A stretch of DNA of 64,000 bases from Escherichia coli. Lineage in GTDB: Bacteria > Pseudomonadota > Gammaproteobacteria > Enterobacterales > Enterobacteriaceae. Below, piece after piece: positions 1-64,000 of the stretch. The position numbers and the translations under genes were made by a program. Where the stretch lies: NCBI RefSeq assembly GCF_041248615.1, contig NZ_CP158426.1; one strand, 5' to 3'. Positions within the stretch are counted from its first letter, which is position 1. Each line of letters starts with the position of its first letter. Below the pieces are notes generated by a model. That model saw nothing but the letters and a program-made list of their open reading frames with translations. It had not been told where the DNA came from and did not search any database.

Positions 1-1453
1 CGGTCGTACCTCCACCTTCCTGGATGTGTACATCGAACGTGACCTGAAAGCTGGCAAGATCACCGAACAAGAAGCGCAGGAAATGGTTGACCACCTGGTC
101 ATGAAACTGCGTATGGTTCGCTTCCTGCGTACTCCGGAATACGATGAACTGTTCTCTGGCGACCCGATCTGGGCAACCGAATCTATCGGTGGTATGGGCC
201 TCGACGGTCGTACCCTGGTTACCAAAAACAGCTTCCGTTTCCTGAACACCCTGTACACCATGGGTCCGTCTCCGGAACCGAACATGACCATTCTGTGGTC
301 TGAAAAACTGCCGCTGAACTTCAAGAAATTCGCCGCTAAAGTGTCCATCGACACCTCTTCTCTGCAGTATGAGAACGATGACCTGATGCGTCCGGACTTC
401 AACAACGATGACTACGCTATCGCTTGCTGCGTAAGCCCGATGATCGTTGGTAAACAAATGCAGTTCTTCGGTGCGCGTGCAAACCTGGCGAAAACCATGC
501 TGTACGCAATCAACGGCGGCGTTGACGAAAAACTGAAAATGCAGGTTGGTCCGAAGTCTGAACCGATCAAAGGCGATCTCCTGAACTACGATGAAGTGAT
601 GGAGCGCATGGATCACTTCATGGACTGGCTGGCTAAACAGTACATCACTGCACTGAACATCATCCACTACATGCACGACAAGTACAGCTACGAAGCCTCT
701 CTGATGGCGCTGCACGACCGTGACGTTATCCGCACCATGGCGTGTGGTATCGCTGGTCTGTCCGTTGCTGCTGACTCCCTGTCTGCAATCAAATATGCGA
801 AAGTTAAACCGATTCGTGACGAAGACGGTCTGGCTATCGACTTCGAAATCGAAGGCGAATACCCGCAGTTTGGTAACAACGATCCGCGTGTAGATGACCT
901 GGCTGTTGACCTGGTAGAACGTTTCATGAAGAAAATTCAGAAACTGCACACCTACCGTGACGCTATCCCGACTCAGTCTGTTCTGACCATCACTTCTAAC
1001 GTTGTGTATGGTAAGAAAACTGGTAACACCCCAGACGGTCGTCGTGCTGGCGCGCCGTTCGGACCGGGTGCTAACCCGATGCACGGTCGTGACCAGAAAG
1101 GTGCAGTAGCCTCTCTGACTTCCGTTGCTAAACTGCCGTTTGCTTACGCTAAAGATGGTATCTCCTACACCTTCTCTATCGTTCCGAACGCACTGGGTAA
1201 AGACGACGAAGTTCGTAAGACCAACCTGGCTGGTCTGATGGATGGTTACTTCCACCACGAAGCGTCCATCGAAGGTGGTCAGCACCTGAACGTTAACGTG
1301 ATGAACCGTGAAATGCTGCTCGACGCGATGGAAAACCCGGAAAAATATCCGCAGCTGACCATCCGTGTATCTGGCTACGCAGTACGTTTCAACTCGCTGA
1401 CTAAAGAACAGCAGCAGGACGTTATTACTCGTACCTTCACTCAATCTATGTAA
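1..1453 (+). CDS. pflB: pyruvate formate-lyase, 3' portion (CDS begins upstream of window)
   Basis: ORF open from window edge to stop at 1453; C-terminal glycyl-radical region (RVSGYAVRF); followed by pflA as in E. coli. Confidence 0.95.
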
Positions 1454-1495
1454 TTAGATTTGACTGAAATCGTACAGTAAAAAGCGTACAATAAA

Positions 1496-1522
1496 GGCTC
1501 CACGAAAGTGGGGCCTTTTTTA
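1496..1522 (+). terminator. intrinsic terminator after pflB
   Basis: GC stem AGGCTCCAC/GTGGGGCCT followed by T-run, just after pflB stop. Confidence 0.5.
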
Positions 1523-1644
1523 GCACGAGAGCCTTTTTTGTCAGCTATCTATACTTTAAGGTGACTGCCAAAACAGACTCGACGTAGCCTTCGAGCTGCG
1601 CACCAACACGGCCTCAGATGGGCCACATCTGGAGAAACACCGCA

Positions 1645-2385
1645 ATGTCAGTTATTGGTCGCATTCACTCCTTTGAATCCTGTGGAACCGTAGACGGCCC
1701 GGGTATTCGCTTTATCACCTTTTTCCAGGGCTGCCTGATGCGCTGCCTGTATTGTCATAACCGCGACACCTGGGACACGCATGGCGGTAAAGAAGTTACC
1801 GTTGAAGATTTGATGAAGGAAGTGGTGACCTATCGCCACTTTATGAACGCTTCCGGCGGCGGCGTTACCGCATCCGGCGGTGAAGCAATCCTGCAAGCTG
1901 AGTTTGTTCGTGACTGGTTCCGCGCCTGCAAAAAAGAAGGCATTCATACCTGTCTGGATACCAACGGTTTTGTTCGTCGTTACGATCCGGTGATTGATGA
2001 ACTGCTGGAAGTAACCGACCTGGTAATGCTCGATCTCAAACAGATGAACGACGAGATCCACCAAAATCTGGTTGGAGTTTCCAACCACCGCACGCTGGAG
2101 TTCGCCAAATATCTGGCGAACAAAAATGTGAAGGTGTGGATCCGCTACGTTGTTGTCCCAGGCTGGTCTGACGATGACGATTCAGCGCATCGCCTCGGTG
2201 AATTTACCCGTGATATGGGCAACGTTGAGAAAATCGAGCTTCTCCCCTACCACGAACTGGGCAAACACAAATGGGTGGCGATGGGTGAAGAATACAAACT
2301 TGATGGTGTTAAACCACCGAAGAAAGAGACCATGGAACGCGTGAAAGGCATTCTTGAGCAGTACGGTCATAAGGTAATGTTCTAA
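1645..2385 (+). CDS. pflA: pyruvate formate-lyase activating enzyme (radical SAM)
   Basis: 246-aa product from ATG 1645 ([23 protein letters not shown]); CxxxCxxC motif CLMRCLYC; in frame with track ORF 1618. Confidence 0.95.
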
Positions 2386-2395
2386 TTTCCCCGTA

Positions 2396-2428
2396 AAGCG
2401 GCAACTTTTTTGAGTTGCCGCTTTTTTA
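2396..2428 (+). terminator. intrinsic terminator after pflA
   Basis: stem AGCGGCAACT/AGTTGCCGCT with flanking T-runs. Confidence 0.55.
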
Positions 2429-2594
2429 TTCCGCGCTGCATAAATAATTCAGAGCTCTATTTCTAACGCCCTTACAGCACAGCTTCCAAATGTATTACCC
2501 AAACCGCCAGTATATGTCCTGCGGCTTGCGCGCATTTCTCGATTATGTAAAAACGGGTCAGATCTGCCAGAGTCAGCGTCACCGGCCACAATAA

Positions 2595-4025
2595 TTATTT
2601 GCTATTCGCTTTACGCGCCAGCAGCGGGAATATCAGCCCTAATCCTACCAGCACAAACGGCGTTGCAACATTCAGCGCCAACTGGAATGTCCACTCTGCG
2701 GTGAAGGCTTCCATTTTCGGGAAAATACCAGTCAGGCAGGCAAAAGCGGTAAAGGCAAAACACCAAATTCCGACGGTCATTGCCAGCGGCTTATTACGAA
2801 TAAAGACATATTCTGGTTTATATTTCTGCGCCAGGCGAACAACTGCAATAAATGCAACAAATACCCATAAATAACGCAGCGGCATCACTACCGAGTTAAG
2901 ATTCAACAGCCATTTATAGAGATTGTTCATATCACCAATGCCGAGAGTCGGTAGCATTATCAGGATCGCCACCAGCACCAGGGTCAGAAAATAGCCATTA
3001 ACGGGCGTACCAGAAGCGTTGGTACGACATAAACTGGCTGGAATATATTTGCTGTCAGCATCGCCTAATAACACTTTAAGCGGCGCATCAATCGAGAATA
3101 CCAGCGCAGCTACTTGTCCCAGGGTATTCGCAATGGCATAAATCACCATTAAAGTATTACCCATGTTGTAATACTCGCCCAGCTTCTGAAAGGCGTAATA
3201 CTGACCGTTAGTCATTAAGTCATCCGGGATATTACGCGAGTCAAACATCATCCCCATCGCCAGTGAGCCCAGAATGGCACAAACCGCAACCATCACCGCC
3301 AGGCATAACATCCCTTTTGGAAATTCTTTTCCTGGGTTGCGCGTTTGATTAACGTAAGGAGAAATCTTCTCTGCTCCGCCAACCGCGAAAACCAGCATTG
3401 AAATAGTGGTAATGTAGGTAAAGTCGATATGAGGAATGAACGTTTCCCAGGTAATGTTTGTGGTCGCAATATGCACTTCAGTAATTGCAGGCGCGGTTAC
3501 CGCCATCGCCACATACAGGAGCGACATAACAAACATCGCAATCCCTGCCACAGAACCGACGATTTTCAGCGATTTCATACCGCGTGAAGCAACCCACATA
3601 AAGAAGATAAACAGCACCAGCGTTAACCCCTGTAACGCTACGACTGAATATTCTTTGATTAACGAACCGTCGCCTTTCATCGCCCAACCGAGCGCAATCA
3701 GTATTGCCTGGGGTTTTTGTGCCAGATAGGGAATATGCACTACCCAGTAGGTCCACGCGGCGAGGTAAGCCAGTCCGGGTCCCATCGTGTGTTTAATCCA
3801 GGTACTGACCCCGCCCTTCCCATCTTTGAAGGTCGAGCCTAACTGACCAACAATTAGCGCATAAGGTGTGAAATAGAGCGCAAAGATAAACACCCATGAA
3901 AAAACAACCACCAGCCCCTGGTTGGCGTAGTTATTAACAACGTTGCCAAAACCCCAGACAGTGATAAAAGACATCAGCGCAATGTTGTACCATCGCAGCT
4001 GTTTTTCCTGAACATTCCCAGCCAT
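2595..4025 (-). CDS. ycaM: APC-family inner-membrane transporter
   Basis: 476 aa from MAGNVQEKQLRWYN; about 12 hydrophobic segments; the longer track ORF (to 4217) has an unsupported N-terminal extension. Confidence 0.85.
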   Translation of the reverse strand: MAGNVQEKQLRWYNIALMSFITVWGFGNVVNNYANQGLVVVFSWVFIFALYFTPYALIVGQLGSTFKDGKGGVSTWIKHTMGPGLAYLAAWTYWVVHIPYLAQKPQAILIALGWAMKGDGSLIKEYSVVALQGLTLVLFIFFMWVASRGMKSLKIVGSVAGIAMFVMSLLYVAMAVTAPAITEVHIATTNITWETFIPHIDFTYITTISMLVFAVGGAEKISPYVNQTRNPGKEFPKGMLCLAVMVAVCAILGSLAMGMMFDSRNIPDDLMTNGQYYAFQKLGEYYNMGNTLMVIYAIANTLGQVAALVFSIDAPLKVLLGDADSKYIPASLCRTNASGTPVNGYFLTLVLVAILIMLPTLGIGDMNNLYKWLLNLNSVVMPLRYLWVFVAFIAVVRLAQKYKPEYVFIRNKPLAMTVGIWCFAFTAFACLTGIFPKMEAFTAEWTFQLALNVATPFVLVGLGLIFPLLARKANSK

Positions 4026-4234
4026 AGACAAATCCTTCGCCAAAATTAAAGGGGCATCTGTAAAACGAGGGATTATGCGCGGCAAATAAGAAGTGCGGAA
4101 ATAGCGAAATGCAAAATTATAACCTGCTGCACATTTTATTTTTAAACGAATAAAATTTGGAATAAAGCAAGTCAGATAGAAGAAACAAAAAAGCAGAGTG
4201 TGAAACAGTAAGTTCACACTCTGCTTGAATTCAT

Positions 4235-5383
4235 TTACACGTGAGCAACGGGTTTCGGCGTATGACCGGCGTTGCGAAGCAGCATCAGCAAATAGATAAA
4301 CGATACGCTGGCGATCATGATAAACAATAAATTATCGGAGAAATTCTGCATTAGCATGGCAGTAAATGACGGGCCAAGCAGACTTCCCACGGTATAGCTC
4401 AACAGTAAGGCCTGGTTCATCGCCACCAGTTGATGATGTTCAACTTTCTCGCAAGCCCATGCCATCGCCACCGGATATAGCGTAAAGCCAGCGGCACCGA
4501 GGATGAATAACGCTGGGGCCATCGCCGCCTGGCTAAGCATCGCGATACTGCCGAGAATGACGACAAAGACCTGAACACGCAACACCAGCAGTCGACCAAA
4601 CTTATCCGCCAGACGTCCAATCGGCCATTGTCCAAGGATACCCGCACTGACCAGTACCGCCATCCAGAAACCAATGCTGGCATTGCTCACCCCTTTGTGA
4701 TTGAGGTACAGCGGCATCAGGCCATATAGAGATCCCAGAACGATTCCTGAGATAATGCAGCCATTCACGCCAAGCCGCGCCTGACGGAGTTTTAGCATTG
4801 ACGTAATTGACGTCGAATCATGGTTTTCAGCCTGCTGATTCAGCACACGCGTAAACAACAGCGGTAAGATCCCTGCCAACGTCAAACCTGTAACCCACGG
4901 CAATACGGACATCAGCTCGGTTGAAACTTTGCTGACCAGTAACTGGCCTAAAAACGTTCCCACGTAATAAACCATCATATACGCAGCAAGCAAACGCCCA
5001 CGGTTACGTGACGTCCCACTGCACATCAGCGCGCTCTCAACAACCACCCAAATCATGGCACAGCCGACGCCGGCGACAAAACGCCAAGCCAACCAGCTCC
5101 AGAATCCAATCATCAGGCCAAGGCCGGCACAGCCAGCGGCAAAAATGAAGGAGGCCAGATAATAGCTGCGGTTAAAGCCAATGCGCTTAATGACATACCC
5201 TGTCAGCAATGTACCGACCAGGTTGCCGGTAAAATAGGATGAGCTGACAACACCTACCTGCCATGTGGACATGTGTTCCTGGGCGAGCCAAAGCGGCACG
5301 AGTGTATTTAACACTGCGATCGCCAGAGTCAACAAAAGCAGGCCAGACAGCAAAAGCATGACAGGCCGGGTATACGTGGACAT
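4235..5383 (-). CDS. ycaD: MFS transporter
   Basis: 382-aa multi-TM protein; position between ycaM and ycaC. Confidence 0.85.
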
Positions 5384-5697
5384 GAATTAAAACCGTGAGG
5401 AAGTTCAAATTTCATGCGCATCATGCCACCGCCAAAAACATTGTCAATGGGTGAAAATACGCGCATATCGCAGCTGAGGTATTATCGATTTATATTACTC
5501 ATTCATAACGCTAATGCTGGAGAGACGATTAATCTCATCTGATTGTTTTTAATGATCTAACACAAATTTCATACGCTTCGTTCAGTCGAAAAATTTCATG
5601 GTCACAGCAAACTCATATTTCCCGTCTATGCTTTCAGGGCAATGCATCGCGTCTGACCGATTTCAGACGTACCACTGACTCTCGAAAGGAGAAGAGG

Positions 5698-6324
5698 ATG
5701 ACCAAACCGTATGTTCGTCTTGATAAAAATGATGCTGCCGTTTTGCTTGTTGATCACCAGGCTGGTTTACTTTCCCTTGTACGGGATATCGAACCCGATA
5801 AGTTTAAAAATAACGTGCTGGCGCTGGGCGACCTGGCTAAGTATTTCAACTTACCTACTATTCTTACCACCAGTTTTGAAACCGGTCCTAACGGCCCATT
5901 AGTTCCAGAACTGAAAGCACAGTTTCCCGATGCACCTTACATTGCTCGCCCGGGAAATATTAACGCCTGGGATAACGAAGATTTTGTAAAAGCTGTCAAA
6001 GCGACAGGTAAAAAACAGTTAATTATTGCCGGTGTGGTAACCGAAGTTTGCGTGGCATTCCCGGCGCTTTCAGCCATTGAAGAAGGGTTTGACGTCTTTG
6101 TCGTGACTGACGCGTCAGGGACCTTTAATGAAATTACCCGGCATTCGGCGTGGGATCGCATGTCGCAAGCTGGTGCGCAATTGATGACATGGTTCGGCGT
6201 GGCTTGCGAGCTGCATCGCGACTGGCGTAATGATATTGAAGGACTGGCGACGTTGTTCTCTAACCATATTCCTGATTATCGTAATTTGATGACCAGTTAT
6301 GACACGTTAACGAAGCAGAAATAA
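5698..6324 (+). CDS. ycaC: isochorismatase-family hydrolase
   Basis: 208-aa ORF with RBS GGAGAAGAGG; conserved neighbour of dmsC. Confidence 0.85.
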   Translation: MTKPYVRLDKNDAAVLLVDHQAGLLSLVRDIEPDKFKNNVLALGDLAKYFNLPTILTTSFETGPNGPLVPELKAQFPDAPYIARPGNINAWDNEDFVKAVKATGKKQLIIAGVVTEVCVAFPALSAIEEGFDVFVVTDASGTFNEITRHSAWDRMSQAGAQLMTWFGVACELHRDWRNDIEGLATLFSNHIPDYRNLMTSYDTLTKQK

Positions 6325-6358
6325 AAGAGAACCGGGGCCGAAACCCCGGTTGTTATGA

Positions 6359-7222
6359 TTAGCTTGCGACGGCCATCCCCACGGTCATATGCAAACCATA
6401 GAATACGCCACGACCGATTAATTCCCCTGCCAGAAGCAGAATGAATGATACGGAAAGTAGCGGAACCGCAGGCTGATAACCTTTTAGCTGTGGTGCAATC
6501 CACAAGCACAGGGCAACAGCCAAAAGCACGATCCGCCAGGACATCAGCGCACCATAGTCCGGCACCAGCGCTGCGGCCTGCTGCACAGAACTATGAATAG
6601 TCGCCAGCTCTGCGCCCTGCATCACTGACATCACGCCACTCACTACCAGTGCCAGTACAGAAATGGCTGGCAGCAGACGCATCGCCCAGCCATCGACGCC
6701 AGCCAGACTCAGCAACAGGTAACCCAGTAACGGGCCGCCCATAAACATCGTCAGGAAGAAGCCCATCGGCGTCCAGATGCTGTACCAGGTCGGAACGGTA
6801 TCAATGCTGTTATACACACGCACCATCATCCAGACAAAGATGACGCCAAGAACCATCGTCACTATCAGCCACAGCGTACGCAATGCCGGTGACAGCTTTT
6901 TCAGCATTGCCAGCAACCAGCCGATGCCACCAACAGCAAAAAAGATCGAACCGCTGGCGATTTCGTTACTGAGTGCTGAAGCCCCTACCCGGTTGAGCGA
7001 GTTAAAGGCGCGCATCGGTGAACCAAGATGAAGCATAGAGGCGATAAAGCCAATGCCCATCAGCACCCATAAACCAAACATGCAGGCAATAACACGCTGC
7101 TGGGCTTCTGCTCGCAGGTCGCCTTTGAGCAGCGCCAAAGCCAGAACGATAAAACCACCCGCTACACATTGCCCGAAGACCGTGAAGATCATCAGCGGCC
7201 ATTCATGCCATCCACTTCCCAT
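6359..7222 (-). CDS. dmsC: DMSO reductase membrane anchor subunit
   Basis: 287 aa from MGSGWHEWPLMIF; polytopic; immediately downstream of dmsB. Confidence 0.9.
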   Translation of the reverse strand: MGSGWHEWPLMIFTVFGQCVAGGFIVLALALLKGDLRAEAQQRVIACMFGLWVLMGIGFIASMLHLGSPMRAFNSLNRVGASALSNEIASGSIFFAVGGIGWLLAMLKKLSPALRTLWLIVTMVLGVIFVWMMVRVYNSIDTVPTWYSIWTPMGFFLTMFMGGPLLGYLLLSLAGVDGWAMRLLPAISVLALVVSGVMSVMQGAELATIHSSVQQAAALVPDYGALMSWRIVLLAVALCLWIAPQLKGYQPAVPLLSVSFILLLAGELIGRGVFYGLHMTVGMAVAS

Positions 7223-7223
7223 C

Positions 7224-7841
7224 TCACACCTCCTTCGGGTTTGCCAGATAGCCAGTGGTATCCCCGGTCGGGCGGCTGTTGGCATTGGGTTTGATCACAA
7301 TATTCGGTTTGGTAAAGTGAGCTCGCGGCAACGGCGCAACGGCCGCCAGATCGCCATGTTTTTTACGCAGCTCGTCGATAGGGCCGAAATCCAGCGCCCG
7401 CAGCGGGCAAGATTCAACACAGATCGGCTTTTTCCCCTCCGCAACACGGTCATAACAACCATCGCATTTGGTCATATGGCCTTTCGTTTCGTTATATTGC
7501 GGTGCGCCATACGGGCAAGCCATATGGCAGTAGCGGCAGCCAATGCACACATCTTCATCGACTACAACAAAACCATCTTCACGTTTATGCATCGCACCAC
7601 TCGGGCAGACTTTAGTACAAGCCGGATCTTCGCAGTGGTTACATGAAATCGACAGATAGTAGGCAAACACGTTCTGATGCCAGACACCGTTATCTTCCTG
7701 CCAGTCACCGCCAGCATATTCATAAATGCGGCGGAAGCTGACTTCCGGCGTCAGATCTTTATAGTCTTTACAGGCCAGCTCGCAGGTTTTGCAACCGGTG
7801 CAACGGCTGGAATCAATAAAAAATCCATACTGGGTTGTCAT
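7224..7841 (-). CDS. dmsB: DMSO reductase iron-sulfur subunit
   Basis: 205 aa with four ferredoxin-type Cys clusters (CxxCxxCxxxCP). Confidence 0.95.
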   Translation of the reverse strand: MTTQYGFFIDSSRCTGCKTCELACKDYKDLTPEVSFRRIYEYAGGDWQEDNGVWHQNVFAYYLSISCNHCEDPACTKVCPSGAMHKREDGFVVVDEDVCIGCRYCHMACPYGAPQYNETKGHMTKCDGCYDRVAEGKKPICVESCPLRALDFGPIDELRKKHGDLAAVAPLPRAHFTKPNIVIKPNANSRPTGDTTGYLANPKEV

Positions 7842-7851
7842 CGGTTACTCC

Positions 7852-10296
7852 TTACACCTTTTCAACCTGAACAAGGTTTGTATGTGACGGATTCCCCTTA
7901 GCGAGAGGAGACGGACGTTGAGTGGTCAGTACGTTGATACAACCGCCCTTATCGACACGTTTTGCATCCGGGTCATACCAGGCACCTTCACCCAGTGCGA
8001 CCACACCCGGCATCATTCGTGGCGTCACTTTCGCCTCAATATGAACCTCACCACGATCGTTAAAGATCCTGACTTTATCGCCGTTGTTGATACCGCGTTT
8101 TTGTGCATCAAGCGGGTTGATCCACATTTCCTGACGGCAAGCTGCTTTCAGCACATCAACGTTGCCGTAAGTTGAGTGAACGCGAGATTTGTAGTGGAAG
8201 CCAGTAAGCTGCAGCGGATATTGTTTGTTCAGCGGATCCTGATAACTTTCAAAGCCCGGCGTATAGATCGGCAGTGGATCGATCACATCGCCTTCTGGCA
8301 ATTCCCAGGTCGCGGCAATGTCAGCCAGCGCCTGCGAATAAATCTCAATTTTACCCGATGGCGTGGTCAGTGGATTTGCCTGAGGATCTTCACGGAAAGC
8401 TTTATAAGCAACGTGGTGCCCTTGTGGGTCGCGCTTTTTAAAGATCCCCTGCTTGCGGAACTCTTCAAACGTTGGCAGTTCAGGAATCGCTTCCCGCGAC
8501 TGGGCATACAGATGCCGCATCCACTCTTCCTGTGTACGGCCTTCAGTAAACTGTTGCTCAACGCCAAGACGTTTTGCCAGTTCGCTGGTCATTTCATAGA
8601 TGGTCTTACATTCAAAGCGCGGTTTAATCACCTGATCGTTGAAAATCACGTAAGACATATTCCCGCAGGATGCATCCAGTGCAAAGTCCATCTGTTCGGA
8701 AGCGGTGCAGTCAGGCAGCAGGATGTCAGCATATTTCGCTGATGAGGTCATGTGGCAGTCGATAACCACAATCAGCTCGCACTTCTTATCATCCTGAAGG
8801 ATTTCATGGGTACGGTTGATTTCAGAATGCTGGTTAATCAGGCAGTTACCGGCATAGTTCCAGATCATTTTGATCGGCACATCCAGCTTATCTTTCCCGC
8901 GCACACCATCACGCAGCGCTGTCATTTCCGGGCCACGTTCAATGGCATCGGTCCACATAAACATCGAAATGCTGGTCTGGATCGGGTTTTCGAGGGTCGG
9001 CATACGGACAAACGGTAAGCTGTATGAACCTTCACGCGCGCCGCTGTTCCCCCCGTTAATACCAACGTTACCGGTCAGAATCGCCAGCATCGAGATAGCA
9101 CGGGTTGCGATTTCACCGTTAGCGTGACGCTGCGGGCCCCATCCCTGGCTGATAAACGCCGGTTTGGTACTGCCGATTTCACGAGCCAGTTTGATGATTT
9201 TGTCTGCCGGAACACCGGTGATTTGCGAGGCCCATTCCGGCGTTTTAGCCACGCCATCTGGCCCTTCACCCAGAATATAAGCTTTATAGTGACCATTTTT
9301 CGGCGCACTGGCTGGCAGTGTTTTCTCGTCGTAGCCAACGCAATATTTATCGAGGAATGCCTGATCCACCAGGTTTTCGGTGATCATGACATACGCCAGA
9401 CCGTTAACCAGTGCGGCATCTGTTCCCGGACGAATGGGGATCCACTCATCTTCGCGCCCGGCTCCGGTGTCGGTATAGCGCGGATCGATGATGATCATGC
9501 GAGCATTAGATTTCTGACGCGCCTGTTCAAGATAGTAAGTCACCCCACCGCCACTCATTCGCGTTTCGCCAGGGTTATTACCAAACAGCACTACCAGTTT
9601 ACTGTTTTCGATATCCGACGGGCTGTTACCATCTGCCCAGCCGCCGTAGGTATAGTTCAAACCTTCCGCAATTTGCGCGGAAGAGTAGTCACCGTAATGG
9701 TTCAGATAACCGCCGCAGCAGTTCATCAGGCGAGCGACCAGGGTATTTCCCGGCGGCCAGGAGCGGGTCATGGTGCCGCCCAGCGTACCGGTGCCATAGT
9801 TCAGATAGATAGACTCGTTGCCGTACTCTTTGATCAGGCGCTGCATATTGGTCGCGATGATGTCGTAGGCTTCTTCCCAGCTAATGCGCTCGAATTTGCC
9901 TTCACCGCGCGCCCCGACTCGTTTCATCGGATATTTCAGGCGGTCCGGATTGTAGACACGGCGACGCATGGAACGCCCACGCAGACAGGCGCGCACCTGG
10001 TGCAGGCCGTCATAGTTGTCATCGCCGGTATTATCCGTTTCAACATATTTAATTTCACCGTCCACAACGTGCATACGTAGCGGGCAGCGACTACCACAGT
10101 TAACTGTACAGGCGCTCCAGATAACCTTTTCGTCTGATTTTGTTGGAATGGCGCTATCGACAGCGTGCGCAATCCGACTAAAAGGTAATGTTAATGCGCT
10201 GCTGGCCATTGCCAGGCCGCCGATCGCTGTCGTTTTTACCAAACCACGGCGACTCACCTCAGCAGCCAATACCGCATCAGGGATTTTCGTTTTCAT
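7852..10296 (-). CDS. dmsA: DMSO reductase catalytic molybdopterin subunit
   Basis: 814 aa; N-terminal Tat signal (SRRGLVKTTAIGGLAMA); molybdopterin oxidoreductase architecture. Confidence 0.95.
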   Translation of the reverse strand: MKTKIPDAVLAAEVSRRGLVKTTAIGGLAMASSALTLPFSRIAHAVDSAIPTKSDEKVIWSACTVNCGSRCPLRMHVVDGEIKYVETDNTGDDNYDGLHQVRACLRGRSMRRRVYNPDRLKYPMKRVGARGEGKFERISWEEAYDIIATNMQRLIKEYGNESIYLNYGTGTLGGTMTRSWPPGNTLVARLMNCCGGYLNHYGDYSSAQIAEGLNYTYGGWADGNSPSDIENSKLVVLFGNNPGETRMSGGGVTYYLEQARQKSNARMIIIDPRYTDTGAGREDEWIPIRPGTDAALVNGLAYVMITENLVDQAFLDKYCVGYDEKTLPASAPKNGHYKAYILGEGPDGVAKTPEWASQITGVPADKIIKLAREIGSTKPAFISQGWGPQRHANGEIATRAISMLAILTGNVGINGGNSGAREGSYSLPFVRMPTLENPIQTSISMFMWTDAIERGPEMTALRDGVRGKDKLDVPIKMIWNYAGNCLINQHSEINRTHEILQDDKKCELIVVIDCHMTSSAKYADILLPDCTASEQMDFALDASCGNMSYVIFNDQVIKPRFECKTIYEMTSELAKRLGVEQQFTEGRTQEEWMRHLYAQSREAIPELPTFEEFRKQGIFKKRDPQGHHVAYKAFREDPQANPLTTPSGKIEIYSQALADIAATWELPEGDVIDPLPIYTPGFESYQDPLNKQYPLQLTGFHYKSRVHSTYGNVDVLKAACRQEMWINPLDAQKRGINNGDKVRIFNDRGEVHIEAKVTPRMMPGVVALGEGAWYDPDAKRVDKGGCINVLTTQRPSPLAKGNPSHTNLVQVEKV

Positions 10297-10466
10297 AATG
10301 GCTCACTCAAGCTTGCTCACGATTGATTCCAGTAACAAACCGTATTGTGTAATTATTTCTATAGCAGTTCGCTATATAGGCTTGTATACATCGAATAATT
10401 TGAAAATCAAAGAGATAGGTAGATTTTCACTCGAAAGTAGTATTACGTGTAAGTGAGGAGTAATTA

Positions 10467-10480
10467 TTGTTCGGTATCAA
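10467..10480 (-). promoter_or_regulatory. FNR-type site (TTGAT-N4-ATCAA class) in dmsA promoter region
   Basis: reverse complement reads TTGATACCGAACAA, about 170 bp upstream of dmsA ATG. Confidence 0.45.
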
Positions 10481-10491
10481 AGGGAGACAAA

Positions 10492-10506
10492 AAAAGCGCC
10501 CGCAGG
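10492..10506. repeat. attL core (direct repeat AAAAGCGCCCGCAGG)
   Basis: identical 15-mer at 50468-50482; GGTACTTA at 10516-10523 mirrors TAAGTACC at 50456-50463. Confidence 0.55.
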
Positions 10507-10592
10507 AGATTTAACGGTACTTACTCCTCTTGCTGATTTCCTTATTTTTCAATAAGTAAACAAAAACAAGGGGAGCAAATTATCACAAATAA

Positions 10593-11588
10593 TTACTGGT
10601 CGATGGACAGTTTATGGACACTTTCAGCCAGCGGATTAAAGCTGATCGCATCCTGTAAAAAGTCCGGTGAAAAATGCGCATACGTCATCGTTTGCTGAAT
10701 CGTGGCGTGACCCAGGATCCTCTGCAACGTGACGATGTTCCCGCCGTTCATCATGAAATGCGTGGCGAACGTGTGCCGCATGACATGCGTGGCCTGCCCT
10801 TTGGGTAAGTCGGGCTTCACCTCCTGAAGGATCTCCCTGAAACTGAGATAATCAACCTGATATAACAGGCCGGTCCGGCGGGTTTTAATTAACGGCACAA
10901 CGGAATCAGCTACAGGAACCGAGCGCGATTTCCCGTTCTTTGTGTTAAAGAACGTCACCCTGTTACCCACGATGTGTTCCCCGCGAAGCGTTGACGCCTC
11001 TTTCCATCTGGCCCCGGTCGAAAGGCACAGAATGGCAATGCGTCGTGCATCACCCTCAAGCCGTTTCAGAAGGCGATCAATCTCGTCATCTGAAAGAAAG
11101 GCCATTTCTGTATTCTGAACCTTGAGTTTACGTATTCCGCGCACAGGGTTTTCGTTATGATAAACCTCCGCGTCAATTAACAACGAAAACATCGCAGATA
11201 AGGCGCACAGGTCGCGATTGATACTGGACGGCATCAGTCCCGCCTGCAACTTATCCGAGCGATACTCAATCACGAATTTTCGTGTCATCTGGCTGGCGCG
11301 CGGGTCCCCCATTTCACGTATCACCTTCTCCAGTCTGGTTCTGTAGGTATCACCATATGCCTGATTACGACCATCAAGCATCCACCACACCTCAATCAGT
11401 TCTGATAACCGCCGTTGATCGGCGGGCCTTGCCTGCCACGGGTTATTGTGGAAATTCTGAAGAACGTATCTTTCGAATTCCTGCGCCTTTGATTTCAGGG
11501 TGAAAATCTTACGAATCCGCCTTCCTCCCGCCCCCTGAGGCCTTACATCAACCTGATAACGTCCGTCTTTGAGTTGCTTAATCGACAT
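10593..11588 (-). CDS. int: P2-type tyrosine integrase
   Basis: 331 aa from ATG with SD GGAGGTG; N-terminus MSIKQLKDGRYQVDVRP and C-terminal HxLRHxFAT...Y catalytic region; resemblance to P2 Int is from memory. Confidence 0.9.
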   Translation of the reverse strand: MSIKQLKDGRYQVDVRPQGAGGRRIRKIFTLKSKAQEFERYVLQNFHNNPWQARPADQRRLSELIEVWWMLDGRNQAYGDTYRTRLEKVIREMGDPRASQMTRKFVIEYRSDKLQAGLMPSSINRDLCALSAMFSLLIDAEVYHNENPVRGIRKLKVQNTEMAFLSDDEIDRLLKRLEGDARRIAILCLSTGARWKEASTLRGEHIVGNRVTFFNTKNGKSRSVPVADSVVPLIKTRRTGLLYQVDYLSFREILQEVKPDLPKGQATHVMRHTFATHFMMNGGNIVTLQRILGHATIQQTMTYAHFSPDFLQDAISFNPLAESVHKLSIDQ

Positions 11589-11657
11589 GATCAGCACCTC
11601 CGACGGATAAACCTGTTAACCCCTGCTTACTGAACGCCGCCCGTTCAATATACAGCG

Positions 11658-11999
11658 TCAGCCAGCATTGCGGCCTGATTGGGGTGATTTTTGGGTATTG
11701 CGGGTTGAAACCTGATCGTCCTCCGACTGCGTGGAGCCATCAAGAGAGAGAGCCGGGGCGATCTGACCGGCAACAGGTAGCGTCTTATCTTTGATTAGCC
11801 AGAACATATATTTTTCAAACCGATCCACTTGAAGGACGGCCTCAACAATCTTTGCTCTGGCGATCTTTTGCCCTGACTCATAATTCCTGACAGTTGCCAG
11901 AGATAACCCTGTAATATCAGCAAATTGCTTTTGAGTTAGCCCTTCCGTCTTGCGTATCAAACGCAACTTTTTCGCATAGTCTATTGACAAGATACTCAT
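11658..11999 (-). CDS. P2 C-type immunity repressor (HTH)
   Basis: 113 aa; HTH near N-terminus; C-terminal GQIAPAL motif recalled from P2 C; divergent from cox-like gene. Confidence 0.8.
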   Translation of the reverse strand: MSILSIDYAKKLRLIRKTEGLTQKQFADITGLSLATVRNYESGQKIARAKIVEAVLQVDRFEKYMFWLIKDKTLPVAGQIAPALSLDGSTQSEDDQVSTRNTQKSPQSGRNAG

Positions 12000-12048
12000 T
12001 TGGGGATTAATCTCCTACAAAAGATAACCGTACGATTATCTTTACAAG

Positions 12049-12068
12049 TCATCAAAAATCATCAAAAG
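12049..12068. promoter_or_regulatory. candidate repressor operator, two adjacent 10-bp direct repeats TCATCAAAA(A/G)
   Basis: direct repeats in the C/cox-like divergent promoter region. Confidence 0.4.
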
Positions 12069-12102
12069 GCGCAACAAGCGCACCAATGCAAGAGGATAAC
12101 AA

Positions 12103-12624
12103 ATGCGGGAGATTATTGCCGACAAAGAGTTATCTGGCGCTCAACCGGTTCAGGATGATGGCGCGGACAATGAATTCATTGAAGCTGCCAACGACAACGA
12201 ACACCTGGAAACCAAAACCAGACCGTCCTACAAAAAGGGCGCAACCCTACGACTGGACGGCCCAGTCGCAGGACTTGTGTCACTGGAAAAAGGGGCTGCC
12301 TATCTGGGGGTAACAAAATCTGCGCTACGCGCCGCCATTCAGCGCGGGCAGATGCCGGGTCACAAAACGCGCTCAAATCCCGAAGATGAAAAGTCAGACG
12401 GTACATGGTGGTTTAACGCCAAAGCCTGGGACGAACTAGCCGACGAACTACTGGAGTGCGAACCGCCAGAGTGGCACAACTGGAAAAGCTACTGGACGTA
12501 CGACCGCAAGAAAAGAAAGTTTTCACCGGCAAACAAGGAGGACTGCCAGACCGTTAAAGGTAAGCAGGTTTACTCCCCCAGAGTTTCAAAACTGGAGCAA
12601 CTCAAAAACAACCAGCCCGGCTAA
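12103..12624 (+). CDS. Cox/excisionase-like DNA-binding protein (early operon first gene)
   Basis: 173-aa ORF with SD GAGGAT; divergent from repressor. Confidence 0.55.
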   Translation: MREIIADKELSGAQPVQDDGADNEFIEAANDNEHLETKTRPSYKKGATLRLDGPVAGLVSLEKGAAYLGVTKSALRAAIQRGQMPGHKTRSNPEDEKSDGTWWFNAKAWDELADELLECEPPEWHNWKSYWTYDRKKRKFSPANKEDCQTVKGKQVYSPRVSKLEQLKNNQPG

Positions 12625-12632
12625 ACACGAAA

Positions 12633-12839
12633 ATGACCAGCAATATCATCAATGCCGTTTTGAACATTATATTCCTGGAATTAGGCGTAGTAGTGATTTA
12701 TCTGCTTGGCAAGCTAACAGGACAAAAAGAACGTTTTATTGTCCTCAACGTTCATTACGTCGCAGCTTATTCTAAAGGGCTTTTTCCAATAGTTGTTGGC
12801 GCGGGACTTACAGCGTTTGTCATCTGGCTCATCAGGTAG
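12633..12839 (+). CDS. small 2-TM membrane protein (hypothetical)
   Basis: 68 aa, two hydrophobic helices; AT-rich with rare codons; weak RBS. Confidence 0.35.
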   Translation: MTSNIINAVLNIIFLELGVVVIYLLGKLTGQKERFIVLNVHYVAAYSKGLFPIVVGAGLTAFVIWLIR

Positions 12840-13121
12840 AGGCACACAACGTAATCATTCGTAGCTATATTTCCGCAATAGTATTCAAGTAAAGGAAGAC
12901 AACAACATGAAACCAAGACAAAGATTAACCTCCAGAAGTAGTGACGCATTGCACTTTAAAGCAAAAGACATAATAGCCACAACAAAGGTAGGAGCATAAG
13001 TCTATATACACTTTCAGAATTTCTATCTGGAGAGAACATTAAAAACGGAAGAGGAAGCCAATGAGTATTTGTTATTCATGAAAGATTGCATAGAAGGAAA
13101 AATAAGCGCAGGAGATAAATA

Positions 13122-13430
13122 ATGCGAAAACATTATTCACAGCCACATTTCCGCAACAGTGCACCACGCAGCAATAACCGCTGGAGCCTGCGCGAAACAC
13201 ACGCAACGCCGGGCGGTCATGCTGTAAAACAGACTGGTCAACACACCTGGCTGATTGAGCAGGCCGGACTCGTGATCCACAGATGCCACCGCAATCCGTT
13301 TACCGGAAACCGCATTTTTGCACTGAGCAGCGGCGACAATCAGTTCGGACAGGATTTCACACTGCACGAAGCCTTGCGAACTGCCGACCGCTTAATCGAG
13401 GGGCGCAGCTTTCAGCATACCGACTACTAA
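13122..13430 (+). CDS. hypothetical early protein
   Basis: 102-aa ORF with SD AGGAG upstream. Confidence 0.45.
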   Translation: MRKHYSQPHFRNSAPRSNNRWSLRETHATPGGHAVKQTGQHTWLIEQAGLVIHRCHRNPFTGNRIFALSSGDNQFGQDFTLHEALRTADRLIEGRSFQHTDY

Positions 13431-13468
13431 GGCAAAAGGAGTCTTAATAAGACAGAAGAGGCAGCAAG

Positions 13469-13711
13469 ATGAAAAGAGCCTATAAAGAACTCATTAACGA
13501 CGCGCTTCAGAATTACCATTACGGACTTACAAGCCGTGGCACTAACGGTGACGCTGTTTCACTTGCAGCACTGACTACAGCAATCAAGGGCCTGACCTGT
13601 TGCGCCTTTGGTTCCGGAGATAATGAAGCTCTGACGGAATTACAGGCCATTAATAAAGACCTGTCTGAAGGAAACGTAATAACCCCCTTTGTAATTCAGG
13701 AGGAAGCATGA
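13469..13711 (+). CDS. hypothetical early protein
   Basis: 80-aa ORF with SD; translationally coupled (ATGA) to next small ORF. Confidence 0.5.
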   Translation: MKRAYKELINDALQNYHYGLTSRGTNGDAVSLAALTTAIKGLTCCAFGSGDNEALTELQAINKDLSEGNVITPFVIQEEA

Positions 13712-13833
13712 GCGTATTTATGTCATGGTTAATTCTTATCCTTGCCATTATTTGCGCTGTGGGGATTATGCGGGTAATTAACAGCATTAACACCATTGAA
13801 TCGTTATTTACTGGCGATAAGCGCCGTAAATAA
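13708..13833 (+). CDS. 41-aa hydrophobic peptide (single TM)
   Basis: strong SD AGGAGG 6 nt upstream of ATG; MSVFMSWLILILAIICAVGIMRVINSINTIESLFTGDKRRK; below track length cutoff. Confidence 0.45.
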   Translation: MSVFMSWLILILAIICAVGIMRVINSINTIESLFTGDKRRK

Positions 13834-13913
13834 ACAGGCGTTTAACACCAGAAACAACCAGAAACATCCGCTCACGCGGAGGGGTTGACCCGCTCAAAAA
13901 GGAGAAATCAGGA

Positions 13914-14207
13914 ATGCTTAATAATAAAAAAAACCGAATCATTGATAACAGTGAACAGGTCAACAAAATAATCGAAGGCACAAACAAATTAATTAAGAAA
14001 AAAAACAAACTAAGCCGTGAATTAATGGAACATCCGGAAGAAATATTATTAGCCATGATGCACCAGACAGAAGCGATAGCCATCGCCCTTGCCGTGCAGG
14101 CGCTTTCTGAGTTCCGGGAAGAAAACATCAGGCTGGCTCAGGAGCTGAAAAACCTCAGACGTCAGCTTCAGAGCACTGAGGCTGGCACGTCATCACGAAT
14201 ACACTGA
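13914..14207 (+). CDS. hypothetical coiled-coil protein (AT-rich)
   Basis: 97 aa; SD AAGGAG; markedly AT-rich 5' half. Confidence 0.5.
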   Translation: MLNNKKNRIIDNSEQVNKIIEGTNKLIKKKNKLSRELMEHPEEILLAMMHQTEAIAIALAVQALSEFREENIRLAQELKNLRRQLQSTEAGTSSRIH

Positions 14208-14217
14208 GGGCCACACC

Positions 14218-14427
14218 ATGACTGCAATTCTGAGAAGACGCAATAAAACGCTTTTTACCGATACATCCGGGATGGAATACGAAGTGGAAAGCAGTGTCAT
14301 CGCCACCACCACCCGATGCCCGGCAGGTGACGAACTGATTTACGTCCACCTGACGGACGGGTCACAGATAACCGTCCTGACAGAGTCATGGCGCGAACTC
14401 GAGATAATAAGCGAGGTAAGAACATGA
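14218..14427 (+). CDS. hypothetical early protein
   Basis: 69-aa ORF with SD GAGGG. Confidence 0.45.
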   Translation: MTAILRRRNKTLFTDTSGMEYEVESSVIATTTRCPAGDELIYVHLTDGSQITVLTESWRELEIISEVRT

Positions 14428-14636
14428 GCAGCAAACACGATACCAACGCACGCAGACCAGGCAAAGAGGCGCGTCACCATATCGCCGTAATGCGCAACCT
14501 GCTTATGAGTGAAATCGACGATTTTGTGGCAGGCCTGGGGCAACCGGGCGAACCAGCAACACCAGGCCAGATACACAGGGAATTACGCCGCCGCGTGGAA
14601 AACGTCGTGGATTACGTCATAAACCCGAACGACTGA
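14424..14636 (+). CDS. hypothetical early protein
   Basis: 70 aa from ATG overlapping previous stop (ATGA); SD GAGGT. Confidence 0.45.
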   Translation: MSSKHDTNARRPGKEARHHIAVMRNLLMSEIDDFVAGLGQPGEPATPGQIHRELRRRVENVVDYVINPND

Positions 14637-14675
14637 CGGGAACATGGCGAGCGTCAGATGACACACGCAGGGCAC

Positions 14676-15158
14676 TTATCGGGAAAAACCGATCGTAATG
14701 GCAGCCATCATCTTTTCAGCGAAAGAGAGAGATTCACGATGACTGATATTCAGAGACATACAGGCTTTGTTGTACGCCACATTTTCCATGCATTCCAGGA
14801 CAGGAGAGTCATGCATCTCAAGCTCTGGAAGGCGTGCCAGCAGAGCTTCCGTACTGAGGAGGGCGCTTTTGGTAATCAACTCATTGTAGCGATGGGCATG
14901 CTCACTCGCCGCCTGCGCACGTTGCCCGAAACGACATATGAAATTACAGGCTCCGAGAACCACCACCACTGCCCCAAGCACCCAGCCGAAATGCCAGCCG
15001 GCTACGATGAACGCACCCGCCGCAAGGATCAAAATGTTGATGATCGCATCAAGGCGACGATTGAATACCGCCGCGATGCGCTCCAGCCAGTAGCTGTACC
15101 AGAGACGGAACATGACCTCATCCCGTTCTCTCGATTTTTTACGTTGGTTGTTTTGCAT
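14676..15158 (-). CDS. 2-TM membrane protein, opposite strand to early operon (candidate exclusion/abortive-infection protein)
   Basis: 160 aa; SD GAGGGA; two TM helices then soluble domain; host-like codon usage, unlike the overlapping plus-strand ORF. Confidence 0.6.
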   Translation of the reverse strand: MQNNQRKKSRERDEVMFRLWYSYWLERIAAVFNRRLDAIINILILAAGAFIVAGWHFGWVLGAVVVVLGACNFICRFGQRAQAASEHAHRYNELITKSALLSTEALLARLPELEMHDSPVLECMENVAYNKACMSLNISHRESLSFAEKMMAAITIGFSR

Positions 15159-15392
15159 GGTGTTTTATCCCTCATCGTCATCGCTCTGCCCCTAATCAGC
15201 GCAGAGTGCAGGGTAACCTGGCTCGTGGAATTTTTGCAGCCAGACATCTTTACCCCCGGGCGTGTTGAACAAAGTGTCCGCCAGATCCACTGAACGGCGG
15301 ATTCATCAATGCTAACACGCCCTTCTTTTCCGGTTGAAGGCGAAAAAACCGGACCATTACCCCGACACAAAACAGAACAACGGAGAACAACT

Positions 15393-15947
15393 ATGCCCGC
15401 ACTTAAACCTATGGGTGTATCAGGTGTACCACCGAAGCATGTCAGAGCCTGGACACAACAGGAAGATGCTCTACTGGTCGGTTTATACCCCTCCCACACC
15501 GTACCAGAACTGACAAAACACTTTCAGAGAACCGGGCCAGCAATACGAAGCCGCATCCGTCTTTTGCTCTCTCAGGGGGTTATCCACACCAAACAACCCC
15601 CCCTGAATACAAAAGAACTCAACACGCTCATCAGGAATCGCCACACAAAAACCATCCGGGAACTCGCGAATGAACTGGGGCGCTCGACATCCACGGTGGG
15701 ACTGAACCTGAGAAAAAGAGGGTACCGGTTCAGGAAATACGGGGAACTCCACCACAGAGCCAGATACAGCGATCACCTGGTGGAGTTGGTAACTGAACTG
15801 CGCGATGAACAGGGGATGACATTCAGCGAAATCAGAAAGTACATCCGGGACATGGCCGGGATATCCCTTAAAAGATGGGTCCTCGCCCGGCTTTACGCAC
15901 GATATACCGCCGCTGACACCGTGCTTTGCGAACTGCTACCGGACTGA
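15393..15947 (+). CDS. HTH/Myb-like DNA-binding protein
   Basis: 184 aa from ATG with SD GGAG; W-x2-EDALLVGLY Myb/SANT-like segment; divergent from the membrane-protein gene. Confidence 0.55.
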   Translation: MPALKPMGVSGVPPKHVRAWTQQEDALLVGLYPSHTVPELTKHFQRTGPAIRSRIRLLLSQGVIHTKQPPLNTKELNTLIRNRHTKTIRELANELGRSTSTVGLNLRKRGYRFRKYGELHHRARYSDHLVELVTELRDEQGMTFSEIRKYIRDMAGISLKRWVLARLYARYTAADTVLCELLPD

Positions 15948-16174
15948 GTAACCACTATGCACACACAAAAAAACCGCTTGCCATGCCGCAATCAGTCAGG
16001 TTACATTTCCGCTGCACCTCATAAAACGGGTGCCGGGATTGCAACCCCCGCTGACAACTACAGCGCACAACCGCGCCAGCGGTTTTTTTGTGCGTACCGT
16101 ATCGCCACGTCTTTTTCGCGCCAGAATTATGGCGGGGCGTATGGGGCCGACTTCGGTCGGGCCGGTTTCTGTAG

Positions 16175-16242
16175 TTGCCGGTGGTTGCAACCCTGTACGT
16201 CTCGCCACCCAGAATTGCAACCTCTGGATGGTGAGTTTTCAA
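16175..16242. promoter_or_regulatory. three phased TTGCAAC(C) boxes; a fourth copy at 16029-16036
   Basis: TTGCAA palindromic cores at 16175, 16205, 16236 (30-31 bp apart), upstream of ORF 16268. Confidence 0.35.
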
Positions 16243-16267
16243 AACTTGCAACTACAGAGGCCACACC

Positions 16268-16492
16268 ATGGCAAACCGCAAACAACAGCGCGCATACGCT
16301 GCGCGTCGTCACATCCAGACTGAAATCAACCGCAGACTTTTCCGCGCATTCCGCGTCGCGCATATCATGCACATCAATATGCTGCATGAGCGCAGCCACG
16401 CACTGTCAAACATGTATTCCGCCGCTGTATTCAGCTACCTGGCGGATGACCTGCGCGAGCTGCAGGACCTCATTAACCAGCACCACCACTAA
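16268..16492 (+). CDS. small basic protein (hypothetical)
   Basis: 74 aa; SD AGAGG; basic N-terminus. Confidence 0.45.
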   Translation: MANRKQQRAYAARRHIQTEINRRLFRAFRVAHIMHINMLHERSHALSNMYSAAVFSYLADDLRELQDLINQHHH

Positions 16493-16560
16493 TCAACATC
16501 CCGGAGCCATCCCGCCCCCGTACGCGGGAGGCTTCCGCACGTCCGTTTCCGGAGGTTCTC

Positions 16561-16974
16561 ATGAAGAGCGTTAAGGGACTTTCAGATATTCAGGATTTTT
16601 TTAACTGGATGTGGGCGGTGGATCCACGCCTCGCTTCCCGTCTCAATGACCTGCACGACTATTACCGCCGCGCCTGTAAACAGGCAGCCCGCAGCGCTGC
16701 CACATACGGGGATTTTTCCTTCACCGTTGACGACCGTTACCGCGTGGATGTCAGAGACCAGAACCACAGCCTGGAGCTGGGCCTGTTCCACATCAACGGG
16801 TGCGACAGCAGCGTTATCAGCTGGTCATCGTCAGAAATGGTGCTCGTTCTGGAAATGACCACCCACAGCGTGGTCGTGAAAGGGATTAAAACAGCAGAAG
16901 ACTTTATCGCTGAATACCAGCGCCTTCTTGTGCTGTACCGGGCTGCATTTCAGAAGGCAACAGCAGGGGAGTAA
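16561..16974 (+). CDS. hypothetical protein upstream of gpA
   Basis: 137 aa; SD GGAGG; 5 bp before gpA. Confidence 0.6.
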   Translation: MKSVKGLSDIQDFFNWMWAVDPRLASRLNDLHDYYRRACKQAARSAATYGDFSFTVDDRYRVDVRDQNHSLELGLFHINGCDSSVISWSSSEMVLVLEMTTHSVVVKGIKTAEDFIAEYQRLLVLYRAAFQKATAGE

Positions 16975-16979
16975 GCGGA

Positions 16980-19490
16980 ATGAGCCATCACCACACGCAC
17001 CTGGCGTACCCGTGGAACGCCCCGCTGCCGGTTATTGATCCTGAGACATTCGGCAGAGCATTACCGCAGAAGCCAACCGCATTACAACGGGCAATCCGTG
17101 ACTACCTCACCGAAGACATTCGCACTGAGGCCCGGCTGGATGAAGAAACCGTGGCCTTCCTGACAACCACGGACAAAGGTAAGCAAATTAATTCACACCT
17201 TCACCGGGACGAAGAGCGGCAGATAAGGCTGGATAAGCTGGCACGACACAGACGCGAAAATCCGCCAACGGCGGTATCGGAGGCGATAGCCGAACTTCGC
17301 ACCCTGCCCTCGTTTCTTGCCAGTGTGTTGATCCGTGATCTGGCACGACTGAACCGGAAACAGCAAAGTGCCCGCAGTGAAGGTGTAAAAAACAACAGCG
17401 CATACGTGGCCGATAATTTCGTTCGCCGTGGACTGCGTGCGCGCCTGAAACGTATTGAAAGGGTTAACGACCGCTTTGCAACGCCGGCATTCAAAACCAC
17501 CGTCGTGCGCCATCGCCTTGAAGAACTGCTCACACTGCCGCAACTCACCCGTGACGAAATCCAGCGCATCGCCACACTGACAGCCCAGGCATTCGCCGCA
17601 GAATTTGAACGCATATGTGATGAAGTTCTTGAACGGACAGGCAAGGATAATGACAGCCCGGTTATCTGGCTGCTGGCCTACCAGAAGGTGGCACGCACAG
17701 CCTTAATTCTGGGCATGGTCCCGCCATACTGGCCGGAACTCGAAATCAGGCACAACCGACGCACACCGCCGGACCCTGAACGGGTTCCGGGTGCGGTACT
17801 GCGCATCACCTGCGCGACCTGGTGGAACAACCAGTTACGCCACGTCGCCGATCTCTGGCGGGAGGAGTTACTGCGCGCCGCCGGCAGAGTGTCACGTAAA
17901 CAATCCCCCTATATCAGCCATGAGTCACTACTGGAGTTCCGCGAGAAGCGCCAGCGCACCTGTGACTTTCTCAAAAGCTGGGATATTGAAAACGAAGACG
18001 GCGAGCGCCTGAGTCTGGAGGACGTGTACTGGGCTGGCCTGGGTAATCCACGCAACCGCCGCAATGAAATGATGGTCTGCGTCAGAGGGATGGAGATGGT
18101 GGCCGAATTACGGGCTGACGTCGCATTCTTCATCACAGTAACCACCCCTTCCCGCTTTCACAGCGTGAACGAGAACGGCAGCCTGAACCCGAAATACAAC
18201 GGTGCCACAGTACGAGATGCCAGTGATTATCTGGTTTACGACTTCTTCGCAGCCGTAAGAAAAAAAATAAAAAAAGAGGGGCTGGGCTGGTACGGCGTGC
18301 GAACCGCTGAGCCACACCATGACGGCACGCCACACTGGCATATGCTGGTATTCACTTCCCCGGAGAACGCAGAGCGCATCATCGAAATTATGCGCGAAGC
18401 AGCAATTAAATCAGATCGCCACGAACTGGGGGACGATATTTCACCGCGCTTTAAATGCGAGAAGATAGACCCGGAAAAAGGCACACCGGCAAGCTATATC
18501 GCAACCTATATCGGTAAGAACCTGGACGCCAGCGCTTTCCACAACAATGATCCGAAAACCGGAAAACCTTACGTTGATGAGGAATCCGGGAAAACCATGG
18601 CGGAAACCGTGGAGAACGCCATTGCCTGGGCAAGCCTTCACCGCATCCGTCAGTTCCAGTTTTTCGGCATTCCGCCCCGCCAGGTATGGCGTGAACTCCG
18701 CCGCCTTGCAAGCCAGATGGAGCGCAACCCGGCATCACCGAAGCACCTCGATCATGACGATATTGACGCCATTATGGCTGCCGCAGATGTGGGATGTTTT
18801 GCCACCTACATCATGAAACAGGGTGGTGTGCTCATTCCGCGCAACCAGTATCTGGTCCGCACCGCATACGAAACCGCAGACGAAGCCAACGACTACGGTG
18901 AATTCCCTCAACGTATCTACGGAATCTGCGCCCCGTCGCTCGGAGAGCGGTACACCATATGCACCCATCCGGACGAGTGGAAACTGGTTAAAAAAGAAAC
19001 AACACCAGACAACCGCACGGGCGAGGGTTTTGACCTTCATGGCGACCCCGTCGCCCCTTGGACTCGTGGCAATAACTGTCCCCGGGATGAAAAAACAGAC
19101 AATCACGGACCAGAAAACAGGCAGGACCCCGGACGACTGACGCTTCCCGAAGAGAACCTGGAAAGCTGGCTGAATACGTTAAGCAGGGGCGATCGGAGAA
19201 AACTGCGTAATCAGATTAAAAATCAGCCGTCGGGCGCAAAAACCGGACAAAACGACACCACACCGGCATCTGACACCCCTGTAAGGGTGGGGATTGTCGT
19301 GCCTGCGGATACCGCGACGGACACGCAAATCGCCCGCGAACTTGATGCGCTGGGTGTGCAGTTGCCTGACGCGGCCATCATCTCCGTGCGTAACGGTGCC
19401 CGTGTGCGTCTGGATAACGGGGGAACAGCGTACTGGGATGAGTCAGCCCGTCACATCATCACAGAGCAGCCAGTGGAGGCGGGAGCATGA
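16980..19490 (+). CDS. rolling-circle replication initiator (P2 gpA-like)
   Basis: 836 aa; HUH-type motif HHDGTPHWHMLVF; size and position match P2 gene A. Confidence 0.9.
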   Translation: MSHHHTHLAYPWNAPLPVIDPETFGRALPQKPTALQRAIRDYLTEDIRTEARLDEETVAFLTTTDKGKQINSHLHRDEERQIRLDKLARHRRENPPTAVSEAIAELRTLPSFLASVLIRDLARLNRKQQSARSEGVKNNSAYVADNFVRRGLRARLKRIERVNDRFATPAFKTTVVRHRLEELLTLPQLTRDEIQRIATLTAQAFAAEFERICDEVLERTGKDNDSPVIWLLAYQKVARTALILGMVPPYWPELEIRHNRRTPPDPERVPGAVLRITCATWWNNQLRHVADLWREELLRAAGRVSRKQSPYISHESLLEFREKRQRTCDFLKSWDIENEDGERLSLEDVYWAGLGNPRNRRNEMMVCVRGMEMVAELRADVAFFITVTTPSRFHSVNENGSLNPKYNGATVRDASDYLVYDFFAAVRKKIKKEGLGWYGVRTAEPHHDGTPHWHMLVFTSPENAERIIEIMREAAIKSDRHELGDDISPRFKCEKIDPEKGTPASYIATYIGKNLDASAFHNNDPKTGKPYVDEESGKTMAETVENAIAWASLHRIRQFQFFGIPPRQVWRELRRLASQMERNPASPKHLDHDDIDAIMAAADVGCFATYIMKQGGVLIPRNQYLVRTAYETADEANDYGEFPQRIYGICAPSLGERYTICTHPDEWKLVKKETTPDNRTGEGFDLHGDPVAPWTRGNNCPRDEKTDNHGPENRQDPGRLTLPEENLESWLNTLSRGDRRKLRNQIKNQPSGAKTGQNDTTPASDTPVRVGIVVPADTATDTQIARELDALGVQLPDAAIISVRNGARVRLDNGGTAYWDESARHIITEQPVEAGA

Positions 19491-19918
19491 CGCGATTTTG
19501 CTGCACCATGCAGCGCCCACAGTTTGAGGCCATCATGCGCCAGCGTATGCCGGTGCTGACACTGTTCAGGCCTGCCACAAGGCCACAACCGGGCGACGAG
19601 CTGGAAATCACGATAGTCAGCCCCGATCGCACCACGGAGACCACCATCGCCGACATACTCAACAGGCGGCCGGGCAGCGAGAGCCATAGCTGGACTGTCG
19701 TCATTCGTCCGCGCCGTTCGCCGGAGGAACCGGAGCCGTGCACGCCTGCCGGGAAAATCATGCAGAGATATCACGAAGAGCGGACACGCAGGCACAACGG
19801 CGGACTGGCCAGAACACTGAACACAGTCAATCACAAGGCCGCGCTGGCGCGAATGGTCTTTTCACCACAACGCAATTCATTCGCCAGACCAGCACAGAAC
19901 GGGAGGAAACAACAGTGA
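19487..19918 (+). CDS. hypothetical protein (P2 orf91 position)
   Basis: 143 aa; ATG overlaps gpA stop (ATGA); SD GGAGG. Confidence 0.5.
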   Translation: MTRFCCTMQRPQFEAIMRQRMPVLTLFRPATRPQPGDELEITIVSPDRTTETTIADILNRRPGSESHSWTVVIRPRRSPEEPEPCTPAGKIMQRYHEERTRRHNGGLARTLNTVNHKAALARMVFSPQRNSFARPAQNGRKQQ

Positions 19919-20109
19919 GCAGAATATTACTTTTTCTGCTGTTTTTCGCGCCATTCGCACAATCAGCCACGCCGAACTGCGTAGCGAAAAAGAGCAACAC
20001 CGTTGTCATTGTCCAGTGTGATGACGGCACGGTAACAATCACCGACTCGAGCAAAGGAAGCGTCATTGTCTGCCGTAAAGAGAAACCCTGTCAGCGAACC
20101 GAACTTTGA
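19915..20109 (+). CDS. small secreted Cys-containing protein (signal peptide)
   Basis: GTG start overlapping upstream stop (GTGA), SD GGAGG; 64 aa, MSRILLFLLFFAPFAQS signal then 4 Cys. Confidence 0.5.
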   Translation: MSRILLFLLFFAPFAQSATPNCVAKKSNTVVIVQCDDGTVTITDSSKGSVIVCRKEKPCQRTEL

Positions 20110-20120
20110 AGGAAAAATAT

Positions 20121-20435
20121 ATGAACAGGAAACAGAAGCAGGAACTGAAAGGCTTCTTACGTAAAGAAATTGCCAGGCTGGAAGATGTGGAATCTCAGTC
20201 ATCAGATATTCCATTCGGAATGGATATCAACGACGCCTGTATGCTCCAGGTATACCGCATAGCTCAGGCTGCACTACAGGCAAAACCGTCAGATGGACTG
20301 GTTAGAGCAGTACGTTTCTATGAACTGGTAAAGCGTGAGAATCCGCCAGTCGAAACCGGAGCATGGCAAGACGCTGTTGACTGGGTGCTCAAAGAGGCTT
20401 GTCAGGTTGTAAACACTGGCATCAAAGGAGACTGA
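20121..20435 (+). CDS. hypothetical protein, cargo operon gene 1
   Basis: 104 aa from ATG with SD AAGGA (track uses upstream TTG at 20106). Confidence 0.55.
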   Translation: MNRKQKQELKGFLRKEIARLEDVESQSSDIPFGMDINDACMLQVYRIAQAALQAKPSDGLVRAVRFYELVKRENPPVETGAWQDAVDWVLKEACQVVNTGIKGD

Positions 20436-20436
20436 T

Positions 20437-20646
20437 ATGGCTATTGCCGCAAGTTACACCATGCATCTCTATTGTGATTGTCGCCAGTGTACAAATGGTA
20501 AATATCAAACGCCAGACTTCGGTGAATATATCGGTACGTCATGGACTGGCTGTGCAAAAGAGGCGCGTAAGGATGGCTGGCGAATAAGCAAAGACAAAAC
20601 TCGTGCTTTTGCGCCCGGGCATAAAGTTTTGAGGATTAACAAATGA
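20437..20646 (+). CDS. small Cys-rich protein, cargo operon gene 2
   Basis: 69 aa; SD AAGGAG; CDCRQC plus later Cys; 1-nt gap to gene 1. Confidence 0.55.
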   Translation: MAIAASYTMHLYCDCRQCTNGKYQTPDFGEYIGTSWTGCAKEARKDGWRISKDKTRAFAPGHKVLRINK

Positions 20647-21044
20647 CCACTATAACCAAAGAGCGACTACTGACAATCAGGCAGTGGCGCGAAACATACG
20701 GACCTGGTAGCAACGTTGTACTGCCAGCCGAAGAAGCGGAAAAACTGGCACGGATTGCTTTGGCATCGCTGGAAGCAAAACCAATAGGTGCTTTCCACAT
20801 TGCAGAACAGCAGGTCGATGGCACAAGTGACTACATCAAGGATGGGGAGTACCGCTTGCTGACATCTGAAGAACAAAAGATAGCCCAACTTTTAGGCGAT
20901 GCATGGAACCTGTATTTTACATTGCCAGTTGAGCATCCAATGGGTAGAGATGAATTTTGCCGGGCAATTCATCATTGCCAAAATATGGTGTTGGCACGCC
21001 CTGCCATCAGGGCGCTGGCCAGTAAGGGGCAAGGCTATAAATAG
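20643..21044 (+). CDS. hypothetical protein, cargo operon gene 3
   Basis: 133 aa; ATGA overlap with gene 2; followed by intrinsic terminator. Confidence 0.6.
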   Translation: MTTITKERLLTIRQWRETYGPGSNVVLPAEEAEKLARIALASLEAKPIGAFHIAEQQVDGTSDYIKDGEYRLLTSEEQKIAQLLGDAWNLYFTLPVEHPMGRDEFCRAIHHCQNMVLARPAIRALASKGQGYK

Positions 21045-21050
21045 ATGAGC

Positions 21051-21078
21051 AAAACGCCCTCCTCCAGGGCGTTTATTT
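21051..21078 (+). terminator. intrinsic terminator ending the 3-gene cargo operon
   Basis: stem AACGCCCT/AGGGCGTT, loop CCTCC, then T-rich tract. Confidence 0.5.
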
Positions 21079-21081
21079 CAA

Positions 21082-21108
21082 TGCACAATAGTGCACAAAT
21101 TTGCACAA
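21082..21108. promoter_or_regulatory. three TGCACAA direct repeats at 10-bp phase
   Basis: TGCACAA at 21082, 21092, 21102, one helical turn apart. Confidence 0.4.
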
Positions 21109-21534
21109 TTTTTTTGAACGACTTTTTGCCCTTCCGGCCCGTGTGGCGTCTGGATCCGTCGGGGATCCGTGCGTGCACGAAAAAAGGCCTTTTTCTGCGC
21201 GCAGGTGACGGGGGAACAGCCCGCGTTTCAGGGGGTAAATAGCATTCCCTGAACGATGTTGCAGCGACACAACAGAATGGCTGTATTTCTCACGCTGAGC
21301 GTAAAAAAGACGTAAAAGCTTGATTTGATGGGGGTGAAAGATAAGGCCGTCAAAATCGCACTGAGGCAGCGAGAATATGTCGTCAGAGTTGCGGGGTTGC
21401 GTAAGCATCCGCCCGGCGATGATGGCTACAAGGTTGGAGATGTTGTGAAATTATCTGAAGGAATAACCAGCTTGCAGGAGAACCCGGGCAAAGTCAGAAT
21501 AGCGGCAGGCATCAACTCAAAAGAGGATAATGTC

Positions 21535-21636
21535 ATGAGCCACTTTAATGATTTATGCCAGATCAATCGTGAAGCTGAAGAAAAACGCGCTGAGGCAGCT
21601 CAAATTTTGCGGGATGAAGCGGCAAGGCTGATTGAT
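21535..21636 (+). pseudogene. 5' part of cargo ORF interrupted by the IS21-family element
   Basis: ORF with SD AGAGGA runs into the IS left end; reading frame resumes in-frame at 24224; alternative start 21325. Confidence 0.6.
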
Positions 21637-21829
21637 TGCGTATTTTCATGAAAGGAGATCACTCAATAACTTCCATCGAGATCGGGTAATAACATTTGAA
21701 CAGATCGCTGAATAACATCGATGGAGATCACTTTTGACTCATTTTGTTATTCAGTGATCTCCATCAATGTTATTGGAACTTCACAGGTGTGTTGATCTGT
21801 ATCTTTTGCCATTCCGGTAAAGGATACCT

Positions 21830-23371
21830 ATGCCAACAGTTCCAATTTCTATGAGAAAACTTAAAGAAATTCTTAGGCTTAAATACGGTGTTGGACTCAG
21901 CCATCGACAAATTGGTCGTAGTCTTGCAATCTCCCCTTCCGTTGTATCCAGATATGCTAATCGGGCGGCTCAACTTGGCATAAAGCAGTGGCCCTTACCT
22001 ACAGGATGGGATGATACAAAACTAAAACATGCGTTCCTTCAGACCCAGGTTAAGATGAAGAAGCACTCTCTGCCTGACTGGGCTACAGTACACCGGGAAC
22101 TGCGTAATAAATGCGTGACGCTGCAGCTACTCTGGGAAGAATACTGTGAGCGTAATCCAGGCGGTTTTTACAGCTATAACCATTACTGCCGGATGTACCG
22201 TGAATGGCTCAAAACCACTTCACCATCAATGCGTCAGGTACATAAAGCTGGCGAAAAACTTTTCGTTGATTACTGTGGACCTACCGTTGGCGTTACCGAC
22301 CCTGAGACCGGAGAAATAAGAACTGCTCAGGTCATCGTAGCTGTTCTCGGGGCATCAAGTTACACATGGGCAGAGGCCACCTGGTCTCAGCAGCTTGAAG
22401 ACTGGGTGATGAGTCATGTTCGCTGCTTCCAGTGGTTGGGTGGCGTTCCTGAACTTGTTGTTCCGGACAATCTGAAAAGCGCCACATCCAGGGCATGTAA
22501 GTATGATCCTGACGTTAACCCTACCTACCAGCAGATGCTTGAGCATTATAATGTCGCAGTTTTGCCTGCGCGGCCACGTAAACCGAAAGATAAAGCCAAA
22601 GCTGAAGTTGGCGTTCAGGTTGTTGAACGCTGGATCATGGCCCGAATCAGGCATGAGATCTTCTACAGCCTTGCATCGCTTAATCAGCGCATTCGGGAGT
22701 TGCTGGAAAGACTGAATAACAAAATAATGCAGAAGTTGGGTTATTCACGTGCAGAACTCTTCATCCAGCTTGATAAACCCGCACTGAAGCCTCTTCCTGA
22801 AGCCAGTTACAGTTACACCCTGGTGAAGAAAGTCAGAGTTCATGCCGATTACCACGTGGAAATCGACAAACATTACTACTCGGTTCCATGTTCGCTGTTA
22901 GGCCAGCAACTGGAAGCATGGATCTCCGGAGAACTGGTAAGACTCTTCAATCAGGGGCAGGAGGTTGCTGTGCACCCGCGCAAGCGTACTTATGGCTACA
23001 GTACCCGCAACGAGCACATGCCTGAAGCTCATCGACAGCATGCCACCTGGACGCCAGAGCGTCTTCTGGAATGGGCGGGGCACATAGGCAGTGAAACTCA
23101 TAGTTATGTGCTTCATATACTGAACTCTCGTCCACATCCGGAACAAAGCTATCGCTTCTGCCTTGGACTCCTGAACCTTCATAAAAAATACAGTAAAGCC
23201 AGACTTAATGCAGCATGTGCAAGAGCTCTGAAAACAAAGGTATGGCGTCTGTCAGGTATTAAATCGATCCTGGAAAAAGGTCTGGATAAACAACCTGTTC
23301 AGGATCCAAAACCAGATCTGTTATCCACGATGGAACACGAAAACGTACGCGGCAGTGAGTATTACCACTGA
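21830..23371 (+). CDS. istA: IS21-family transposase IstA
   Basis: 513 aa; N-terminal HTH; DDE-type integrase core; followed by istB. Confidence 0.9.
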   Translation: MPTVPISMRKLKEILRLKYGVGLSHRQIGRSLAISPSVVSRYANRAAQLGIKQWPLPTGWDDTKLKHAFLQTQVKMKKHSLPDWATVHRELRNKCVTLQLLWEEYCERNPGGFYSYNHYCRMYREWLKTTSPSMRQVHKAGEKLFVDYCGPTVGVTDPETGEIRTAQVIVAVLGASSYTWAEATWSQQLEDWVMSHVRCFQWLGGVPELVVPDNLKSATSRACKYDPDVNPTYQQMLEHYNVAVLPARPRKPKDKAKAEVGVQVVERWIMARIRHEIFYSLASLNQRIRELLERLNNKIMQKLGYSRAELFIQLDKPALKPLPEASYSYTLVKKVRVHADYHVEIDKHYYSVPCSLLGQQLEAWISGELVRLFNQGQEVAVHPRKRTYGYSTRNEHMPEAHRQHATWTPERLLEWAGHIGSETHSYVLHILNSRPHPEQSYRFCLGLLNLHKKYSKARLNAACARALKTKVWRLSGIKSILEKGLDKQPVQDPKPDLLSTMEHENVRGSEYYH

Positions 23372-23382
23372 TACGGGATCCA

Positions 23383-24132
23383 ATGATGAATCATCTTTAC
23401 GAACAACTGACCGCACTTAAACTCACCGGCTTCCGTGATGCGCTTAAAAAGCAACTTGCTCAGCCGGGCACATACCAGGAGCTGGGCTTCGAAGAACGCC
23501 TGTCATTACTGACAGCAGAAGAACTAACCTGCCGTGAAAACAGGAAGGCAGAGCGTCTGATCAAACATGCACGGTTCAGACTTAATGCTGAGTTATCAAA
23601 GCTGGATTATCGTAACAATAGAGGGCTGGACAGGGCCCTCATCCGTTCACTCAGTCAGGGAAACTGGTTAACCCTGAAACAAAATATTTTACTGACCGGG
23701 GCCACCGGCAGCGGTAAAACGTTCCTGGCATGTGCACTTGGTCATAATGCCTGCCGACAGGGATACAAGGTCTACTATTATCGCCTTAAAGCGCTGATGG
23801 AACAGTGCTATCAGGGGCATGCTGATGGAAGATACAGCAAACTTTTGACCAGGCTGAATAATAGCGATCTGCTGCTTCTGGATGACTGGGGGCTGGAACC
23901 TCTCTCATCAGAACAGCGTAGCGACCTGCTGGAAATAGTGGATCTGATGTACCAACGAGGCTCAATCATCGTAGTGAGCCAGTTGCCGGTGGAAAACTGG
24001 TACAAAATGATCGGAGACTCCACACATGCGGATGCCATCCTAGATCGACTGGTTCATGGCAGTATCAAGATCGAACTTAAAGGAGAATCAATGCGGAAAA
24101 TACAATCTCCGTTGACCGAAGGAGATCAGTGA
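23383..24132 (+). CDS. istB: IS21-family ATP-binding helper IstB
   Basis: 249 aa; Walker A GATGSGKT. Confidence 0.9.
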   Translation: MMNHLYEQLTALKLTGFRDALKKQLAQPGTYQELGFEERLSLLTAEELTCRENRKAERLIKHARFRLNAELSKLDYRNNRGLDRALIRSLSQGNWLTLKQNILLTGATGSGKTFLACALGHNACRQGYKVYYYRLKALMEQCYQGHADGRYSKLLTRLNNSDLLLLDDWGLEPLSSEQRSDLLEIVDLMYQRGSIIVVSQLPVENWYKMIGDSTHADAILDRLVHGSIKIELKGESMRKIQSPLTEGDQ

Positions 24133-24223
24133 AGGTAATTTAAAAACGGTTCTGTGAAAGTGACACGAACCGATCTCCATCGATGTTACTCACCGATCTC
24201 CTTCACGGTAATACGCAATTGAT

Positions 24224-24625
24224 TTCTATGAAGAATGGCTGGGGCTTCCATCCATGTACTGGGAAGACGATGATGGCGACCTGCACCGCTACGTGGAGAC
24301 AGGCTTGCCATGTAAGACAGCGGCGGATTTTAGTCCTCTTTCAGTCCACAATATCGCATCTGCACCAGACAATATTTTCCGCATGGCCGTGCGAACCTGG
24401 GTTAAGTCATCTGACAGCAGCTACCCGGTAAGCGTGGTTATTGCACTTGAATTATATTCAGTAGATGCGGAACGGGTGTCTCTGAGAGTCCGGGTGGAAG
24501 ACGATATTTCTGTTCGCGTATTTATCAATAAACCCAGCGAAGAAGCCTGGGGCGATGTTGTTATGCACATGAAAAAGCACATCGCTAATCACCTGAAAAA
24601 GCGAGCGCCATCAGCACTTCGTTAA
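24224..24625 (+). pseudogene. 3' part of cargo ORF interrupted by the IS21-family element
   Basis: in-frame continuation of 21535-21636 once IS and one ATTGAT copy are removed; ends 66 bp before gpQ stop. Confidence 0.6.
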
Positions 24626-24691
24626 GCAGAGCTGGAGAGTCGGGGCATAAATTTTTTATGCCCCGGCGAAGCAGCAGACAAGCGAAGCGCG

Positions 24692-25747
24692 TCAGGATAT
24701 GGGCTGGGTGTCTAACAGTGCGTAAGGGTTAAAACGGATCACCTCTTCGCCCAGCCAGTCGTTGACGTGTTTCATTGCTTCCATGACGGGCATCAGTTCG
24801 TTAATGGCAAACACACGGGCTGCCTTCTCCACATCCCCGAATGACCCCTTCTCACCCGGCATGGCCCCCATCAGCTGCGGCGGTACACGGTGCACGGACA
24901 GCACATCATCACGCGATGCAGCCTTGACGTTCATGAACTCATCCTTTGCGGTGATTTGCTGAAACGGCAAAATCTGTACGCCATCCTTACCACCTCCCGC
25001 CGCGTGGATGAGCAGATTTTTAAACGCCCCGCCACCACGCGCGCTTTGCAGTGTTTCCCGCAGTTTTTCCATGCTTTCACGGTCAACCTGCGCCGCACCG
25101 ATGTAGACAATACAGCCCGCGTGTGAGCCGTTATCGTAGTAGAGCTTGCGGAAGATATCGGCGGAATGTGACAGGCTGGCAGACAGCAGGCCGCCCAGGT
25201 AATCCGGCATCCCGTAAATCTCCTGGTTGATATCAGGATTCATCAGGTGGCATATCGTCCCCTCACGAAAGCGGTACTCTTCCTGTCCTTCCTGTATATA
25301 CCACCATGATTTCATATCGCTGCCACGTCGCATGTATTTCGCCAGCGCCCGGCGCAGGGCCAGCGGTTCGCCAAGCATGTTGCGCCGCAGCTCAAGACAG
25401 GCATTACCGAACACAAACCAGTCCATCGCCACCCCGGCGAACTCCTGGCGGGACAGCAGAGGATGTGGAATATAGCAGCCCAGCAGCACATTACGTTTGA
25501 AGCTGAGCGCCGACTGGTGCCAGGACGTCTGGCGGGCAGCCCGTGCCAGTCCGTACCAGTCAACGGGCGTTTCAAACCACCGCCCGTTGTCGGCGCAGTA
25601 CATGCTGTCCAGCAGGTCGGCCCCTGACAGCCGGTAAGGTCCTTCAAACGTGAAGGCACTCAGTGTCGGGTCGCTTCGCAGGGAATCCGCAAGGCTGCCC
25701 TGCGCTGCGCGGGCGTTCGTACGTCGTTGTTTATTTTTTCTGCTCAT
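24692..25747 (-). CDS. portal protein (P2 gpQ-like)
   Basis: 351 aa; start overlaps terminase stop; position next to gpP. Confidence 0.85.
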   Translation of the reverse strand: MSRKNKQRRTNARAAQGSLADSLRSDPTLSAFTFEGPYRLSGADLLDSMYCADNGRWFETPVDWYGLARAARQTSWHQSALSFKRNVLLGCYIPHPLLSRQEFAGVAMDWFVFGNACLELRRNMLGEPLALRRALAKYMRRGSDMKSWWYIQEGQEEYRFREGTICHLMNPDINQEIYGMPDYLGGLLSASLSHSADIFRKLYYDNGSHAGCIVYIGAAQVDRESMEKLRETLQSARGGGAFKNLLIHAAGGGKDGVQILPFQQITAKDEFMNVKAASRDDVLSVHRVPPQLMGAMPGEKGSFGDVEKAARVFAINELMPVMEAMKHVNDWLGEEVIRFNPYALLDTQPIS

Positions 25748-27498
25748 CAGAACTCCGTAACACTGAAGGGGGCGGCATCATGTTCACCGCCGACAGGTTC
25801 GTTGATAACGGCCAGCATGGTGGCCCATGCAAGATCGCCATGGCTTACGCCTCTTGCGCGATCTGTTTCGTAGGTGATAAATCCGGCCTGCGTTTTTGTT
25901 TTGCGTACCGCGTTAAAGGCGCTCACCAGTTCGCGCTCGCTGCGGTCGTACTCCCACCGCCCGGCGCGCATGAGCTGCAGCATCTTCAGAACCAGCGTGC
26001 GCTTTGATGACAGGGTGAAGGTGTAGGGAATGGCTGCCGGAAAAAAGCGCTTCACAATCTGATACACCGCATCCCCGTGACCGCCGGTTACGTCAATACC
26101 GATATGCTCAACGTTATAGCGAAAGGTGAACTCTTCAATCACCTTCGCCTGCGCCTCAAACTCCAGCCCCTGCACCCGCCGCGTCTCCACGGTGCGAAAA
26201 CGCCCGCCCGGTACGGCTGGCGGCACCACCACGACAACCGCCCCGCTGTCACCGTTCCCGCTACTGCCGTTGGCGTCGTACCCAATCCACACAGGGCGGT
26301 TCCCCATCGGACGCGGTGCAAACGGCTTCCAGTCCGGCCACTCGTCGTATCCGTCAACACCGCAGCCAATCAGGATATTCAGGTTAAATGCCGATTCCCC
26401 TTCGCGAGCAAATTCACACATGTAGAGATTGCGGAACTCGTCTTCAGTGTTATTGCGCCGGATTTTGTCAATGTTGGTTAACGTCCATCCCTGACTGACC
26501 ACATCTTCCAGCGTCACAATTTGCCGCCAGATATAGTCAGGACAGATAAGGCCGTTATGAAGCGCATTCCAGCTCACATCAAAATGCTGACGTTTATGAG
26601 TACGAAGCCCTTCATTCCAGTGATCGCCGTTCCAGTATGCATACGCCTCATGTGTTTCACTTGATGGCGTGGAAAAATAGGTACACCGCAAACCATCCAG
26701 CGTTGCCATAGCAGCAGCCACCTTGCGCAGCTCTGCGAAACGCCCCGTCCAGAAAAACTCATCAAAATACAGATTCCCTGTGTACGCTTGCGCGGTGGCC
26801 GCAGAAGTGCCGAGAAAATGCAGCTCTGCACCGTTGGAGAGGATGACTTTATCGCCCCCTTTCAGTTCCACATCAACTTCAGATGCAGCCTTCTGAATAA
26901 TGCTTTTAAACTGGAGCGCCTGACGACGAGACGCAGACAAAAAAATCTGGTTACGCTGGTAAGGTTGTGCCACATCGTCACGCAGCGCCATCAGCAGCGC
27001 TTCCTGCGCAAAATACCAGGTCGCCCCAATCTGGCGGGATTTCAGGATCATCCTGTCAGTAATTCCGGCACGCTCACAGGCACCGATAGCATCAAGCCAT
27101 TTGCGCTGGTGTCCGGCCAGCCTGTCGGTAATTTTTTCCCGCAGCGCCGCGATCTGTTCCGGCGTGAAATGATTTTTGTGTTTTTTCGCCCGGCCTTTCT
27201 TTCCTGTTGCCGTCTCATCCGGCAGACCGTCATGCAGCTTTTTAAGCTGACGGGTCAGCAAATCAATTTCCTTAAAGTCCCCGCCTGTTTTATTCTGTTT
27301 TTCCGTGAGCTGAATGAGTCGCGCATCCATGGACTGCGTGACACGCTGAACCGGGGGCGTCTCATCCCACTGGTCGCGTTTTTTCCACGAATGGATCGTG
27401 TTCTGGTTGATACCCATAAGGCGGGAAATTTCCGCAACAGGGTAACCCTGCCAGTACAGCTGGCGTGCCCGCTGGCGAACAAATGTATCCTGAATCAT
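25747..27498 (-). CDS. terminase large (ATPase) subunit (P2 gpP-like)
   Basis: 583 aa; divergent from gpO across a late promoter region. Confidence 0.85.
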   Translation of the reverse strand: MIQDTFVRQRARQLYWQGYPVAEISRLMGINQNTIHSWKKRDQWDETPPVQRVTQSMDARLIQLTEKQNKTGGDFKEIDLLTRQLKKLHDGLPDETATGKKGRAKKHKNHFTPEQIAALREKITDRLAGHQRKWLDAIGACERAGITDRMILKSRQIGATWYFAQEALLMALRDDVAQPYQRNQIFLSASRRQALQFKSIIQKAASEVDVELKGGDKVILSNGAELHFLGTSAATAQAYTGNLYFDEFFWTGRFAELRKVAAAMATLDGLRCTYFSTPSSETHEAYAYWNGDHWNEGLRTHKRQHFDVSWNALHNGLICPDYIWRQIVTLEDVVSQGWTLTNIDKIRRNNTEDEFRNLYMCEFAREGESAFNLNILIGCGVDGYDEWPDWKPFAPRPMGNRPVWIGYDANGSSGNGDSGAVVVVVPPAVPGGRFRTVETRRVQGLEFEAQAKVIEEFTFRYNVEHIGIDVTGGHGDAVYQIVKRFFPAAIPYTFTLSSKRTLVLKMLQLMRAGRWEYDRSERELVSAFNAVRKTKTQAGFITYETDRARGVSHGDLAWATMLAVINEPVGGEHDAAPFSVTEF

Positions 27499-27560
27499 TT
27501 CTCCCCCTCATGTGATTCAGGCAGTTTACTCACCCCTTACAGGCCTCCTGCCATGCCCGG

Positions 27561-27585
27561 TGTTGTCGGCATTCGCTTACAACAA
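27561..27585. promoter_or_regulatory. Ogr-type late-promoter dyad (TGT-N12-ACA) between divergent gpP and gpO
   Basis: TGTTGTCGGCATTCGCTTACAACAA; centre about 76 and 80 bp from the two start codons. Confidence 0.5.
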
Positions 27586-27652
27586 ACGCACTTTGTCTGT
27601 CCCTGCCCCGTTTTGCCATCATGAGACAAACGATCATCACGAGGGCCCGACA

Positions 27653-28489
27653 ATGCCTGAACAGAAAAAAACATCCCGTAAAACATTCCGCGTGGCCGTT
27701 TCCGGTCCCACCGCAGACGGTCGCGAAATCAGTGCCGCAGATTTGCGCGCGGCGGCCAGTAACTTCAACCCTGAGATTTACGGCGCACGCGTGAACGTGG
27801 AGCACTGGCTTTCACCGGTTCCGTCCAGTGAATTTTCCGCCATGGGTGATGTGACGGCACTGAGCACAGAAGAAATCACCGAAGGTCCGCTGGTCGGTCG
27901 TACTGCGCTGTATGCGGAAATCGAACCCACCGACCGCATGAAAAATCTGGTCTCCCGGGGTAAGAAAATTTACTCCAGTATTGAGCTGGCACGAAATTTC
28001 ACCCCTACGGGCACCCCGTATCTTATTGGCCTTGCCATGACAGACACCCCGGCAAGCATCGGCACGGAGCGTCTTCAGTTCGCCCTGCAGCAGCGCCGTT
28101 CGGTCATGACCTTCAATAATCAGCAGACGGAAGCACCGATGTTCTCTGACGCCATTGAGGCTGAAGTGATCGAACTGACGGAGCGCCGCAGCGAGGAAGG
28201 TGCGCAGTGGCTTAACCGCGTGATGAACATGATTGGGCGAGGACGCAGGGCTGACGACACCCGGTTCTCCCGCATTCATGACGCCGTTGAGGGGATAGCC
28301 TCATCGCATGCCGACCTTCTCGACCGCTTCAGTGCACTGGAATCGCGCCATCAGGCAGACAGACAGAAAATCGCCACCCTGTCCACTGAGCTGGCAGAGC
28401 TGAAAAACAGACTGCGCGGACTGGACGCTGATCAGGAAAGTCGTTTTACGGCAACCGGCGGGCAGTCCAGACAACTGGCTGACTACTGA
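27653..28489 (+). CDS. capsid scaffold protein (P2 gpO-like)
   Basis: 278 aa from ATG 27653; precedes major capsid gene. Confidence 0.85.
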   Translation: MPEQKKTSRKTFRVAVSGPTADGREISAADLRAAASNFNPEIYGARVNVEHWLSPVPSSEFSAMGDVTALSTEEITEGPLVGRTALYAEIEPTDRMKNLVSRGKKIYSSIELARNFTPTGTPYLIGLAMTDTPASIGTERLQFALQQRRSVMTFNNQQTEAPMFSDAIEAEVIELTERRSEEGAQWLNRVMNMIGRGRRADDTRFSRIHDAVEGIASSHADLLDRFSALESRHQADRQKIATLSTELAELKNRLRGLDADQESRFTATGGQSRQLADY

Positions 28490-28517
28490 CAGAAATAACC
28501 ACAAGAGGTGATAACCG

Positions 28518-29657
28518 ATGAATCTGATCATGAGCGATGCCGCGCGGGCCGAGCTTTTTGCTTACCAGGCACAACAGGCGGAGATGAATAACATCACGAT
28601 ATCTGCGCTCTCCTCCCGCTTTTCGGTACAGCCGGCAGTGCAGCAGAGATTTGAAAACGCATCAAAGGAAAGCCATGATTTTCTTCAGAAAGCCAACAGC
28701 ATTGGTGTGACAGAGCAGAAAGGTGAAAAGGTACTCCTGGACACCACCGGGCCGGTTGCGCGCACGAACAGCAGTTATGACGGTACAAATCGTCGTAACC
28801 CGCTGAATGTGGTGGACATGAAAGCGCGACGCTATGAGTGCGAGCAGGTGAACTACGACACCTTCATCTCCTACCCTCAGCTTGACATGTGGGCCGGACA
28901 CCCTGACTTCCAGCTGCGTGTGAGTCGCCAGATTGCCAGACAGGTGGCACTTGATCGCATCATGACAGGTTTTAACGGTACGCACCATGCGGAAGTCTCG
29001 GATATAAAAAAACACCCGCGACTTGAGGACGTCAATAAGGGGTGGCTGCAGGATATCAGGGACCAGGCCCCGCAACGCGTCATGAAAGACGTGATGCTGA
29101 CTGCGCGCAATATGGACAATTCGGTGGCATACACAGGCAGATACGCCAATCCCGATGCACTGGTCCAGGATGCACGCTCATCCCTGCTTGACGAATGGCA
29201 CAAGGACGCAGACGACCTCGTTGTCATCATGGGGCGAAACCTCTTTAACTCCCTGCGCCTGCCGGTCCTGAACAGTATCAGCATGCAGAATGCGAATGCC
29301 GAACTGCTTGCCGGACAGCTCATTGTGTCAACGCGGACCATTGGCGGCCTTGATGTGTACCTTGCGCCATTTTTCCCGGCTCAGTCAATGCTCATCACCT
29401 CATTCAGCAACCTGTCGGTTTACTGGCAGAAGGGGTCCATGCGTCGTCTCATGAAGGATGAGCCCGAATACAACCGTATCGCCATCTATCAGTCCGTTAA
29501 CGACTGCTATGTGGTTGAGGACCATGGTAAGTGCGCACTGATTGAGAATATCAGCTTTGCCACATATGACCATGACGCGCCGGACTGGTACCGGGAGGGC
29601 ATAAAAGCACTGTCAGCGCAGGCTGAAGACAAGGATGCAGGGGAAGAGGAGGATTAA
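28518..29657 (+). CDS. major capsid protein (P2 gpN-like)
   Basis: 379 aa; SD AGAGGTG. Confidence 0.85.
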   Translation: MNLIMSDAARAELFAYQAQQAEMNNITISALSSRFSVQPAVQQRFENASKESHDFLQKANSIGVTEQKGEKVLLDTTGPVARTNSSYDGTNRRNPLNVVDMKARRYECEQVNYDTFISYPQLDMWAGHPDFQLRVSRQIARQVALDRIMTGFNGTHHAEVSDIKKHPRLEDVNKGWLQDIRDQAPQRVMKDVMLTARNMDNSVAYTGRYANPDALVQDARSSLLDEWHKDADDLVVIMGRNLFNSLRLPVLNSISMQNANAELLAGQLIVSTRTIGGLDVYLAPFFPAQSMLITSFSNLSVYWQKGSMRRLMKDEPEYNRIAIYQSVNDCYVVEDHGKCALIENISFATYDHDAPDWYREGIKALSAQAEDKDAGEEED

Positions 29658-29659
29658 CC

Positions 29660-30436
29660 ATGCTGACACCGGCACAGGCTCATTTCCAGCACGTGATGGC
29701 TTTACGGGCAGGAACGGCAGCAGAAAACGAGGATATCGTGGCCCGCACGGCTCATGAGCAGGTCCTTCACCGTCTGCGCCTGGCACAGCAACGCATAAAG
29801 GGCGTCCAGGCAAAAGCGGCAAAGGCCGCGCTCAAGCGTGAAATGCTGCCGGGTTTTGCAGGCTGGATAGACGGCACGCTGGAAGCCGACGGCGGACAGC
29901 AGGATGAGGTGATAGCCACACTCATGGTGTGGGCCGTGGACTGTGGCGACCTGGCGCTTGCACTGCGCATCGGGGATTATGTGGTTCGCCACAACCTCAC
30001 GATGCCTGACAACTTCGGGCGTACGGCAGCCACGGTACTGACCGAGGAAATCTGCAACCCTGTTCTGACACAGGCCGGAACGGATGCACACGCCGATTTG
30101 TCCGGCTACATCGAACCGCTGGACACCCTCTGGCAAATTGTCGCGAACCGGGACATGCCCGATGAGGTCCGCGCCAAGCTGTGCAAGGCATGCGCCTTTG
30201 CCCGTCGTGGCCTGACCGATGCCGACAGCATGGCGGTGAGTCTGAAGCTGTTCCGTGAGGCAATGCACCTTAACCCGAATGCGGGGGTAAAACGTGAGAT
30301 TGCCACGCTTTCACGGGCCCTGAAAAAGGCCGGACAGGATGAAGCCGCTGCCGCACAGGAGCCTGCGGCACAGAAAGATACAACCAGAGAACAGACCACG
30401 ACGCCGAAGGCGAAAGCGAAGGCGAAACGTGGTTAA
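29660..30436 (+). CDS. terminase small/endonuclease subunit (P2 gpM-like)
   Basis: 258 aa; conserved DMPDEVRAKL region recalled from P2 M. Confidence 0.85.
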   Translation: MLTPAQAHFQHVMALRAGTAAENEDIVARTAHEQVLHRLRLAQQRIKGVQAKAAKAALKREMLPGFAGWIDGTLEADGGQQDEVIATLMVWAVDCGDLALALRIGDYVVRHNLTMPDNFGRTAATVLTEEICNPVLTQAGTDAHADLSGYIEPLDTLWQIVANRDMPDEVRAKLCKACAFARRGLTDADSMAVSLKLFREAMHLNPNAGVKREIATLSRALKKAGQDEAAAAQEPAAQKDTTREQTTTPKAKAKAKRG

Positions 30437-30538
30437 CGGCTGACCCCGTCAGAAGGCGGCGTGCCGGGCGTTCCGGTTACGGTTTTCCGTTCCCCTTACA
30501 CCCGGCACCCACCGCCTTTTTTTCTGAAGGAGCGATTT

Positions 30539-31033
30539 ATGAGCATGGTCGCAAGACCGGAAGCCGCCCCTGCACGGGACGATATCCCCGACACCGACGA
30601 CGGCGACGCCACCATCACCGCCGGGGCATTCTGGCCGGAGATTGTGCTGCGGGAGCTGCGCCTTGCAGTACGCCTGCCGGGCCGCATCACCTCCACACGT
30701 CTGGCGCACGTTGCCACGGGAGCCGTGGCTCACGTCACGCGGGAGCTGGAAGAGTGGCAGAAGGCGCAGTCTGCCGCAGGGTTCAGCATCCTCGCAGAAG
30801 TGCCTGCCGCCACCATCAACGGTGAGAGCGTCAACGTATGGCATTACCGCAACGCCGTCTACAGCGCCACCCGCGCCCTGATTCTGGAACGCTGGCGGGA
30901 TGTGGACACCACTGATAAAGGGGACCGCCGGGCTGACGCACTGGATGAGCAGATGGAAGACTTATGGCGCGATGTGCGCTGGTCCGTGGCAGATATTCTG
31001 GGTCGCCCCCGTCTTTTTGCGGAGCTGGTGTGA
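30539..31033 (+). CDS. head completion protein (P2 gpL-like)
   Basis: 164 aa from ATG 30539 with SD GAAGGAG. Confidence 0.8.
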   Translation: MSMVARPEAAPARDDIPDTDDGDATITAGAFWPEIVLRELRLAVRLPGRITSTRLAHVATGAVAHVTRELEEWQKAQSAAGFSILAEVPAATINGESVNVWHYRNAVYSATRALILERWRDVDTTDKGDRRADALDEQMEDLWRDVRWSVADILGRPRLFAELV

Positions 31034-31230
31034 TGAAAGTGAGGGCACTCCAGGGGGATACCGTCGATTTACTCTGTTTCCGGCACTACGGCACCACGCA
31101 GGGGGTGACCGCACAGGTACTTGATGCCAATCCAGGGCTCTGCCGCCAGGTAATTCTGGAAGCGGGACAGGAGGTGGAAATGCCGGAGCCGGAAAGGAAA
31201 CAGCAACGCGAAAAGGTAAAGCTATGGTGA
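31033..31230 (+). CDS. tail protein X (LysM-like, P2 gpX-like)
   Basis: 65 aa MKVRALQGDTVDLLCFRHYG; ATG overlaps gpL stop. Confidence 0.85.
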   Translation: MKVRALQGDTVDLLCFRHYGTTQGVTAQVLDANPGLCRQVILEAGQEVEMPEPERKQQREKVKLW

Positions 31231-31514
31231 CGGGATTTTTTCAGCGCGTCAGTGACTGGATCACCTTCTGGGCGTCAGTGACGGCAACAACCATTGGTGT
31301 TATGACCATCAGCGAAAAAATTGCGCTGGCCGGGCTGCTTCTGGGGTCACTTTCCGCCATCCATGCCTGGTGCCACCGCAGGCGTACGGAGCAGGCAATG
31401 AAGCGCCGCAATGACCTTATCGCCCGCATCCTGGCACGTTCAGAAAACCGCGAGCTTCACGACGGTGAGAGACGGGCACTGGACAGCGTGAGACAGGACG
31501 GAGAAGAGCGGTGA
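31224..31514 (+). CDS. holin (pinholin-like, 2 TM)
   Basis: 96 aa; two TM segments then charged C-terminus; immediately upstream of endolysin. Confidence 0.7.
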   Translation: MVTGFFQRVSDWITFWASVTATTIGVMTISEKIALAGLLLGSLSAIHAWCHRRRTEQAMKRRNDLIARILARSENRELHDGERRALDSVRQDGEER

Positions 31515-32056
31515 AACTGCCGGTAAAACGTTATGCGGTGGCGGCCATTGTGGCGCTGGGCGTCTCCATGGCACCCGGTGAACTGAGAACCTCACGGGAA
31601 GCACAGATAAAAATCGCCACCCGGGAAGAGTGCCGGGCGACACCGTACCGTGATATTGCAGGAGTAATGACCGTGGGATGTGGTTCAACAGGGGGCGTGG
31701 AGAACCGGGTTTACGGAGAAAAGGAGGTGGCCCGCCGCTGGGTGAATGACCTGCGGCACGCGGAAAACTGTATCAACCAGAACTTCAGCGGTGCCGCCAT
31801 GCCCCAGTCCGCCTTTGAGGCGATGACCGACGCGGCGTTCAACGTCGGCTGTACCGGCCTGATGTGGTACCGGGACAGGAGCGGCAACCGGCAGCGCACC
31901 ACCATCTGGAAGCACGCACAGGCGCACCGCTGGGTGGCGATGTGCGGGAGACTGACCGATTTTGTCAACAGTGGCGGACGCCGCTCACAGGGGCTGGTTA
32001 ACCGCCGGGAGGAGTTCAGACAGTGGTGTCTTCGCGACACGGGAGGCAGCACATGA
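31511..32056 (+). CDS. SAR endolysin (T4/P21-type lysozyme, GH24-like)
   Basis: 181 aa; N-terminal signal-anchor; motifs YRDIAGVMTVGCG and NVGCTG; REEFRQWC tail as in phage-21 lysozyme. Confidence 0.8.
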   Translation: MKLPVKRYAVAAIVALGVSMAPGELRTSREAQIKIATREECRATPYRDIAGVMTVGCGSTGGVENRVYGEKEVARRWVNDLRHAENCINQNFSGAAMPQSAFEAMTDAAFNVGCTGLMWYRDRSGNRQRTTIWKHAQAHRWVAMCGRLTDFVNSGGRRSQGLVNRREEFRQWCLRDTGGST

Positions 32057-32460
32057 GACCGGTTTACGCCGTGATTGTTGCCCTCATGGTGACCACCCTG
32101 ACGGCGGCGGCCATGTGGCAGTCATACCGGCTGGGGCGTGCCGGTGAGGCACGTGACGCCGCAGAGCAGCAGCTGGGCGAATACAGCCGGGCGCTGCGTG
32201 AGTCCTCCGCCGTTATCAGCGATGCCTCCGCCGTACTGCATGAGGTGATGACGCAGCGACAGAAAAGGGCACAGGAAGGAGAAGTCAGACGTGAACAGCT
32301 TCGCGAAATTGCTGCGACGGATGAGTGCGCCGGCACTCTTCCTGACCACCGTTTTACTGACCGGCTGCGCGAACACACGGAACGCGCCACTGCCCGCGCC
32401 CTCCTTCCGGTTCATTCCGGCGGGACTGACGACGGGAACACGGCCCCCGCCCTTCCCTGA
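32053..32460 (+). CDS. i-spanin (Rz / P2 LysB-like)
   Basis: 135 aa; ATGA overlap with endolysin; N-terminal TM then coiled coil. Confidence 0.7.
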   Translation: MRPVYAVIVALMVTTLTAAAMWQSYRLGRAGEARDAAEQQLGEYSRALRESSAVISDASAVLHEVMTQRQKRAQEGEVRREQLREIAATDECAGTLPDHRFTDRLREHTERATARALLPVHSGGTDDGNTAPALP

Positions 32461-32605
32461 ACACCCCACCTGGGGAAATATCGGGATATGGAGCGACAGC
32501 CTCCTGGATGCACTGGAAACCTGCAACGCAGACAAACGGGCCATTGAGGCGATGGAGCGCCGGAGACTCAACCGACAGAACGGAGAGGCGCATGCTGAAA
32601 AGTAA
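32291..32605 (+). CDS. o-spanin lipoprotein (Rz1 / P2 LysC-like), out of frame within and beyond the i-spanin gene
   Basis: GTG start with SD AGGAAGGAG; signal peptide with lipobox LLTGC; Pro-rich. Confidence 0.65.
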   Translation: MNSFAKLLRRMSAPALFLTTVLLTGCANTRNAPLPAPSFRFIPAGLTTGTRPPPFPEHPTWGNIGIWSDSLLDALETCNADKRAIEAMERRRLNRQNGEAHAEK

Positions 32606-33056
32606 ATCCCTGAGCACACACATGAGTACAGCGTGCCGGTGGTGCAGGGCCAACCCGGAAAAGTTCACCGTGTTCATTGAACGTGGCGGGATAGAGACCA
32701 CCGGCGAGACGCCGACGTTCGTGTACAACTACCGGCTGGTGATGTTCGTGATGGACTACACGGGCGATCTGGACAACCTGACGCTTCCACTGATTGTCTG
32801 GCTGGCAGAGAACCAGCCGCAGTTGCTGCTTAATCCTGAGCGCAACAACGATATTCAGTTCACGGCGGCCATTAACGACGACGACAGCGCGGACGTGCTG
32901 TTTGAGCTGCCGTTACGTGAACGCGTGCGCGTCACCCGCAGGGATGACGGCACCCTCATGACAGAACATCTACCGGAGCCGAAATCACGCATCCCGCAGG
33001 ACGGCGACTGGTCACACATTCTGGAGGATGTGACGTGGAACATTGTCACCGGATAA
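32592..33056 (+). CDS. tail completion protein (P2 gpR-like)
   Basis: 154 aa from ATG 32592 with SD GGAGAGG. Confidence 0.8.
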   Translation: MLKSKSLSTHMSTACRWCRANPEKFTVFIERGGIETTGETPTFVYNYRLVMFVMDYTGDLDNLTLPLIVWLAENQPQLLLNPERNNDIQFTAAINDDDSADVLFELPLRERVRVTRRDDGTLMTEHLPEPKSRIPQDGDWSHILEDVTWNIVTG

Positions 33057-33071
33057 CACGCGGAGAATGTT

Positions 33072-33728
33072 ATGGGGAAACTGAGATACCGTAACCTCGT
33101 TCCCGCTGAAGGAATGAGTAACATGTTTGTCAATATCCGGCTGGCAACCAGCCCGCAGGCAGTGAAGCGCATTGCCGCGCATGTGGGTAAGGAGCTGCGG
33201 CGCGTGAACCAGAGCCGGATGCGCGCCCAGAAAGCGCCGGACGGTTCGGTGTGGACACGCCGTAAACGCCGTATATCACGCCTTCAGGAGCGCATCAGCT
33301 TTATCTGGCAAAACCAGAACCGCACCCTGAAAAACTGGCATCACGGTTCAGGAAAATACGGCCAGACCATCACCGGCTGGGATGAAGACCGGAGCGGCAT
33401 ACGTACCTTTTACCGGAGTGATATCCTCCGTTTCCTTGAAATCAGGACACGCCGCATCAACCGTGACACCACAAAAACGGTGCCGATGTTTGCGAAGCTG
33501 CGCACGGCCCGTTATCTGAAAGTGAAGGCGGACGCATCAGGCGTGACGGTGGGCTACAGCGGCGTGGCGGCACGCATTGCCCGCGTTCACCAGTTCGGGG
33601 AGCGCGACCGGGTGGCCGCAGGGATGTATACGGATTATCCGGCCCGTGAACTTCTTGGAATAACACCGGCAGATGAACGACTTATTCAGCGTATCATTAT
33701 GGACAATATCGCGAGGGCTGTGGCATGA
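33072..33728 (+). CDS. virion morphogenesis / tail completion protein (P2 gpS-like)
   Basis: ORF open from 33072 (SD GGAG); true start may be internal (33114) giving a shorter product. Confidence 0.7.
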   Translation: MGKLRYRNLVPAEGMSNMFVNIRLATSPQAVKRIAAHVGKELRRVNQSRMRAQKAPDGSVWTRRKRRISRLQERISFIWQNQNRTLKNWHHGSGKYGQTITGWDEDRSGIRTFYRSDILRFLEIRTRRINRDTTKTVPMFAKLRTARYLKVKADASGVTVGYSGVAARIARVHQFGERDRVAAGMYTDYPARELLGITPADERLIQRIIMDNIARAVA

Positions 33729-34306
33729 ACGCGGAATTAATGCGCCTTATCAGCAACATCATCAGAACCGGCGTGATTTTCGACGTGAACCCGCAGACCT
33801 GGGAGGTCCGGGTGCGCAGTGGCGGACTGGAGACAGGCTGGCTTCGCTGGAGCACCGCGCGGGCGGGCGCGTTCAGTGTCTGGGTGCCGCCAGCCACCGG
33901 TGAACAGGTGGCGTTCGTCTGTATCGGTGGTAATCCCGAAACCGCGATAATCATCGGCAGCCTCTGGAGCGATGATATCCCGGCACCGGGCAGCACACTG
34001 AAGGAAATCATCATGACAGCACCGGACGGTGCGGTATTCCGCTACGATGCAGACGCCGGTGCACTGGAGGTTAAGGGGATTAAAACAGCCAGCATTCAGG
34101 CCGACACGCGCATCACCCTGGACACGTCGGAGGTGGTGTGTACCCGCAAACTTATCACCGCCACCCTGGAGGTGCAGAACGGCGGCGAGATGCGCGGCAG
34201 CATATCCCACAGCGGCGGCAGCCTGACATCCAACGGTATCACCGTTCATACGCACACCCACGGTGGCGTCAGGACGGGCCCGGGCACCACGGGAGGCCCG
34301 CAATGA
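33725..34306 (+). CDS. baseplate spike protein (P2 gpV-like)
   Basis: 193 aa; ATGA-coupled to gpS. Confidence 0.85.
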   Translation: MNAELMRLISNIIRTGVIFDVNPQTWEVRVRSGGLETGWLRWSTARAGAFSVWVPPATGEQVAFVCIGGNPETAIIIGSLWSDDIPAPGSTLKEIIMTAPDGAVFRYDADAGALEVKGIKTASIQADTRITLDTSEVVCTRKLITATLEVQNGGEMRGSISHSGGSLTSNGITVHTHTHGGVRTGPGTTGGPQ

Positions 34307-34653
34307 CCGCTGTTTACAGGGGGATGAACCCGCAGGGAACCGGCACGCTGAGCGACAGCGAACACCTGAAAAACAGCGTGCGGGATATCCTGACCACACC
34401 GCCAGGCAGCCGGGTGATGCGCCGCGAATACGGCAGCCTGTTACCGGACCTCATCGACGAGCCCATGAACGACACCACGCGTTTACAGTGCATGAGCGCC
34501 ACGGTGACTGCGCTGGCGCGCCATGAACCCCGTATAGCACTGCAGAACGTCGATGTGAACTGGCGGGCTGGCGGACGCGCCGTGGTGACGTTATCCGGCA
34601 TCATCACCGAAACCATGCAGAACATCACATTCAGTATCACCCTGAGGGAGTAA
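34303..34653 (+). CDS. baseplate wedge protein (P2 gpW-like)
   Basis: 116 aa from ATG 34303 overlapping gpV stop. Confidence 0.85.
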   Translation: MTAVYRGMNPQGTGTLSDSEHLKNSVRDILTTPPGSRVMRREYGSLLPDLIDEPMNDTTRLQCMSATVTALARHEPRIALQNVDVNWRAGGRAVVTLSGIITETMQNITFSITLRE

Positions 34654-34656
34654 ATC

Positions 34657-35553
34657 ATGCCTTCCGTTGACCTGTCACAGTTACCGGAACCGGCCATCAT
34701 CGCGCAGCCGGATTTTGAGTCCATCCTGGCAGACATTAAAACCATGATGGTGAGCTCCTTCCCGGAAGAATACCGCGCCGCCGTCACCCGTGCCCTTACT
34801 CTGGAATCCGAGCCATTGAACATCATTTCCCAGGCCATGGCCTTTCGTGAAATGCTGCTTCGCCAGCGCATCAATGAAGCCGCCCGCGCCTGCATGCTCA
34901 GCCACAGCCGGGGCAGTGACCTGGACAATCTGGCCGCCAACAACAACACCCGCCGCCTGGTCATTCATCCGGCCACTGATACCACGGAAGCAGTGATGGA
35001 AAGCGACACATCGCTGCGTCTGCGTGCCCAGTCAGCCTGGGACGGCCTGAGTGTGGCCGGACCGTCCGGCGCGTATGAGTATTTTGCCCGGAGCGCAAGC
35101 GGTCTTGTCCGTGATGCGCGCGCCATCAGCCCGTCACCGGCCACAGTCACCGTCTCCATCCTGTCAGCAGACGGTGACGGCACCGCCGGTGAGGCGTTAC
35201 TGAACACGGTGCGCACCGCCCTGAATGCCGAGAACGTGCGCCCGGTTGCCGACCGCCTGACTGTGCAGAGTGCTACCATCGTGAACTGGGTAATGGAAGC
35301 GAAGCTGTATTTTTATCCAGGGCCGGAGTCTGAACCCATGCTTGCGGCCGCTGACGCCGCTTTCCGTGCATGGCTGGCAGACCAGGGCCGTATCGGTCAG
35401 GACGTGGCCCTGTCAGCCATCACTGCAGCGCTGCATGTTCACGGTGTCCAGCGCGTTGAGGTCATAAAACCCACGCAGAACATCACCATCAGTGACACTC
35501 AGGCAGCCAGATGTACCACATTCAGCATCAGCGAAGGAGGACGCAATGAGTGA
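34657..35553 (+). CDS. baseplate protein (P2 gpJ-like)
   Basis: 298 aa. Confidence 0.85.
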   Translation: MPSVDLSQLPEPAIIAQPDFESILADIKTMMVSSFPEEYRAAVTRALTLESEPLNIISQAMAFREMLLRQRINEAARACMLSHSRGSDLDNLAANNNTRRLVIHPATDTTEAVMESDTSLRLRAQSAWDGLSVAGPSGAYEYFARSASGLVRDARAISPSPATVTVSILSADGDGTAGEALLNTVRTALNAENVRPVADRLTVQSATIVNWVMEAKLYFYPGPESEPMLAAADAAFRAWLADQGRIGQDVALSAITAALHVHGVQRVEVIKPTQNITISDTQAARCTTFSISEGGRNE

Positions 35554-36109
35554 CAGGAAAAAAACAGACAGCGCACAGCACAGTACATCACTGCTTCCAC
35601 CGTCCGCAGGGCCATTCATGCGCGCCACAGAGGCGACAGGAGTACGCATCAGTACCATACCGGTGGACGCCGACACCCTGTGGTCGCCGGACCGCTGCCC
35701 TGCTCACCTCCTGCCCTACCTTGCATGGGCATGTTCCGTTGACAGCTGGGACCGCAACTGGCCGGAAGAGACCAGGCGACAGGTGATTCGGGACGCATGG
35801 ATGATACATCGCCACAAAGGGACCATCAGTGCACTCCGCCGCATCGTTGAACCACTGGGCTACCTCATCCGTGTATCAGAATGGTGGGAGTTTGACGGCT
35901 CGCCCGGGACCTTCACCATTGAGATTGGCACACTTGAAACCGGAGTAAGTGAAGAGCTGCATGAAGAAATGGAGCGTCTGATTGCCGATGCGCGCCCCGT
36001 CAGCCGCCACCTCGTGGGGCTTAGTATCATCCAGGAAATACACGGTGCCATTTACGCCGCTGCCGCAGGTTACGACGGCGACATCATCACCATTTACCCG
36101 GAAGACTGA
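35546..36109 (+). CDS. baseplate protein (P2 gpI-like)
   Basis: 187 aa from ATG 35546 overlapping gpJ stop. Confidence 0.8.
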   Translation: MSDRKKTDSAQHSTSLLPPSAGPFMRATEATGVRISTIPVDADTLWSPDRCPAHLLPYLAWACSVDSWDRNWPEETRRQVIRDAWMIHRHKGTISALRRIVEPLGYLIRVSEWWEFDGSPGTFTIEIGTLETGVSEELHEEMERLIADARPVSRHLVGLSIIQEIHGAIYAAAAGYDGDIITIYPED

Positions 36110-36112
36110 ACC

Positions 36113-38347
36113 ATGAGCACGAGAAAATTCAGAACCCTTATCACCGACATCGGGCTGGCAAAGCTGGCCGCAACAACGGCGCCTGGCGGTAGACCTGTAC
36201 GCCTTACGCACATGGCTGTAGGGGACGGCAATGGAGAGCTTCGTCAGCCGCAGAAAAACCAGACATCGCTTTACAATGAGGTTTGGCGCCAGTCTGTCAA
36301 CCGCGTCTTCACCGACCCGGAGAACCCGAACCGCCTCATCGCCGAACTGGTCATTCCTCCTGAAACCGGCGGATTCTGGGTGCGTGAAATTGGTGTGTTT
36401 GATGATACAGGTACAATGATTGCAGTAGGAAATACCGCTGAAAGTTACAAGCCCACCAGAGAGGAAGGTTCAGGGCGGGCGCAGATATTCCGTGCAGTAA
36501 TCACCGTCACCTCCGACGCCGTGGTGGAACTGGTCATGGACACAACAACAATTCTGCCGACCACGGACTACATTGATGAGAAAATGGCGGAACACGCACG
36601 TTCCCGTAACCACCCTGACGCGACACTGACAGAAAAAGGATTCACCCAACTGAGCAGCGCCACAAACAGCACCTCTGAAACACTGGCCGCCACACCGAAG
36701 GCCGTCAAGGCTGCATATGACCTTGCAGCCGGTAAAGCACCCGCCAGCCACACCCACCCGTGGAATCAGATAACTGGTGTGCCATCAGCCTCGCTGACGG
36801 CAAAAGGCACCGTACAGCTGAGCAGTGCCACAAACAGTGAGTCAGAGACTGAGGCGGCCACCCCCAAAGCGGTTAAAGCCTTACACGATATGGTGACGAG
36901 CAAGTATACAGGACAGGATGCAACCACCGGACGCAAAGGCATCGTACAGCTGAGCAGCGCCACAAACAGCAATTCCGAAACACTGGCGGCCACACCGAAG
37001 GCAGTAAGTGATGCACTGAGCATGGCGTTCGTGAAGCCAACAACATCCCTGGGGGAAACAGACCTGAACACTCTGGGGCGTAAGGAAGACGCGGGAGATT
37101 ATTACCAGCAGAGTGACTCAGGTGCGAGAACAGACAGAAACTATCCTGTAGAGAAGGCAGGAGAGTTACGCATCCGTGTTGGTGCATGGGGATTCTGCCA
37201 GCATGAATACACGAGCTGGGATCCGCCACGAAAATTTATCAGGACAGTTACCGGAAACTTTAACGGTAACGGCCCATGGTCAGAGTGGGTGGAGGTGACA
37301 AACACAGATGCAACAACTGGACGCAAAGGCATCGTACAGCTGAGCAGCGATACAAACAGCAATTCCGAAACGCTGGCGGCCACACCAAGAGCCGTCAAGG
37401 CTGCATATGACCTTGCAGCCGGTAAAGCACCCGCCAGCCACACCCACCCGTGGAATCAGATAACAGGTGTGCCATCAGCCTCGCTGACGGCAAAAGGCAC
37501 CGTACAGCTGAGCAGTGCCACAAACAGTGAGTCAGAGACTGAGGCCGCCACCCCCAAAGCGGTTAAAGCCTTACACGATATGCTGACGAGCAAGTATACA
37601 GGACAGGATGCAACCACCGGACGCAAAGGCATCGTACAGCTAAGCAGCGCCACAAACAGCAATTCCGAAACGCTGGCGGCCACACCAAAAGCTGTTAAAG
37701 CTGCGTATGACCTTGCCAACAGCAAAGCCTCGGCAGCCCACACTCATCGCTGGGCTCAGATCACAGACGCCCCTGTTTTTTCGTCTGTTGCCCGCGTCAT
37801 CATGGGTAAACAAAGCATAAAAGATATTCTTGATTACTTTGGTTTAGGAGAAGGCTCGACGCTGCCAGTTGGCGTACCCGTTCCGTGGCCTTCGTCAAGA
37901 CCACCTGAGGGGTGGTTACAGTGCAACGGTGCCGCATTCACGCGTACAAAATACCCAAAACTGGCGGTGGCCTACCCTGACCTCAGGCTACCAGATTTGC
38001 GCGGGGAATTTATTCGTGGATGGGATGACCTGCGAATGATTGACAGGGGACGCTTATTGTTATCCACACAGGAAGCAACATATATTTGTACCGCCATACA
38101 GGCGTACCACGGCGTAGCGGGAGGTGCAGATATTCAGGCAGGGATTTCATTTGCATCACATGATAACGACATCATAAACATAACCCCTGATCAACCCAGA
38201 ACCGGTAACGGCATCCTGTACGGCACAAAACCAGTTGACAGATGGGCAATAGCCAGAGCCGGTAAGCTGGTGAGTAATGAAAAAGACAGATGGATAGCGA
38301 TCAGACCGCGCAATATCGCTTTTAATTATATTGTGAGGGCAGTTTAA
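36113..38347 (+). CDS. tail fibre protein (P2 gpH-like) with internal repeats
   Basis: 744 aa; repeated 35-aa units (GRKGIVQLSSATNSxSETLAATPKAVKA); divergent lower-GC C-terminal tip. Confidence 0.85.
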   Translation: MSTRKFRTLITDIGLAKLAATTAPGGRPVRLTHMAVGDGNGELRQPQKNQTSLYNEVWRQSVNRVFTDPENPNRLIAELVIPPETGGFWVREIGVFDDTGTMIAVGNTAESYKPTREEGSGRAQIFRAVITVTSDAVVELVMDTTTILPTTDYIDEKMAEHARSRNHPDATLTEKGFTQLSSATNSTSETLAATPKAVKAAYDLAAGKAPASHTHPWNQITGVPSASLTAKGTVQLSSATNSESETEAATPKAVKALHDMVTSKYTGQDATTGRKGIVQLSSATNSNSETLAATPKAVSDALSMAFVKPTTSLGETDLNTLGRKEDAGDYYQQSDSGARTDRNYPVEKAGELRIRVGAWGFCQHEYTSWDPPRKFIRTVTGNFNGNGPWSEWVEVTNTDATTGRKGIVQLSSDTNSNSETLAATPRAVKAAYDLAAGKAPASHTHPWNQITGVPSASLTAKGTVQLSSATNSESETEAATPKAVKALHDMLTSKYTGQDATTGRKGIVQLSSATNSNSETLAATPKAVKAAYDLANSKASAAHTHRWAQITDAPVFSSVARVIMGKQSIKDILDYFGLGEGSTLPVGVPVPWPSSRPPEGWLQCNGAAFTRTKYPKLAVAYPDLRLPDLRGEFIRGWDDLRMIDRGRLLLSTQEATYICTAIQAYHGVAGGADIQAGISFASHDNDIINITPDQPRTGNGILYGTKPVDRWAIARAGKLVSNEKDRWIAIRPRNIAFNYIVRAV
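36640..37700 (+). repeat. near-identical ~330-bp duplication inside the tail fibre gene
   Basis: segments around 36640-36990 and 37300-37690 almost identical at DNA level. Confidence 0.7.
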
Positions 38348-38958
38348 TGAGTAACACTGCAGTTCTGGATGAAAACGGTATCGCCACTTTCGCAGGCGAT
38401 ATCACTGTATATCACTATGATGAGGAAACCCGGGAATACACCTCATCCTCTGTGGAGTATCTCGCCCTGGGGGTGGGTACCCCGGCACATTCATGCGCCG
38501 ATGCCCCGCCAGAGGCAATGCCGGGTTACGTGATTTGCCGGACGTCCACGCTGGACGGGTGGGAGTATGTCCCCGATCATCGTGGAGAGACGGTATACAG
38601 CACAGAGAACGGTAATCCGGTCCAGATTACCCAACCAGGTGACTACCCGGAAGGGACAACGACAAAACAGCCTGCCACACCATGGGATACCTGGAACGGT
38701 GAGGCGTGGGTAACCGATACAGAACGGCAGCAAGCCGAAGAGCTGGAGGTTGCCAGACAGCAACGCAAGGAACGGGTGGATCAGGCGATGAAGTCCATCG
38801 ACCTCATCAACCTTAAGTTGCGGGCAGGTCGCAGTCTGACACCAGAAGAAACGGCAAAACTGAATGCCGTGCTGGATTATATCGACGAGCTGAACGCACT
38901 GGATATCAGCACGGAGCCTGAAATAAGCTGGCCGGAAACACCACCAGAAATGGAATGA
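38347..38958 (+). CDS. tail fibre assembly chaperone (P2 gpG-like)
   Basis: 203 aa; ATG overlaps gpH stop. Confidence 0.8.
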   Translation: MSNTAVLDENGIATFAGDITVYHYDEETREYTSSSVEYLALGVGTPAHSCADAPPEAMPGYVICRTSTLDGWEYVPDHRGETVYSTENGNPVQITQPGDYPEGTTTKQPATPWDTWNGEAWVTDTERQQAEELEVARQQRKERVDQAMKSIDLINLKLRAGRSLTPEETAKLNAVLDYIDELNALDISTEPEISWPETPPEME

Positions 38959-39028
38959 GCGGGGAAAAGGAACGGGCATTCATAAATAATTCATCATGCA
39001 GGTGCCGCAAGAATGCGGCACATTACCT

Positions 39029-39517
39029 TCACATCAGATCATTTACGCCGCTTACTGTGGTATTCCAGACCGAACTTAACTTCCCTTTCATTCCCGAAAG
39101 CATATCAGACACCGGCGACGAGGCCATACTCTCCCGCAAATCCTCATCACAGCGTTCCAGACTGACAGTGAACTCAATTTTTTTGGCCTTACCGTGGCGG
39201 TCAAGTTCGCTTCGCGTTGTGCGGACAGCCGTTATCACATACATGCCGTATATCTGCCCCACACCGTCAATCAGCGGCCATGGGCGACCAGTGTAAGCCT
39301 GCGTCGTTAAAAGGCTGAGGGAAACCTCACCGCCGGTAATTTCGGGATAAAGCACACCGGACAACGTGATCTGGTCGTCACCCGCCCCGATATACTGCCA
39401 GCTGGCCGAACGATTGATGCGTTCATTTTTAACGTGGCGCCAGGTTTTATTATGTTGCAGTTGTTGATGAGGCAGCGTACGCAACTCAAAAACAAACATG
39501 CCGTAAATCATCATCAT
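39029..39517 (-). CDS. tail protein (P2 gpU-like)
   Basis: 162 aa; last gene of the reverse-oriented tail block. Confidence 0.8.
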   Translation of the reverse strand: MMMIYGMFVFELRTLPHQQLQHNKTWRHVKNERINRSASWQYIGAGDDQITLSGVLYPEITGGEVSLSLLTTQAYTGRPWPLIDGVGQIYGMYVITAVRTTRSELDRHGKAKKIEFTVSLERCDEDLRESMASSPVSDMLSGMKGKLSSVWNTTVSGVNDLM

Positions 39518-39528
39518 GCGAGGTACTC

Positions 39529-42500
39529 CTAATCTCTGTCACGGAAACTACCGACTGTCTGGCGGATACGGCGTTCCATTTCCGCACGGACGGCATCACC
39601 CACCATTTTTGCCAGTTCGCGCGGGTTTTGCGTGTGAACATCATGCAGGTGAATATGCAGTTCGCCAGTTAATCCCCATGGTGCCGGCTCACTCTGGCGC
39701 GGTCGGGGCGATGCGGGGGATATGGGCTGGCGCACAGCCTCAACCACCGGACGGGATGTTGCCGCCATCACTGGTGTCATTAGCGGGGAGAACGTCGGCA
39801 TGACATCGTGAGTCATAACCGGTTTGATCACCGGCGGAACCACTGGCGTAATATTACCGGACAGTACCGGACGGACGACCGGAGGAATAACCGGCACATT
39901 ATTCACGGACACCACCGGCTTCACGACCGGCGACACGTTCGCCGTGGTGGATATCAGCGGCGAAACACTGACAGGCGGTGGCGCTGGCAGCGGTGGCAAC
40001 GAAGGCACACTGACCGACGGCACCTGCGGCAGTCTGACAGGTGGCTCACTGACACTACCCGGTAACAGGGAAGCTGCTCGGTTAAAGCGTTCCTCCTTCC
40101 ACTCACCACGAACGGCCAGCGCTTCCGGCAGGTTTTTAAAGATAATATCGCCGGGACCAGCGCGTTTTTTCGCCTGTTTCGCCTCATCCAGCAGACCACC
40201 GGTGTTATCGACGATTTTGTTCAGGCGGCGCATAGTGCCGGTATTCTCCCCCGTCAGGGGTGGTTGCCCCCCTTTGGGTTTTTCGCCGTCTTTTTTATCC
40301 TCGTCCTTTTTCGGCGGATTAATGACGTTAACATCCGCCAGAAGCATGGCAGCTTTCTCGTTCAGCAACTCCTTCTGTTTTAGTTCTTCCGCCTTTTTCC
40401 GGGCGCGCTCAACCGCCGACGGAATCAGCCCGAGTTTTTCCAGCACCCGGGTTAATGAGTCAATCAGCAGCGTAACCGGACCGGTCACCAGATTGCTGAT
40501 AAACTCCCCTACCTTCTGCCCGAACGTACGCCCGGCTTCCGTGCACTTGTCCAGCTCATCCTTTGTTGTGCTTACCGGCGCGAACAAATCCACGAACCAC
40601 TGCCACACACGCCCGATTGTCTGCCCGACATACTCAAACAGCGGTCCCAGTGGTGCCACAGCCTCGCGCAGTGGCGTAAGCCCCTGCCACAGGCCGGACA
40701 AGAACCCGCCCACGACAGCCTTCAGCTGGTCCCAGTGCCGCCAGATAAGCACTGCCGCACCGACCAGTGTCGCCACCACAAGGCCCACCGGACTTAACAG
40801 AAAACCCAGCGCCCCGCCAAGTGCGCCCACCGCACCACTCACCATCCCCCACAGTGCGGGCAGACCTGACAGTCTGAGCGCCAGTATTCCGATACCGCGC
40901 CCCAGTGAAATCAGTGCGCCGCCAGGTGAAGTGAACGCAGCCAGCAGACCACCACGCAGCGCGCCAAGTCCCGCCTGCACACCACGAAGCCGCCCCGCAA
41001 CTACGCCCAGCAGTGCAGCAAACCGTCCGGCACCGGAGGTGATACCGACAAACAGCACGCGCCAGCCACCGATACCGCCCAGCGGACCACCGAGTACGCC
41101 GCGCAGCTGCGTCAGTAACGGCAGCGCACGACCGAGGCCGGATGTGCCGGTCAGCAGGGCAAACCCAAGACGCAGTTTTGCCAGCGGCCCCATCAACACA
41201 CCAGTGGCAAGTGACAGCGCCCCCATGGCCGCAACCGCAGCCAGCAGTACACCACCGGCAATCAGCAGTTGTTTTGTCAGTTCAGGGTGCGCCTGAGCCA
41301 GCGCGGTGACTTTCGCAATAACCCGGGTGAACGACTGCGTGACAGAACGCAGCGGCCCGTCAACGAGGTCAGCGACACGGATACGCAGTCCTTCCCATGC
41401 GCTGTTCAGTGATTTCAGGTCACCGTCCAGGTTATCAGCCATAACACGGGCAGTGTGATTAAGTTCCCCGGTGGCCAGTTCAATCTCCTGCGTAAGACGG
41501 GGAAGATTATTTTCCCCCGCCGCAGTGACAAGATTCATCAGGGAAACATAGGACTCCTGCCCGGCAATAGCCCTGAAAAAGGAGACCTGCGCGGCATTAC
41601 CGTATTTTCGGGTGGCCTGGTACAGCTCATTCAGGATATTTTCCATCCGGCGCATGTTCCCGTAAGCATCCTGCGTCTCCACGCCAAGCTCTTTCAGTGC
41701 CATTGCAGCGGCCTTCGGCGGATCAACCAGACGTGACAGACTGGCACGCAGCGCCGTACCTGCATCACTTCCACGGATCCCCACACTGCCAAGGACACCC
41801 GTCATGGCTGCCGCCTGTTCAAGGGACAGGCCAAGTGAAGCTGCAACCGGACCCGTGTACTTCATGGTTTCACCCAGTGAACGGAGATCCGTATTGGTTC
41901 GTGTGAAGGTGGCGGCCAGCGTGTCACCCACGCGATCCATCTGGTCAGCGGACAGACCAAACTGTGTGAGGATATTCGAACTGATATCGGCAGTCTGTCC
42001 CAGGTCCATCCCTGCAGCCATTGCCAGATCAAGCACGCCGGGTAGCGCCGCCTGTATGGCCTGTGGTGTGAAGCCGGCCATGGCAAGGAACGCCTGACCG
42101 CTGGCAGCATCACCGGCGGTAAACTGCGTTTCAGAGCCCAGCTTAATGGCCTGTTCGCGCAGCGCCTTAAACTGCGGACTGTTTTTGTCAATACGGGTCA
42201 GCGCCTGGACGCGTGACATCTCCTTACCAAAACTGACCGCCGGTTGCAGGAAACGTCCGGCCGCATAGCCGCCTGCCGCCGCCGTACCAACCGCCGTAAG
42301 TCCGACCGTTTTAAGTTTTCCCGCCGTCTCCTGAGCACGGGAATATTGCTGGCGTGCCTGCGTGACACGTGCCAGCGCCTGCCGTTCGCGTTCCAGCTGG
42401 TCGTTGTATTGCTGTGTTCGCCGTATGGCCTGTTGAATGGTGTTGTCACTGCCGGAAAGCGCAATACCGTGGCGCCGCAGCTCACCACCCAGTTCGCGCA

Positions 42501-42840
42501 TTCGCTGAACTTCACGCGCACGGACCTCATTGAGACGCTCAAGTTTGAGGCTCAAATCGTTCATCAGCTTTTTCTGTTTGTCAGACAGCACGGTTCCGGC
42601 GCGCTGAATTTGCTGAAGTGCGCTTAACTGGCGTTGCGCCCTGACAATGCCGTTTCCGGCCTTGTTTGCAGCCTCGCGGGCGCGATCAAATGAACGGGCG
42701 TAGCGTTCCAGGTTTTTGATCGCACCCTGCGTTCTCTGTATGGAGTCGCCAAGCTGGCCCATCATGCGACGGGCGTTTTCGGTGGGACGGGTCAGCCTGT
42801 CAACAGCGCTGAAGGCGACCCGTATATCAAGCGTTTTCAT
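39529..42840 (-). CDS. tail tape measure protein (P2 gpT-like)
   Basis: 1103 aa from ATG 42838-42840; coiled-coil/Ala-Gly-rich core; Pro/Val-rich C-terminus. Confidence 0.85.
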   Translation of the reverse strand: MKTLDIRVAFSAVDRLTRPTENARRMMGQLGDSIQRTQGAIKNLERYARSFDRAREAANKAGNGIVRAQRQLSALQQIQRAGTVLSDKQKKLMNDLSLKLERLNEVRAREVQRMRELGGELRRHGIALSGSDNTIQQAIRRTQQYNDQLERERQALARVTQARQQYSRAQETAGKLKTVGLTAVGTAAAGGYAAGRFLQPAVSFGKEMSRVQALTRIDKNSPQFKALREQAIKLGSETQFTAGDAASGQAFLAMAGFTPQAIQAALPGVLDLAMAAGMDLGQTADISSNILTQFGLSADQMDRVGDTLAATFTRTNTDLRSLGETMKYTGPVAASLGLSLEQAAAMTGVLGSVGIRGSDAGTALRASLSRLVDPPKAAAMALKELGVETQDAYGNMRRMENILNELYQATRKYGNAAQVSFFRAIAGQESYVSLMNLVTAAGENNLPRLTQEIELATGELNHTARVMADNLDGDLKSLNSAWEGLRIRVADLVDGPLRSVTQSFTRVIAKVTALAQAHPELTKQLLIAGGVLLAAVAAMGALSLATGVLMGPLAKLRLGFALLTGTSGLGRALPLLTQLRGVLGGPLGGIGGWRVLFVGITSGAGRFAALLGVVAGRLRGVQAGLGALRGGLLAAFTSPGGALISLGRGIGILALRLSGLPALWGMVSGAVGALGGALGFLLSPVGLVVATLVGAAVLIWRHWDQLKAVVGGFLSGLWQGLTPLREAVAPLGPLFEYVGQTIGRVWQWFVDLFAPVSTTKDELDKCTEAGRTFGQKVGEFISNLVTGPVTLLIDSLTRVLEKLGLIPSAVERARKKAEELKQKELLNEKAAMLLADVNVINPPKKDEDKKDGEKPKGGQPPLTGENTGTMRRLNKIVDNTGGLLDEAKQAKKRAGPGDIIFKNLPEALAVRGEWKEERFNRAASLLPGSVSEPPVRLPQVPSVSVPSLPPLPAPPPVSVSPLISTTANVSPVVKPVVSVNNVPVIPPVVRPVLSGNITPVVPPVIKPVMTHDVMPTFSPLMTPVMAATSRPVVEAVRQPISPASPRPRQSEPAPWGLTGELHIHLHDVHTQNPRELAKMVGDAVRAEMERRIRQTVGSFRDRD

Positions 42841-43045
42841 GCTCTGCGTTCCCGCTGCGAAGGGCCGCCCGCTCACGCCAGGCGACCACCTCGCCGGGAT
42901 CCATCAGGAAGATTTCAGCGGGAGACCAGTTGAAAATAACGGCGATATCCGCCACAAAGTCTTCAATGTGCTCAAAGGGCACGACGGTTATCAGCCTGCC
43001 GTCGCCGCCCCGCTCTTCCCGCCAGAGTCCTGACCGGCCAAAAAA
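42827..43045 (-). CDS. gpE' extension reached by programmed -1 frameshift
   Basis: slippery TTTTTTG (plus-strand 43039-43045); -1 frame open until a stop overlapping the gpT start. Confidence 0.5.
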   Translation of the reverse strand, partial: FFGRSGLWREERGGDGRLITVVPFEHIEDFVADIAVIFNWSPAEIFLMDPGEVVAWRERAALRSGNAEHENA

Positions 43046-43353
43046 TTAACCGCCACCCCGCACAGCTGAATAAAATCAGCGGACCCCATGCGCTTAAGCA
43101 GAACCTCGTCCAGTCGCGGCGAAGTGACGCGCGGGAGTAACTCAAACATCGCGTCCGTTTTCATGTTCAGCACGTCAAGCAGTGACAGCCCGCGCAGTGA
43201 ACCGGCCTGCTGTACAGCAGGCGTGATTTCCACATACGTGATTTTTTTGTTACCGAGCACAAGGGGCGTTTTCAGCGTCACGCCGCGCTCACTGGTCACG
43301 TCCGCCGCATCAGCACCGTCAGTAACAGGGGCAACAACCGGATTTTCTTTCAT
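42991..43353 (-). CDS. tail assembly chaperone (P2 gpE-like)
   Basis: 120 aa; slippery heptamer TTTTTTG near 3' end. Confidence 0.75.
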   Translation of the reverse strand: MKENPVVAPVTDGADAADVTSERGVTLKTPLVLGNKKITYVEITPAVQQAGSLRGLSLLDVLNMKTDAMFELLPRVTSPRLDEVLLKRMGSADFIQLCGVAVNFLAGQDSGGKSGAATAG

Positions 43354-43403
43354 GCATAAAACCTCAAATCAGGGGGCGACGCCGCGCGCCGCCGTGGGAA
43401 ACA

Positions 43404-43922
43404 TTAACCACCAAGACCAATCGCCGAGCGCACGCGGTCCGGGAAGACGTTTTTGCCGTCCTTGCGTTCGATGTGGTTCAGTAAATCAATCTCCAGCACC
43501 GGACGGTCGTTAATGCTGAGTTTGTAGTAGGTACTCCTGACCGCATAGGTGTGAGACGTGACCTCACCCTGTTTTGCCTCCCCCGTATCAATTTCCGTCA
43601 CGCGGCCGCGAAGCTCAATTTCATACAGGTCGCTCTGCTCTTCATCGTTGTAGTACTCACCGACAAAGCGCAGCAGCGTACCGTCGATCGTGCCGCCGTA
43701 CTTAAGGAACAGTTCGCGGGTCGGCCCGCCCATGGTGAAACTCGCATCCAGCGCGCCGTCATCCAGACCAAGGTCGATATTCACCGCGCCGGCCATACCA
43801 CCACCGCGATAGGCTTCCGTTTTACGGGTCAGTTTGGGGGGCGTGAAGCCGGTCACCCTGCCAATCTGGTTCACCCCGTCAGTAAACAGCGTGAACACCC
43901 TGAGATTTTTTGGTACGGCCAT
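43404..43922 (-). CDS. tail tube protein (P2 gpFII-like)
   Basis: 172 aa; conserved KLTRK and EIDTGE regions. Confidence 0.85.
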   Translation of the reverse strand: MAVPKNLRVFTLFTDGVNQIGRVTGFTPPKLTRKTEAYRGGGMAGAVNIDLGLDDGALDASFTMGGPTRELFLKYGGTIDGTLLRFVGEYYNDEEQSDLYEIELRGRVTEIDTGEAKQGEVTSHTYAVRSTYYKLSINDRPVLEIDLLNHIERKDGKNVFPDRVRSAIGLGG

Positions 43923-45205
43923 TAAGCACCTCCAAGCGTCGCAAATGCAGGACCAAAGAATTCATCAGTAAACGCCTGGTAAAGTTCCATATCCTCAAGC
44001 GGCGGAACGGGCGTGTACTTGTAGCGGATACGCACGCGTCCCTGACGAAGTTCCGTGGTGCTGTTATCCACCACGTCATACCAGCACTCCGCACCAATGA
44101 GACGTCCTGACGTAACCAGCGCATCCAGTTTTGCGCGAATTGCGCTTAACACGTCTTTCACATTAGCAGGGGTCAGCGGGGCATCAATCGTTTCAAACTG
44201 CGCTTCCGCAATGGAATCAGCCAGCACCTGAGCGGTTCGCGTGTACACCTCAAAGATATACGCCTTCGTTTCCGGCGTACGGTTGCCCCAGAAGCGGAAA
44301 CCGTTACGGCAAATGATGGTAGTGATTTCCTTGTTGTTGAGATTGTTGGCATCGCTGTCTTCGGACTGAAGGGACCAGAACACCGGGCTGGAAATACCCA
44401 GCACATTTCTTACCGGCACGTTGGACAGCGATTTATGCCAGCCCTGTTCGTGGTCAATACGTGCACGTAAACCGCAGGCGTACGCCGCAGCCGGGAAGAC
44501 CTCATTAGCGCCGGATTTCGGGTTATGGGCGATGAAGTCCGGCCAGACCAGCATAAGTTCGCGCTCGTTAAATCTGGCGCGGTAGCTGATTGCATCGGCG
44601 GGCTTCTTGCAGTTGTGACAGCCCGCGTAGACAAATGCGCGAAGTTTTTCTGCAATTACACACAGGGATTTTGTGACAGCTTCAGTATCCAGTCCGGGAG
44701 CTGCGATGATGCGCGGACGGTAACCGATGGCATCATCCTGTTCAGCTATCAGAAGTGCATACATACCGGTATAATTACCGTCGCCATCCGTGCCACCAAT
44801 GACATACTGGTCCTGCGTTTTGTGTGGGTATACAGGATGTGCATCTTCAGACTCATCAATACCAAAAAATGCCCTGTCTTCAGGATCCAGATGACCGAAT
44901 GATGTAACTCCTGTATCCGGGGCGCCCTGAGAACTGGCATCAGGAACGCGCACCACAATCACCTTCGTGCTCACCTGGTCGGCGACAGCCTTAAGCGATT
45001 TGTAAAGCGTCCCCTTTGTGCCGGCCTTACCCAGCACATCACTGACGCGGGTCAGCAGTGTGGGTTTGTTCAGCGGGAACAGAGTTTCATCCGCGTCATC
45101 TGCCGTAGCCACAATACCAATAACACTGGAATCCACATCATTAATGGCGGTGGCAAGGCCGGTACTTTCCCTTACGCGCGCACCATGAAAGCGTGTTTCA
45201 CTCAT
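43922..45205 (-). CDS. tail sheath protein (P2 gpFI-like)
   Basis: 427 aa from ATG 45203-45205 (MSETRFHGARV); track ORF start at 45352 is an unsupported extension. Confidence 0.85.
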   Translation of the reverse strand: MSETRFHGARVRESTGLATAINDVDSSVIGIVATADDADETLFPLNKPTLLTRVSDVLGKAGTKGTLYKSLKAVADQVSTKVIVVRVPDASSQGAPDTGVTSFGHLDPEDRAFFGIDESEDAHPVYPHKTQDQYVIGGTDGDGNYTGMYALLIAEQDDAIGYRPRIIAAPGLDTEAVTKSLCVIAEKLRAFVYAGCHNCKKPADAISYRARFNERELMLVWPDFIAHNPKSGANEVFPAAAYACGLRARIDHEQGWHKSLSNVPVRNVLGISSPVFWSLQSEDSDANNLNNKEITTIICRNGFRFWGNRTPETKAYIFEVYTRTAQVLADSIAEAQFETIDAPLTPANVKDVLSAIRAKLDALVTSGRLIGAECWYDVVDNSTTELRQGRVRIRYKYTPVPPLEDMELYQAFTDEFFGPAFATLGGA

Positions 45206-45278
45206 ATGTTTCACCCTTGTCTGGCTGGTTGATTTTGCGTAATCATTACCCACACACGCGGTAATCTCACCCCTTTGA

Positions 45279-45302
45279 TGTTGTCTCCTGACAGCGACAA
45301 CA
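45279..45302. promoter_or_regulatory. Ogr-type late-promoter dyad between divergent gpFI and gpD
   Basis: TGTTGTCTCCTGACAGCGACAACA; centre about 85 and 76 bp from the two start codons. Confidence 0.5.
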
Positions 45303-45366
45303 AAACAGCCATTCAACGCCGCTGCGGTGCATGAAACCATTACAGAACGCACCAGGAGAGAACACC

Positions 45367-46458
45367 ATGAAAGAGCTGTCAGTTACCGTTCCGTCACCGG
45401 ATATCGACATCACCATCAACAACAACACACTGGCAAACCTCACAGAGCGACTCATGACGCTGACCCTGACGGATAACCGGGCCTTTGAGGCAGACCGCGT
45501 CACCCTCACCCTTGACGATACGGACGGGCAGTTACAGTTGCCACCACGTGGCGCACGCCTGAGAGTGATGATTGGCTGGCGAGGAGAATCACTGGTTAAC
45601 AAGGGCACCTACGTCGTTGATGAGGTTGCGTGGGAAGGACCTCCAGATAAACTGATCATCACCGCCAGCAGCGCAGATTTTCGGGAAGAGTTCAACGTGA
45701 GGCGGGAGGTATCCTGGCACGACGTGACCGTAAAACAGGTTGTGTCAGCCATCGCTCACCGCTACGGCCTGAAGACACAGATAAGCGAAATCCTCATGGA
45801 TATCGAAATTGACCACGCTGACCAGACCGAAGAGAGCGATATATCCTTCCTGACCCGCATGGCTGAAATGCTGGGTGCGATTGCCACCGTAAAAAACGGC
45901 AGCCTGTTATTCATTCTGCCGGGTGGCGGAACCGGGCCGGACGGAAGAGCCCTGCCTTCGTTCGCCATTACCCGCAGCAGCGGCGACAGTCACCGCTTTC
46001 GCATTGCTGACCGTGATGCGTATACGGGGGTCCGGGCGCACTGGCTCGATCTGAAGTTCGGGCACAAGAAAAAAGTGAACGTGAAGCGACGCAGGGAAGC
46101 CGGGAAACAGAAACAGGAGAAGAGCAGCAGCCGGGAGGGTGATTACATGGAAGGCGCGGAAGGGAACGTCTACGTTCTGCGCAGGACTTACCAGAATGAA
46201 GAAACCGCACGACGTGCAGCTGCGGCAAAGTGGCAGGAGTTACAGCGGGGAGCAGCGGCATTCTCCATCACTCTGGCACGGGGTCGTGCCGACCTGTATC
46301 CCGAAATGCACGGCAGGGTAACAGGTTTTAAAAGCGAGGTGGACAATCAGGACTGGATTATTGCCAGGGTGGAGCACATCATAGATGAAAGCGGCTTCAC
46401 CACACAACTGGAGCTGGAAGCGAAAATCCCCGAATGGATAGCAGATTCAGGCGGATAA
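45367..46458 (+). CDS. tail protein D (P2 gpD-like)
   Basis: 363 aa from ATG 45367 with SD AGGAGAG; N-terminus MKELSVTVPSPD. Confidence 0.8.
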   Translation: MKELSVTVPSPDIDITINNNTLANLTERLMTLTLTDNRAFEADRVTLTLDDTDGQLQLPPRGARLRVMIGWRGESLVNKGTYVVDEVAWEGPPDKLIITASSADFREEFNVRREVSWHDVTVKQVVSAIAHRYGLKTQISEILMDIEIDHADQTEESDISFLTRMAEMLGAIATVKNGSLLFILPGGGTGPDGRALPSFAITRSSGDSHRFRIADRDAYTGVRAHWLDLKFGHKKKVNVKRRREAGKQKQEKSSSREGDYMEGAEGNVYVLRRTYQNEETARRAAAAKWQELQRGAAAFSITLARGRADLYPEMHGRVTGFKSEVDNQDWIIARVEHIIDESGFTTQLELEAKIPEWIADSGG

Positions 46459-46501
46459 AATTAAAATGAGCCATCTCCACTCAGCCAGATAAGGAGAAGC
46501 C

Positions 46502-46753
46502 ATGTTCCGTTGTCCCCTATGCGGTGCATCCGCACGTATCCGCACCAGTCGCAATGAAAATGATTCAGGCACAGTTCGCCTGAAGTACTACCAGTGCAAT
46601 AACCTCGAATGCGGGATCGGCTTTACCACACTGGAGGGTTTTAACAAATTCACATCAAAACGCGCCCCGTCGCCGCAGGGTACAGAGCGGATACCGTGGG
46701 AAGATTTTCCGGGATCTCACAGGGGGAATACTCAGATTAATCTTGATATTTAA
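46502..46753 (+). CDS. ogr: Ogr/Delta-family zinc-finger late activator
   Basis: 83 aa; MFRCPLCG...YYQCNNLEC four-Cys finger; SD AAGGAG. Confidence 0.85.
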   Translation: MFRCPLCGASARIRTSRNENDSGTVRLKYYQCNNLECGIGFTTLEGFNKFTSKRAPSPQGTERIPWEDFPGSHRGNTQINLDI

Positions 46754-46759
46754 GAACAA

Positions 46760-46897
46760 TAATCAGGTTGAGAGGACATCATAAGGCAAGTAGATTAACG
46801 GCAGATACTTTCCCGCAACCACGGGCAAGTATTTAATTATCCATGATGAAATATGACCTAAATTGTTTTTTGCCCGCCGGAAAGCGGGCATTTTTTT
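46760..46897 (+). repeat. repeat unit 1 (partial) ending in bidirectional intrinsic terminator
   Basis: shares GTTGAG...AGTAGATTA...CCATGAT...TTTTGCCCGCCGGAAAGCGGGCATTTTTTT with four downstream units. Confidence 0.55.
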
Positions 46898-47111
46898 ATT
46901 CTTTTGTGGTTATGGGGTCATCAGGAACCACGTGCAGATTATATTTTTGTTTTTTTGGCGTTCCTCCGGCAGCAACGAGTTCATCAATAAGACACTGACA
47001 CGCCTGAACATCCCGGGCATGTCTTAGTTTCACCTTTATTGATTTAACCTTATCCTCACCGGAGGAGAAATGCAGTTCAATCTCAATATCGTTTCTTCGG
47101 AACAATCTCAT
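46896..47111 (-). CDS. small protein of unknown function
   Basis: 71 aa (MRLFRRNDIEIELHF...); two decayed copies downstream; palindrome upstream. Confidence 0.5.
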   Translation of the reverse strand: MRLFRRNDIEIELHFSSGEDKVKSIKVKLRHARDVQACQCLIDELVAAGGTPKKQKYNLHVVPDDPITTKE

Positions 47112-47206
47112 ACGCCCCCTGAATATATCAGAAATACTAGTATCGAAAAATGAGAAAACAGTTAGACAGGAGAAACATATTAACACAAATCATTTATACC
47201 TATAGA

Positions 47207-47222
47207 TGAAATTATAATTTCA
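47207..47222. promoter_or_regulatory. perfect 16-bp palindrome TGAAATTATAATTTCA upstream of the small gene
   Basis: palindromic; related inverted repeats upstream of the two decayed copies. Confidence 0.35.
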
Positions 47223-47331
47223 TTCATGAATATGATAGATAACTATATTGTGAACAAAATGAAAAATGGCTAAATTAAAAATGGGCATGGAGGAATGCCC
47301 GGTTATCAATATAATGTGACGTAGATCATTG

Positions 47332-47562
47332 TTTTGCCCGCCGGAGAGCGGGCATTTTTTTTGCGCCTGCCATCGAGGCGCCTTCCCTGGCGCACACAAA
47401 GCAGCCCTGATTTTCCATGAAAACTTCAGGGTTGAGCTGCGGGCACAAAGTGAGTAGATTAGCTACGGGTACCTCCCCCTGACAACAGGAAGGGTGTCCA
47501 TTATCCATGATATACAAACGAAAAGTCTTGTTTTTTGCCCGCCGAAGCGCGGGCATTTTTTT
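47332..47562 (+). repeat. repeat unit 2, terminator-to-terminator (candidate structured sRNA)
   Basis: bounded by GCCCGCCGGAGAGCGGGC and GCCCGCCGAAGCGCGGGC hairpins with T-runs; internal conserved hairpin CCCTGATTTTCCATGAAAACTTCAGGG. Confidence 0.5.
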
Positions 47563-47688
47563 ATGCATCAGACAAGATACAGCCCACCCCAACTGACACC
47601 TGAAATATTGCCGCAACAAAAAGAAACAGTTAAATTACGCGCGGGTGCCTTTCGGCTGATGGCCGGAGGGAAAACCTGAAGGCCGGAT

Positions 47689-47922
47689 GTGGAAAGGCCC
47701 CGGAAAACATTTCTGTTTAACCGAGGCCCTAACCGCATTACCTTGACAAGTGAAAGGTTAGCGCCTCTCCGGAAAAGGAGCAAGTGCTATGTCGCAAAAA
47801 TCGCTTACGGCCATCACGTTCTGCGTGACGGCAATCCTCATCATCTGGATATTGCACGGTTCGCTGTGCGAAATACGGATGAGCTTCTGGGGAGCGGAGT
47901 TTGCGGCGTTCTTACAATGTAA
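47689..47922 (+). CDS. mok-like overlapping reading frame of hok locus 1
   Basis: 77-codon frame starting upstream of and overlapping hok, as in hok/mok/sok loci. Confidence 0.35.
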   Translation: MERPRKTFLFNRGPNRITLTSERLAPLRKRSKCYVAKIAYGHHVLRDGNPHHLDIARFAVRNTDELLGSGVCGVLTM

Positions 47923-47929
47923 GAAGTAA
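47789..47929 (+). CDS. hok: Hok/Gef-family type I toxin
   Basis: 46 aa MSQKSLTAITFCVTAILIIWILHGSLCEIRMSFWGAEFAAFLQCKK; SD AAGGAG; single TM plus conserved LCE and AAF motifs. Confidence 0.7.
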   Translation: MSQKSLTAITFCVTAILIIWILHGSLCEIRMSFWGAEFAAFLQCKK

Positions 47930-48015
47930 GGAAACCGCGACGGGGGAGCAATCCCCCGTCAATCGGTTGCCAGGGTAAGGTCGATAAGGCACCCTATCTC
48001 ACAGACATGAACAAC

Positions 48016-48050
48016 AAACCCGCAGCATAAAAACTGCGGGTTTTCTTTTT
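48016..48050 (+). terminator. intrinsic terminator of hok locus 1
   Basis: stem CCCGCAG/CTGCGGG followed by TTTTCTTTTT. Confidence 0.5.
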
Positions 48051-48181
48051 GGTGTCCTCACCGACTTGAAACAGTGATCAGACTATAAGACAAAGCCCGC
48101 AATGTTGCGGGCTTACTCTACCTCTCGAAAATGTGGTCACTGCGTGGACATACGCTGATACAAATCCTTTATATCAATAAA

Positions 48182-48280
48182 TTAAATCTTTGTTTTTTTC
48201 ATCAACAATGATTTAACCTTATCCTCACCGGAGGAGAAATGCAGTTCAATCTCAATATCGTTTCTGTGGAACAGCCTCAT
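48182..48280 (-). pseudogene. truncated copy of the 71-aa small gene
   Basis: first 24 codons near-identical to 46896-47111 copy, then diverges to early stop. Confidence 0.45.
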
Positions 48281-48501
48281 AAGACAACCTCCTGAATTCA
48301 TCAGAAACACAGTCAACTGAAAACCAGAAAGCAGACAAACAGTGGACACACATTAATACAAATCATTTATACCTATAGATGAAATTGCAGTTTCATCTAT
48401 AACATGACAGGTAACAATATTGTGAAAAAACTCAAAACTCGTTAGATTAAAGACGGACAGAGCAATGCTACTTTATCAATAACATGTAACCTGTACTTCC
48501 T

Positions 48502-48732
48502 TATTTTGCCCGCCGAAGCACGGGCATTTTTTTTGCGCCTGCCATCGAGGCGCCTTCCCTGGCGCACACAAAGCAGCCCTGATTTTCCATGAAAACTTCA
48601 GGGTTGAGCCAAAAGCACAAAGACAGTAGATTAACCACGGGTGCCTTCCACCTGACAACAGGAAGGGTGTCCAGTATCAATGACAGACAACTCACATTGC
48701 TGTTTTGCCCGCCGGAAAGCGGGCATTTTTTT
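48502..48732 (+). repeat. repeat unit 4, terminator-to-terminator
   Basis: same architecture and sequence family as unit 2. Confidence 0.5.
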
Positions 48733-48734
48733 AT

Positions 48735-48936
48735 TCTTTTGTGGTTATTGGGTCATCAGGAACAACATGCAGATTATGCTTTGATTTTTTTGGTGTTATT
48801 ACAGCAGCAACGAGTTTATTAATAAGACACTGACATGCCTGAACATCCCTGACATATCATAATTTCACTTTATTTTTTTAGCTTGTCCTTTCTGGAGCAG
48901 AAATATCTCAACATCGTTTCTGTGGAACAACCTCAT
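48735..48936 (-). pseudogene. degenerate copy of the 71-aa small gene
   Basis: nucleotide homology to 46896-47111 across its length but reading frame disrupted. Confidence 0.35.
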
Positions 48937-49151
48937 TTGCCCCTGAATGTATCATAAATATCAGCATCGGAAAACCAACAGCAATACAGAAGAAACATGT
49001 TAATGCAAATCACTTATACCTATAGATGAAATTACAGTTTTGTTCATAAATATGATAAGTAACTATATTGTGAATAAAATGAAAACTAGCTAAATTAAAC
49101 GTGGGCATGGTGGAATGCCTCGTAATCAATAATACATGATCCGTACTTCCT

Positions 49152-49380
49152 TGTTTTGCCCGCCGGAAAGCGGGCATTTTTTTGGCGGTTACCATCGCCT
49201 CACCTTCCTGGTTCACATGAAGCAACCCTGATTTTCCATGAAAACTTCAGGGTTGAGACAAAAGCACAAAGACAGTAGATTAACCACGGGTACCTTCCAC
49301 CTGACAACAGGAAGGCTGTCCAGTATCAATGACAGACAACTCACATTGCTGTTTTGCCCGCCGGAAAGCGGGCTTTTTTT
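49152..49380 (+). repeat. repeat unit 6, terminator-to-terminator
   Basis: same family; 5' hairpin region diverged, 3' region conserved. Confidence 0.5.
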
Positions 49381-49582
49381 GGCAGTTATCATAGCCGCAC
49401 CTTCCTGGCACATATGAAGCAACCCTGATTTTCCATGAAAACTTCAGGGTTGAGACAAAAGCACAAAAACAGTAGATTAACCACGGGTGCCTGCCACCTG
49501 ACAACAGGAAGGGGTGTCCATTATCCATGATATACAAACGAAAAGTCTTGTCTTTTGCCCGCCAAAGCGCGGGCATTTTTTT
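49351..49582 (+). repeat. repeat unit 7, terminator-to-terminator (shares a terminator with unit 6)
   Basis: same family; directly upstream of hok locus 2. Confidence 0.5.
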
Positions 49583-49793
49583 ATGCATCAGACAAGATAC
49601 AGCCCACCCCAACTGACACCTGAAATATTGCCGCAACAAAAAGAAACGGATGCCTTTCGGCTGATGGCCGGAGGGAAAACCTGAAGGCCGGATGTGGAAA
49701 GGCCCCGGAAAACATCTGTGTTTAACCGAGGCCTGACCCTTCCTACCGTGACAAGTGGAAGGTTAGCGCCTCTTTGTAAAAGGAGCAAGCGCT

Positions 49794-49934
49794 ATACCGC
49801 AAAAAACGATTATTGTTGGCATTTTATGCCTGACAATAACCCTGGTCATCTGGATGGTCCACGATTCGTTATGTGAATTCAGCTTTGATATCTGGGGAGC
49901 GCGTTTTGCGGCGTTCTTGCAGTGTAAACCGTAA
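49794..49934 (+). pseudogene. hok-like toxin gene copy 2 with ATA in place of ATG
   Basis: encodes IPQKTIIVGILCLTITLVIWMVHDSLCEFSFDIWGARFAAFLQCKP; no canonical in-frame start; mok-like frame 49694-49876 overlaps. Confidence 0.45.
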
Positions 49935-50084
49935 GAAACCGCAGCGGGGGAGAAATTCCCCGCTATCCGGTTGTTGGGGTGGGCCGATATGGCGCCCTTT
50001 CCCTGTAGAGACAAAACAAAAAACCAGATTTGCCCGCCATTGAGAGGGCTTTTTTGTCACCCTCACCAGTGAGGGCATCATCAT

Positions 50085-50312
50085 TCAGAGGCGCGTAAGC
50101 CACCCGGCGTTAACATCCTGCCTGTCAACCCTGGCCGCAGAGTCTGAACGGCAGGTACCGGAAGGAGTACCAAAAACATCCCTGACAAGTTCCGCCACCT
50201 TCCCGATATCATCAGGTGTCACATTCCTCACCTCGGCCGTGATCCGTGGCGTACCATCATCGTTAACAAGAGTGGCTTTAAAGCTGGTGCGAAGGGAAAA
50301 CAACATCAACAT
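50085..50312 (-). CDS. hypothetical 75-aa protein at prophage right end
   Basis: strong SD GGGAGGGG before ATG; no recognisable motif. Confidence 0.5.
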   Translation of the reverse strand: MLMLFSLRTSFKATLVNDDGTPRITAEVRNVTPDDIGKVAELVRDVFGTPSGTCRSDSAARVDRQDVNAGWLTRL

Positions 50313-50423
50313 CCCCTCCCTTTGGTTCGTTGCACTGACGGCACGACACCATCAGGAAAAAGAAAAGCCCACAACGTCAGTATTGTGGACTTTTTTCTTC
50401 AAAGATGGACATTATCTGGACAC

Positions 50424-50450
50424 ATGAAAATAAAATCCATTTATTTTCAT
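50424..50450. promoter_or_regulatory. perfect 11-bp-arm inverted repeat ATGAAAATAAA/TTTATTTTCAT next to attR
   Basis: perfect palindrome, 5-bp spacer, 17 bp from the att core. Confidence 0.35.
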
Positions 50451-50467
50451 ATAGTTAAGTACCATGC

Positions 50468-50482
50468 AAAAGCGCCCGCAGG
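50468..50482. repeat. attR core, overlapping the serS intrinsic terminator
   Basis: identical to 10492-10506; continues into GCGCTTTTT terminator 3' of serS. Confidence 0.55.
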
Positions 50483-50510
50483 CGCTTTTTAGATTCAGAA
50501 AAATTGGGTA

Positions 50511-51824
<1,314 letters not shown>

Positions 51825-51893
51825 TTAAATGGGAGATGTGGCCACAGCCTGCGACCACAGGGATACAGTAACAACATTACCGCAACGATAACA

Positions 51894-53237
51894 TTAACGG
51901 TAGCGTTTTATGGGGCTATTTTGATCCTGTTCAGCCAGCCAGGCGAGCTTTTCGCCAATCTTGCCTTCAAGGCCCCTGTTTGTCGGGAAATAATAGCGTG
52001 TTTGTGCTATTTCCGGCGGGAAGTAAACCTCACCGGCAGCATAAGCGTTTGCTTCATCATGAGCGTAACGATATTCCTGCCCGTAGCCCATTTCCTTCAT
52101 TAATTTCGTCGGCGCATTACGCAAATGAACCGGCACGTCATAATCCGGACGTTCGCGAGCATCCGCCAGCGCGGCTTTAAACGCAGTGTAGACAGCGTTG
52201 CTTTTTGGCGCGCAGGCCAGGTAAACAATCGCCTGAGCAATGGCGCGTTCTCCTTCCGCCGGGCCAACTCGGGTAAAGCAATCCCAGGCCGCAATTGCCA
52301 CCTGCATCGCTCGTGGATCAGCATTACCCACATCTTCCGACGCTATCGCCAGACAGCGACGCGCGACATATAACGGATCGCCACCGGCAGTAATAATTCG
52401 CGCATACCAGTACAGCGCCGCATCGGGTGCGCTACCACGTACCGACTTATGCAGTGCGGAAATGAGATCGTAAAAGCGATCGCCTTTGTTATCAAAGCGG
52501 GCGCTACGTTCACCGGCGATTTCGGTCAGTAATTCAGGCTTCAGGACCCGCTTACCGCTATCATCGACTTCGGCCATATCCGCCATCATTTCCAGCGTAT
52601 TTAACGCCCGGCGCGCGTCGCCATTCACCAGTTCAGCAATGGCGCGTCGCGTTTCATCTGGCAGAACTATATCCTGACCACCATAGCCACGGGTTTTGTC
52701 TTCCATCGCCTGAGTAAGCACCTGCTCAATATCCTCTGTACTCAGGGATTTCAGCAGATAGACACGGGCACGGGAAAGCAGTGCCGAGTTAAGTTCAAAC
52801 GACGGGTTTTCAGTGGTTGCGCCAATAAAAGTGATGGTGCCGTCTTCAATATGTGGCAGAAATGCATCCTGCTGGCTTTTGTTGAATCGGTGAACTTCGT
52901 CAACAAAAAGAATAGTGCGGCGACCAGCATTGCGGTTTTGCCGAGCGCGCTCGATCGCCTCGCGAATCTCTTTCACGCCAGAAGTAACGGCAGAAATACG
53001 TTCCACATCAGCGTTCGCATAGCGGGCAATCACTTCAGCGAGGGTTGTTTTGCCGGTACCCGGTGGCCCCCAGAGGATCATAGAATGCAAATGCCCGGCT
53101 TCGATAGCACGCGGCAACGGCTTCCCCGCAGCCAACAAATGTTGCTGGCCGATATACTGTGCTAAATTTTCTGGCCGCATACGCGCGGCCAGAGGTTGAA
53201 AAGTATTATCCGAAAAATCGAGCGACAGATTGCTCAC
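51894..53237 (-). CDS. rarA: replication-associated recombination protein A (AAA+ ATPase)
   Basis: 447 aa; Walker [10 protein letters not shown]. Confidence 0.9.
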
Positions 53238-53247
53238 TCAGGTGCCT

Positions 53248-53859
53248 CTACTTACGTTGATCATCTACCGTTACGCCTTGCGGCGGGGTGAAGGTAAATT
53301 TCGCTGCATCCACAGTCCCATTTTGCTGGGATTTCAGCTGATAACTGCTGCGCTGATCGTCCTGCTCCACCGCGCTAAACTGATGGATTGTGCCATCACG
53401 TCCCACGTTAATGGTGAACTGCTTCAGATTGCCATTGCTGGCTTTCGGCGTCAGGACAAAGTCATCGCCATTCTGTTTGATATTGTACTGCTGCCAGTCG
53501 CTGGACTGGTTGCGGGCAATCAGCATAAACGGCGTATTACCGGTGGCATCTTTCAGCCAGGTTGCCGTAGCTTGCTCAACGAACGGGTTATAGAACCACA
53601 GTGTTTTACCGTCAGAAACCAGAATGCTTTCATCAGGTTGAGTCATATGCCAGTTGAATAAGTTTGGACGTTTCACCCACAGATCGCCCTGGCCTTCCTG
53701 CACCGCCGCGCCGCTACCGTCAGTCACTTTTTGTGTGAAGCTGGCGTGGAAGCTGCTGACTTTATCCAGGCGGCTTTTAAGATCGCTTGCGGCATCAGCC
53801 CAAACGCTGCTTGCTACTAAGCTTGAGAGTAATGCACAGGTGATGGCAATTTTTTTCAT
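53248..53859 (-). CDS. lolA: outer-membrane lipoprotein carrier protein
   Basis: 203 aa with signal peptide [21 protein letters not shown]. Confidence 0.9.
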
Positions 53860-54017
53860 CATTATTCCTCAAATTACGTCACTCCCGATCGGGAGTTCCC
53901 TCTACTCTCTATTCCAGGCTAATAATCAGCTTGAGGAAAGAAGAAAATACTGAATTTTCAGTTGTTAGAGTGCCGGATGCGACGCTACCGAGCCTTATCC
54001 GGCCTACGATGCATTAA

Positions 54018-57000
54018 TTAGTCAAACGGCGGTGGGGCCAGCACTTCACGATTACCGTTGTGCCCCTGTTCGCTGACAATCCCCTGCGCTTCCATCTGTT
54101 CGATAATACGCGCTGCACGGTTATAACCAATGCGGAACTGACGCTGTACGCCAGAAATTGATGCTTTGCGTTTTTCAGTGACAAACTGCACCGCCTGATC
54201 GAACAACGGATCCAGCTCTTCAGCGCCATCGAAACCGCCCGCGCCACCTTCGCTTTCGCTGTCGGAGGTGATGCCATCAACATACTGTGGGCGACCACGC
54301 GCTTTCCAGTCCTGCACCACGGCATGAACTTCCTGATCGCGAACAAAAGCACCATGGACACGTACCGGCAACGTGGAGTTCGGCCCAGAGTAGAGCATAT
54401 CCCCCATACCCAGCAGTGATTCCGCACCAGCCTGATCAAGAATGGTACGTGAGTCAATCTTACTGGATACGGTAAAGGCGATACGGGTCGGAATATTCGC
54501 TTTAATCAGACCAGTAATAACATCAACCGATGGACGCTGCGTTGCCAGTACGAGGTGGATACCCGCGGCACGGGCTTTTTGCGCCAGACGTGCTATAAGC
54601 TCTTCCACTTTTTTACCTACCGTCATCATCAGGTCGGCAAATTCGTCCACCAACACCACAATGTACGGTTCTTTTTTCAGCACCGGATGCTGGGCATCCA
54701 TACTGTCACCCGGCTTCCAGTACGGGTCTGGAATCGGACGCATCATGCGATCGGCTTCAGCAATTTTTTCGTTATAACCCGCCAGATTACGCACACCTAG
54801 GGCGGACATCAGCTTATAACGACGTTCCATTTCATTTACGCACCAGCGCAAAGCGTTGGCAGCATCTTTCATGTCGGTAACGACTTCCGTTAACAGATGC
54901 GGAATGCCTTCATAAACCGAAAGCTCCAGCATTTTCGGGTCGATCATGATGAAACGCACATCTTCTGGCTGTGCTTTATAAAGCATGCTCAGGATCATCG
55001 CGTTCACCCCGACAGACTTACCGGAACCGGTAGTCCCCGCAACCAACAAGTGCGGCATTTTCGCCAGATCGGCAACCACCGGCTCACCGGCGATATCTTT
55101 ACCCAGCACCACGGTTAATGGCGACGGATTATCGCGGAATTTGGCGTTATCCAATACTTCGCGCAGATAAACGGTTTGTCGTTTTTTATTCGGTAACTCC
55201 AGACCTACATAGGGTTTGCCAGGAATAACTTCAACGACACGCACCGCCACCGTCGAAAGTGAACGGGCAAGGTCCCGTGACAAGTTAGAAATGCGCGCCG
55301 CTTTTACGCCCGGTGCCAGGTTAAGTTCAAAGCGAGTGATAACCGGCCCCGGAGAGTAATTGACGACATCGGCTTTAATACGGAAATCAGCCAGACGCGC
55401 TTCCACCAGACGCGCCATTTGTTCAAGCGCAAAGGTATCTACCGGCTCCACTTCGCTCGGCGGCGGTGTCAGCAAATCCAGAGAAGGCAGCGGCGTCGTC
55501 GGTTTATGCAACGGACGGCTGTCACCATTGCGCATCAACAGCGGATGAAGCAGGGTATCATGCGGCTGCGGCGCAACTGGCTGTTGCGGCTGCTGATATT
55601 GCGGCTGCTGTGCAACCGGCTGTTGCGGCTGCTGATATTGCTGCTGCGGCGCAACCGGTTGTTGTGGCTGCTGATATTGCTGCTGCGGTGCAACCGGCTG
55701 TTGCGGCTGCTGATACTGCGGCTGCGGCGCAACTGGTTGCTGCGGCTGCTGATACTGTTGCTGCGGTGCAATCGGTTGTTGCGGCTGCTGTACAGGTTCA
55801 ACAATTGGCGTAAACAGCGGTTCGTGTGGACCATCATCCAGCAACGCTTTCATTGGCGAAAATTCAAAATCATCCAGCGTGAACGGATTCGCCCCAGCCG
55901 GTTGTTCGCCGGAATAACGTTGTTGTTGAGTTTGAGCAAACTGACGAGCCAGTTCAGCCTCTGCCGCAGCATCTGCATCTTCTGCGTTCGCGGGCACATC
56001 ATGTTGATACTGTTCGCCATAGCGTTGCTGCTGTGTCTGGGCGAACTGACGTGCCAGTTCATCCTGCTGCATCGCATCGATTTCATCATCGTTATAATGA
56101 TCGCCGGAATCGTACTGATTGCGCTGGGCTTCACGGGCTTTTTCTTCTGCCGCACGCTGTGAGGGCAGCTTAATACCGTAAGACGCCAGTTCACGACGAG
56201 TTGGCACGCGGATACGTTGCGGTCGTGGCAACTGCGGGCCAATCCCCTCTTTGACCTGCGGACGCGGTCCAGCGCTATTTGCCAGACTGAAGACTGGCGC
56301 GGCAACGGTTGCGGCAGCCCCCGTCGCCAGTGTCGCTTTTTTCACGCCAGATGCCAGAGGGGAAACAGCGGCAGCGGCTTCCACTGGAGGTACTGCTGCA
56401 ACAGAAGGTGCTTTCAGCGAAGATTTGATCGGTTCTGGTTCTTTAACCGGTTCAGGAATCGGTTGATACCAGGCCGCAAGTTGTTCACGTTCACGGGCAC
56501 GCTTCTCTTCCACTTCTTCAAAATAGTAAAGCGGCGGACGCGCGGGTTTTGTTTCTTCTACAACGGGTTCAGGCTCCACAACAGGCTGCTGTTCAACGGG
56601 TTGCGGCTGTTGGTACAACGGCTCCTGAACGGCTGGCTGCTGATAAGTTTGCTCAGTCTGGTATGTAGACTGTGGAGCAAAAGTGGATTGCTGCTCTTCG
56701 GCTTGCCAGGCGTTACCTGCCGCCGATTGTTCTGGCGCAGGGGCGTAATACGGCTGTTGCGCAGACTGTTCCGCCGCAGTTGCGTAATACGGCTGCTGAA
56801 CAGGTTGTTCCGCCGCAGGAGCGTAGTAAGGTTGTTGCACAGGTTGTTCCGCTGCTGGCGCATAATACGGCTGCTGTGGCTGTACAGGTTGTTGCAGCGG
56901 CTCATTATATTGCACTGCAGGCTGCGCATATTGTAGCTGCTGTGGATAACCTTCCGGTGCAGGAGCAATAACCGGCTCTCCCGTTTGTGGCCCCGGTACA

Positions 57001-58085
57001 GGCTGCCAGGCTACTGTAGGTTGTGCAGGTGGAACATCAACAGAGGCAACAGGCGGCGTCTGAGTCACAGGTTCAACCGGCGCAGCCCAGCTTTGTGTCG
57101 CAGTGGTAGCAGCAGCTGCTACAGCAACAGGTTCGGTAATTGGCGCACCGTTTAATAATGGATCGTATTCGTCATATTCTGGCTGCGTTGCACGATTGCC
57201 CGAAAAGAGGACGTCGTCAGGGTCGGCAGCCACACCGCGTGCAGTGTAGGTAATCTCTTCTTCATCATCCATCCGCTTACCGGAGAACAACGCAGCATCT
57301 GTTTGCCGCCCCATCGGATTAATGAATTTTTCCGCCAACCGTTTACGACGCGCTAGCGCGCCGCGAAGAATACGGGCACGGCGTGATTCATGCTGTTTGC
57401 CGTGATTTTCATCTTCATACTCTTCGTCGTCTTCATACTCATCTTCATCGACCCAGGTATCATCGCGACGGGTACGATTACTGGCGAAGGTGAGAATATT
57501 TAAAATCCAGCCGCCGAGTTTTTCAGCAATGGTCACCCATGACCAACCGGTGAACAGCGTCAGACCCGCAGCCCAAACGCAGAGCAGCGCAATAGTTCCC
57601 CCGCTACTGTGTAGCAGTGGTTGTAGCGTAGTGCTTAGTAAGCTGCCAATGACGCCACCGGAGGCAAAATACCAGATATCGTCAGCGTTGATTGCCGCCA
57701 GACCACAGGAGGTAAGGATGAGCGCCAAAACGCCAATGATGCGTAGCGAAACGGCAAAATAATCAATGTATTCGTCGCTGGACTGATGACGCCAGGCAAA
57801 CCAACAACCGCCGACAATAATGACGGGAATGGTGTAAGCCATCACGCCAAAAATAAAGAACAGCGTATCTGCCAGCCATGCACCGGGCATCCCACCTAAA
57901 TTATGGATAGGTTCATGCCAGGCCGTTTGCGACCAGCTGGGGTCCGAAGGGTTAAAGCTTAGTAAGGCAGCCATCAACCAGACGGCAAACAGGACAATAA
58001 GGATCAGCAACGCCTCCAGAAGGCGGCGGCCGCTACTTAACTTTGTCAATGTGACTTCTTTGTCTTCAGTGTATTCCTGGCTCAA
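54018..58085 (-). CDS. ftsK: DNA translocase FtsK
   Basis: 1355 aa; N-terminal TM domain, Pro/Gln-rich linker, C-terminal motor with Walker A GTTGSGKS. Confidence 0.95.
55560..55800. repeat. tandem ~48-bp repeats encoding the Gln/Pro-rich FtsK linker
   Basis: repeated [14 protein letters not shown] units; antisense long ORFs here are artefacts. Confidence 0.6.
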
Positions 58086-58219
58086 GAAAGGCTCTCCAGG
58101 TTACAGGCTTTTCCTGCCCGATGCTAAAACGGACAACAGTACCAGGTTACCCCAGTACTGTTGCTGTATGGATTAACAGGAGTGTAATCAAAATACGCCG
58201 ATTTTGCACCTGTTCCGTG

Positions 58220-58714
58220 TTAGCGCGTCTTAATAACCAGACGATTACTCTGCTTGACTTCTTCCATAACAACGTATGTCCGTGTGTCATTGACGCCAGG
58301 CAGACGCAGCAGGGTTTCCCCCAGCAACTTACGGTAAGCTGACATATCCGGCACGCGTGTTTTCAACAGGTAGTCGAAATCACCGGATACTAAATGACAC
58401 TCCTGAATTTCTTCAAGTTTTTGTACAGCGGTATTGAATTGTTCAAACACATCCGGTGCGCCACGATTCAGAGTAATCTCAACGAATACCAGAAGTGATG
58501 CATCCAGATAATGGGGGTTCAGCAGCGCCGTATAGCCCTGAATAAACCCTTGTCTTTCCAGCCGACGCACACGCTCAAGGCACGGCGTTGGGGAAAGTCC
58601 CACACGTTTAGAAAGCTCGACGTTAGAAATACGCCCATCCTTTTGCAACTCATTAAGAATGTTACGATCGATACGGTCGAGATCTTTGCCAGGGCGCTTC
58701 TTGCTATCTACCAT
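58220..58714 (-). CDS. lrp: leucine-responsive regulatory protein
   Basis: 164 aa from MVDSKKRPGKDLDRIDRNIL; track ORF has an 18-codon upstream extension. Confidence 0.95.
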   Translation of the reverse strand: MVDSKKRPGKDLDRIDRNILNELQKDGRISNVELSKRVGLSPTPCLERVRRLERQGFIQGYTALLNPHYLDASLLVFVEITLNRGAPDVFEQFNTAVQKLEEIQECHLVSGDFDYLLKTRVPDMSAYRKLLGETLLRLPGVNDTRTYVVMEEVKQSNRLVIKTR

Positions 58715-59140
58715 TATTATTGTCTCTCTGTATTCCTTCCCTACTCCTGTCTGACCCTGAAACATCACTGTTCAGAGTCGCTACCCGTCACGATAGACCG
58801 AAATCATGAAGATTCACGGCGCGCAATGCCTGGGTCTACGGTGAGAAGACCGTTGCCTTGTGGCAGCTATCGACATCACGAATGGCGTCTGTCCACGCCA
58901 TACGTAGATTTCACTAGCACGGTAAACATGGTATTTACATGCATGGTTATGCGCATATAAGAATACTGTTTTTTTCTTCCTCGAATGTTTTCGCAAAACA
59001 CCAGGGGATTGTCAAAGCAAAACATCGATTTTTAGTACAACATGCCAGATATTCATTAACAGGAGCGTTTATTCATCATTTAATCGGCTTATAAAGCGGG
59101 AAATTTAAGTAGCAGAGGTGATAATGACGGGAGAATTTGA

Positions 59141-60223
<1,083 letters not shown>

Positions 60224-60345
60224 TTTTACAAATCAGTAACAAAAGTAAAGAAGGCGACACCATGCGACTATGGGTCGCCTTTATTTTTTCCTCGTTGTAA
60301 CATTGCTCTGCAAATAATTCTGATAACTCACCTGCTAAGCGTGCA

Positions 60346-62112
60346 ATGAATAAATCCCGTCAAAAAGAGTTAACCCGCTGGTTAAGACAGCAAAGCGTCA
60401 TCTCCCAACGTTGGCTGAATATTTCTCGTCTGCTGGGCTTTGTGAGCGGCATATTGATCATTGCCCAGGCCTGGTTCATGGCGCGAATTCTGCAACATAT
60501 GATTATGGAGAATATTCCCCGTGAAGCCCTGCTGCTTCCCTTTACGTTACTGGTTCTGACCTTTGTACTGCGCGCATGGGTGGTCTGGTTACGCGAACGG
60601 GTGGGTTATCACGCCGGGCAGCATATCCGCTTTGCCATCCGCCGTCAGGTTCTCGACCGTCTGCAACAAGCAGGGCCAGCGTGGATTCAGGGTAAACCGG
60701 CGGGGAGCTGGGCGACGCTGGTACTCGAGCAAATTGACGATATGCATGATTACTATGCACGCTACCTGCCGCAAATGGCGCTGGCAGTGTCGGTGCCGTT
60801 GCTGATTGTGGTGGCTATCTTCCCCTCTAACTGGGCTGCGGCGCTGATTCTGCTGGGCACTGCTCCGTTAATTCCGTTGTTTATGGCGCTGGTTGGAATG
60901 GGGGCTGCCGATGCTAACCGACGTAACTTTCTCGCTCTTGCTCGCTTAAGTGGGCATTTTCTCGATCGCCTGCGCGGCATGGAAACATTGCGTATTTTTG
61001 GTCGTGGTGAAGCTGAAATTGAAAGTATTCGTTCTGCTTCGGAAGATTTCCGCCAACGGACAATGGAAGTGCTACGGCTGGCGTTTTTATCCTCCGGCAT
61101 TCTCGAATTTTTTACCTCGCTGTCAATTGCTCTGGTGGCGGTCTACTTTGGTTTTTCCTATCTCGGCGAGCTGGATTTTGGTCACTACGATACTGGCGTG
61201 ACGCTGGCTGCGGGTTTTCTGGCCCTGATCCTTGCGCCGGAGTTTTTCCAGCCATTACGCGATCTCGGTACGTTTTATCATGCTAAAGCCCAGGCTATTG
61301 GTGCAGCTGACAGTTTGAAAACGTTTATGGAAACCCCGCTTGCCCATCCGCAGCGTGGTGAGGCGGAATTAGCATCGACCGATCCGGTGACCATTGAAGC
61401 CGAGGAGCTGTTTATTACATCACCAGAAGGTAAAACGCTGGCCGGACCGCTGAACTTTACTTTGCCAGCAGGCCAACGTGCCGTGTTGGTTGGTCGCAGC
61501 GGTTCAGGTAAAAGCTCACTGCTGAACGCGCTTTCTGGTTTTCTCTCATATCAGGGATCGCTACGAATCAACGGGATAGAATTACGCGATTTATCACCGG
61601 AATCATGGCGTAAACATCTCTCCTGGGTTGGGCAAAACCCACAATTACCAGCAGCAACACTACGGGATAACGTACTACTGGCACGACCTGATGCCAGCGA
61701 ACACGAGTTACAAACAGCGCTGGATAACGCCTGGGTCAGTGAGTTTCTACCGCTCCTGCCACAAGGCGTTGATACGCCTGTTGGCGACCAGGCTGCCCGC
61801 CTTTCCGTGGGGCAGGCACAGCGCGTGGCGGTGGCCCGAGCATTACTAAATCCCTGTTCGCTATTACTGTTGGATGAACCCGCTGCCAGCCTTGATGCTC
61901 ACAGTGAACAGCGCGTAATGGAGGCGCTTAATGCCGCCTCTCTGCGCCAGACAACGTTAATGGTCACCCACCAGTTAGAAGATCTTGCTGACTGGGATGT
62001 CATTTGGGTTATGCAGGATGGCCGGATTATTGAGCAAGGACGTTACGCGGAATTAAGTGTGGCTGGTGGCCCATTCGCCACATTACTGGCCCATCGTCAG
62101 GAGGAGATTTAA
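60346..62112 (+). CDS. cydD: ABC transporter CydD (cysteine/glutathione export)
   Basis: 588 aa; six TM then ABC ATPase (GRSGSGKSS). Confidence 0.9.
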   Translation: MNKSRQKELTRWLRQQSVISQRWLNISRLLGFVSGILIIAQAWFMARILQHMIMENIPREALLLPFTLLVLTFVLRAWVVWLRERVGYHAGQHIRFAIRRQVLDRLQQAGPAWIQGKPAGSWATLVLEQIDDMHDYYARYLPQMALAVSVPLLIVVAIFPSNWAAALILLGTAPLIPLFMALVGMGAADANRRNFLALARLSGHFLDRLRGMETLRIFGRGEAEIESIRSASEDFRQRTMEVLRLAFLSSGILEFFTSLSIALVAVYFGFSYLGELDFGHYDTGVTLAAGFLALILAPEFFQPLRDLGTFYHAKAQAIGAADSLKTFMETPLAHPQRGEAELASTDPVTIEAEELFITSPEGKTLAGPLNFTLPAGQRAVLVGRSGSGKSSLLNALSGFLSYQGSLRINGIELRDLSPESWRKHLSWVGQNPQLPAATLRDNVLLARPDASEHELQTALDNAWVSEFLPLLPQGVDTPVGDQAARLSVGQAQRVAVARALLNPCSLLLLDEPAASLDAHSEQRVMEALNAASLRQTTLMVTHQLEDLADWDVIWVMQDGRIIEQGRYAELSVAGGPFATLLAHRQEEI

Positions 62113-63834
62113 ATGCGCGCTTTGCTACCCTATCTGGCACTGTATAAACGTCATAAATGGATGTTAAGTCTTGGTATTGTGCTGGCAATTGTCACGCTGC
62201 TCGCCAGTATCGGTCTGTTGACACTTTCCGGCTGGTTCCTCTCCGCCTCAGCGGTAGCGGGGGTTGCCGGACTGTATAGCTTCAACTATATGCTACCCGC
62301 TGCGGGCGTGCGTGGCGCAGCAATCACCCGAACTGCCGGGCGCTATTTTGAACGTCTGGTAAGTCACGACGCGACTTTCCGCGTGTTGCAGCATCTGCGC
62401 ATTTACACCTTCAGCAAATTGCTGCCCCTATCCCCTGCCGGACTGGCGCGCTATCGTCAGGGCGAATTGCTCAACCGCGTGGTGGCGGATGTTGATACGC
62501 TCGATCATCTTTACCTGCGCGTTATCTCGCCGCTGGTGGGCGCTTTTGTGGTGATTATGGTGGTGACAATCGGGTTAAGTTTCCTTGATTTCACCCTCGC
62601 CTTTACGCTGGGCGGCATTATGTTACTGACGCTTTTCCTGATGCCACCACTGTTTTATCGTGCGGGGAAAAGCACCGGGCAAAATCTGACTCATCTTCGC
62701 GGGCAGTATCGCCAACAACTGACGGCCTGGCTGCAAGGGCAAGCTGAGCTGACCATTTTTGGTGCCAGCGATCGTTATCGCACGCAGTTAGAGAATACCG
62801 AAATTCAGTGGCTGGAAGCGCAACGTCGTCAATCTGAACTCACCGCATTATCGCAAGCGATAATGCTGCTCATTGGCGCGTTAGCGGTGATCCTGATGCT
62901 GTGGATGGCGTCTGGCGGCGTTGGCGGCAATGCTCAACCCGGCGCGTTAATTGCCCTGTTTGTCTTCTGCGCGTTAGCCGCGTTTGAAGCACTGGCACCA
63001 GTAACGGGTGCATTTCAGCATCTGGGGCAAGTCATTGCCTCTGCCGTACGGATCACTGACTTAACGGATCAAAAACCGGAGGTCACCTTCCCTGATACCC
63101 AAACTCGTGTTGCCGATCGCGTTTCGCTGACGTTACGGGATGTTCAGTTCACTTATCCGGAGCAATCCCAACAGGCACTTAAAGGGATTTCTCTTCAGGT
63201 AAACGCCGGGGAACATATAGCGATTCTCGGGCGAACCGGATGCGGCAAATCAACACTGTTACAACTGCTGACCCGCGCATGGGACCCGCAACAGGGCGAG
63301 ATTTTGCTTAACGGTAGCCCCATAGCCAGCCTGAATGAAGCGACTCTACGACAGACCATCAGCGTTGTTCCTCAGCGAGTGCATCTGTTTAGCGCCACGC
63401 TGCGTGATAATCTGTTACTCGCCTCGCCTGGCAGTAGTGATGAGGCTCTGGCGGAGATCTTACGTCGCGTTGGTCTGGAGAAGCTGCTCGAGGATGCAGG
63501 TCTCAACAGTTGGTTAGGTGAAGGCGGACGCCAGCTCTCCGGTGGTGAACTGCGCCGTCTGGCTATCGCCCGTGCGCTGTTACATGATGCGCCGCTGGTA
63601 TTGCTGGATGAACCTACAGAAGGCTTAGATGCCACAACCGAAAGTCAGATCCTTGAATTGCTTGCAGAAATGATGCATGAGAAAACGGTGTTAATGGTCA
63701 CCCATCGACTTCGCGGACTCTCTCGTTTCCAACAAATAATAGTGATGGACAACGGGCAAATTATTGAGCAAGGTACTCACGCAGAACTGCTTGCCAGACA
63801 GGGGCGTTATTACCAGTTTAAGCAGGGTTTGTAA
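62113..63834 (+). CDS. cydC: ABC transporter CydC
   Basis: 573 aa; TMD plus ABC ATPase (GRTGCGKST); start abuts cydD stop. Confidence 0.9.
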   Translation: MRALLPYLALYKRHKWMLSLGIVLAIVTLLASIGLLTLSGWFLSASAVAGVAGLYSFNYMLPAAGVRGAAITRTAGRYFERLVSHDATFRVLQHLRIYTFSKLLPLSPAGLARYRQGELLNRVVADVDTLDHLYLRVISPLVGAFVVIMVVTIGLSFLDFTLAFTLGGIMLLTLFLMPPLFYRAGKSTGQNLTHLRGQYRQQLTAWLQGQAELTIFGASDRYRTQLENTEIQWLEAQRRQSELTALSQAIMLLIGALAVILMLWMASGGVGGNAQPGALIALFVFCALAAFEALAPVTGAFQHLGQVIASAVRITDLTDQKPEVTFPDTQTRVADRVSLTLRDVQFTYPEQSQQALKGISLQVNAGEHIAILGRTGCGKSTLLQLLTRAWDPQQGEILLNGSPIASLNEATLRQTISVVPQRVHLFSATLRDNLLLASPGSSDEALAEILRRVGLEKLLEDAGLNSWLGEGGRQLSGGELRRLAIARALLHDAPLVLLDEPTEGLDATTESQILELLAEMMHEKTVLMVTHRLRGLSRFQQIIVMDNGQIIEQGTHAELLARQGRYYQFKQGL

Positions 63835-63875
63835 GCTATTATTGAACGATCCGACTTGCGTGGAGTTTTGCGGTC

Positions 63876-64000
63876 ATGCGCCTGGTTCAGCTTTCTCGCC
63901 ATTCAATAGCCTTCCCTTCCCCGGAAGGCGCATTACGTGAGCCTAACGGCCTGCTGGCACTTGGGGGCGATCTTAGCCCTGCACGCCTGTTAATGGCTTA
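63876..64000 (+). CDS. aat: leucyl/phenylalanyl-tRNA--protein transferase, 5' portion (continues past window)
   Basis: ATG 63876; N-terminus [38 protein letters not shown]. Confidence 0.8.

Follow-up and report, generated by a model that had tools for sequence, protein, structure and literature searches.

Strain-specific small islands ('K-islands') have reportedly been described in the K-12 versus O157:H7 comparisons of Perna et al. 2001 and Hayashi et al. 2001. They resemble the locus analyzed here in that a K-12 segment of 1-2 kb is likewise absent from O157:H7 at a collinear position of the backbone.

In Escherichia coli K-12 MG1655 [NC_000913.3] the annotated order of the genes at this locus is ycaM (b0899), ycaN (b0900), ycaK (b0901) and pflA (b0902), with ycaK and ycaN together accounting for about 1.5 kb. 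According to Pfam, K-12 YcaK is a flavodoxin-fold NAD(P)H oxidoreductase (Flavodoxin_2), YcaM is a permease of the APC family and YcaN is a LysR-type regulator composed of an HTH_1 domain (residues 7-63) and a LysR_substrate domain (residues 91-290). In one paper, deletion of ycaN in K-12 is reported to lower the expression of ycaC, raise that of ycaD and focA, and impair formate utilisation (PMC9068703).

In this work we have analyzed the corresponding locus in a 64,000-nt stretch of E. coli DNA (contig NZ_CP158426.1 of assembly GCF_041248615.1), referred to below as the window. The initial annotation had noticed that only ~210 bp separate pflA from ycaM in the window and stated that K-12 carries ycaK and ycaN between them; the spacer is 209 bp long by the ORF bounds, and the stated gene order agrees with the NC_000913.3 annotation. 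When the comparison proposed there, with K-12 and other reference genomes, was run, pflA and ycaM were found not to be adjacent in K-12. The 209-bp spacer is very probably the scar of a deletion of ycaK-ycaN.

Structure of the pflA-ycaM spacer

The window begins inside pflB, which extends to position 1453. It is followed by the complete pflA gene for the pyruvate formate-lyase activating enzyme (1645-2385, plus strand, 246 aa), assigned from the ORF list and the RefSeq annotation of NZ_OW967178.1; in tblastn its product is 100% identical to K-12 PflA over residues 1-246. The gene on the other side, ycaM (2595-4025, minus strand, 476 aa), is also complete, being supported by the ORF list, a Pfam AA_permease_2 match and the RefSeq annotation, and the tblastn identity of its product to K-12 YcaM rounds to 100%. 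Further on lie ycaD (4235-5383, minus strand), ycaC and dmsCBA. Since the last base of the pflA stop codon TAA is 2385 and the ycaM stop codon, seen here as its complement, occupies 2595-2597, the spacer comprises positions 2386-2594. It had been taken to hold only the pflA terminator and the 3' end of ycaM. The terminator is indeed present; ycaM stops at 2595, outside the spacer, which contains in addition a 111-bp relic of ycaN and what is left, in decayed form, of the sequence between pflA and ycaK, the ycaK stop included.

The predicted intrinsic terminator of pflA (2395-2431, plus strand), identified by a terminator scan, starts 10 nt past the pflA stop codon and has the hairpin and T-run of the Rho-independent type: a 13-bp stem with a 4-nt loop (2395-2424) followed by TTTATT. 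Its RNA folds with -20.3 kcal/mol (z = -4.76), and none of 200 shuffled sequences folds as well. In alignment the element is conserved in K-12, from which it differs by one loop base, and in other Escherichia species.

The right-hand part of the spacer is the 3' end of ycaN (2484-2594, plus strand), defined by tblastn, alignment and the PGAP annotation of related genomes. These 111 bp correspond to the 36 terminal codons together with the stop: tblastn with the K-12 protein aligns them with YcaN residues 267-302 at 97% aa identity, as the sole YcaN match in the window, and 108 of 112 nt (96%) agree with K-12 ycaN. The last base of the relic, 2594, adjoins the stop of ycaM, which begins at 2595, in the same convergent arrangement as in K-12, where this boundary falls at 8660/8661 of L001. 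It has no start codon and no N-terminal domain and is preceded by an in-frame stop; the ORF of about 300 aa with both HTH_1 and LysR_substrate that would mark an intact LysR-type regulator is missing. Judged by its sequence, 2484-2594 is a pseudogene relic and not a gene. An identical 111-bp feature on the plus strand is annotated by PGAP in NZ_OW967178.1 as the pseudogene LQ124_RS14960 (incomplete CDS missing the N-terminus), a sequence that showed no difference from the window over the 2.5 kb tested (100% identity), and the same 111-bp plus-strand feature in O157:H7 strain 9234 is the pseudogene A4C47_RS29795, labelled 'LysR family transcriptional regulator'. Both lie between pflA and ycaM at the place of window 2484-2594, and RefSeq also uses the label 'hypothetical protein' for this relic.

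Flanking genes have the same order and orientation in the window and in K-12, with nucleotide identities of 98.9% for pflA and 97.4% for ycaM; the window differs in lacking ycaK entirely and ycaN up to codon 266, and in the strong divergence of the residual intergenic sequence. An ungapped walk from the pflA stop showed the two sequences to be collinear to about 2441 with two mismatches, one of them in the terminator loop, and a walk back from the ycaM stop showed collinearity from 2594 to about 2482. Between these ends K-12 has about 1,511 bp and the window 40 bp, and the net difference of 1,471 bp agrees with the spans of 3,972 bp in K-12-type genomes and 2,501 bp here. A MAFFT pairwise alignment with K-12, in which the gap was badly placed, made the 40 bp appear as non-homologous "filler", a reading that we rejected, as the ungapped walks and a multi-species alignment show homology. 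According to the latter the 40 bp consist of decayed pflA-ycaK intergenic sequence and the end of ycaK. The intergenic remnant (2433-2471, no strand assigned) aligns with the spacers of K-12, E. albertii and other Escherichia, and is followed by the 3'-terminal relic of ycaK (2472-2482, minus strand), recognized by alignment as the stop complement TTA (2472-2474) and about three decayed codons: CTTACAGCACAG of the window aligns with CTTATAGTGCAT of K-12, which represents the stop codon and last codons of ycaK. With the K-12 protein as query, tblastn gave no YcaK match in the first 12 kb of the window, which contain the locus itself. No ORF of about 196 aa with Flavodoxin_2 is found at the locus, and only this stop-codon region, at about 2472-2482, survives of the gene.

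The junction zone was placed by alignment at 2483-2491 (no strand assigned), overlapping the first bases of the ycaN relic. The sequence there, CTTCCAAAT, can be aligned both to the end of K-12 ycaK (CTACCATAT) and to K-12 ycaN (CTTCCAGAT), so that the left and right K-12 fragments overlap across the junction columns. We tentatively suggest that the deletion may have occurred between the short similar sequences CTACCATAT in the ycaK end and CTTCCAGAT in ycaN, although the match is imperfect (7/9) and is taken from present-day K-12 and not from the ancestor. Neither phage nor IS sequence was found at the junction, all of which is homologous to the K-12 locus.

Other elements were looked for in and around the spacer. 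An Rfam search of 1300-4400 returned no match except a sub-threshold one at 4150-4224, ascribed to chance. The minus strand of the ycaN relic folds no better than shuffles (z = 0.35). Promoter-like sites number 4 against 4.7 expected from shuffled sequences, no excess, and a weak site of this kind at 2570-2542 was dismissed, such sites being no commoner than in shuffles. A 46-aa minus-strand ORF at 2449-2589 was also set aside as antisense within the ycaN relic.

Taken together, an old deletion would have removed the divergent two-gene module ycaK and ycaN located between pflA and ycaM, so that some 40 bp of decayed sequence stand where K-12-type genomes have about 1.51 kb, with the pflA terminator, a degenerate pflA-ycaK stretch including the ycaK stop, and the last 36 codons of ycaN left behind. 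Transcripts of ycaM would now run through the ycaN stump towards the pflA hairpin.

Alleles of the locus in E. coli and the neighbouring prophage

The suggestion of strain-level indel variation proved correct: among 5,426 complete E. coli genomes three alleles of the locus account for 5,411. The K-12 form with ycaN-ycaK present is carried by 3,341 genomes (3,317 with >=80% coverage), such as K-12, W3110, DH5alpha, O104:H4 and LY180; two of the genomes counted here have insertions, of IS1 and IS903B, within the ycaK-ycaN module. The window form, with the full 209-bp spacer unbroken, was found in 1,023 genomes (about 19%), including O157:H7, O145, O169:H41 and SMS-3-5, and the spacer matched at 97.6-100% identity among the matches sampled. 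The distribution of the alleles over lineages is described here from named strains only. Because 1,023 complete genomes carry it, the window form is a common allele and not a peculiarity of the strain; it is ordinary pan-genome variation, with the relic already annotated in RefSeq. Misassembly of the window-type genomes at the junction, or a lack of homology between 2484-2594 and ycaN, is implausible given so many concordant genomes, and a structural difference shared by 1,023 independent genomes leaves no room for chance.

In the third allele, represented by ST131 MNCRE44 and present in 1,047 genomes, ycaM is also missing and pflA is fused to ycaD. Like the window form it has lost ycaK-ycaN from this locus, and one of its boundaries is the pflA terminator. 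It differs in that ycaM is gone too, 8 bp (GTGCACAG) link the terminators of pflA and ycaD, and no ycaN relic remains. The pflA-ycaD fusion is a separate deletion. The element joined to the pflA terminator in this ST131-type deletion is seen in the window between ycaD and ycaM, at 4191-4226, as a perfect hairpin with a 14-bp stem that scores as a terminator on both strands; the sub-threshold Rfam match, to Pseudomonas sRNA P31 (E = 0.35), overlaps this hairpin, probably by chance.

The initial annotation had also pointed to the proximity of a prophage. A P2-like prophage indeed occupies about 10.5-50.4 kb of the window (10593-50400), between dmsA (7852-10296) and serS (50511-51803), and encodes an integrase (10593-11597, minus strand), a gpA-like origin nickase (16980-19490), portal (24692-25747), large terminase (25747-27498), major head protein (28518-29657), tail fibre (36113-38347), tape measure (39529-42876) and sheath (43922-45352). 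The presence of this element is what would speak for the deletion being its by-product, through imprecise excision or a phage-associated rearrangement. The prophage is, however, about 8 kb away, with intact ycaM, ycaD, ycaC and dmsCBA intervening; O157:H7 strain 9234 has an identical scar and arrangement with dmsA directly beside serS and no prophage there; and ST131 MNCRE44, which carries a phage integrase and Cox beside dmsA, has the pflA-ycaD fusion allele. As the junction also bears no trace of a mobile element, we regard the chance of such a connection as negligible. The scar and the prophage are independent, and the proximity noted earlier has no bearing on the locus.

The ycaK-ycaN module in other genera

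Outgroups were scanned with YcaM as the query, one genome per species, and the loci were mapped with K-12 proteins. Citrobacter, S. enterica subsp. arizonae and diarizonae, Kluyvera, Yokenella and Pluralibacter have the arrangement dmsC-(ycaC)-ycaD-ycaM-pflA without ycaN and ycaK, the gap between pflA and ycaM being often only 49-95 bp around a single hairpin. In a number of Citrobacter and Kluyvera species the junction is occupied by other inserts. One kind is an island of 4.8-5.8 kb (L009:9419-15207, L011:9407-14497, L031:9398-14220 and L040:9401-14235; from Citrobacter werkmanii, Citrobacter sp. Cu233 and two Kluyvera species), which encodes PTS EIIA, EIIB and EIIC (EIIC-GAT), a split transketolase and an RpiR/SIS regulator; in the L031 island the EIIC and RpiR genes look frameshifted. 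The other is a 0.9-kb segment, present in several Citrobacter, with a gene beside pflA for a 263-264-aa protein that has a signal-peptide-like N-terminus (L014:9477-10271, L019:9468-10259, L032:9471-10262 and L009:14171-14965) and gave no Pfam match when the L009 copy was run.

Outside E. coli/Shigella the closest relatives of YcaN are encoded in a Logan contig (85% identity), in Pseudocitrobacter corydidari (79%) and in a Budviciaceae genome (76%). The Logan contig (SRR26188688_33327, L046) has a diverged pair at the same locus in the order pflA'-ycaK-ycaN-ycaM', its DNA there being 77% identical to that of K-12. In P. corydidari CP087880.1 (L045:3217-6930) the order is pflA-LysR-CBAH-ycaK-ycaN-ycaD, with ycaM absent, extra genes for a LysR protein and a choloylglycine-hydrolase-family protein (CBAH), and aa identities to K-12 of 67% for ycaK and 79% for ycaN. 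The ycaK-ycaN pair of the Budviciaceae genome lies at another, unrelated locus.

Two further sequences came up beside these. CP089930.1, labelled E. coli strain E69 (L021:8622-16622), shows another hairpin and AT-rich DNA unrelated to the locus beyond ycaM; it lacks the ycaN relic, and pflA is absent within 8 kb. A 396-bp low-coverage contig of the Corallococcus aberystwythensis assembly (NZ_RAWK01000613.1, L044) contains a fragment 99% identical to E. coli YcaM and is probably E. coli contamination of the myxobacterial assembly.

The compact junctions of the genera with ycaM beside pflA could be taken to mean that the window represents the ancestral empty site, that K-12 gained ycaK-ycaN by insertion and that nothing has been lost here; the lower G+C content of the module (44.6% against 50-51% for pflA/pflB) and the patchy occurrence of YcaN homologues in Enterobacterales, with the Budviciaceae pair at its unrelated locus, also fit such a view. 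We consider it very unlikely for the window allele, since a chromosome that never received the insertion can hold no truncated copy of an inserted gene, and 36 ycaN codons in register with the ycaM stop, together with the ycaK stop region, are found in the window. We therefore read the window allele as a loss and not as an empty ancestral site, because a truncated ycaN remains in place. A deeper insertion, in the ancestor of Escherichia, is compatible with this reading, in which case the window allele is a secondary loss.

For the module as a whole, parsimony favours a mobile unit of two genes, ycaK-ycaN, that entered this variable junction in an ancestor of Escherichia, with repeated losses thereafter. 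A greater age of the module, combined with numerous losses, is a live alternative: P. corydidari and the Logan contig carry diverged ycaK-ycaN at the same locus, but most outgroup genera lack the module and have compact spacers.

Age and meaning of the deletion

Divergence between the window and K-12 is not uniform around the scar. Along ycaM the identity is 98.5% at the end remote from the scar and decreases to 94.5% next to it, and in pflA it is 97.3% for the last quarter and 99.5% for the rest. In E. albertii, in turn, the spacer of the GTDB species representative is collinear with that of the window, junction included. Because the E. albertii junction is collinear and the divergence from K-12 rises towards the junction, we suggest that the window allele is old. 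The divergence peak would then reflect two old alleles, the deleted one having persisted beside the intact one while recombination homogenised the flanks except near the structural difference. Import of the window ycaM from E. albertii was considered and discarded, the identity to E. albertii being 85.1% for the window and 84.6% for K-12, that is, not closer. Descent of the shared junction from a common ancestor with E. albertii has to be set against recurrent deletion at the same short repeat or recombination between species, either of which could also give it.

Two other Escherichia species representatives (L005, L006) show the same kind of junction, 5 bp shorter, and the breakpoints of Escherichia sp. 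MOD1-EC7003 (L004) lie elsewhere, its ycaN relic starting at about residue 250. Because the breakpoints of MOD1-EC7003 differ, the module has been lost more than once; with the pflA-ycaD fusion counted, there are at least three independent losses in the genus. Such deletions with other breakpoints, and the short imperfect repeat at the junction, would also be expected if the window allele were recent and had arisen repeatedly from K-12-type chromosomes by recurrent deletion at that repeat. A recent derivative should, however, be about 98-99% identical to K-12 next to the junction, whereas at 2433-2482, just left of it, the window agrees with K-12 at only 26 of 51 positions (51%) and with E. 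albertii at 38 of 51 (75%). The divergence from K-12 also climbs as the junction is approached from either side. Recent recurrence is thus, in our estimate, highly improbable, and we retain an old deletion as the origin of the window form.

On a broader scale, genes might have been turning over at the pflA-ycaM/ycaD boundary of Enterobacteriaceae for a long time, making it a hotspot; in Escherichia, intact and deleted ycaK-ycaN alleles might have coexisted there since before the split of E. coli and E. albertii as a trans-species presence/absence polymorphism, possibly kept by selection on the reported influence of YcaN on ycaC, ycaD and focA, instead of simple repeated neutral loss. We offer this only as a speculation with a small chance of being right.

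The window strain lacks YcaK and YcaN, and its neighbouring genes might be affected. Because the YcaN regulator is absent, the K-12 findings on YcaN (PMC9068703) do not transfer to this strain, which shares the absence of both genes with O157:H7 and about 19% of complete E. coli genomes. As a marker with three alleles (intact, ycaKN deleted and ycaKNM deleted) the locus could serve lineage typing. It is otherwise of little importance beyond bookkeeping, will not surprise a specialist, and stands as a small example of gene-content polymorphism with a local divergence peak; the apparent age of the deletion and the variability of the junction across Enterobacteriaceae are its only mildly interesting aspects.

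Follow-up and report, generated by a model that had tools for sequence, protein, structure and literature searches.

Judged by its sequence, the element that lies between serS and dmsA in the 64-kb window (the whole stretch of E. coli DNA analysed) is a P2-family (Peduoviridae) prophage of 40 kb, placed within the serS-dmsA hairpin terminator. The two junctions and the empty site are established by alignment to the uninterrupted locus. The mechanism that we hold to be quite probable is that the prophage would have been inserted into this G+C-rich hairpin by its own heterobivalent tyrosine integrase, from an attP built on the P2 plan, in which each arm has two (A/C)TGGACA repeats and an IHF-like block separates the P arm from the core, with a presumed directionality factor of the Cox family encoded close by. 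Strand exchange would fall within an 8-bp block, CCCGCAGG, at the centre of the dyad, and the core-type Int sites of attB would be the two stem arms (each half-site reading, from inner to outer, N-C-N-A-A-A), of which attP would carry imperfect copies. A pair of more distal inverted 8-mers, TAAGTACC and GGTACTTA, would then be a lineage-specific coincidence or, at most, non-essential. The insertion point itself is not new, having already been catalogued as that occupied by prophage PhiECO5 of strain UTI89 (911187-948481), which is listed as P2-type (Nilsson et al. 2011, PMC3448106). PhiECO5 adjoins serS, the end of which is at 911155 in UTI89, and a relative is found at the serS-dmsA site in ~6.5% of complete E. 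coli genomes.

Junctions and the host hairpin

The initial annotation had placed the integration site of a prophage between serS and dmsA, with a 15-bp direct repeat at both ends of the element, and this is what is found (Table 1). The repeat, AAAAGCGCCCGCAGG, is exact and has no further matching base beyond its 15 bp on either the left or the right, and host identity stops exactly at the repeat at both junctions. Joining the host flanks restores the native site, giving a serS-dmsA spacer of 238 bp (10297-10506 plus 50483-50510, equal to L018 606-843), where ~240 bp had been put forward, and the joined 1215-bp sequence is 100% identical to the uninterrupted site in NZ_OW967178.1. The comparison with prophage-free strains which had been suggested at the outset gives the same answer more widely, the site being in one piece in 5076 of the 5426 complete E. 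coli genomes. About 2 exact 15-mer direct repeats are expected by chance in 64 kb and four isolated pairs are seen; on its own, therefore, a 15-mer repeat is unremarkable, and the AAAAGCGCCCGCAGG pair becomes significant because its copies coincide exactly with both host-synteny breakpoints.

Table 1. Coordinates of the prophage, its att features and neighbouring host features in the window
Feature	Position	Strand	Remarks
STnc130 match (Rfam RF02084), putative enterobacterial sRNA by dmsA	10387..10521	+	covariance model
FNR-type site TTGATACCGAACAA of the dmsA promoter	10467..10480	-	host side of attL, 11 bp from 15-bp repeat
attL copy of 15-bp identity block AAAAGCGCCCGCAGG	10492..10506	+	exact repeat; host identity stops at 10506; host B half-site AAAAGCG 10492-10498, common 8-bp centre CCCGCAGG 10499-10506
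Prophage body, 39,961 bp	10507..50467		P2-like early, head, lysis and tail genes, D, ogr; IS21-family insertion; hok/sok-type cargo
Proposed phage C' core-type half-site AGATTTAAC	10507..10515	+	imperfect mirror of AAAAGCG; by comparison
Right 8-mer GGTACTTA	10516..10523	+	window lineage only
int, P2-type tyrosine integrase, 331 aa	10593..11588	-	Pfam, PDB 5c6k, P2 Int identity; PGAP 'phage integrase'
P'-arm candidate arm-type Int sites, direct repeats	10603..10620	+	ATGGACA 10603-10609 and 10614-10620, within int 3' end
C-type immunity repressor (HTH)	11658..11999	-	Pfam and annotation
Cox-family protein, 173 aa, presumed excision directionality factor	12103..12624	+	Pfam Phage_Cox; PGAP name
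IS21-family element	about 21635-24219		intergenic cargo region between replication genes and portal gene
ogr	46502-46753		end ~3.6 kb upstream of 50363..50394 hairpin, hok/sok-type cargo in between
Terminator-like hairpin	50363..50394	+	just upstream of P-arm repeats; position of P2 ogr/F-operon terminator
P-arm candidate arm-type Int sites, direct repeats	50404..50423	+	ATGGACA 50405-50411, CTGGACA 50416-50422; 11 bp apart
Block homologous to annotated P2 IHF footprint (AATAAAATCCATTTATTTTCATATAGTTAAG)	50428..50460	+	aligns to P2 AATAAATCCTTTTATTTCAATTTATTG; conserved across lineages
IHF-like element TTTCATATAGTTA	50445-50457		within 50428..50460 block
Left 8-mer TAAGTACC	50456..50463	+	window lineage only; first bases overlap IHF-like element
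attR copy of 15-bp identity block AAAAGCGCCCGCAGG	50468..50482	+	exact repeat; C half-site AAAAGCG 50468-50474, centre CCCGCAGG 50475-50482
Host B' half-site CGCTTTT, right arm of terminator stem	50483..50489	+	sequence and folding

In the reconstructed attB, folding of the serS strand gives a terminator consisting of a 10-pair G+C-rich hairpin (-15.5 kcal/mol) followed by 7 U; it escaped a simple terminator scan, since the stem consumes the T run. The description of the serS terminator as intact holds for this reconstructed site alone; in the lysogen, the hairpin stays with serS at attR with its U-tract shortened from 7 to 4, and the hairpin of the other strand is predicted to be destroyed at attL in the window lineage. 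The dmsA FNR site had likewise been described as undisturbed, and TTGATACCGAACAA, which we take to be such a site by the established consensus TTGAT-N4-ATCAA, does indeed stay on the dmsA side. The match to STnc130, described in Salmonella as a 'putative sRNA' adjoining dmsA (PMC3632133), scores 140.1 bits at the empty site and 125.8 bits in the window against a gathering threshold of 55 bits. The attB dyad supplies its terminal hairpin, which, by folding, is broken at attL in the window lineage. By fold and covariance model, one strand of the serS-dmsA hairpin is read as the terminator of serS and the other as the terminal hairpin of putative sRNA STnc130.

The integrase, attP and present activity

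The int product contains the Pfam domains Int_N (PF24624) and Phage_integrase (PF00589), aligns to PDB 5c6k (E=4e-95) with TGARW, HxxRH, LGH and TYAH aligned and conserved, and shares 51% identity with P2 Int across 99% of its length. These four we take to be the tyrosine-recombinase catalytic motifs R...HxxR...H...Y. The attP of the window prophage lies between ogr and int, in the order annotated for P2 (AF063097): ogr terminator, P arm, IHF-like block, core, P' arm and int. All four arm repeats have the same orientation, paired repeats are 11 bp apart and the spacing from arm to core is constant among lineages. The P-arm repeats are kept in 6/6 lineages, TGGACAC always standing 49 nt ahead of CGCCCGCAGG, and the P'-arm ATGGACA repeats do not vary in any of the six. 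P2-type arms have the consensus tgTGGaCa, present as two direct repeats either side of the core (PMC3448106), and the (A/C)TGGACA repeats of the window fit it, with two per core side; their distances within the att region are close to those annotated in P2. In a manual count, TTTCATATAGTTA departs from the consensus WATCAANNNNTTR at 2 positions in the window and at 1 in its relatives and in P2; an IHF scan allowing at most 1 mismatch listed P2's element as the sole one. The Cox-family protein scores 34.8 bits against the Phage_Cox model (cut-off 27.5), and no cox boxes are identifiable in the attP of the window prophage. Sequence comparison establishes the homology to P2 Int and to the P2 att layout, together with the pattern of conservation; which sequences of the window act as core-type sites, or as IHF or Cox sites, we infer.

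The window copy may still be able to excise, as int, C, cox, both att sites and all four arm repeats are intact and the structural gene set appears to be complete from its open reading frames and synteny with relatives. It is possible, if somewhat doubtful, that it is instead a fixed defective prophage, whose repeat is merely a historical scar and which now neither excises nor forms particles. An IS21-family element separates the replication genes from the portal gene, and the prophage measures 40.0 kb, as against 37.3-37.9 kb in relatives such as those of UTI89 and STEC17-183 and 33.2-36.3 kb in the other lineages fetched; from insertion and size together, the window copy may not be a viable phage. 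From coordinates, it is ~2.6 kb longer than an otherwise identical copy in NZ_CP033635.1, and a 21.3-kb deleted derivative exists in strain LH10-b-1. Moreover, no contiguous attP, as free or circular phage, occurs in the phage collection, IMG/VR, the metagenomes or the 5426 E. coli genomes searched. The insertion sequence does, however, sit in an intergenic cargo region, and the defectiveness of the copy would concern its present activity, not the manner of its arrival.

Probable position of the crossover, and the distal 8-mers

Six prophage lineages share this attB, the integrases of the other five being 87-90% identical to that of the window, and their identity blocks with attB measure 20, 15, 10 and 8 bp. 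All these blocks have in common CCCGCAGG, which forms the middle of the dyad AAAAGCG-CCCGCAGG-CGCTTTT of the attB terminator, and its 8 bp, drawn from only four distinct att types, are an upper bound on the exchange region. For the window lineage, the 15-bp repeat just marks how far attP and attB are identical; it is not the site's functional core. In STEC17-183 and 04-00955, bases 5 and 7 are phage-specific on the P side of attR but those of the host at attL, as would be expected of exchange to the right of those bases. The core sites of tyrosine recombinases are inverted repeats abutting an identical crossover region of 6-8 bp (PMC4111918), a rule that CCCGCAGG between its inverted stem arms would fit. 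In the UTI89-type attP, a perfect TTAAAGCG/CGCTTTAA inverted repeat directly abuts CCCGCAGG; its counterpart in the window lineage is imperfect, the proposed C' half-site matching the mirror of C at only 4/8 positions. GGAGATTT (10505-10512, that is GG and the start of the proposed C' half-site) recurs without change at the right end of the core footprinted in P2. Strand exchange would most likely take place, therefore, inside CCCGCAGG, with the stem arms as candidate core-type sites.

The initial annotation had assigned the core-type integrase sites of attP to TAAGTACC and GGTACTTA, around a 15-bp crossover core. The positions that it gave for these 8-mers, and their arrangement as inverted repeats flanking the core, are exact; the assignment itself now appears very improbable. 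The 8-mers do form a perfect 8-bp inverted repeat lying no more than 20 nt from the 15-mer on each side, centred only 1 bp off the dyad centre of the terminator. The nominal chance of this arrangement is ~0.004-0.03 (for a perfect inverted repeat of at least 8 bp between the flanks, shuffles give 0.004 with 20-nt and 0.03-0.10 with 40-60-nt flanks, and the genomic background 0.004-0.05), figures that are to be read in the knowledge that the repeat was picked after the fact. The arms are, however, 28 bp apart rather than the 6-8 bp expected (PMC4111918), and are set 11 and 9 nt away from CCCGCAGG, such that they do not abut the crossover block. Part of the left arm falls in the block homologous to the P2 IHF footprint, and attB lacks any counterpart of either 8-mer. 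The five other lineages, with their closely similar integrases and the same attB, have neither 8-mer, nor any substitute repeat of at least 6 bp at that position, their corresponding sequences being TAAGCCTC/GTTCATTG, TAATCTCA/ACACCTTA, TAACCCCA/GCTACTTA and TAAACTTC/GTTTCTTG. The stem arms directly flanking CCCGCAGG are the better candidates, and the 8-mers are probably not integrase core-type sites.

The 8-mers might still be a real accessory feature of the window lineage, tuning recombination without defining the crossover, whether as an extra IHF or Cox contact, as a contact for a second Int protomer or as one long-range stem of an RNA transcribed across attP. This we consider unlikely. 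In its favour, the repeat has a low nominal probability and a centre that lies only 1 bp from that of the dyad, and it is kept in all ~25 genomes of the window lineage, although that retention carries little weight because the genomes are at least 99% identical. AACGGTAC is also present within P2's Cox-protected region, but there it lies 25 nt further from the core and hence is not positionally homologous. Furthermore, the closest diverged relative, 04-00955, in which the P' arm is 91% identical, has GCTACTTA but no partner for it, and an RNA stem with a 28-nt loop would be weak.

Comparison with known integration systems

P2 shares with the window prophage a homologous Int (51%), the order of the att elements, a pair of P'-arm repeats that overlaps int at its 3' end, a putative Cox region between the core and the P' arm, and a C/Cox switch beside int; its arm consensus, tgTGGaCa, is matched by (A/C)TGGACA, and GGAGATTT is found at the right end of both cores. 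The two differ in attB, which is locI for P2 and the serS-dmsA terminator here, in the length of identity (27 bp in P2, 15 bp here) and in Cox, of 91 aa in P2 and 173 aa in the window, where the tail sheath-tube-tape-measure block is also on the opposite strand. PhiECO5 is closer, with the same serS-dmsA insertion point, a 90% identical Int and the same arm repeats, spacing and gene layout. Unlike the window prophage, it has 20 bp in common with attB (AAAGCGCCCGCAGGCGCTTT) and no distal 8-mer repeat; with this longer identity its attP carries the whole hairpin, such that attL and attR both keep it, whereas the window lineage loses the hairpin at attL.

The lambda system would offer a more general parallel, with arm-type and core-type sites, bending by IHF, a directionality factor and a short overlap within inverted core sites (PMC4111918). 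Its Int is only distantly related, however, its arm sites are different, and its directionality factor is Xis instead of Cox. P2-type integrases mostly insert between genes, and some temperate phages target small structured RNAs at the 3' ends of their genes, as do 186 in tRNA-Ile and Fels-2 and SopEPhi in ssrA (PMC3448106). The serS-dmsA site resembles the latter targets in that integration appears to use a conserved hairpin of dyad symmetry with which a small RNA gene, putative in this case, ends on its 3' side, and in that the identity is long enough in some lineages, for example the UTI89 type, to restore the hairpin. It differs from them in that the target is not a tRNA or tmRNA but an intrinsic terminator common to a protein gene and a putative sRNA.

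The junction repeat and the probable point of strand exchange

The 15-bp direct repeat that the initial annotation had placed at both ends of the element is exact (AAAAGCGCCCGCAGG) and present in two copies only, one on the dmsA side (attL) and one on the serS side (attR), with not one further matching base on either side. About two exact 15-mer direct repeats are expected by chance in 64 kb, and four isolated pairs are present, such that the significance of the AAAAGCGCCCGCAGG pair derives not from its length but from its location exactly on both synteny breakpoints. Joining the host flanks across one copy (left flank, one repeat copy and right flank) gives a serS-dmsA spacer of 238 bp, in line with the ~240 bp proposed, and the joined sequence (1215 bp) has 100% identity to the uninterrupted region of NZ_OW967178.1, where the spacer is likewise 238 bp. 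The site is in one piece in 5076 of 5426 complete E. coli genomes; the window runs in the reverse of the usual K-12 direction. The FNR-type site of dmsA is also kept, as had been claimed, and lies 11 bp outside the repeat on the dmsA side. In this regard, the integration site and its empty-site reconstruction stand, the terminator account is incomplete, and the reading of the flanking 8-mers is wrong or unsupported.

Coordinates of features in the window
Feature	Coordinates	Strand	Remarks
dmsA	7852-10296	minus	
STnc130 (RF02084) match	10387-10521	plus	full-length Rfam match
FNR-type site TTGATACCGAACAA	10467-10480	minus	
Repeat AAAAGCGCCCGCAGG, attL	10492-10506	plus	
GGAGATTT	10505-10512		straddles repeat end and first phage-specific bases
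AACGGTAC	10512-10519		in P' arm
8-mer GGTACTTA	10516-10523		
Integrase	10593-11588	minus	adjoins attL; Pfam, PGAP name
P'-arm repeats	10603-10620		ATGGACA-N4-ATGGACA; within last codons of int; ~96 nt of P' arm between core and repeats
HTH repressor	11658-11999	minus	near attL; Pfam, PGAP name
Cox-family protein	12103-12624	plus	near attL; Pfam, PGAP name
ORF	15957-16574		overlapped by isrK and C4 matches
isrK match	16014-16089	plus	60 bits
C4 antisense RNA match	16125-16212	plus	80 bits
IS21-family insertion	~21635-24219		between replication genes and portal gene; imperfect terminal inverted repeats
IstA	21830-23371		in IS21-family insertion
IstB	23383-24132		in IS21-family insertion
Tail-fibre gene	36113-38347		
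Right-end cargo	46800-50000		
sok matches	47643-47802, 49648-49805		sub-threshold
hok ORF	47789-47929		
Terminator-like hairpin	50363-50394		first element of attP
P-arm repeats	50405-50422		ATGGACA-N4-CTGGACA
Block homologous to P2 IHF site			AATAAAATCCATTTATTTTCATATAGTTA; between P-arm repeats and core
8-mer TAAGTACC	50456-50463		
Repeat AAAAGCGCCCGCAGG, attR	50468-50482	plus	
serS	50511-51803	minus	

The repeat is not of one length in all prophages at this site. When attL and attR were extracted from six prophages at the serS-dmsA attB (the empty site), whose integrases are 87-90% identical, the block of identity with attB was 20 bp in UTI89, EC571 and ETEC1732 (AAAGCGCCCGCAGGCGCTTT), the 15 bp of AAAAGCGCCCGCAGG in the window, 10 bp in STEC17-183 (CGCCCGCAGG) and 8 bp in 04-00955 (CCCGCAGG). 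In the last two, phage C (position 5) and A (position 7) stand on the P side of attR with the host bases at attL, and on the other side phage AGA/AGG stands at attL with host CGC at attR. Because phage and host bases swap between attL and attR on the two sides of CCCGCAGG, the exchange would fall within it; in other words, lineage comparison narrows the crossover, probably, to the 8 bp in the middle of the terminator dyad of serS, AAAAGCG-CCCGCAGG-CGCTTTT. Its length suits a tyrosine-recombinase overlap, for which the rule is inverted repeats around an identical core of 6-8 bp, as given in PMC4111918. The stem arms of the attB hairpin are perfect mirror images which, since they flank the 8-bp block as inverted repeats, appear to be natural core-type sites; the UTI89-type attP (the phage site reconstructed from the two junctions) carries a perfect TTAAAGCG/CGCTTTAA repeat directly against CCCGCAGG. 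From this comparison of att sites, Int would exchange strands inside CCCGCAGG with the stem arms serving as core-type sites. Read by eye from inner to outer, all compared phage and host half-sites follow N-C-N-A-A-A, a testable half-site pattern for this branch of P2-type integrases. The length of an attL/attR repeat has to be read with caution, as it varies by lineage and differs from the functional core.

A different pair of core-type sites had been proposed in the initial annotation, namely the inverted 8-mers TAAGTACC and GGTACTTA. Both lie where they were placed, and since the 8-bp block is 11 nt from the one and 9 nt from the other, they are separated by 28 bp. By chance, the two flanks would share a perfect inverted repeat of at least 8 bp with a probability of 0.004 if 20 nt long and 0.03-0.10 if 40-60 nt long, which is nominally unusual, yet the repeat was picked post hoc. 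At the same positions the other lineages have TAAGCCTC/GTTCATTG, TAATCTCA/ACACCTTA, TAACCCCA/GCTACTTA and TAAACTTC/GTTTCTTG, no pair of which is complementary, and no substitute inverted repeat of at least 6 bp was found at the 8-mer distance in any compared lineage. Even 04-00955, the closest diverged relative with a P' arm 91% identical, keeps GCTACTTA without a partner, and the conserved TTAA that opens the left 8-mer is part of an IHF-like element, TTTCA(A)NNNNTTA. From these alignments we conclude that TAAGTACC and GGTACTTA are probably not core-type sites; they may have a minor, lineage-specific role. More generally, inverted repeats beside a junction need comparative support before they are named as binding sites.

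The host terminator and STnc130

The serS terminator had been described as intact, and for the reconstructed attB this is correct, but it does not fully apply to the lysogen. The attB hairpin, which was assessed by folding (a simple terminator scan gave no call), folds on both strands, at -14.1 and -15.5 kcal/mol. The serS-side hairpin survives at attR with its U-tract reduced from 7 to 4, and on the plus strand of the window attL no hairpin remains (-7.4 kcal/mol, which is no improvement on shuffled sequences). The UTI89-type attL keeps its hairpin, such that the UTI89-type prophage, with 20 bp of identity, restores the structure and the window type, with 15 bp, destroys it.

The same dyad is the terminal hairpin of the STnc130 model, the match to which runs antisense to the promoter and leader of dmsA and scores 125.8 bits in the window against 140.1 bits at the empty site, two stem pairs being broken at the window attL. 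In PMC3632133, STnc130 is on record only as a putative Salmonella sRNA beside dmsA. On a rather improbable reading, STnc130 is a genuine sRNA, transcribed from the strand opposite the promoter and leader of dmsA, with its 3' terminator hairpin as the phage target, which some prophage lineages rebuild and others do not. Were this so, window-type lysogeny would let the STnc130 transcript read through attL into the int antisense strand, and lysogeny by one lineage and not the other would alter the 3' end of the sRNA and possibly int or dmsA regulation.

The prophage and its relatives

The 10492-50482 interval is a P2-family (Peduoviridae) prophage, an ordinary member at a previously catalogued site. 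Its integrase matches PDB 5c6k (E=4e-95) and shares 51% identity with canonical P2 Int across 99% of its length, and beyond the repressor and Cox-family genes the remaining P2-like genes are those for replication, portal, terminase, capsid, lysis, baseplate, tail fibre, sheath, tube, tape measure, D and ogr. The block from sheath to tail protein is on the opposite (minus) strand; a local inversion was considered and rejected, since every related prophage fetched shares this arrangement, which is therefore the normal layout of the lineage. Within 36600-37700 the tail-fibre gene has many exact 15-mer direct repeats, mostly offset by multiples of 30 nt (e.g. 300, 390, 690), which indicates an internally repetitive fibre shaft. 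In the early region, adjacent isrK and C4 antisense RNA matches, both above the Rfam threshold, look like a P1/P7-type c4-like antisense immunity module within a P2-like phage. The sole PADLOC output, an IstB-to-DrmD cross-hit on the IS21 ATPase, was rejected as a defence system. The copy in NZ_CP033635.1 is identical apart from this IS21-family insertion, the lack of which makes it ~2.6 kb shorter.

The site itself is already known to be used. PhiECO5, which Nilsson et al. 2011 (PMC3448106) place at 911187-948481 of UTI89 as a P2-type prophage with a new immunity class IX, is bracketed by the end of serS (911155) and the start of dmsA (948688), and therefore occupies the same site as the window prophage. 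A related right arm stands beside serS in 356 genomes of the complete-genome collection (26 at >=99% identity to the window and 312, including UTI89 and ST131 strains, at 80-90%), in numerical agreement with the ~350 genomes in which the serS-dmsA site is interrupted; ~6.5% of complete E. coli genomes have a relative at this site. A full-text literature search for prophage or P2-like together with serS and dmsA gave no match. The importance of the element is small, as it is a standard P2-family prophage with an insertion point on record for PhiECO5, and novelty is mild and confined to the 8-bp common centre with its half-site pattern and to an attB overlapping a putative sRNA terminator that is restored lineage-dependently.

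The stretch from D through ogr to attR seems to hold variable cargo. In the window its right-end part contains diverged direct repeats, with units recurring at ~1.17 and 2.0 kb, and two hok/sok-like modules, and is left nearly blank by the PGAP annotation; in relatives the equivalent place has one or two Hok/Gef genes. Among prophages at the same site, EC571 (NZ_AP027436.1) carries a TIR-domain protein gene between D and ogr (42633-43547) and ETEC1732 a YafO-family toxin near attR. LH10-b-1 (NZ_CP100530.1) contains the same prophage with identical int-C-cox, shrunk to ~21.3 kb with its replication and head genes deleted and its tape-measure gene a pseudogene; between the same att sites, the prophage has decayed in situ. 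The 04-00955 prophage (NZ_CP035498.1) is a mosaic: it shares the int/att module (its Int is 88% identical) but its structural genes, DUF2586 and baseplate J/gp47 among them, are quite different, the integration module having been transferred from one morphogenetic backbone to another. The right arm of the CS5L prophage (NZ_CP158311.1, 1640-1900) is 89% identical to the window through the arm-type repeats, diverges beyond them and adjoins copA, not serS; it looks like a sister lineage whose att specificity differs and which could help to locate the determinants of that specificity.

The attP site compared with that of P2

The predicted attP junction carries ...TAAGTACCATGCAAAAGCGCCCGCAGGAGATTTAACGGTACTTA... 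Against the phage collection the reconstructed 400-bp attP gave half-matches only. A composite pattern of P-arm repeat, core and P'-arm repeat had, in strict form, 0 matches in IMG/VR and 0 in metagenome contigs and, in relaxed form, 2 chance matches in unrelated GC-rich DNA in IMG/VR (L011, L012); an attL-specific 22-mer found one additional attL there (L013). Across 5426 E. coli genomes no locus spanned both arms. The three nearest phage records, vB_EcoM-569R5, vB_EcoM-705R2 and Entero_P88...(23), were rejected as attP sources, being prophage predictions with dmsA/dmsB that yield attL. The phage-labelled records ON470599.1, PV468777.1 (L002, L003) and ON470623.1 include dmsA and dmsB and end within the prophage; they are mis-bounded prophage predictions and not virion genomes. 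P2-type phages are poorly SOS-inducible.

In the P2 record AF063097 the annotated order is ogr terminator, Int P arm (TCGATGTGGTCAATGTGTGGACG...), IHF site (AATAAATCCTTTTATTTCAATTTATTG...), Int core (AAAAAATAAGCCCGTGTAAGGGAGATTT), Cox region and Int P' arm (CTGTGGACACTGTGTGGACAC, overlapping the 3' end of int). L010 (NC_070906.1, 'Peduovirus P2', 31,490 bp) has P2-type arm repeats and the IHF block, and is a P2 relative of other integration specificity, because its core region is unrelated to that of AF063097. The window phage and P2 both have the 8-mer AACGGTAC in their P' arm (in P2 at 509-516, within the Cox-protected region); as a positional homologue it was rejected, being 25 nt farther from the core in P2, and it is probably coincidental, since it follows GGAGATTT by 3 nt in the window and 28 nt in P2.

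The reconstructed window attP shares the element order of P2, from the terminator-like hairpin through the P-arm repeats, IHF block and core to the P'-arm repeats. GGAGATTT, the closing end of the footprinted P2 core, recurs at the end of the attL repeat. The arm repeats are kept in all compared lineages, with TGGACAC invariably 49 nt ahead of CGCCCGCAGG, and those of the window conform to the P2-type arm consensus tgTGGaCa, as stated in PMC3448106.

Follow-up and report, generated by a model that had tools for sequence, protein, structure and literature searches.

Organisation of the early operon

The window analysed here is a 64,000-nucleotide stretch of Escherichia coli DNA carrying a P88-type (P2-like) prophage at positions 10560–46760, integrated between dmsA and serS. 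The P2 gene order of integrase, C repressor, Cox, replication endonuclease, portal and terminase is found in the prophage, and phage DNA matches to it come from Xuanwuvirus only. On the basis of gene order and DNA matches we identify the element as a Xuanwuvirus (P88-like Peduoviridae) prophage and the AT-rich stretch at 12630–14210 as the start of its early operon. The arrangement int–C / cox–DUF4761–DUF4754–tiny peptide–orf67–...–A is common to the prophage, P88 and relatives, and the backbone order DUF4761, (gp05), DUF4754, tiny peptide, orf67 recurs in essentially all of 80 related viral contigs. Used as a marker, the DUF4761 gene is present in 968 of 5426 complete E. coli genomes (~18%). 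The annotation of the prophage also includes a hok/Gef gene, located outside the AT-rich region.

All features described below are on the plus strand. The first early-operon gene (12103–12624) encodes a 173-aa Cox-family protein (Pfam Phage_Cox, E=1.5e-8; phrog_23196 transcriptional regulator, E=1.6e-92), named 'Cox family DNA-binding protein' in RefSeq. On its right the AT-rich stretch is bounded by the next early-operon genes, orf69 (14218–14427) and orf70 (14424–14636; phrog_4144, E=8.6e-13), both of normal GC content (50–55%), whose recognisable counterparts are P88 gp08 and the C-terminal half of the ead/Ea22-like protein.

Composition and codon usage

The first-pass annotation described the stretch as more AT-rich than the surrounding prophage and host DNA, and sliding-window analysis bears this out. 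GC content is 44.1% at 12630–14210, against 54.6% for the prophage, 55.1% for the rest of the early operon (14211–20110) and 50.2% and 52.5% for the host flanks; among 1581-bp windows, just 0.54% of those within the prophage and 2.5% of those across the whole 64 kb are as GC-poor. Synonymous sites are AT-rich too, with GC3 values of 0.33–0.48 compared with a prophage mean of 0.626 (sd 0.065; z from -2.3 to -4.6). The stretch is not uniform, however: two AT-rich blocks, 12625–13121 (38.0% GC) and 13708–14210 (42.9%), are separated by the DUF4761 gene at a normal 54.7% and the DUF4754 gene at an intermediate 45.7%.

Three ORFs had been picked out after the Cox-family gene, at 12633–12839 (68 aa), 12907–12999 (30 aa) and 13914–14207 (97 aa), and all are present at these positions; the DUF4761 and DUF4754 genes and the 41-aa ORF at 13708–13833 had been passed over. 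The rare codons attributed to these small ORFs are a feature of the broken 71-codon ORF described below, the sole outlier at 17%, whilst orf68 (9.0%) and orf97 (10.4%) are no worse than their neighbours (7.6–8.4% in cox, C and int; prophage range 2–15%).

Core genes

Core genes were scored in 81 sequences, comprising the 80 related viral contigs and the window, and DUF4761, DUF4754 and orf41 are each found in 79–81 of these. The DUF4761 gene (13122–13430, 102 aa; Pfam PF15958, 158.9 bits, cut-off 27) is variable over its first ~12 codons, with a conserved core from about 13157 and a dN/dS of 0.09. The DUF4754 gene (13469–13711, 80 aa) matches Pfam PF15946 (E=2.2e-10, 41.1 bits, cut-off 27) and phrog_2549 (E=1.3e-26), has a GC3 of 0.405 and is present in 80 of the 81 sequences with a mean GC of 0.464. 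Translationally coupled to it through an ATGA overlap is orf41 (13708–13833; GC 38.1%), which encodes a 41-aa single-helix membrane peptide (best hydropathy window 2.78) homologous to the P88 gp07 'membrane protein' and its counterparts. Its dN/dS is 0.115 against CS5L, and it occurs in 79 of the 81 sequences with a mean GC of 0.357. As core genes, none of the three has the position of a moron, between genes that are adjacent in relatives. The literature searched contains no mention of DUF4761 or DUF4754, and the phiSM/P88 paper is silent on this early-operon region.

Slot 1: orf68 and a broken 71-codon gene

Slot 1, the first of two variable sites, separates cox from the DUF4761 core. In P88, cox is followed directly by DUF4761, and 64 of 77 related contigs have none of the known cassettes here; orf68 is found in 11 of the 77 (but not in P88 or CS5L) and orf71 in three, with 35-aa ORFs in others. 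Compared with DG341, the segment 12838–13156 is swapped for unrelated sequence between flanks that are 95–99% identical.

In the window, slot 1 begins with orf68 (12633–12839; GC 41.5%), an accessory cassette encoding a 68-aa protein with two hydrophobic helices (GRAVY 1.2; best 19-aa hydropathy window 2.36). The protein matches phrog_14475, a family without known function, over residues 1–67 of 68 (E=3.7e-25) and has syntenic homologues with 58–75% amino acid identity in Shae_phiSM, Chuche, P884B11 and PhiR44_2. With a dN/dS of 0.29–0.41 against five homologues, orf68 is clearly constrained by purifying selection. The 67-nt AT-rich spacer that follows (12840–12906) is missing about 85 nt relative to CS5L, to which it has weak residual similarity, and may be the remnant of the 35/36-aa hydrophobic ORF held there in CS5L, P884B11 and DG341; folding of the spacer gave no RNA structure (z=+0.49).

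Next comes psi-orf71 (12907–13122; GC 34.7%), a 71-codon gene with an in-frame TAA at codon 31 (12997–12999), whose final stop overlaps the DUF4761 start (TAATG). The 30-codon ORF at 12907–12999, recorded in the first-pass annotation as having its own Shine–Dalgarno sequence, does have AAGGA about 10 nt upstream of its ATG but is the truncated front end of this pseudogene and not a small gene. Intact 71-aa alleles are found in E. coli CS5L (L008, 2011–2226), in the ENA metagenome contigs L011 and L012 and in the IMG/VR contig L016, the last with 43% amino acid identity, equal length and the same TAATG junction; the in-frame TAA is shared with GF60 (L001) and the IMG/VR contig L014. AlphaFold, run without an alignment on an intact allele, predicts three strands and a helix (pLDDT 76). 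The pN/pS values of 0.7–2.2 among orf71 alleles indicate that even intact versions are only weakly constrained. Substitutions fall 15/14/8 over codon positions 1/2/3, and the N-terminal halves of two intact alleles differ by about 14.5 nonsynonymous against 0.5 synonymous changes. Antisense coding of the segment was considered and rejected, six-frame pN/pS giving no clearly constrained frame and the antisense ORFs being broken by stops. Nor does any signal support programmed read-through of the TAA or a restart there, which were also considered.

Slot 2: orf97

The second variable site, slot 2, is bounded by a conserved hairpin and by orf69. Of the 78 sequences scored, 51 have nothing there, 23 have an unrelated gene of 136 aa and four have orf97. 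Sequence up to the slot-2 ribosome-binding site is common to the prophage and its relatives. The orf41–orf97 intergenic region contains a tandem direct repeat, two copies of ACCAGAAACA (13847–13866), of which strain SCU-115 has one copy fewer in alignment, followed by the palindrome TCCGC-N4-GCGGA (13867–13880). An alignment of six lineages covers this hairpin; its stem is invariant and its loop variable in all Xuanwuvirus relatives examined, with no plus-strand U-run after it, and the motif occurs once in the window against 0.10 expected. The fold of the whole intergenic region is unexceptional (z=-0.61).

The 97-codon ORFan cassette orf97 (13914–14207; GC 42.2%) has AAGGAG upstream, and its boundaries coincide exactly with those of the cassette; its ribosome-binding region is the one used by orf67 in relatives. 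Its N-terminal part is Lys/Asn-rich, with an A8 tract at 13998–14005; to the eye, the C-terminal part is helical-looking. A search of 5.8 billion clustered proteins and an exhaustive reading of 1.84 billion representatives returned only copies of at least 94% identity, tblastn against 50,697 phage records gave no match, and no family or structure match was found in Pfam, PHROGs, PADLOC, NCBIfam or PDB sequences. Kinship to the alternative slot-2 gene of Shae_phiSM, or to the P88 ead/Ea22-like protein, was rejected for want of any similarity. The cassette occurs in 26 of 5426 complete E. coli genomes; it is absent from CS5L and split by IS5 in strain F11. In LH10-b-1 (P0003) the A-tract is six nucleotides longer, and in the IMG/VR contig L018 it is one shorter, producing a frameshift. 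All five substitutions among the copies are nonsynonymous, with no sign of purifying selection, and orf97 may not encode a functional protein.

Searches with Pfam, PHROGs, PADLOC and NCBIfam on all frames of the region returned only DUF families and families of unknown function, and none of the six frames could be given a function. No PADLOC match to the ORFs of 12630–14210 was better than E=0.037, and none of these ORFs matched a toxin family, Hok/Gef and SLATT included, in NCBIfam or Pfam.

Transcription signals

Consensus scanning of the region identified five promoter-like sites against 4.5 expected, although weak promoters and those not of the sigma-70 type may escape such a scan; from 12600 to 14300 it gave no terminator on the plus strand. 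Genes are spaced at -4 to 80 nt, and the cassettes adjoin their neighbours through 8-nt and 10-nt gaps and TAATG/ATGA overlaps. By these scans none of the cassettes is flanked by a promoter and a terminator of its own and, given the tight spacing as well, the transcriptional autonomy that defines a moron is not seen. AT-rich DNA often carries cryptic promoters, and the cassettes may be transcribed in the lysogen. An Rfam search of 10000–16000 (E<=1) gave no match in the region, the only hit, STnc130, lying outside it; RNA folding of the two intergenic pieces likewise found nothing.

Comparison with known phages

P88, Shae_phiSM, P884B11, PhiR44_2 and Chuche share with the window the same-strand order after cox, including the conserved hairpin and then orf67/69, and four of these Xuanwuvirus also share orf68. 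The window differs from them in its broken orf71, its ORFan orf97 and an unrelated, longer Cox allele (173 aa), and it lacks the 92–95-aa gene that 69 of 80 relatives have between DUF4761 and DUF4754. DNA identity to P88-like phages is confined to islands of about 215 bp (68–83%), and phage-wide DNA and tblastn searches for the region's ORFs gave matches only in Xuanwuvirus. For phage 186, the evidence is this lack of matches outside Xuanwuvirus across the whole collection.

The resemblance to the P2 early operon (cox, orf78, B, orf80–83, A) is one of layout: a Cox-led series of small rightward ORFs ending in the replication endonuclease, with GC content varying in P2 from 37% to 52%. Comparison with P2 itself found no sequence homologues there of orf68, orf71, DUF4761, DUF4754, orf41 or orf97.

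In the definition reportedly given for lambdoid phages by Juhala/Hendrix et al. (2000), morons are additional genes that sit between conserved ones, carry a promoter and a terminator of their own and deviate in composition. Like these, and like P2 tin and old, the cassettes are present or absent between adjacent genes and fall below the surrounding phage genome in GC content. Unlike lambdoid morons, they have no flanking promoter or terminator in the scan, lie on the operon strand and are tightly coupled to their neighbours. P2 tin and old differ from them too, being transcribed leftward from their own mapped transcript starts and having only 33–35% GC.

Origin of the AT-rich stretch

The first-pass annotation took the stretch to be consistent with horizontally acquired moron DNA. 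This is partly supported: orf68, psi-orf71 and orf97 are patchily distributed and lie between genes adjacent in most related phages, which in comparative terms is the mark of acquired accessory DNA. The stretch is not a single acquired block, however, since core genes lie within it, and the autonomy implied by the word moron was not found. The cassettes do deviate in composition (35–42% GC against 54.6%), but composition does not discriminate morons here because DUF4754 and orf41, although core genes, are just as AT-rich; as both are AT-rich across all the relatives that carry them, low GC at these genes is a family trait and not evidence of recent import.

We consider the stretch to be, most probably, a product of ordinary phage mosaicism, a small core with swappable genes, one of them broken, and not a self-contained import. 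The conserved backbone consists of cox, DUF4761, DUF4754, the tiny membrane peptide, orf67/69 and later genes, interrupted by two recombination slots at which relatives exchange small accessory genes. In this prophage, slot 1 contains orf68 and then a 71-codon gene inactivated by a nonsense mutation, and slot 2 the lineage-restricted ORFan orf97. The low GC content has three sources: two backbone genes, DUF4754 and the peptide gene, that are AT-rich in every relative; cassettes that are AT-rich in the way usual for phage accessory genes and ORFans; and the pseudogene with its spacer, the most AT-rich piece (35%). As the cassettes lack transcription signals of their own and reuse operon ribosome-binding sites, they are most likely transcribed from the early promoter only, following induction or infection. 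Any function would then probably be an early lytic one, at the host membrane or in host takeover or anti-defence, for example, and not lysogenic conversion.

Could the stretch instead be decaying, largely non-functional DNA, with orf97, and possibly orf71 everywhere, being chance frames in A-rich sequence? The nonsense codon in orf71, the possible deletion of the 36-aa ORF upstream, the 15/14/8 spread of orf71 substitutions over codon positions and the exclusively nonsynonymous differences, IS5 insertion and homopolymer length changes of orf97 all point this way, and stop-free runs of such length arise in 7–17% of shuffles when six frames are allowed. Against this, orf68 is clearly constrained (dN/dS 0.3–0.4), orf71 keeps exactly 71 codons and its TAATG junction at 43% identity and has a confident predicted fold without an alignment, and orf97 has a strong AAGGAG site and boundaries identical to those of its cassette. 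We regard wholesale decay as unlikely.

Somewhat less likely still is that one or more cassettes are classical morons, independently transcribed imports expressed from the repressed prophage that confer a new trait on the lysogen, such as superinfection exclusion. Position between genes adjacent in most relatives and deviant composition at all codon positions would fit, as would the nature of two of the products, both small membrane proteins like some known exclusion proteins. The 41-aa peptide, however, is encoded by a core gene and is not an import; the consensus scan shows neither more promoters than expected nor any plus-strand terminator at or near the cassettes; the 8-nt and 10-nt gaps, the TAATG/ATGA overlaps and the position of orf97 on an orf67-type ribosome-binding region tie the cassettes to the operon; and the genuine P2 conversion genes look quite different, tin and old being encoded on the opposite strand from mapped transcript starts of their own and having a GC content of 33–35%. 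That orf41, orf68 and the relatives' 35/36-aa ORFs are type I toxin–antitoxin-like or holin-like loci under antisense RNA control is very improbable, for although three different short hydrophobic ORFs occupy this part of the operon across relatives and hok/Gef is annotated elsewhere in the prophage, the region has no Rfam match, no Pfam, PADLOC or NCBIfam toxin match and no antisense promoter–terminator pair in the scan, and orf41 is translationally coupled to DUF4754 in a long operon, unlike stand-alone type I loci.

Implications

The two slots, one on either side of the DUF4761–DUF4754–peptide core, might form a small accessory hotspot in the Xuanwuvirus early operon whose fast-evolving, lineage-restricted occupants act as early counter-defence or host-takeover factors in an arms race. 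We put this forward as a speculative and rather doubtful reading; candidates would be orf71, orf97 and the 136-aa and 35-aa alternatives, with the nonsense allele in the window representing a recent loss.

The significance of these results is mostly one of annotation. What might have been taken for a small gene is corrected to a pseudogene, and the gap left in RefSeq between orf68 and DUF4761 corresponds to a broken 71-codon gene. In addition, two early-operon cassette slots are documented for a prophage family whose DUF4761 marker about 18% of complete E. coli genomes carry. Should the cassettes prove to act in anti-defence or host takeover, which is hypothetical, these slots would offer a convenient place to mine for more.

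Prophage setting

The AT-rich segment (12630-14210) lies at the start of the early operon of a P88-type prophage, a ~40-kb insert in the E. coli chromosome between two minus-strand genes, dmsA (7852-10296) and serS (50511-51803). At the left end the prophage encodes a tyrosine integrase (10593-11597, minus) and a C-type repressor (11658-11999, minus), with a Cox-family gene (12103-12624, plus) divergent from the latter; rightward of cox, genes for the replication endonuclease, portal, terminase, tail, gpD and ogr follow in the order seen in P2. A 15-bp repeat, AAAAGCGCCCGCAGG, occurs at 10492 and again at 50468 and probably forms the attachment core. A match to the STnc130 sRNA family (10387-10521, plus, 125.8 bits) spans the left copy (10492-10506); the prophage thus seems to insert at the 3' end of an sRNA gene and to restore that gene; the right copy occupies 50468-50482.

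Among phage records, DNA similarity to 11600-15000 is confined to Xuanwuvirus (P88-like Peduoviridae), and there to ~225 bp of the DUF4761 gene. Of 5426 complete E. coli genomes, 26 contain identical or near-identical copies of this 3.4-kb query and 968 carry the DUF4761 island. An IS21-family element (21830-24132, plus), encoding IstA (513 aa; rve and Mu-transposase C domains) and IstB (249 aa), separates the replication genes from the portal gene; strain GF60 is without it and carries another IS21-family copy (ISSso4) nearby, in the opposite orientation.

Composition and gene content

The GC content of the segment is 44.1%, compared with 54.6% for the prophage (10560-46760), 55.1% for the rest of the early operon (14211-20110), 57.1% for the late genes and 50.2% and 52.5% for the host flanks. 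Only 0.54% of 1581-bp prophage windows are as low, confirming the AT-richness described in the first-pass annotation, and the stretch after ogr is the sole part of the 64-kb window to fall below it. The segment is not uniform, however: orf68, the following spacer and psi-orf71 (12625-13121) have 38.0% GC, DUF4754 45.7% and orf41 through orf97 (13708-14210) 42.9%, but DUF4761, in the middle, reaches 54.7%. The deficit is present at codon positions 1, 2 and 3 (GC3 is 0.33-0.48, where 33 other prophage genes average 0.626, sd 0.065) and so does not merely reflect hydrophobic or Lys/Asn-rich amino acid content. The rare codons initially ascribed to the small ORFs set them apart little: their fraction is 9.0% in orf68 and 10.4% in orf97, near the 7.6-8.4% of cox, C and int and within the 2-15% spanned by the prophage. 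For host genes in the window the figure is 0.5-5%.

Six plus-strand frames occupy the segment, with spacings of 8, 67, -1, 38, -4, 80 and 10 nt, and all three small ORFs singled out in the first-pass annotation are present where it placed them. The product of orf68 (12633-12839) has two hydrophobic helices and matches phrog_14475. It is followed by psi-orf71 (12907-13122), a 71-codon frame with an in-frame TAA at codon 31 whose stop overlaps the DUF4761 start (TAATG), the DUF4761 gene itself (13122-13430; Pfam E=4.7e-47), the DUF4754 gene (13469-13711; E=2.2e-10), orf41 (13708-13833), encoding a 41-aa single-helix peptide and overlapping the DUF4754 stop as ATGA, and orf97 (13914-14207). Both orf68 and orf41 are real genes: dN/dS is 0.29-0.41 for orf68 (against five homologues with 58-75% amino acid identity) and, in comparison with E. 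coli CS5L, 0.115 for orf41 and 0.09 for DUF4761. The first ~20 residues of DUF4761 proteins (13122-13190) are Arg/Asn/Ser-rich, lineage-variable and predicted to be disordered (pLDDT <50); the Shae_phiSM annotation gives the protein 36 additional N-terminal residues, which are homologous to a separate 35-aa ORF of P884B11.

The 80-nt intergenic region before orf97 contains two tandem copies of a 10-bp repeat, ACCAGAAACA, and directly thereafter a palindrome, TCCGC-N4-GCGGA (13847-13880 for the whole). Strain SCU-115 is missing one repeat copy. Across six aligned Xuanwuvirus lineages the palindrome stem is unchanging and the loop varies; with no U-run, it is not an obvious terminator. An Rfam search gave no match in the segment, and the two intergenic pieces fold no better than shuffled sequences.

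A conserved backbone with two variable slots

In P88, cox is followed directly by DUF4761, a 92-aa gene, DUF4754, a coupled 37-aa membrane peptide and orf67. When 80 related IMG/VR contigs were annotated with reference proteins, the order DUF4761, (92-95-aa gene), DUF4754, tiny peptide, orf67 was found in essentially all. Counting the window as the 81st sequence, DUF4754 was detected in 80 of 81 (mean GC 0.464) and the tiny membrane peptide (orf41 family) in 79 (mean GC 0.357), both AT-rich everywhere. In these two genes AT-richness characterises the family as a whole and does not point to recent acquisition by this prophage. In different relatives this same backbone is preceded by at least five Cox/excisionase alleles with little or no relationship to one another, of 67, 92, 95, 141 and 172-173 aa (position 12103-12624; loci L002, L006, L008, L021 and L025).

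Small accessory genes come and go at two places. Slot 1, between cox and the DUF4761 core, holds no known cassette in 64 of 77 contigs, orf68 in 11, orf71 in three and one or two 35-aa ORFs in a few. Slot 2, located after the conserved hairpin and ahead of orf67/69, has no occupant in 51 of the 78 sequences scored; 23 carry an unrelated 136-aa gene there and four, the window among them, carry orf97. Strain DG341 is 95-99% identical to the window in the flanks, but 12838-13156 is replaced by unrelated sequence with P884B11-type 35-aa ORFs, indicating that the slot boundaries are recombination junctions. The sequence through the orf97 ribosome-binding site is homologous to the site serving orf67 in relatives.

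The 30-codon ORF, first described as having its own Shine-Dalgarno sequence, proves to be the stump of a pseudogene. CS5L has an intact 71-aa ORF at this position with the same TAATG end, the ENA metagenome contigs L011 and L012 have the order cox-orf68-orf71-DUF4761, and IMG/VR contig L016 carries a third allele, 43% identical, again with exactly 71 codons and the TAATG junction. L011 differs from the window by one base (12692) over 12402-12993, has TCA in place of TAA at codon 31 and matches the CS5L type from 12994 onwards. The TAA is shared by GF60 and IMG/VR contig L014, and over 12600-13200 the window has matches of 99% identity or more in 15 complete genomes; RefSeq leaves the interval unannotated in window-type genomes. 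The orf71 family is weakly constrained, with pN/pS of 0.7-0.9 between distant alleles and 2.2 between the window and CS5L. Over the first 30 codons the latter pair shows 14.5 nonsynonymous against 0.5 synonymous differences, too few for a firm claim of positive selection; since an intact allele (P0007) begins with the same 30 residues as the window's ORF, this contrast is in effect intact versus intact.

For orf97, a word-indexed search of 5.8 billion clusters returned only copies or fragments of at least 94% identity, all from E. coli, as did an exhaustive HMMER pass over 1.84 billion representatives, and tblastn over 50,697 phage records found no match. By DNA search it is present in 26 of 5426 complete genomes at no less than 96.6% identity. 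Judged by these searches, orf97 qualifies as a strict ORFan. It is a candidate gene, favoured as genuine by its strong AAGGAG site and by the exact agreement of its ends with the cassette boundaries. All five point differences among its copies are nonsynonymous; in strain F11 it is split by IS5 at CTAA (14010), and its A8 tract (13998-14005) has six extra bases in LH10-b-1, which add two lysines, but lacks one in IMG/VR contig L018, a frameshift possibly due to sequencing error.

Other features of the element

Rfam matches to isrK (16014-16089, plus, 60.1 bits) and C4 antisense RNA (16125-16212, plus, 80.1 bits), both above gathering score, lie just upstream of a gene for a 74-aa 'Derepression' family protein (16268-16492; Pfam E=3.2e-6). 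The cluster resembles an antisense immunity module of the c4 type, in the style of P1/P7, lying in a P2-like early operon. The ~3.7 kb from ogr to the right attachment core (46800-50470) has the lowest GC of the window (42.5%) and is almost non-coding. It is made of repeated 70-230-nt units of 66-99% identity, each with a terminator-like GCCCGCC...GGGCATTTTTTTT, and may represent several hok/sok-type loci or their remnants; RefSeq annotates one Hok/Gef toxin gene in this stretch in GF60.

Moron DNA or early-operon mosaicism?

The proposal that the segment is acquired moron DNA holds in part for the three cassettes, whose slots are empty in most relatives, but not for the core genes DUF4761, DUF4754 and the peptide. 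Nor do the signals point to transcriptional autonomy: consensus scans of the segment found five promoter-like sites against 4.5 expected and no plus-strand terminator. The suggested comparison with P2 yielded no homologues of any frame in its early operon (cox, orf78, B, orf80-83, A), where small ORFs range from 37% to 52% GC, and phage-wide DNA and protein searches, the evidence that bears on 186, gave no matches outside Xuanwuvirus. The P2 conversion genes tin and old, which run leftward from their own mapped transcript starts at 33-35% GC, show the pattern of true morons, and the segment differs from it. The 160-aa phrog_6315 gene in mid-operon (14676-15158, minus), given its opposite orientation, is a stronger candidate than the segment for a moron with expression of its own; it weakly matches a SLATT domain (NCBIfam E=0.006) as well as membrane proteins.

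Ordinary mosaicism in a phage early operon is the best-supported reading. Reasoning from P2 biology and the lack of internal signals, the cassettes would be silent under bound C repressor and transcribed from the early promoter with cox and the replication genes upon induction. The nonsense codon in psi-orf71 leaves ~120 untranslated nt before DUF4761, which retains its own AGGAG site, so that lost translational coupling may reduce rather than abolish DUF4761 expression. The products comprise two small membrane proteins, one probably helical protein and one small beta-plus-helix domain, which could plausibly act early by perturbing the membrane, in host takeover or in counter-defence. Taken as a whole, the segment adds one more example of a familiar phenomenon.

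Follow-up and report, generated by a model that had tools for sequence, protein, structure and literature searches.

A small predicted membrane protein gene in the early region of P88-like Escherichia coli prophages

Introduction

Several small bacterial membrane regulators, including MgrB, AcrZ, MgtS, Blr and SidA of Caulobacter, are shorter than 50 amino acids, have one transmembrane (TM) helix and no catalytic potential, and act by binding a larger membrane protein. Phages also produce small proteins, early in infection or after induction, that alter host function, such as T4 Imm, Gp56 of the Bacillus phage SPO1, and Kil and CIII of lambda, Imm and Gp56 being membrane proteins. Membrane proteins of very small size readily escape notice, and phage-encoded ones with a known target are few. 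The bacterial single-pass regulators have been reviewed as a class (PMC12648545).

Here, we examine a small hydrophobic peptide encoded in a window of 64,000 nucleotides (the whole stretch of E. coli DNA that was analysed; contig NZ_CP158426.1 of assembly GCF_041248615.1). Its homologues include gp07 of phage P88 (YP_009113050.1, 37 aa), which is labelled "membrane protein" in the phage record, and WP_000021655.1, the copy in strain EDL933. Judging from sequence comparison, the 41-codon frame is a real gene, maintained by selection, for a predicted single-pass membrane protein, and the peptide is a member of the unnamed and uncharacterised family formed by P88 gp07 and its prophage copies. The prophage lineage is very common in E. 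coli and is found in major pathogenic clones (O157:H7 EDL933 and ST131).

Results

The reading frame and its overlap with the DUF4754 gene

The peptide gene occupies positions 13708-13833 on the plus strand, as the first-pass annotation had noted, and consists of 41 codons followed by a stop codon, which is included in this span (ATG at 13708-13710, TAA at 13831-13833); its translation is MSVFMSWLILILAIICAVGIMRVINSINTIESLFTGDKRRK (41 aa). Immediately upstream lies an 80-aa ORF (13469-13711, plus strand) encoding a DUF4754 protein (Pfam PF15946, E = 2e-10), which is predicted to be a three-helix bundle (AF2 pLDDT 92). The TGA of this ORF (13709-13711) overlaps the ATG of the peptide gene, forming the ATGA junction that had been described at first pass, and this overlap points to coupling of the peptide to DUF4754 by termination-reinitiation. 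A Shine-Dalgarno sequence, AGGAGG, is present at 13698-13703 (plus strand) within the last codons of the DUF4754 gene, also as described, although its spacer to the ATG is 4 nt (AAGC) instead of the 6 nt that had been given. This hexamer occurs 21 times in the window, eight times with an ATG 3-9 nt downstream, and the other clades carry weaker G-rich stretches in the same place (GAGGTGG, AGAGGG, AAGGGG and GGGGAA). Since 108 ORFs of at least 25 aa are found within 8 kb around the peptide gene, the length of an ORF is uninformative by itself. An antisense ORF of 48 aa (13650-13796, minus strand) was considered as well and rejected, because the antisense frames have their stops at different places in each clade.

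The gene has been called independently in RefSeq, in the P88 record and in other phage records. RefSeq already lists the identical ORF as a hypothetical protein (WP_024211217.1), and both DUF4754 and the small gene are annotated in 58 of 60 E. coli records taken at even intervals from the match list. As RefSeq and the phage P88 record both annotate the peptide gene, the reading that it had been overlooked was rejected.

A narrow yet abundant family

A profile built from nine members and run against 1.84 billion representative proteins gave 19 matches at E < 1e-3, all of which were small proteins of the P88 gp07 kind, or their fragments or frameshift products. The named sources of the peptide are Escherichia coli, E. 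albertii, E. fergusonii and Citrobacter, and those of DUF4754 additionally include Shigella and Salmonella. When 100,044 species-representative genomes were scanned with the DUF4754 profile and a single peptide pattern, a combination of limited sensitivity, only one locus was found, in E. albertii; a scan of viral contigs gave only three near-identical loci. Among 5426 complete E. coli genomes, the P88-type module is present in 1363, the window type in 26 and a third type in 18. The family is therefore narrow yet abundant, with relatives in about one in four complete E. coli genomes.

Searches of the peptide against Pfam, PHROG, NCBIfam and PADLOC returned nothing significant; the best match, phrog_5620 (E 0.4-1), recurs across peptide variants but stays far from significance. 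A PDB sequence search with the peptide gave nothing below E 4, and Rfam gave no family over 13400-14000. We found no mention of DUF4754 in the literature and nothing relevant in that on fil/dhr of coliphage 186, while the literature on Xuanwuvirus, P88 and CP-933T appears, in the portions available, to be unrelated to the peptide gene.

Selection on the peptide frame

A nucleotide BLAST search of the region against phage records gave no match, so that a protein-level search was needed. With tblastn, the peptide was matched at 54-56% identity over 41 aa (E 9e-10 to 4e-9) in phages P88, P884B11, 520873, Shae_phiSM and others. The homologues share 46-57% amino-acid identity, while their DNA is only 61-68% identical. 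We compared 14 loci (five phages, eight chromosomal or metagenomic contigs and E. albertii) together with O157:H7 EDL933, and all 14, as well as EDL933, keep the frame, its ATG and the overlapping stop and start (ATGA) shared with the DUF4754 gene. For between-clade pairs over the first 30 codons, dN/dS was 0.10-0.22 in the peptide frame, compared with 0.5-1.15 and 1.15-6.4 for the two remaining forward frames. The variable columns at codon positions 1, 2 and 3 numbered 22, 7 and 25, respectively (chi-square p = 0.006), the second position being the least variable (7 of 29 sites), as would be expected if hydrophobic NUN codons were retained. The peptide is also better conserved in sequence than its DUF4754 neighbour, with 54-56% identity between the window and P88-type phages as against 33-35% for DUF4754.

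The conservation of frame, ATG and ATGA overlap, together with the clear synonymous excess, marks a real gene rather than a chance ORF. Conservation of the reading frame in related prophages had been named beforehand, in the first-pass annotation, as a check, and the frame is indeed kept under purifying selection, although the depth of this test is limited by the narrowness of the family. The copy in phage 503458, in which both the peptide gene and DUF4754 have indels, was uninformative for the comparison.

Location in a P88-like prophage

The window is E. coli chromosome and, according to the annotation of an identical prophage, carries a P88-like prophage of the P2 family (Xuanwuvirus) between dmsA and serS. 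Of 5426 complete E. coli genomes, 25 contain window-type DNA at 99-100% identity and one more contains it at 95-99%; in one such genome, RefSeq annotates a P2-family prophage with portal, terminase, capsid, tail and lysis genes. The phage relatives are classified as Peduoviridae, genus Xuanwuvirus, type P88. In the ORF list, dmsA (7852-10296, minus strand) is followed, just beyond it, by a tyrosine integrase gene (10593-11597, minus strand), a C-type repressor gene (11658-11999, minus strand) and cox (12103-12624, plus strand), and a run of small rightward genes ends with a P2-type replication gene A (16980-19490, plus strand). The annotation of the identical prophage and the ORF list together give a rightward early region from cox to gene A (12103-19490, plus strand) with the peptide gene inside, which agrees with the prophage early location assigned to it at first pass. 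This early operon also holds other genes of unassigned function, namely DUF4761, DUF4754 and several hypotheticals.

Some neighbouring features were recorded in their own right. A 68-aa hydrophobic protein, apparently with two hydrophobic segments (PHROG 14475), is encoded directly after cox (12633-12839, plus strand), and a 160-aa hydrophobic ORF lies at 14676-15158 on the strand opposite to the early operon. Rfam matches above the gathering score were obtained for isrK (16014-16089, plus strand; 60.1 bits) and C4 antisense RNA (16125-16212, plus strand; 80.1 bits), which occupy an ORF-free gap just before the "derepression protein" gene (16268-16492); the pair looks like a P1/P4-type antisense-RNA immunity element within a P2-family prophage. 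Near the serS end is a Hok/Gef-family type I toxin gene of 46 aa (47789-47929, plus strand), which is so annotated in the identical genome. In E. coli F11, an IS5-family insertion splits the region matching 13469-14207 (NZ_CP184143.1 4281717-4283327), indicating that the early region is disrupted in some lysogens.

No terminator-like site was found on the plus strand from 12000 to 15400. In P2, the C repressor shuts the early promoter in lysogens, and by analogy the peptide is probably made only after infection or derepression. Downstream of the peptide gene, in the intergenic space 34 nt past its stop, lies a conserved stem-loop, TCCGC-N4-GCGGA (13867-13880); all 17 of 17 sequences carry it, a single time in each locus, between the peptide gene and the one that follows (also at 3090-3103 of locus L002, 6158-6171 of locus L011, and others). 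The tetraloop comes in seven versions and the stem shows one compensatory double change (TCCGT/ACGGA, in phage Shae_phiSM); the stem-loop is better conserved than either flanking gene. It was flagged as terminator-like on the minus strand, where it is followed by a T-rich run because an A-rich run precedes it. The candidates for its role are a leftward terminator, an mRNA-stabilising hairpin and a DNA site.

Predicted helix, tail and topology

With the Hessa and Kyte-Doolittle scales, a TM helix is predicted at codons 3-21 (VFMSWLILILAIICAVGIM; 13714-13770, plus strand), where the Hessa insertion energies sum to -3.8 kcal/mol and the Kyte-Doolittle values average 2.78. From hydropathy and alignment, codons 22-41 (13771-13830, plus strand) are predicted to form a cytoplasmic juxtamembrane helix, RVINSINTIESLF, and a basic tail, TGDKRRK. 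The window peptide has five Lys/Arg in the C-terminal flank and none in the N-terminal flank, so the single hydrophobic TM helix and basic C-terminus claimed at first pass stand as a prediction. Both the helix and the charge asymmetry were present in all six variants tested; in every clade, 2-5 Lys/Arg follow the helix and none precedes it. As all Lys/Arg lie C-terminal of the helix, the positive-inside rule predicts an N-out/C-in topology, and the two-residue N-terminus is probably outside.

Across 17 distinct sequences, M1, S6, W7 and L10 are invariant, and I11, A17, G19, I20, M21, R22, I24, I30 and F34 are nearly so. No charged or strongly polar stripe runs along the helix, and small residues recur at positions 13 (A/S13), 17 and 19 (A17, G19); helical periodicity of conservation, which would be a sign of a binding face, was not significant. 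The window type also has a variant within the helix, G19E, which 260 contigs carry. The stretch that follows the helix (R-I/V-I-x-x-I/V-K/N-x-I-E-S/A-L-F) shows moderate amphipathicity (shuffle p about 0.05), and AF2 modelled residues 1-35 as one helix.

The tail varies in length, giving forms of 30, 37, 41 or 45 aa. Three clades keep a tail of the form ...FTG(D/E)(K/E)(R/H)(R/H)K. In the P88 clade, the tail is cut short past residue 30-33 or gives way to another sequence, ending in ...RFFTGE (37 aa) or, where a T5 run is T4 instead, in ...RFSLANNRANKTTG (45 aa), and the 30-aa forms arise by premature stop. The T5/T4 switch lies near codon 33 (3020-3044 of locus L002 versus 3450-3498 of locus L004), and both forms are widespread, each with many sequence clusters. 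Because the tail is variable and unstable, residues 1 to about 33 are taken as the putative functional core.

Two other readings of the N-terminal segment were rejected. The lipobox consensus is [LVI][ASTVI][GAS]C with an invariant Cys; the A-I-I-C of the peptide is no lipobox, and relatives have M, F, S or Y in place of Cys16, which argues against a lipoprotein. A cleaved signal peptide, which would have a basic n-region, an A-x-A type cleavage site and an exportable mature part, was discarded because the helix is not preceded by any Lys/Arg and Arg22 stands directly after the possible A-V-G site.

Candidate functions of the peptide

Our leading candidate, to which as a whole we give slightly under an even chance, is that the peptide is a small bitopic inner-membrane modulator, acting early in the lytic cycle by binding a larger host membrane protein; on the narrower matter of a modulator rather than a pore former, we regard the balance as even. 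The rightward early transcript of the P88-like prophage would yield a 41-residue bitopic inner-membrane protein, whose translation would begin by termination-reinitiation at the ATGA, assisted in the window clade by the strong Shine-Dalgarno sequence. Residues 3-21 would cross the membrane, and the juxtamembrane helix (M/V-R-I-I-x-x-I-K-x-I-E-S-L-F) and the basic tail would be cytoplasmic. The peptide may then pack helix-to-helix with a larger host inner-membrane protein and alter the activity of the latter during early lytic growth, and the outcome could be host takeover or the exclusion of other phages. A uniformly apolar helix with a small-residue face (A/S13, A17, G19) would suit such packing, and the cytoplasmic helix may in addition serve as a docking site for the DUF4754 protein translated alongside it. 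A modulator is considered the best fit because of the apolar helix, the conserved interfacial residues on both of its sides, the conserved cytoplasmic helix and the early-operon position. Counting against this candidate are a fused-chain model with DUF4754 that lends docking no support and a mosaic locus (both described below), a tail that is dispensable or unstable, the G19E variant, and conservation without significant helical periodicity.

A markedly less probable explanation is that the peptide and the DUF4754 three-helix bundle form a complex, to which the peptide mainly contributes a membrane anchor or small subunit; the activity would reside in DUF4754 at the membrane, and the stop/start overlap would tie the production of both proteins together. 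Such a partnership is consistent with the adjacency of the two genes and their ATGA overlap in every locus, despite differing immunity regions and downstream genes, and with the same narrow host range of the two families; the cytoplasmic helix of the peptide and the low-confidence C-terminal tail of the DUF4754 model are possible docking surfaces. However, when DUF4754, a linker and the peptide were modelled as one fused chain by AF2 with a paired alignment, a design that gives no inter-chain error map, the pTM was only 0.50 and the peptide pLDDT 54-77, and DUF4754 has no informative fold relatives (no match at E < 0.1 in PDB and BFVD fold searches). Moreover, the partner is swapped in a mosaic locus, L012, whose DUF4754 is of the P88 type but whose peptide, hairpin and start of the downstream gene are of the type seen in L011 (5762-6126 in both L012 and L011). 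The pair is thus not strictly co-inherited, and the mosaic suggests recombination at or near the ATGA junction.

Also counting against an anchor-and-subunit complex, no natural in-frame fusions of DUF4754 and the peptide were found. The "DUF4754" entries of 103-116 aa (P0037-P0092; 3128-3331 of locus L017) are almost all frameshift products, which exit their own frame (several share one exit point, AFYADD) and continue over the peptide gene in the +2 frame. This +2 frame is open in the P88 clade and shows no purifying selection between clades. The single entry that rejoins the peptide frame, P0059, comes from one Logan assembly and requires two frameshifts. The entries of this length are probably sequencing errors or decayed copies.

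We think it rather unlikely that DUF4754 and the peptide form a dedicated two-gene early-lytic module in which the TM helix of the peptide seizes a specific host inner-membrane machine. The candidate targets in such a case, each proposed with the same reserve, would be the divisome, FtsH, the Sec/YidC insertion pathway or the phage DNA-entry route, with host arrest or phage exclusion as the result; if true, this reading would amount to a new family of phage host-takeover peptides.

Less probable still is a membrane-damaging toxin, type I-like or holin-like, by which the inner membrane would be depolarised or permeabilised, leading to host shut-off, abortive infection or an effect on lysis timing. 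Many small hydrophobic peptides of such a kind are toxic when over-produced. In its size, single hydrophobic helix and basic C-terminus, the peptide is similar to Hok, Ldr, TisB and DinQ-type toxins and to small holins (PMC12648545), but its gene has no locus of its own and is translationally coupled within an operon, and its helix lacks a polar or charged stripe. In a crude consensus scan, promoter-like matches were at chance level (5 found versus 3.6 expected), none being antisense over the peptide gene or positioned for an antisense RNA, and no Rfam family was present over 13400-14000. Furthermore, the peptide matched no toxin or holin family of Pfam, NCBIfam or PADLOC at E up to 1, and the prophage already has a lysis cassette in its late operon and a genuine Hok/Gef gene elsewhere. 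Of the two candidate roles raised at first pass, a toxin or a regulator of membrane proteins, the type I form of the former is unsupported, given a start that overlaps the upstream stop, no antisense signal and no family match in these crude scans. Identity as a phage holin was rejected, as the lysis genes of the identical prophage (lysozyme, LysC and those next to them) belong to its late region, some 10-11 kb from the peptide gene; the holin families of Pfam and PHROG gave no match to the peptide.

Finally, it is very improbable that the peptide is functionless, with translation alone mattering (by bringing ribosomes toward the hairpin or the downstream genes) or with the ORF being a recent accident, since the variation of the C-terminal tail by indels and premature stops, the conserved hairpin just downstream and the young, narrow family, which such a reading would accommodate, are set against residues 1-30 that are conserved at the amino-acid level (dN/dS 0.1-0.2, with S6, W7 and L10 invariant) and a stop-to-hairpin distance that ranges from 21 to 66 nt across loci and is ill-suited to a mechanism based on ribosome position.

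Discussion

On present evidence, the peptide is an ordinary hypothetical small membrane protein with a candidate function only, and the observation concerns a real but already annotated hypothetical gene, which is notable mainly for the commonness of its family in E. coli. A target, once found, would provide a role for a gene that some 1400 sequenced complete genomes carry and might expose a new route by which temperate phages manipulate the host envelope.

Compared with T4 Imm, SPO1 Gp56 and lambda Kil and CIII, the proposed modulator would be a functional analogue only, without homology. The peptide resembles type I toxins (Hok/Gef, Ldr, TisB, Ibs, ShoB and DinQ) in being a small hydrophobic single-helix peptide with a basic end, encoded in a prophage; unlike them, it has no transcription unit of its own, no antisense RNA partner was found for it, it is embedded in an operon, and it matches no toxin family. 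With MgrB, AcrZ, MgtS, Blr and SidA, the likeness lies in general features, with no sequence relationship, and the peptide differs from the MgrB-type regulators in being phage-encoded and in belonging to an early lytic operon. Its homologues are P88 gp07 and the Xuanwuvirus and prophage copies, including that of EDL933 (WP_000021655.1), at 54-56% identity. With P88 gp07 it shares the position after DUF4754, the ATGA overlap and the predicted helix, while the window peptide keeps a longer tail (...ESLFTGDKRRK) that the P88 clade does not. The sequence similarity, the position behind DUF4754 with the ATGA overlap between cox and gene A, and the N-terminal helix followed by C-terminal Lys/Arg all place the window peptide in the P88 gp07-like family.

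Follow-up and report, generated by a model that had tools for sequence, protein, structure and literature searches.

The analysed window is a 64,000-nucleotide stretch of an Escherichia coli contig (NZ_CP158426.1). It contains a prophage that is P88-like (Peduoviridae) and harbors an IS21 insertion. A small cassette lies antisense within the early lytic operon of this prophage. [quoted passage not shown] The cassette is bounded on the left by the last early-operon gene before the insertion (14388–14636, plus strand; phrog_4144, E = 9e-13). Its right-hand part is a 234-bp spacer (15159–15392), a non-coding region upstream of the membrane gene that travels with it. Beyond the spacer lies a plus-strand gene (15393–15947) for a 184-residue DNA-binding protein with three helix-turn-helix (HTH) modules. 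As the original prediction stated, the membrane gene is the sole minus-strand gene between cox and gpA; this holds for an identical E. coli locus annotated by PGAP.

The membrane gene and its antisense frame

The substitution pattern of the membrane gene identifies it as a real gene under purifying selection. Its ATG is preceded by a Shine–Dalgarno (SD) sequence, GAGGGA, 9 nt upstream. In comparisons with five homologues, nucleotide differences pile up at third codon positions (for example, 54/32/98), and the dN/dS ratio of the frame is 0.06–0.36. The open reading frame, the SD sequence, the third-position bias and the low dN/dS together bear out the predicted 160-residue minus-strand gene. 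The frame is unbroken in all 26 genomes of the window's clade, which come from several hosts and countries; because these genomes are at least 99% identical, selection on the gene within the clade is not measurable. The AT skew falls across the gene. Its codon usage had been described as host-like and proved not to be distinctive, with a GC content of 0.52–0.54, the same as that of the flanks.

The opposite strand of this locus holds a 211-residue open frame (14658–15293, plus strand), which the original prediction had named as the gene that might replace the membrane gene. This frame runs in line with the early operon, and equivalent frames were chosen as genes by the annotators of two phage records, as gp08 of Yersinia phage vB_YenM_42.18 and as STM2733.1 of Fels-2. 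However, the plus frame has a dN/dS ratio of 0.8–1.4, its first codon position would be the most variable, and it contains one or two stops in the related loci L006 and L007. Its product matches no PHROG, NCBIfam or PADLOC family. Furthermore, the antisense frame concerned stays open where TTA, CTA and TCA codons are rare, a known source of long shadow ORFs. We thus regard it as next to impossible that the plus-strand frame is the real gene and describe it as a shadow ORF antisense to the membrane gene; the gene calls in the two phage records need correction.

Folding against shuffled sequences revealed no significant terminator at the membrane gene of the window. The hairpin noted earlier at 14637–14661 folds no better than its shuffled versions (z = −1.1 and −1.3; matched by 26 of 200 shuffles), but the L004 homologue of the membrane gene has a strong hairpin (z = −5.2). 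A search of the spacer yielded no sigma-70 consensus promoter, and no convincing sigma-70 or sigma-54 promoter could be placed there by eye.

The insertion and the neighboring HTH gene

The HTH gene starts at the ATG at 15393, which follows GGAG at a distance of 8 nt. Its homologues are 183–186 residues long and begin with the same methionine, and PGAP assigns 184 residues to the copy in L019. These observations agree with the predicted 184-residue gene diverging from the membrane gene across a 234-bp spacer, and they call for correction of some PGAP records in which the gene start is over-extended. The protein belongs to phrog_323, "transcriptional regulator" (E = 2.6e-27), exhibits only weak HTH matches in Pfam, and weakly matches the bipartite HTH domains of Tc3/Pax. 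Its AF2 model (pLDDT 82) contains three modules of three helices each.

Comparison of related loci shows that the HTH gene is part of the early-operon core of P88-like (Xuanwuvirus) phages and keeps its position and strand regardless of the cassette. In Citrobacter phage Shae_phiSM, a homologue with 85% amino acid identity occupies the same position; in this phage and in L018, only 15 bp separate the HTH gene from the preceding early gene. Likewise, the HTH gene abuts the preceding early gene in approximately 41 E. coli genomes that lack the cassette, and it is 88% identical there at the DNA level. Among the tblastn matches listed for the phage collection, full-length homologues occur only in Shae_phiSM and in Mu-like inserts of two Stx phages; P2 itself is not among the matches listed. 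The homology of the window to cassette-less phages begins at approximately 15401. At the left boundary, the phrog_4144 gene is shared by the window, L019 and L006, and a DUF4406 gene takes its place in L004. The spacer segment occurs in 33 E. coli genomes versus 31 for the membrane gene, in the same strains. By these comparisons, the membrane gene is an insertion between two genes that related phages have side by side, as befits a moron.

Could the HTH protein be the regulator of its divergent neighbor? The two genes are divergent neighbors in the window, L006, L007 and L019, and the spacer between them holds a conserved block. However, the HTH gene occurs alone in Shae_phiSM and the approximately 41 E. 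coli genomes, with homology starting right at its start codon. Conversely, the membrane gene is found without the HTH gene in L004, L036–L042 and Yersinia, Fels-2, lambdoid and Mu-like phages, and in L004, L036–L042 and all non-P88 contexts the conserved block accompanies the membrane gene rather than the HTH gene. Since each gene occurs without the other, the two do not form a functional pair, and we consider a regulator–effector module very improbable. Of the moron-like pair envisaged in the original prediction, the insertion of the membrane gene relative to related phages is retained, but the HTH gene belongs to the phage backbone.

The conserved block (15316–15352), CACGCCCTTCTTTTCCGGTTGAAGGCGAAAAAACCGG, forms the right end of the cassette and is nearly invariant in the spacer alignment. 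It does not change across cassettes whose proteins are only 54–60% identical, and it persists next to a different downstream neighbor in L004 and where the rest of the spacer has been deleted in L007. A CCGGTT/AACCGG stem is present in the block, although its folding is not significant. Two roles were rejected for these 37 nt. The block encodes no peptide, because the length of its A-run varies, and it is no general hotspot boundary because it is confined to the same small genome set as the membrane gene. The palindrome TTGTTGAACAA does not recur as an operator elsewhere in the window.

Orientation of the membrane gene and the upstream micro-ORF

The membrane gene is rare. It is present in 31 of 5426 complete E. 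coli genomes and, according to tblastn, in four phages (five records) of a collection of 50,697 phage records. Related loci were gathered by a search with an eight-sequence alignment of close members, and searching for further homologues by word index, with the profile of the family, returned no additional members. In all of the approximately 20 distinct phage backgrounds that were read, the gene is solitary and opposite to the surrounding lytic genes. Among the IMG/VR loci, 23 of 24 belong to Peduoviridae, with the membrane gene on the CI/Int strand, against gpA and cox; in L023, it has a strong early-promoter-like site (TTGACA-18-TATATT) on one side and cox on the other. The antisense placement recurs in Fels-2 and the Yersinia phage, in the left operons of lambdoid prophages, in a tail operon, at the end of a Mu-like element and between the Q and holin genes. 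At least 11 placements are independent, and all of them are antisense (p ~5e-4 under 50/50 odds). This orientation is compatible with expression of the gene in the lysogen.

The convergence with lytic transcription everywhere, together with the L023 copy directly downstream of an early promoter, would also suit a gene that serves the phage's own cycle, either in holin-like lysis timing or through antisense transcription that damps a leaky early operon and stabilizes lysogeny. However, purifying selection acts on the protein sequence, and thus the product matters, not only the act of transcription. Moreover, the gene is never a lytic-strand member of the lysis cassette, and some phages carry tail and late-region copies, for which the damping of an early operon has no relevance. 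We consider a role in the phage's own cycle very improbable.

Most family members contain a small, unannotated, proline-rich ORF just upstream of the membrane gene. In the relatives, this micro-ORF encodes 26–40 residues, has a strong SD sequence of its own and stops 3–18 nt before the ATG of the membrane gene, whose SD sequence sits inside the last micro-ORF codons. The peptides carry the conserved motif FHV(L/P)xKPAPxPE or stretches of as many as seven prolines, and match no PHROG or NCBIfam family. The differences at the three codon positions of the intact micro-ORF (357/278/605) indicate that it is selected as a peptide in the relatives, and its omission from the P2-like records examined is a further point for annotation correction. 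The micro-ORF leaders of eight relatives form no significant RNA structure (z = −1.4 to +0.8).

The window retains a decayed remnant of the micro-ORF (15165–15247, minus strand), in which the ATG is out of frame and a TAG stop interrupts the frame at 15194–15192. The homologous frame reads DVWLQKFHEPGYPALCAD, a stop, GQSDDDEG and a second stop; the micro-ORF of intact relatives reads MSDSDKFHVPRQPAPAPEKGQGRDDEEG and ends with a stop. In the window, the GATGAGGGA tail is now only the SD sequence of the membrane gene. The micro-ORF is also absent, with the membrane gene kept, in L007 and L036–L042, which makes three clades with that of the window. Given the decay, the window copy would be without the control or partner function that the micro-ORF provides, and the membrane gene of the window clade may be deregulated or inactive.

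This decay raises the alternative that the cassette of the window is a non-functional passenger whose membrane gene looks intact because its decay is recent. The frameshifted start and the TAG stop of the micro-ORF, the IS21 insertion in the prophage and the near identity of the 26 clade genomes, within which selection escapes measurement, are all in keeping with a passenger. However, the 160-residue frame is intact throughout the clade, across hosts and countries, and retains its SD sequence; in addition, the L007 and L036–L042 clades lack the micro-ORF too, yet have kept the gene. We judge a decaying passenger unlikely.

Resemblance to SLATT proteins and proposed function

The membrane protein contains a 38-residue hydrophobic stretch (residues 38–75) that a 4-residue turn divides in two, with K/R-rich segments on either side of the stretch. 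Its predicted topology is a two-helix hairpin with both termini in the cytoplasm (N-in/C-in), and hydropathy, charge distribution and the AF2 model concur on the two transmembrane helices proposed originally. The model (pLDDT 96, pTM 0.87) is all-helical, with helices at residues 2–52, 58–75 and 77–99 and three more. Two adjacent transmembrane helices thus have cytoplasmic helices on both sides, as in SLATT proteins, and Foldseek finds the fold of annotated SLATT proteins in the model. Approximately half of the best 50 Foldseek matches in AFDB50 are named SLATT or DUF4231 (TM 0.8–0.94, E = 4.5e-12 to ~1e-5), many of the matches being automatically named members of the same family and no SLATT structure having been solved for experimental comparison. 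"Fels-2 prophage protein" is another name among the top matches. Neither a sequence-profile search of the PDB nor Foldseek against the PDB identified a solved structure that resembles the protein.

At the sequence level, the best-scoring NCBIfam profile is SLATT_4 or SLATT_1 in 11 of the 21 family members tested, with sub-threshold scores (E down to 1.2e-5). The curated SLATT cut-offs were not reached: the window protein scores 16.5 bits against SLATT_1 (cut-off 41), and the best relative scores 25.2 bits against SLATT_4 (cut-off 55). Pfam yielded no SLATT or DUF4231 match for the window protein or any of the 92 aligned members. PADLOC-DB 2.0 gave no significant match, with only a marginal LeoBC match for the window protein (E = 0.018) and none for 10 relatives.

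SLATT proteins are represented by the NCBIfam families SLATT_1 to SLATT_6 and by a Pfam SLATT clan that includes DUF4231. SLATT effectors occur in CBASS, Thoeris type VII (ThsH) and DRT10/UG17, and SLATT accessories occur in RADAR and DRT3. To our knowledge, SLATT proteins are known only as killing effectors or accessories that work with a signal-producing partner. The membrane protein resembles SLATT effectors in its size (~150–170 residues), its transmembrane hairpin with cytoplasmic helices on either side, its predicted fold, which matches proteins named SLATT/DUF4231 in UniProt, its weak but recurring SLATT_4/SLATT_1 matches and its carriage on mobile elements. Unlike SLATT effectors, it stays below the curated thresholds, with Pfam silent, and its gene is embedded antisense in the lytic operons of prophages, never beside a cyclase, SLOG, TIR or reverse transcriptase gene (~20 contexts). 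The usual proline-rich micro-ORF is a further difference, as none was found described for SLATT systems in the literature. No cyclase, TIR or reverse transcriptase gene is present in the GF60 prophage, which is 99.7–99.9% identical to that of the window over the aligned stretches and has a different IS21 insertion, and no SMODS cyclase, SLOG, TIR or reverse transcriptase gene was found in the flanks of the approximately 20 other contexts.

SLATT proteins have been proposed to be pore-forming effectors in CBASS, Thoeris VII and DRT10 (PMC9226505, PMC12632851, doi 10.64898/2025.12.03.692087). A SLATT-type two-helix protein that is carried alone and against the lytic genes is therefore a candidate for a lysogen-expressed anti-phage factor. 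We propose, with moderate confidence in the proposal as a whole, that the membrane protein is a stand-alone SLATT-fold protein, with a cytoplasmic N-terminal helix, a tight transmembrane hairpin and a cytoplasmic helical C-terminal region, and that its gene is probably a mobile moron that is expressed in lysogens and encodes a membrane-permeabilizing exclusion or abortive-infection factor. The small mobile cassette would consist of the upstream region, usually with the micro-ORF, followed by the SLATT-like gene, and temperate phages would have acquired it repeatedly as a moron. The reality of the gene, its fold, its solitary state, the insertion and the constant orientation against lytic transcription are established by the comparisons above, and the expression and activity that follow are inferred. 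The membrane gene would be transcribed from a putative promoter of its own while the prophage is repressed and silenced by convergent early transcription once its own prophage is induced. In the lysogen, the product would reside in the inner membrane, where an incoming phage would trigger it to oligomerize and render the membrane permeable, resulting in abortive infection or exclusion. Counted against this explanation were the absence of a signal-producing partner near the membrane gene, the lack of a sigma-70 consensus and of a significant terminator in the window, the SLATT matches below the cut-offs, the decayed micro-ORF and the rarity of the gene.

A literature search revealed no prior description of solitary prophage SLATT proteins, of STM2734 or of SLATT proteins in P2-like phages and no transcript data; a Salmonella prophage transcriptomics study omits Fels-2.

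The cassette can also be compared with morons and exclusion proteins, such as HK97 gp15, P22 SieA, lambda RexB and T4 Imm. As in these cases, a single gene for a small inner-membrane protein is inserted between otherwise adjacent genes in an orientation that permits expression while the lytic genes are repressed. Like P22 SieA, T4 Imm and HK97 gp15, the membrane protein might keep the DNA of superinfecting phages out at the inner membrane without killing the cell. A solitary gene with no sensor partner, an orientation compatible with lysogenic expression and an inner-membrane hairpin with both termini in the cytoplasm are consistent with a DNA-entry block, and the loss of the micro-ORF in three clades that kept the gene fits a non-toxic protein more easily. 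However, the fold and the weak sequence signal favor SLATT, for which only killing or accessory effectors are known. The periplasmic loop comprises only 4 residues and would thus offer little surface to an injection apparatus, and PHROGs and PADLOC reveal no sequence or family relation to the known Sie proteins or the other proteins named above. We consider a DNA-entry block a minor possibility, less probable than the permeabilizing factor.

If the stand-alone, phage-carried version of SLATT exists as proposed, it would show how a pore protein is controlled without a signaling partner, and a compact candidate of one or two genes would join the prophage-encoded protections. The P2/P4 defence hotspots likewise involve a P2-like prophage with variable, possibly anti-phage cargo, but these hotspots are reported from the late region of P2 and from P4; in contrast, the cassette of the window is part of the early operon and has no significant match among the PADLOC models. 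In a term search of the article on these hotspots (Rousset et al. 2022; PMC9122126), the word "early" is absent and SLATT is mentioned once, for an RT-SLATT system.

Tentatively, and with less conviction than for the permeabilizing factor itself, we suggest that the ancestral unit was a two-gene cassette, in which a proline-rich micro-protein was translationally coupled to a SLATT-like pore protein. The micro-ORF might have acted as a labile inhibitor or as a polyproline (EF-P-sensitive) leader, so that the pore would be freed when an infecting phage disturbs host translation, with convergent early transcription as the off switch at prophage induction. Many temperate phage lineages would then carry a SLATT effector that works without a nucleotide-signaling partner. 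In contrast to the leader peptides of SecM-secA, TnaC and ErmCL and to EF-P-dependent polyproline stalls, in which a small upstream ORF couples or gates the translation of the gene behind it, the micro-ORF leader showed no conserved RNA structure, the peptide may just as well act as a small binding partner, and the frame is decayed in the window. The similarity lies in a short proline-rich ORF with a strong SD sequence just before the membrane gene of the relatives. In every context read, the membrane gene is placed so that it would be made only in the dormant phage, usually behind this conserved micro-ORF.

The coding strand and the predicted product

The prophage in the window is a P2-like element of the P88 group (Xuanwuvirus, Peduoviridae), and its integration site adjoins dmsA. 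The integrase (10593-11597) and CI-type repressor (11658-11999) genes lie on the minus strand, and cox (12103-12624), a series of small early genes after it and gpA (16980-19490), which encodes the replication endonuclease, lie on the plus strand. The sole minus-strand gene annotated by PGAP between cox and gpA is 14676-15158, and 25 complete E. coli genomes share the ~1.7 kb around it at 99.5-100% identity. This 160-aa ORF overlaps a 211-aa ORF on the plus strand (14658-15293). In a comparison of five homologous loci with 37-60% protein identity (L004, L006, L007, L023 and L003 from Yersinia phage vB_YenM_42.18), the minus frame gathers most differences at the third codon position (e.g. 54/32/98) with a dN/dS of 0.06-0.36; the antisense frame has a dN/dS of 0.8-1.4. 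Furthermore, the plus ORF is interrupted by stops in L006 and L007 and matches no family in PHROG, NCBIfam or PADLOC. Thus, the minus-strand gene is real, as originally predicted, and the plus ORF is ruled out as a gene and represents its shadow. The hairpin proposed where the converging genes end (14637-14661) was not borne out, given that its folding is not significant. The shadow strand has been annotated in Fels-2 as STM2733.1 (L016 3914-4321; true gene opposite at 4001-4459) and in the Yersinia phage as gp08 (L003 4788-5453; true gene opposite at 4977-5444).

What does this gene encode? Residues 38-75 form a single hydrophobic stretch that is split by WHFG, consistent with the two-TM protein that had been predicted. 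Nine K/R residues in the N-terminal 37 residues, together with R76 and R80 after the second helix, suggest that both termini should be cytoplasmic. The protein belongs to phrog_6315 (5e-65), annotated as function unknown, and has no Pfam match, a marginal LeoBC match in PADLOC (E=0.018) and a weak SLATT_1 match in NCBIfam (16.5 bits against a cut-off of 41). An exhaustive search recovered 107 clusters of stand-alone relatives of ~150-170 aa. SLATT_4 or SLATT_1 was the top NCBIfam match in 11 of the 21 members scanned, always below the cut-off (best 1.2e-5), and none of 92 members matched the Pfam SLATT families. AlphaFold2, supplied with the family alignment, yielded an all-helical model (pLDDT 96, pTM 0.87); no comparable solved structure was found in the PDB. 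Roughly half of the 50 best Foldseek matches to this model in AFDB50 (E from 4.5e-12 to ~1e-5, TM 0.8-0.94) carry the names SLATT or DUF4231, although many belong to this very family and were named automatically. We refer to the predicted membrane hairpin as SLATT-like, after the two-helix effectors of bacterial immune systems, because it shares their fold and a weak sequence signal, yet its subfamily lies outside every curated model.

Antisense placement and the neighboring HTH gene

Of 24 IMG/VR loci, 23 hold the membrane gene between the CI/Int genes and gpA of a P2-like prophage, and in all 23 it occupies the CI/Int strand, opposite cox and gpA. Its position varies: it adjoins the HTH gene (window, L019, L006 and L007) or the isrK/C4 RNAs (L004 and L036-L042), lies between fil and STM2733 (Fels-2) or before gpB (Yersinia phage), or separates cox from a strong early-promoter-like site (L023). 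Outside P2-like phages, the gene runs counter to the leftward early operon in lambdoid prophages, to a tail operon or, where a Mu-like element ends, to Dam-methylase and tail genes, and in a further context it lies between Q and a holin gene. All of at least 11 independent placements oppose the lytic genes (chance ~5e-4 at 50/50 odds). Such constancy is unlikely to arise by chance and matches the pattern that is classical for morons. The mobile cassette is solitary, and no cyclase, TIR, SLOG or reverse transcriptase gene was found near it in the contexts read, nor in the prophage of strain GF60, which is 99.7-99.9% identical to that of the window over aligned stretches.

The 234-bp spacer upstream of the membrane gene (15159-15392) belongs to it, since the same strains share both (33 genomes for the spacer and 31 for the gene). 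The spacer contains no recognizable consensus promoter and includes a nearly invariant 37-nt block (15316-15352), which is kept across cassettes whose proteins are 54-60% identical and where the downstream neighbor differs.

Beyond the spacer, the anticipated 184-aa HTH-like gene (15393-15947, plus strand) starts at ATG 15393, with GGAG 8 nt upstream; its homologues (183-186 aa; 184 aa by PGAP in L019) share this methionine. The protein folds into three predicted three-helix modules (AlphaFold2 pLDDT 82), weakly resembles bipartite HTH DNA-binding domains and belongs to phrog_323 ('transcriptional regulator'). In some genomes, PGAP extends the gene too far, to ATG 15309 (212 aa), a start that the homologues and the SD contradict; the extension (15309-15392) would cross the conserved non-coding block. 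In Citrobacter phage Shae_phiSM and ~41 E. coli genomes, the HTH gene follows the preceding early gene by ~15 bp and the membrane gene is absent; window homology to these genomes starts at ~15401. The HTH gene is thus a phage backbone gene. The membrane gene also occurs without it (e.g. in L004 and other contexts). Because each gene occurs without the other, the two are neighbors by insertion rather than a module. Of the moron-like pair originally envisaged, the inserted membrane gene stands, but its partner is backbone, and the idea of an effector regulated by the HTH gene is not upheld.

The micro-ORF and a proposed mechanism

Most relatives carry a small proline-rich ORF of 26-40 aa, preceded by a strong SD of its own, that ends 3-18 nt upstream of the start codon of the membrane gene (e.g. 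L019 3557-3650, L004 ~5910-6000, L016 ~3910-3995, L023 4905-4991 and L049 ~3860-3980). Examples of the peptide in P2-like phages are MSDSDKFHVPRQPAPAPEKGQGRDDEEG (L019), MSDADKYHTRRDPSPAPENGQGGNSKD (L004), MSDSDNFHVLPRPAPAPKPEPGQDKK (Fels-2) and ...DFHILHKPAPPEEKKTDDEE (Yersinia phage). More distant versions keep a proline-rich end (e.g. ...RPTPPPPSTP..., ...TPPPPPPPRSD, ...GAPPKAPPKK). Runs of four to seven prolines occur in some versions of the peptide. Pooled codon-position differences of 357/278/605 indicate selection on the peptide sequence, and the codons of its acidic tail (GAYGAYGAGGAG) also serve as the membrane gene's SD. Neither PHROG nor NCBIfam has a family that matches the peptides, and no significant RNA structure was detected in the leaders. 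None of the P2-like records examined, from E. coli, Fels-2 and the Yersinia phage, annotates the micro-ORF; a few other records (Providencia and EKP1 phage, and some metagenome contigs) do include distant versions. In the window it has decayed, with its ATG out of frame and a TAG in the homologous frame (DVWLQKFHEPGYPALCAD*GQSDDDEG*), and this copy is a derived form of the cassette. Its loss here, its deletion in L007 and its absence from the L036-L042 clade argue that it probably modulates the membrane gene without being essential to it. The small peptide may act as a partner or an inhibitor, or it may serve as a polyproline leader through which translation is coupled.

We propose that the membrane gene would be expressed while the prophage is repressed and that convergent early transcription would silence it upon induction. 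An incoming phage may trigger its product to permeabilize the membrane, by analogy with SLATT effectors, for which permeabilization has been proposed in CBASS, Thoeris VII and DRT10 (PMC9226505, PMC12632851, doi 10.64898/2025.12.03.692087). The main alternative to permeabilization is that the protein forms a non-lethal barrier to phage DNA entry. SLATT proteins are already well known, and members of this family are deposited as 'hypothetical' or auto-named SLATT. In the searchable literature, we found no description of a solitary prophage-borne version, its constant anti-lytic orientation or the conserved micro-ORF.

Other features of the prophage

At 173 aa, the Cox-family protein (12103-12624) is about double the size of its counterparts in the related P88-like phages Shae_phiSM and L018 (288 bp, ~95 aa; both lack the membrane gene), which suggests an added domain. 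Rfam places the sRNA STnc130 (10387-10521, 125.8 bits) immediately beyond the integrase gene, at the prophage edge on the dmsA side, and identifies isrK (16014-16089) and C4 antisense RNA (16125-16212) in tandem on the plus strand. A promoter-like site (TTGCCA-18-TACATT, 15978-16007) precedes the tandem, and a 74-aa 'derepression protein' gene (16268-16492), a 137-aa gene and gpA follow. The segment 15978-16492 resembles an antirepressor module under RNA control, in the style of P1/P7 immI, within the P2-like early operon; part of it is mislabeled 'ash family protein, incomplete' by PGAP in a related genome. An IS21-family element (21640-24220; IstA 21830-23371, IstB 23383-24132) separates the early region from the portal gene. 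In the otherwise near-identical GF60 prophage, the IS21 element lies elsewhere in the opposite orientation, and the two insertions are therefore independent.
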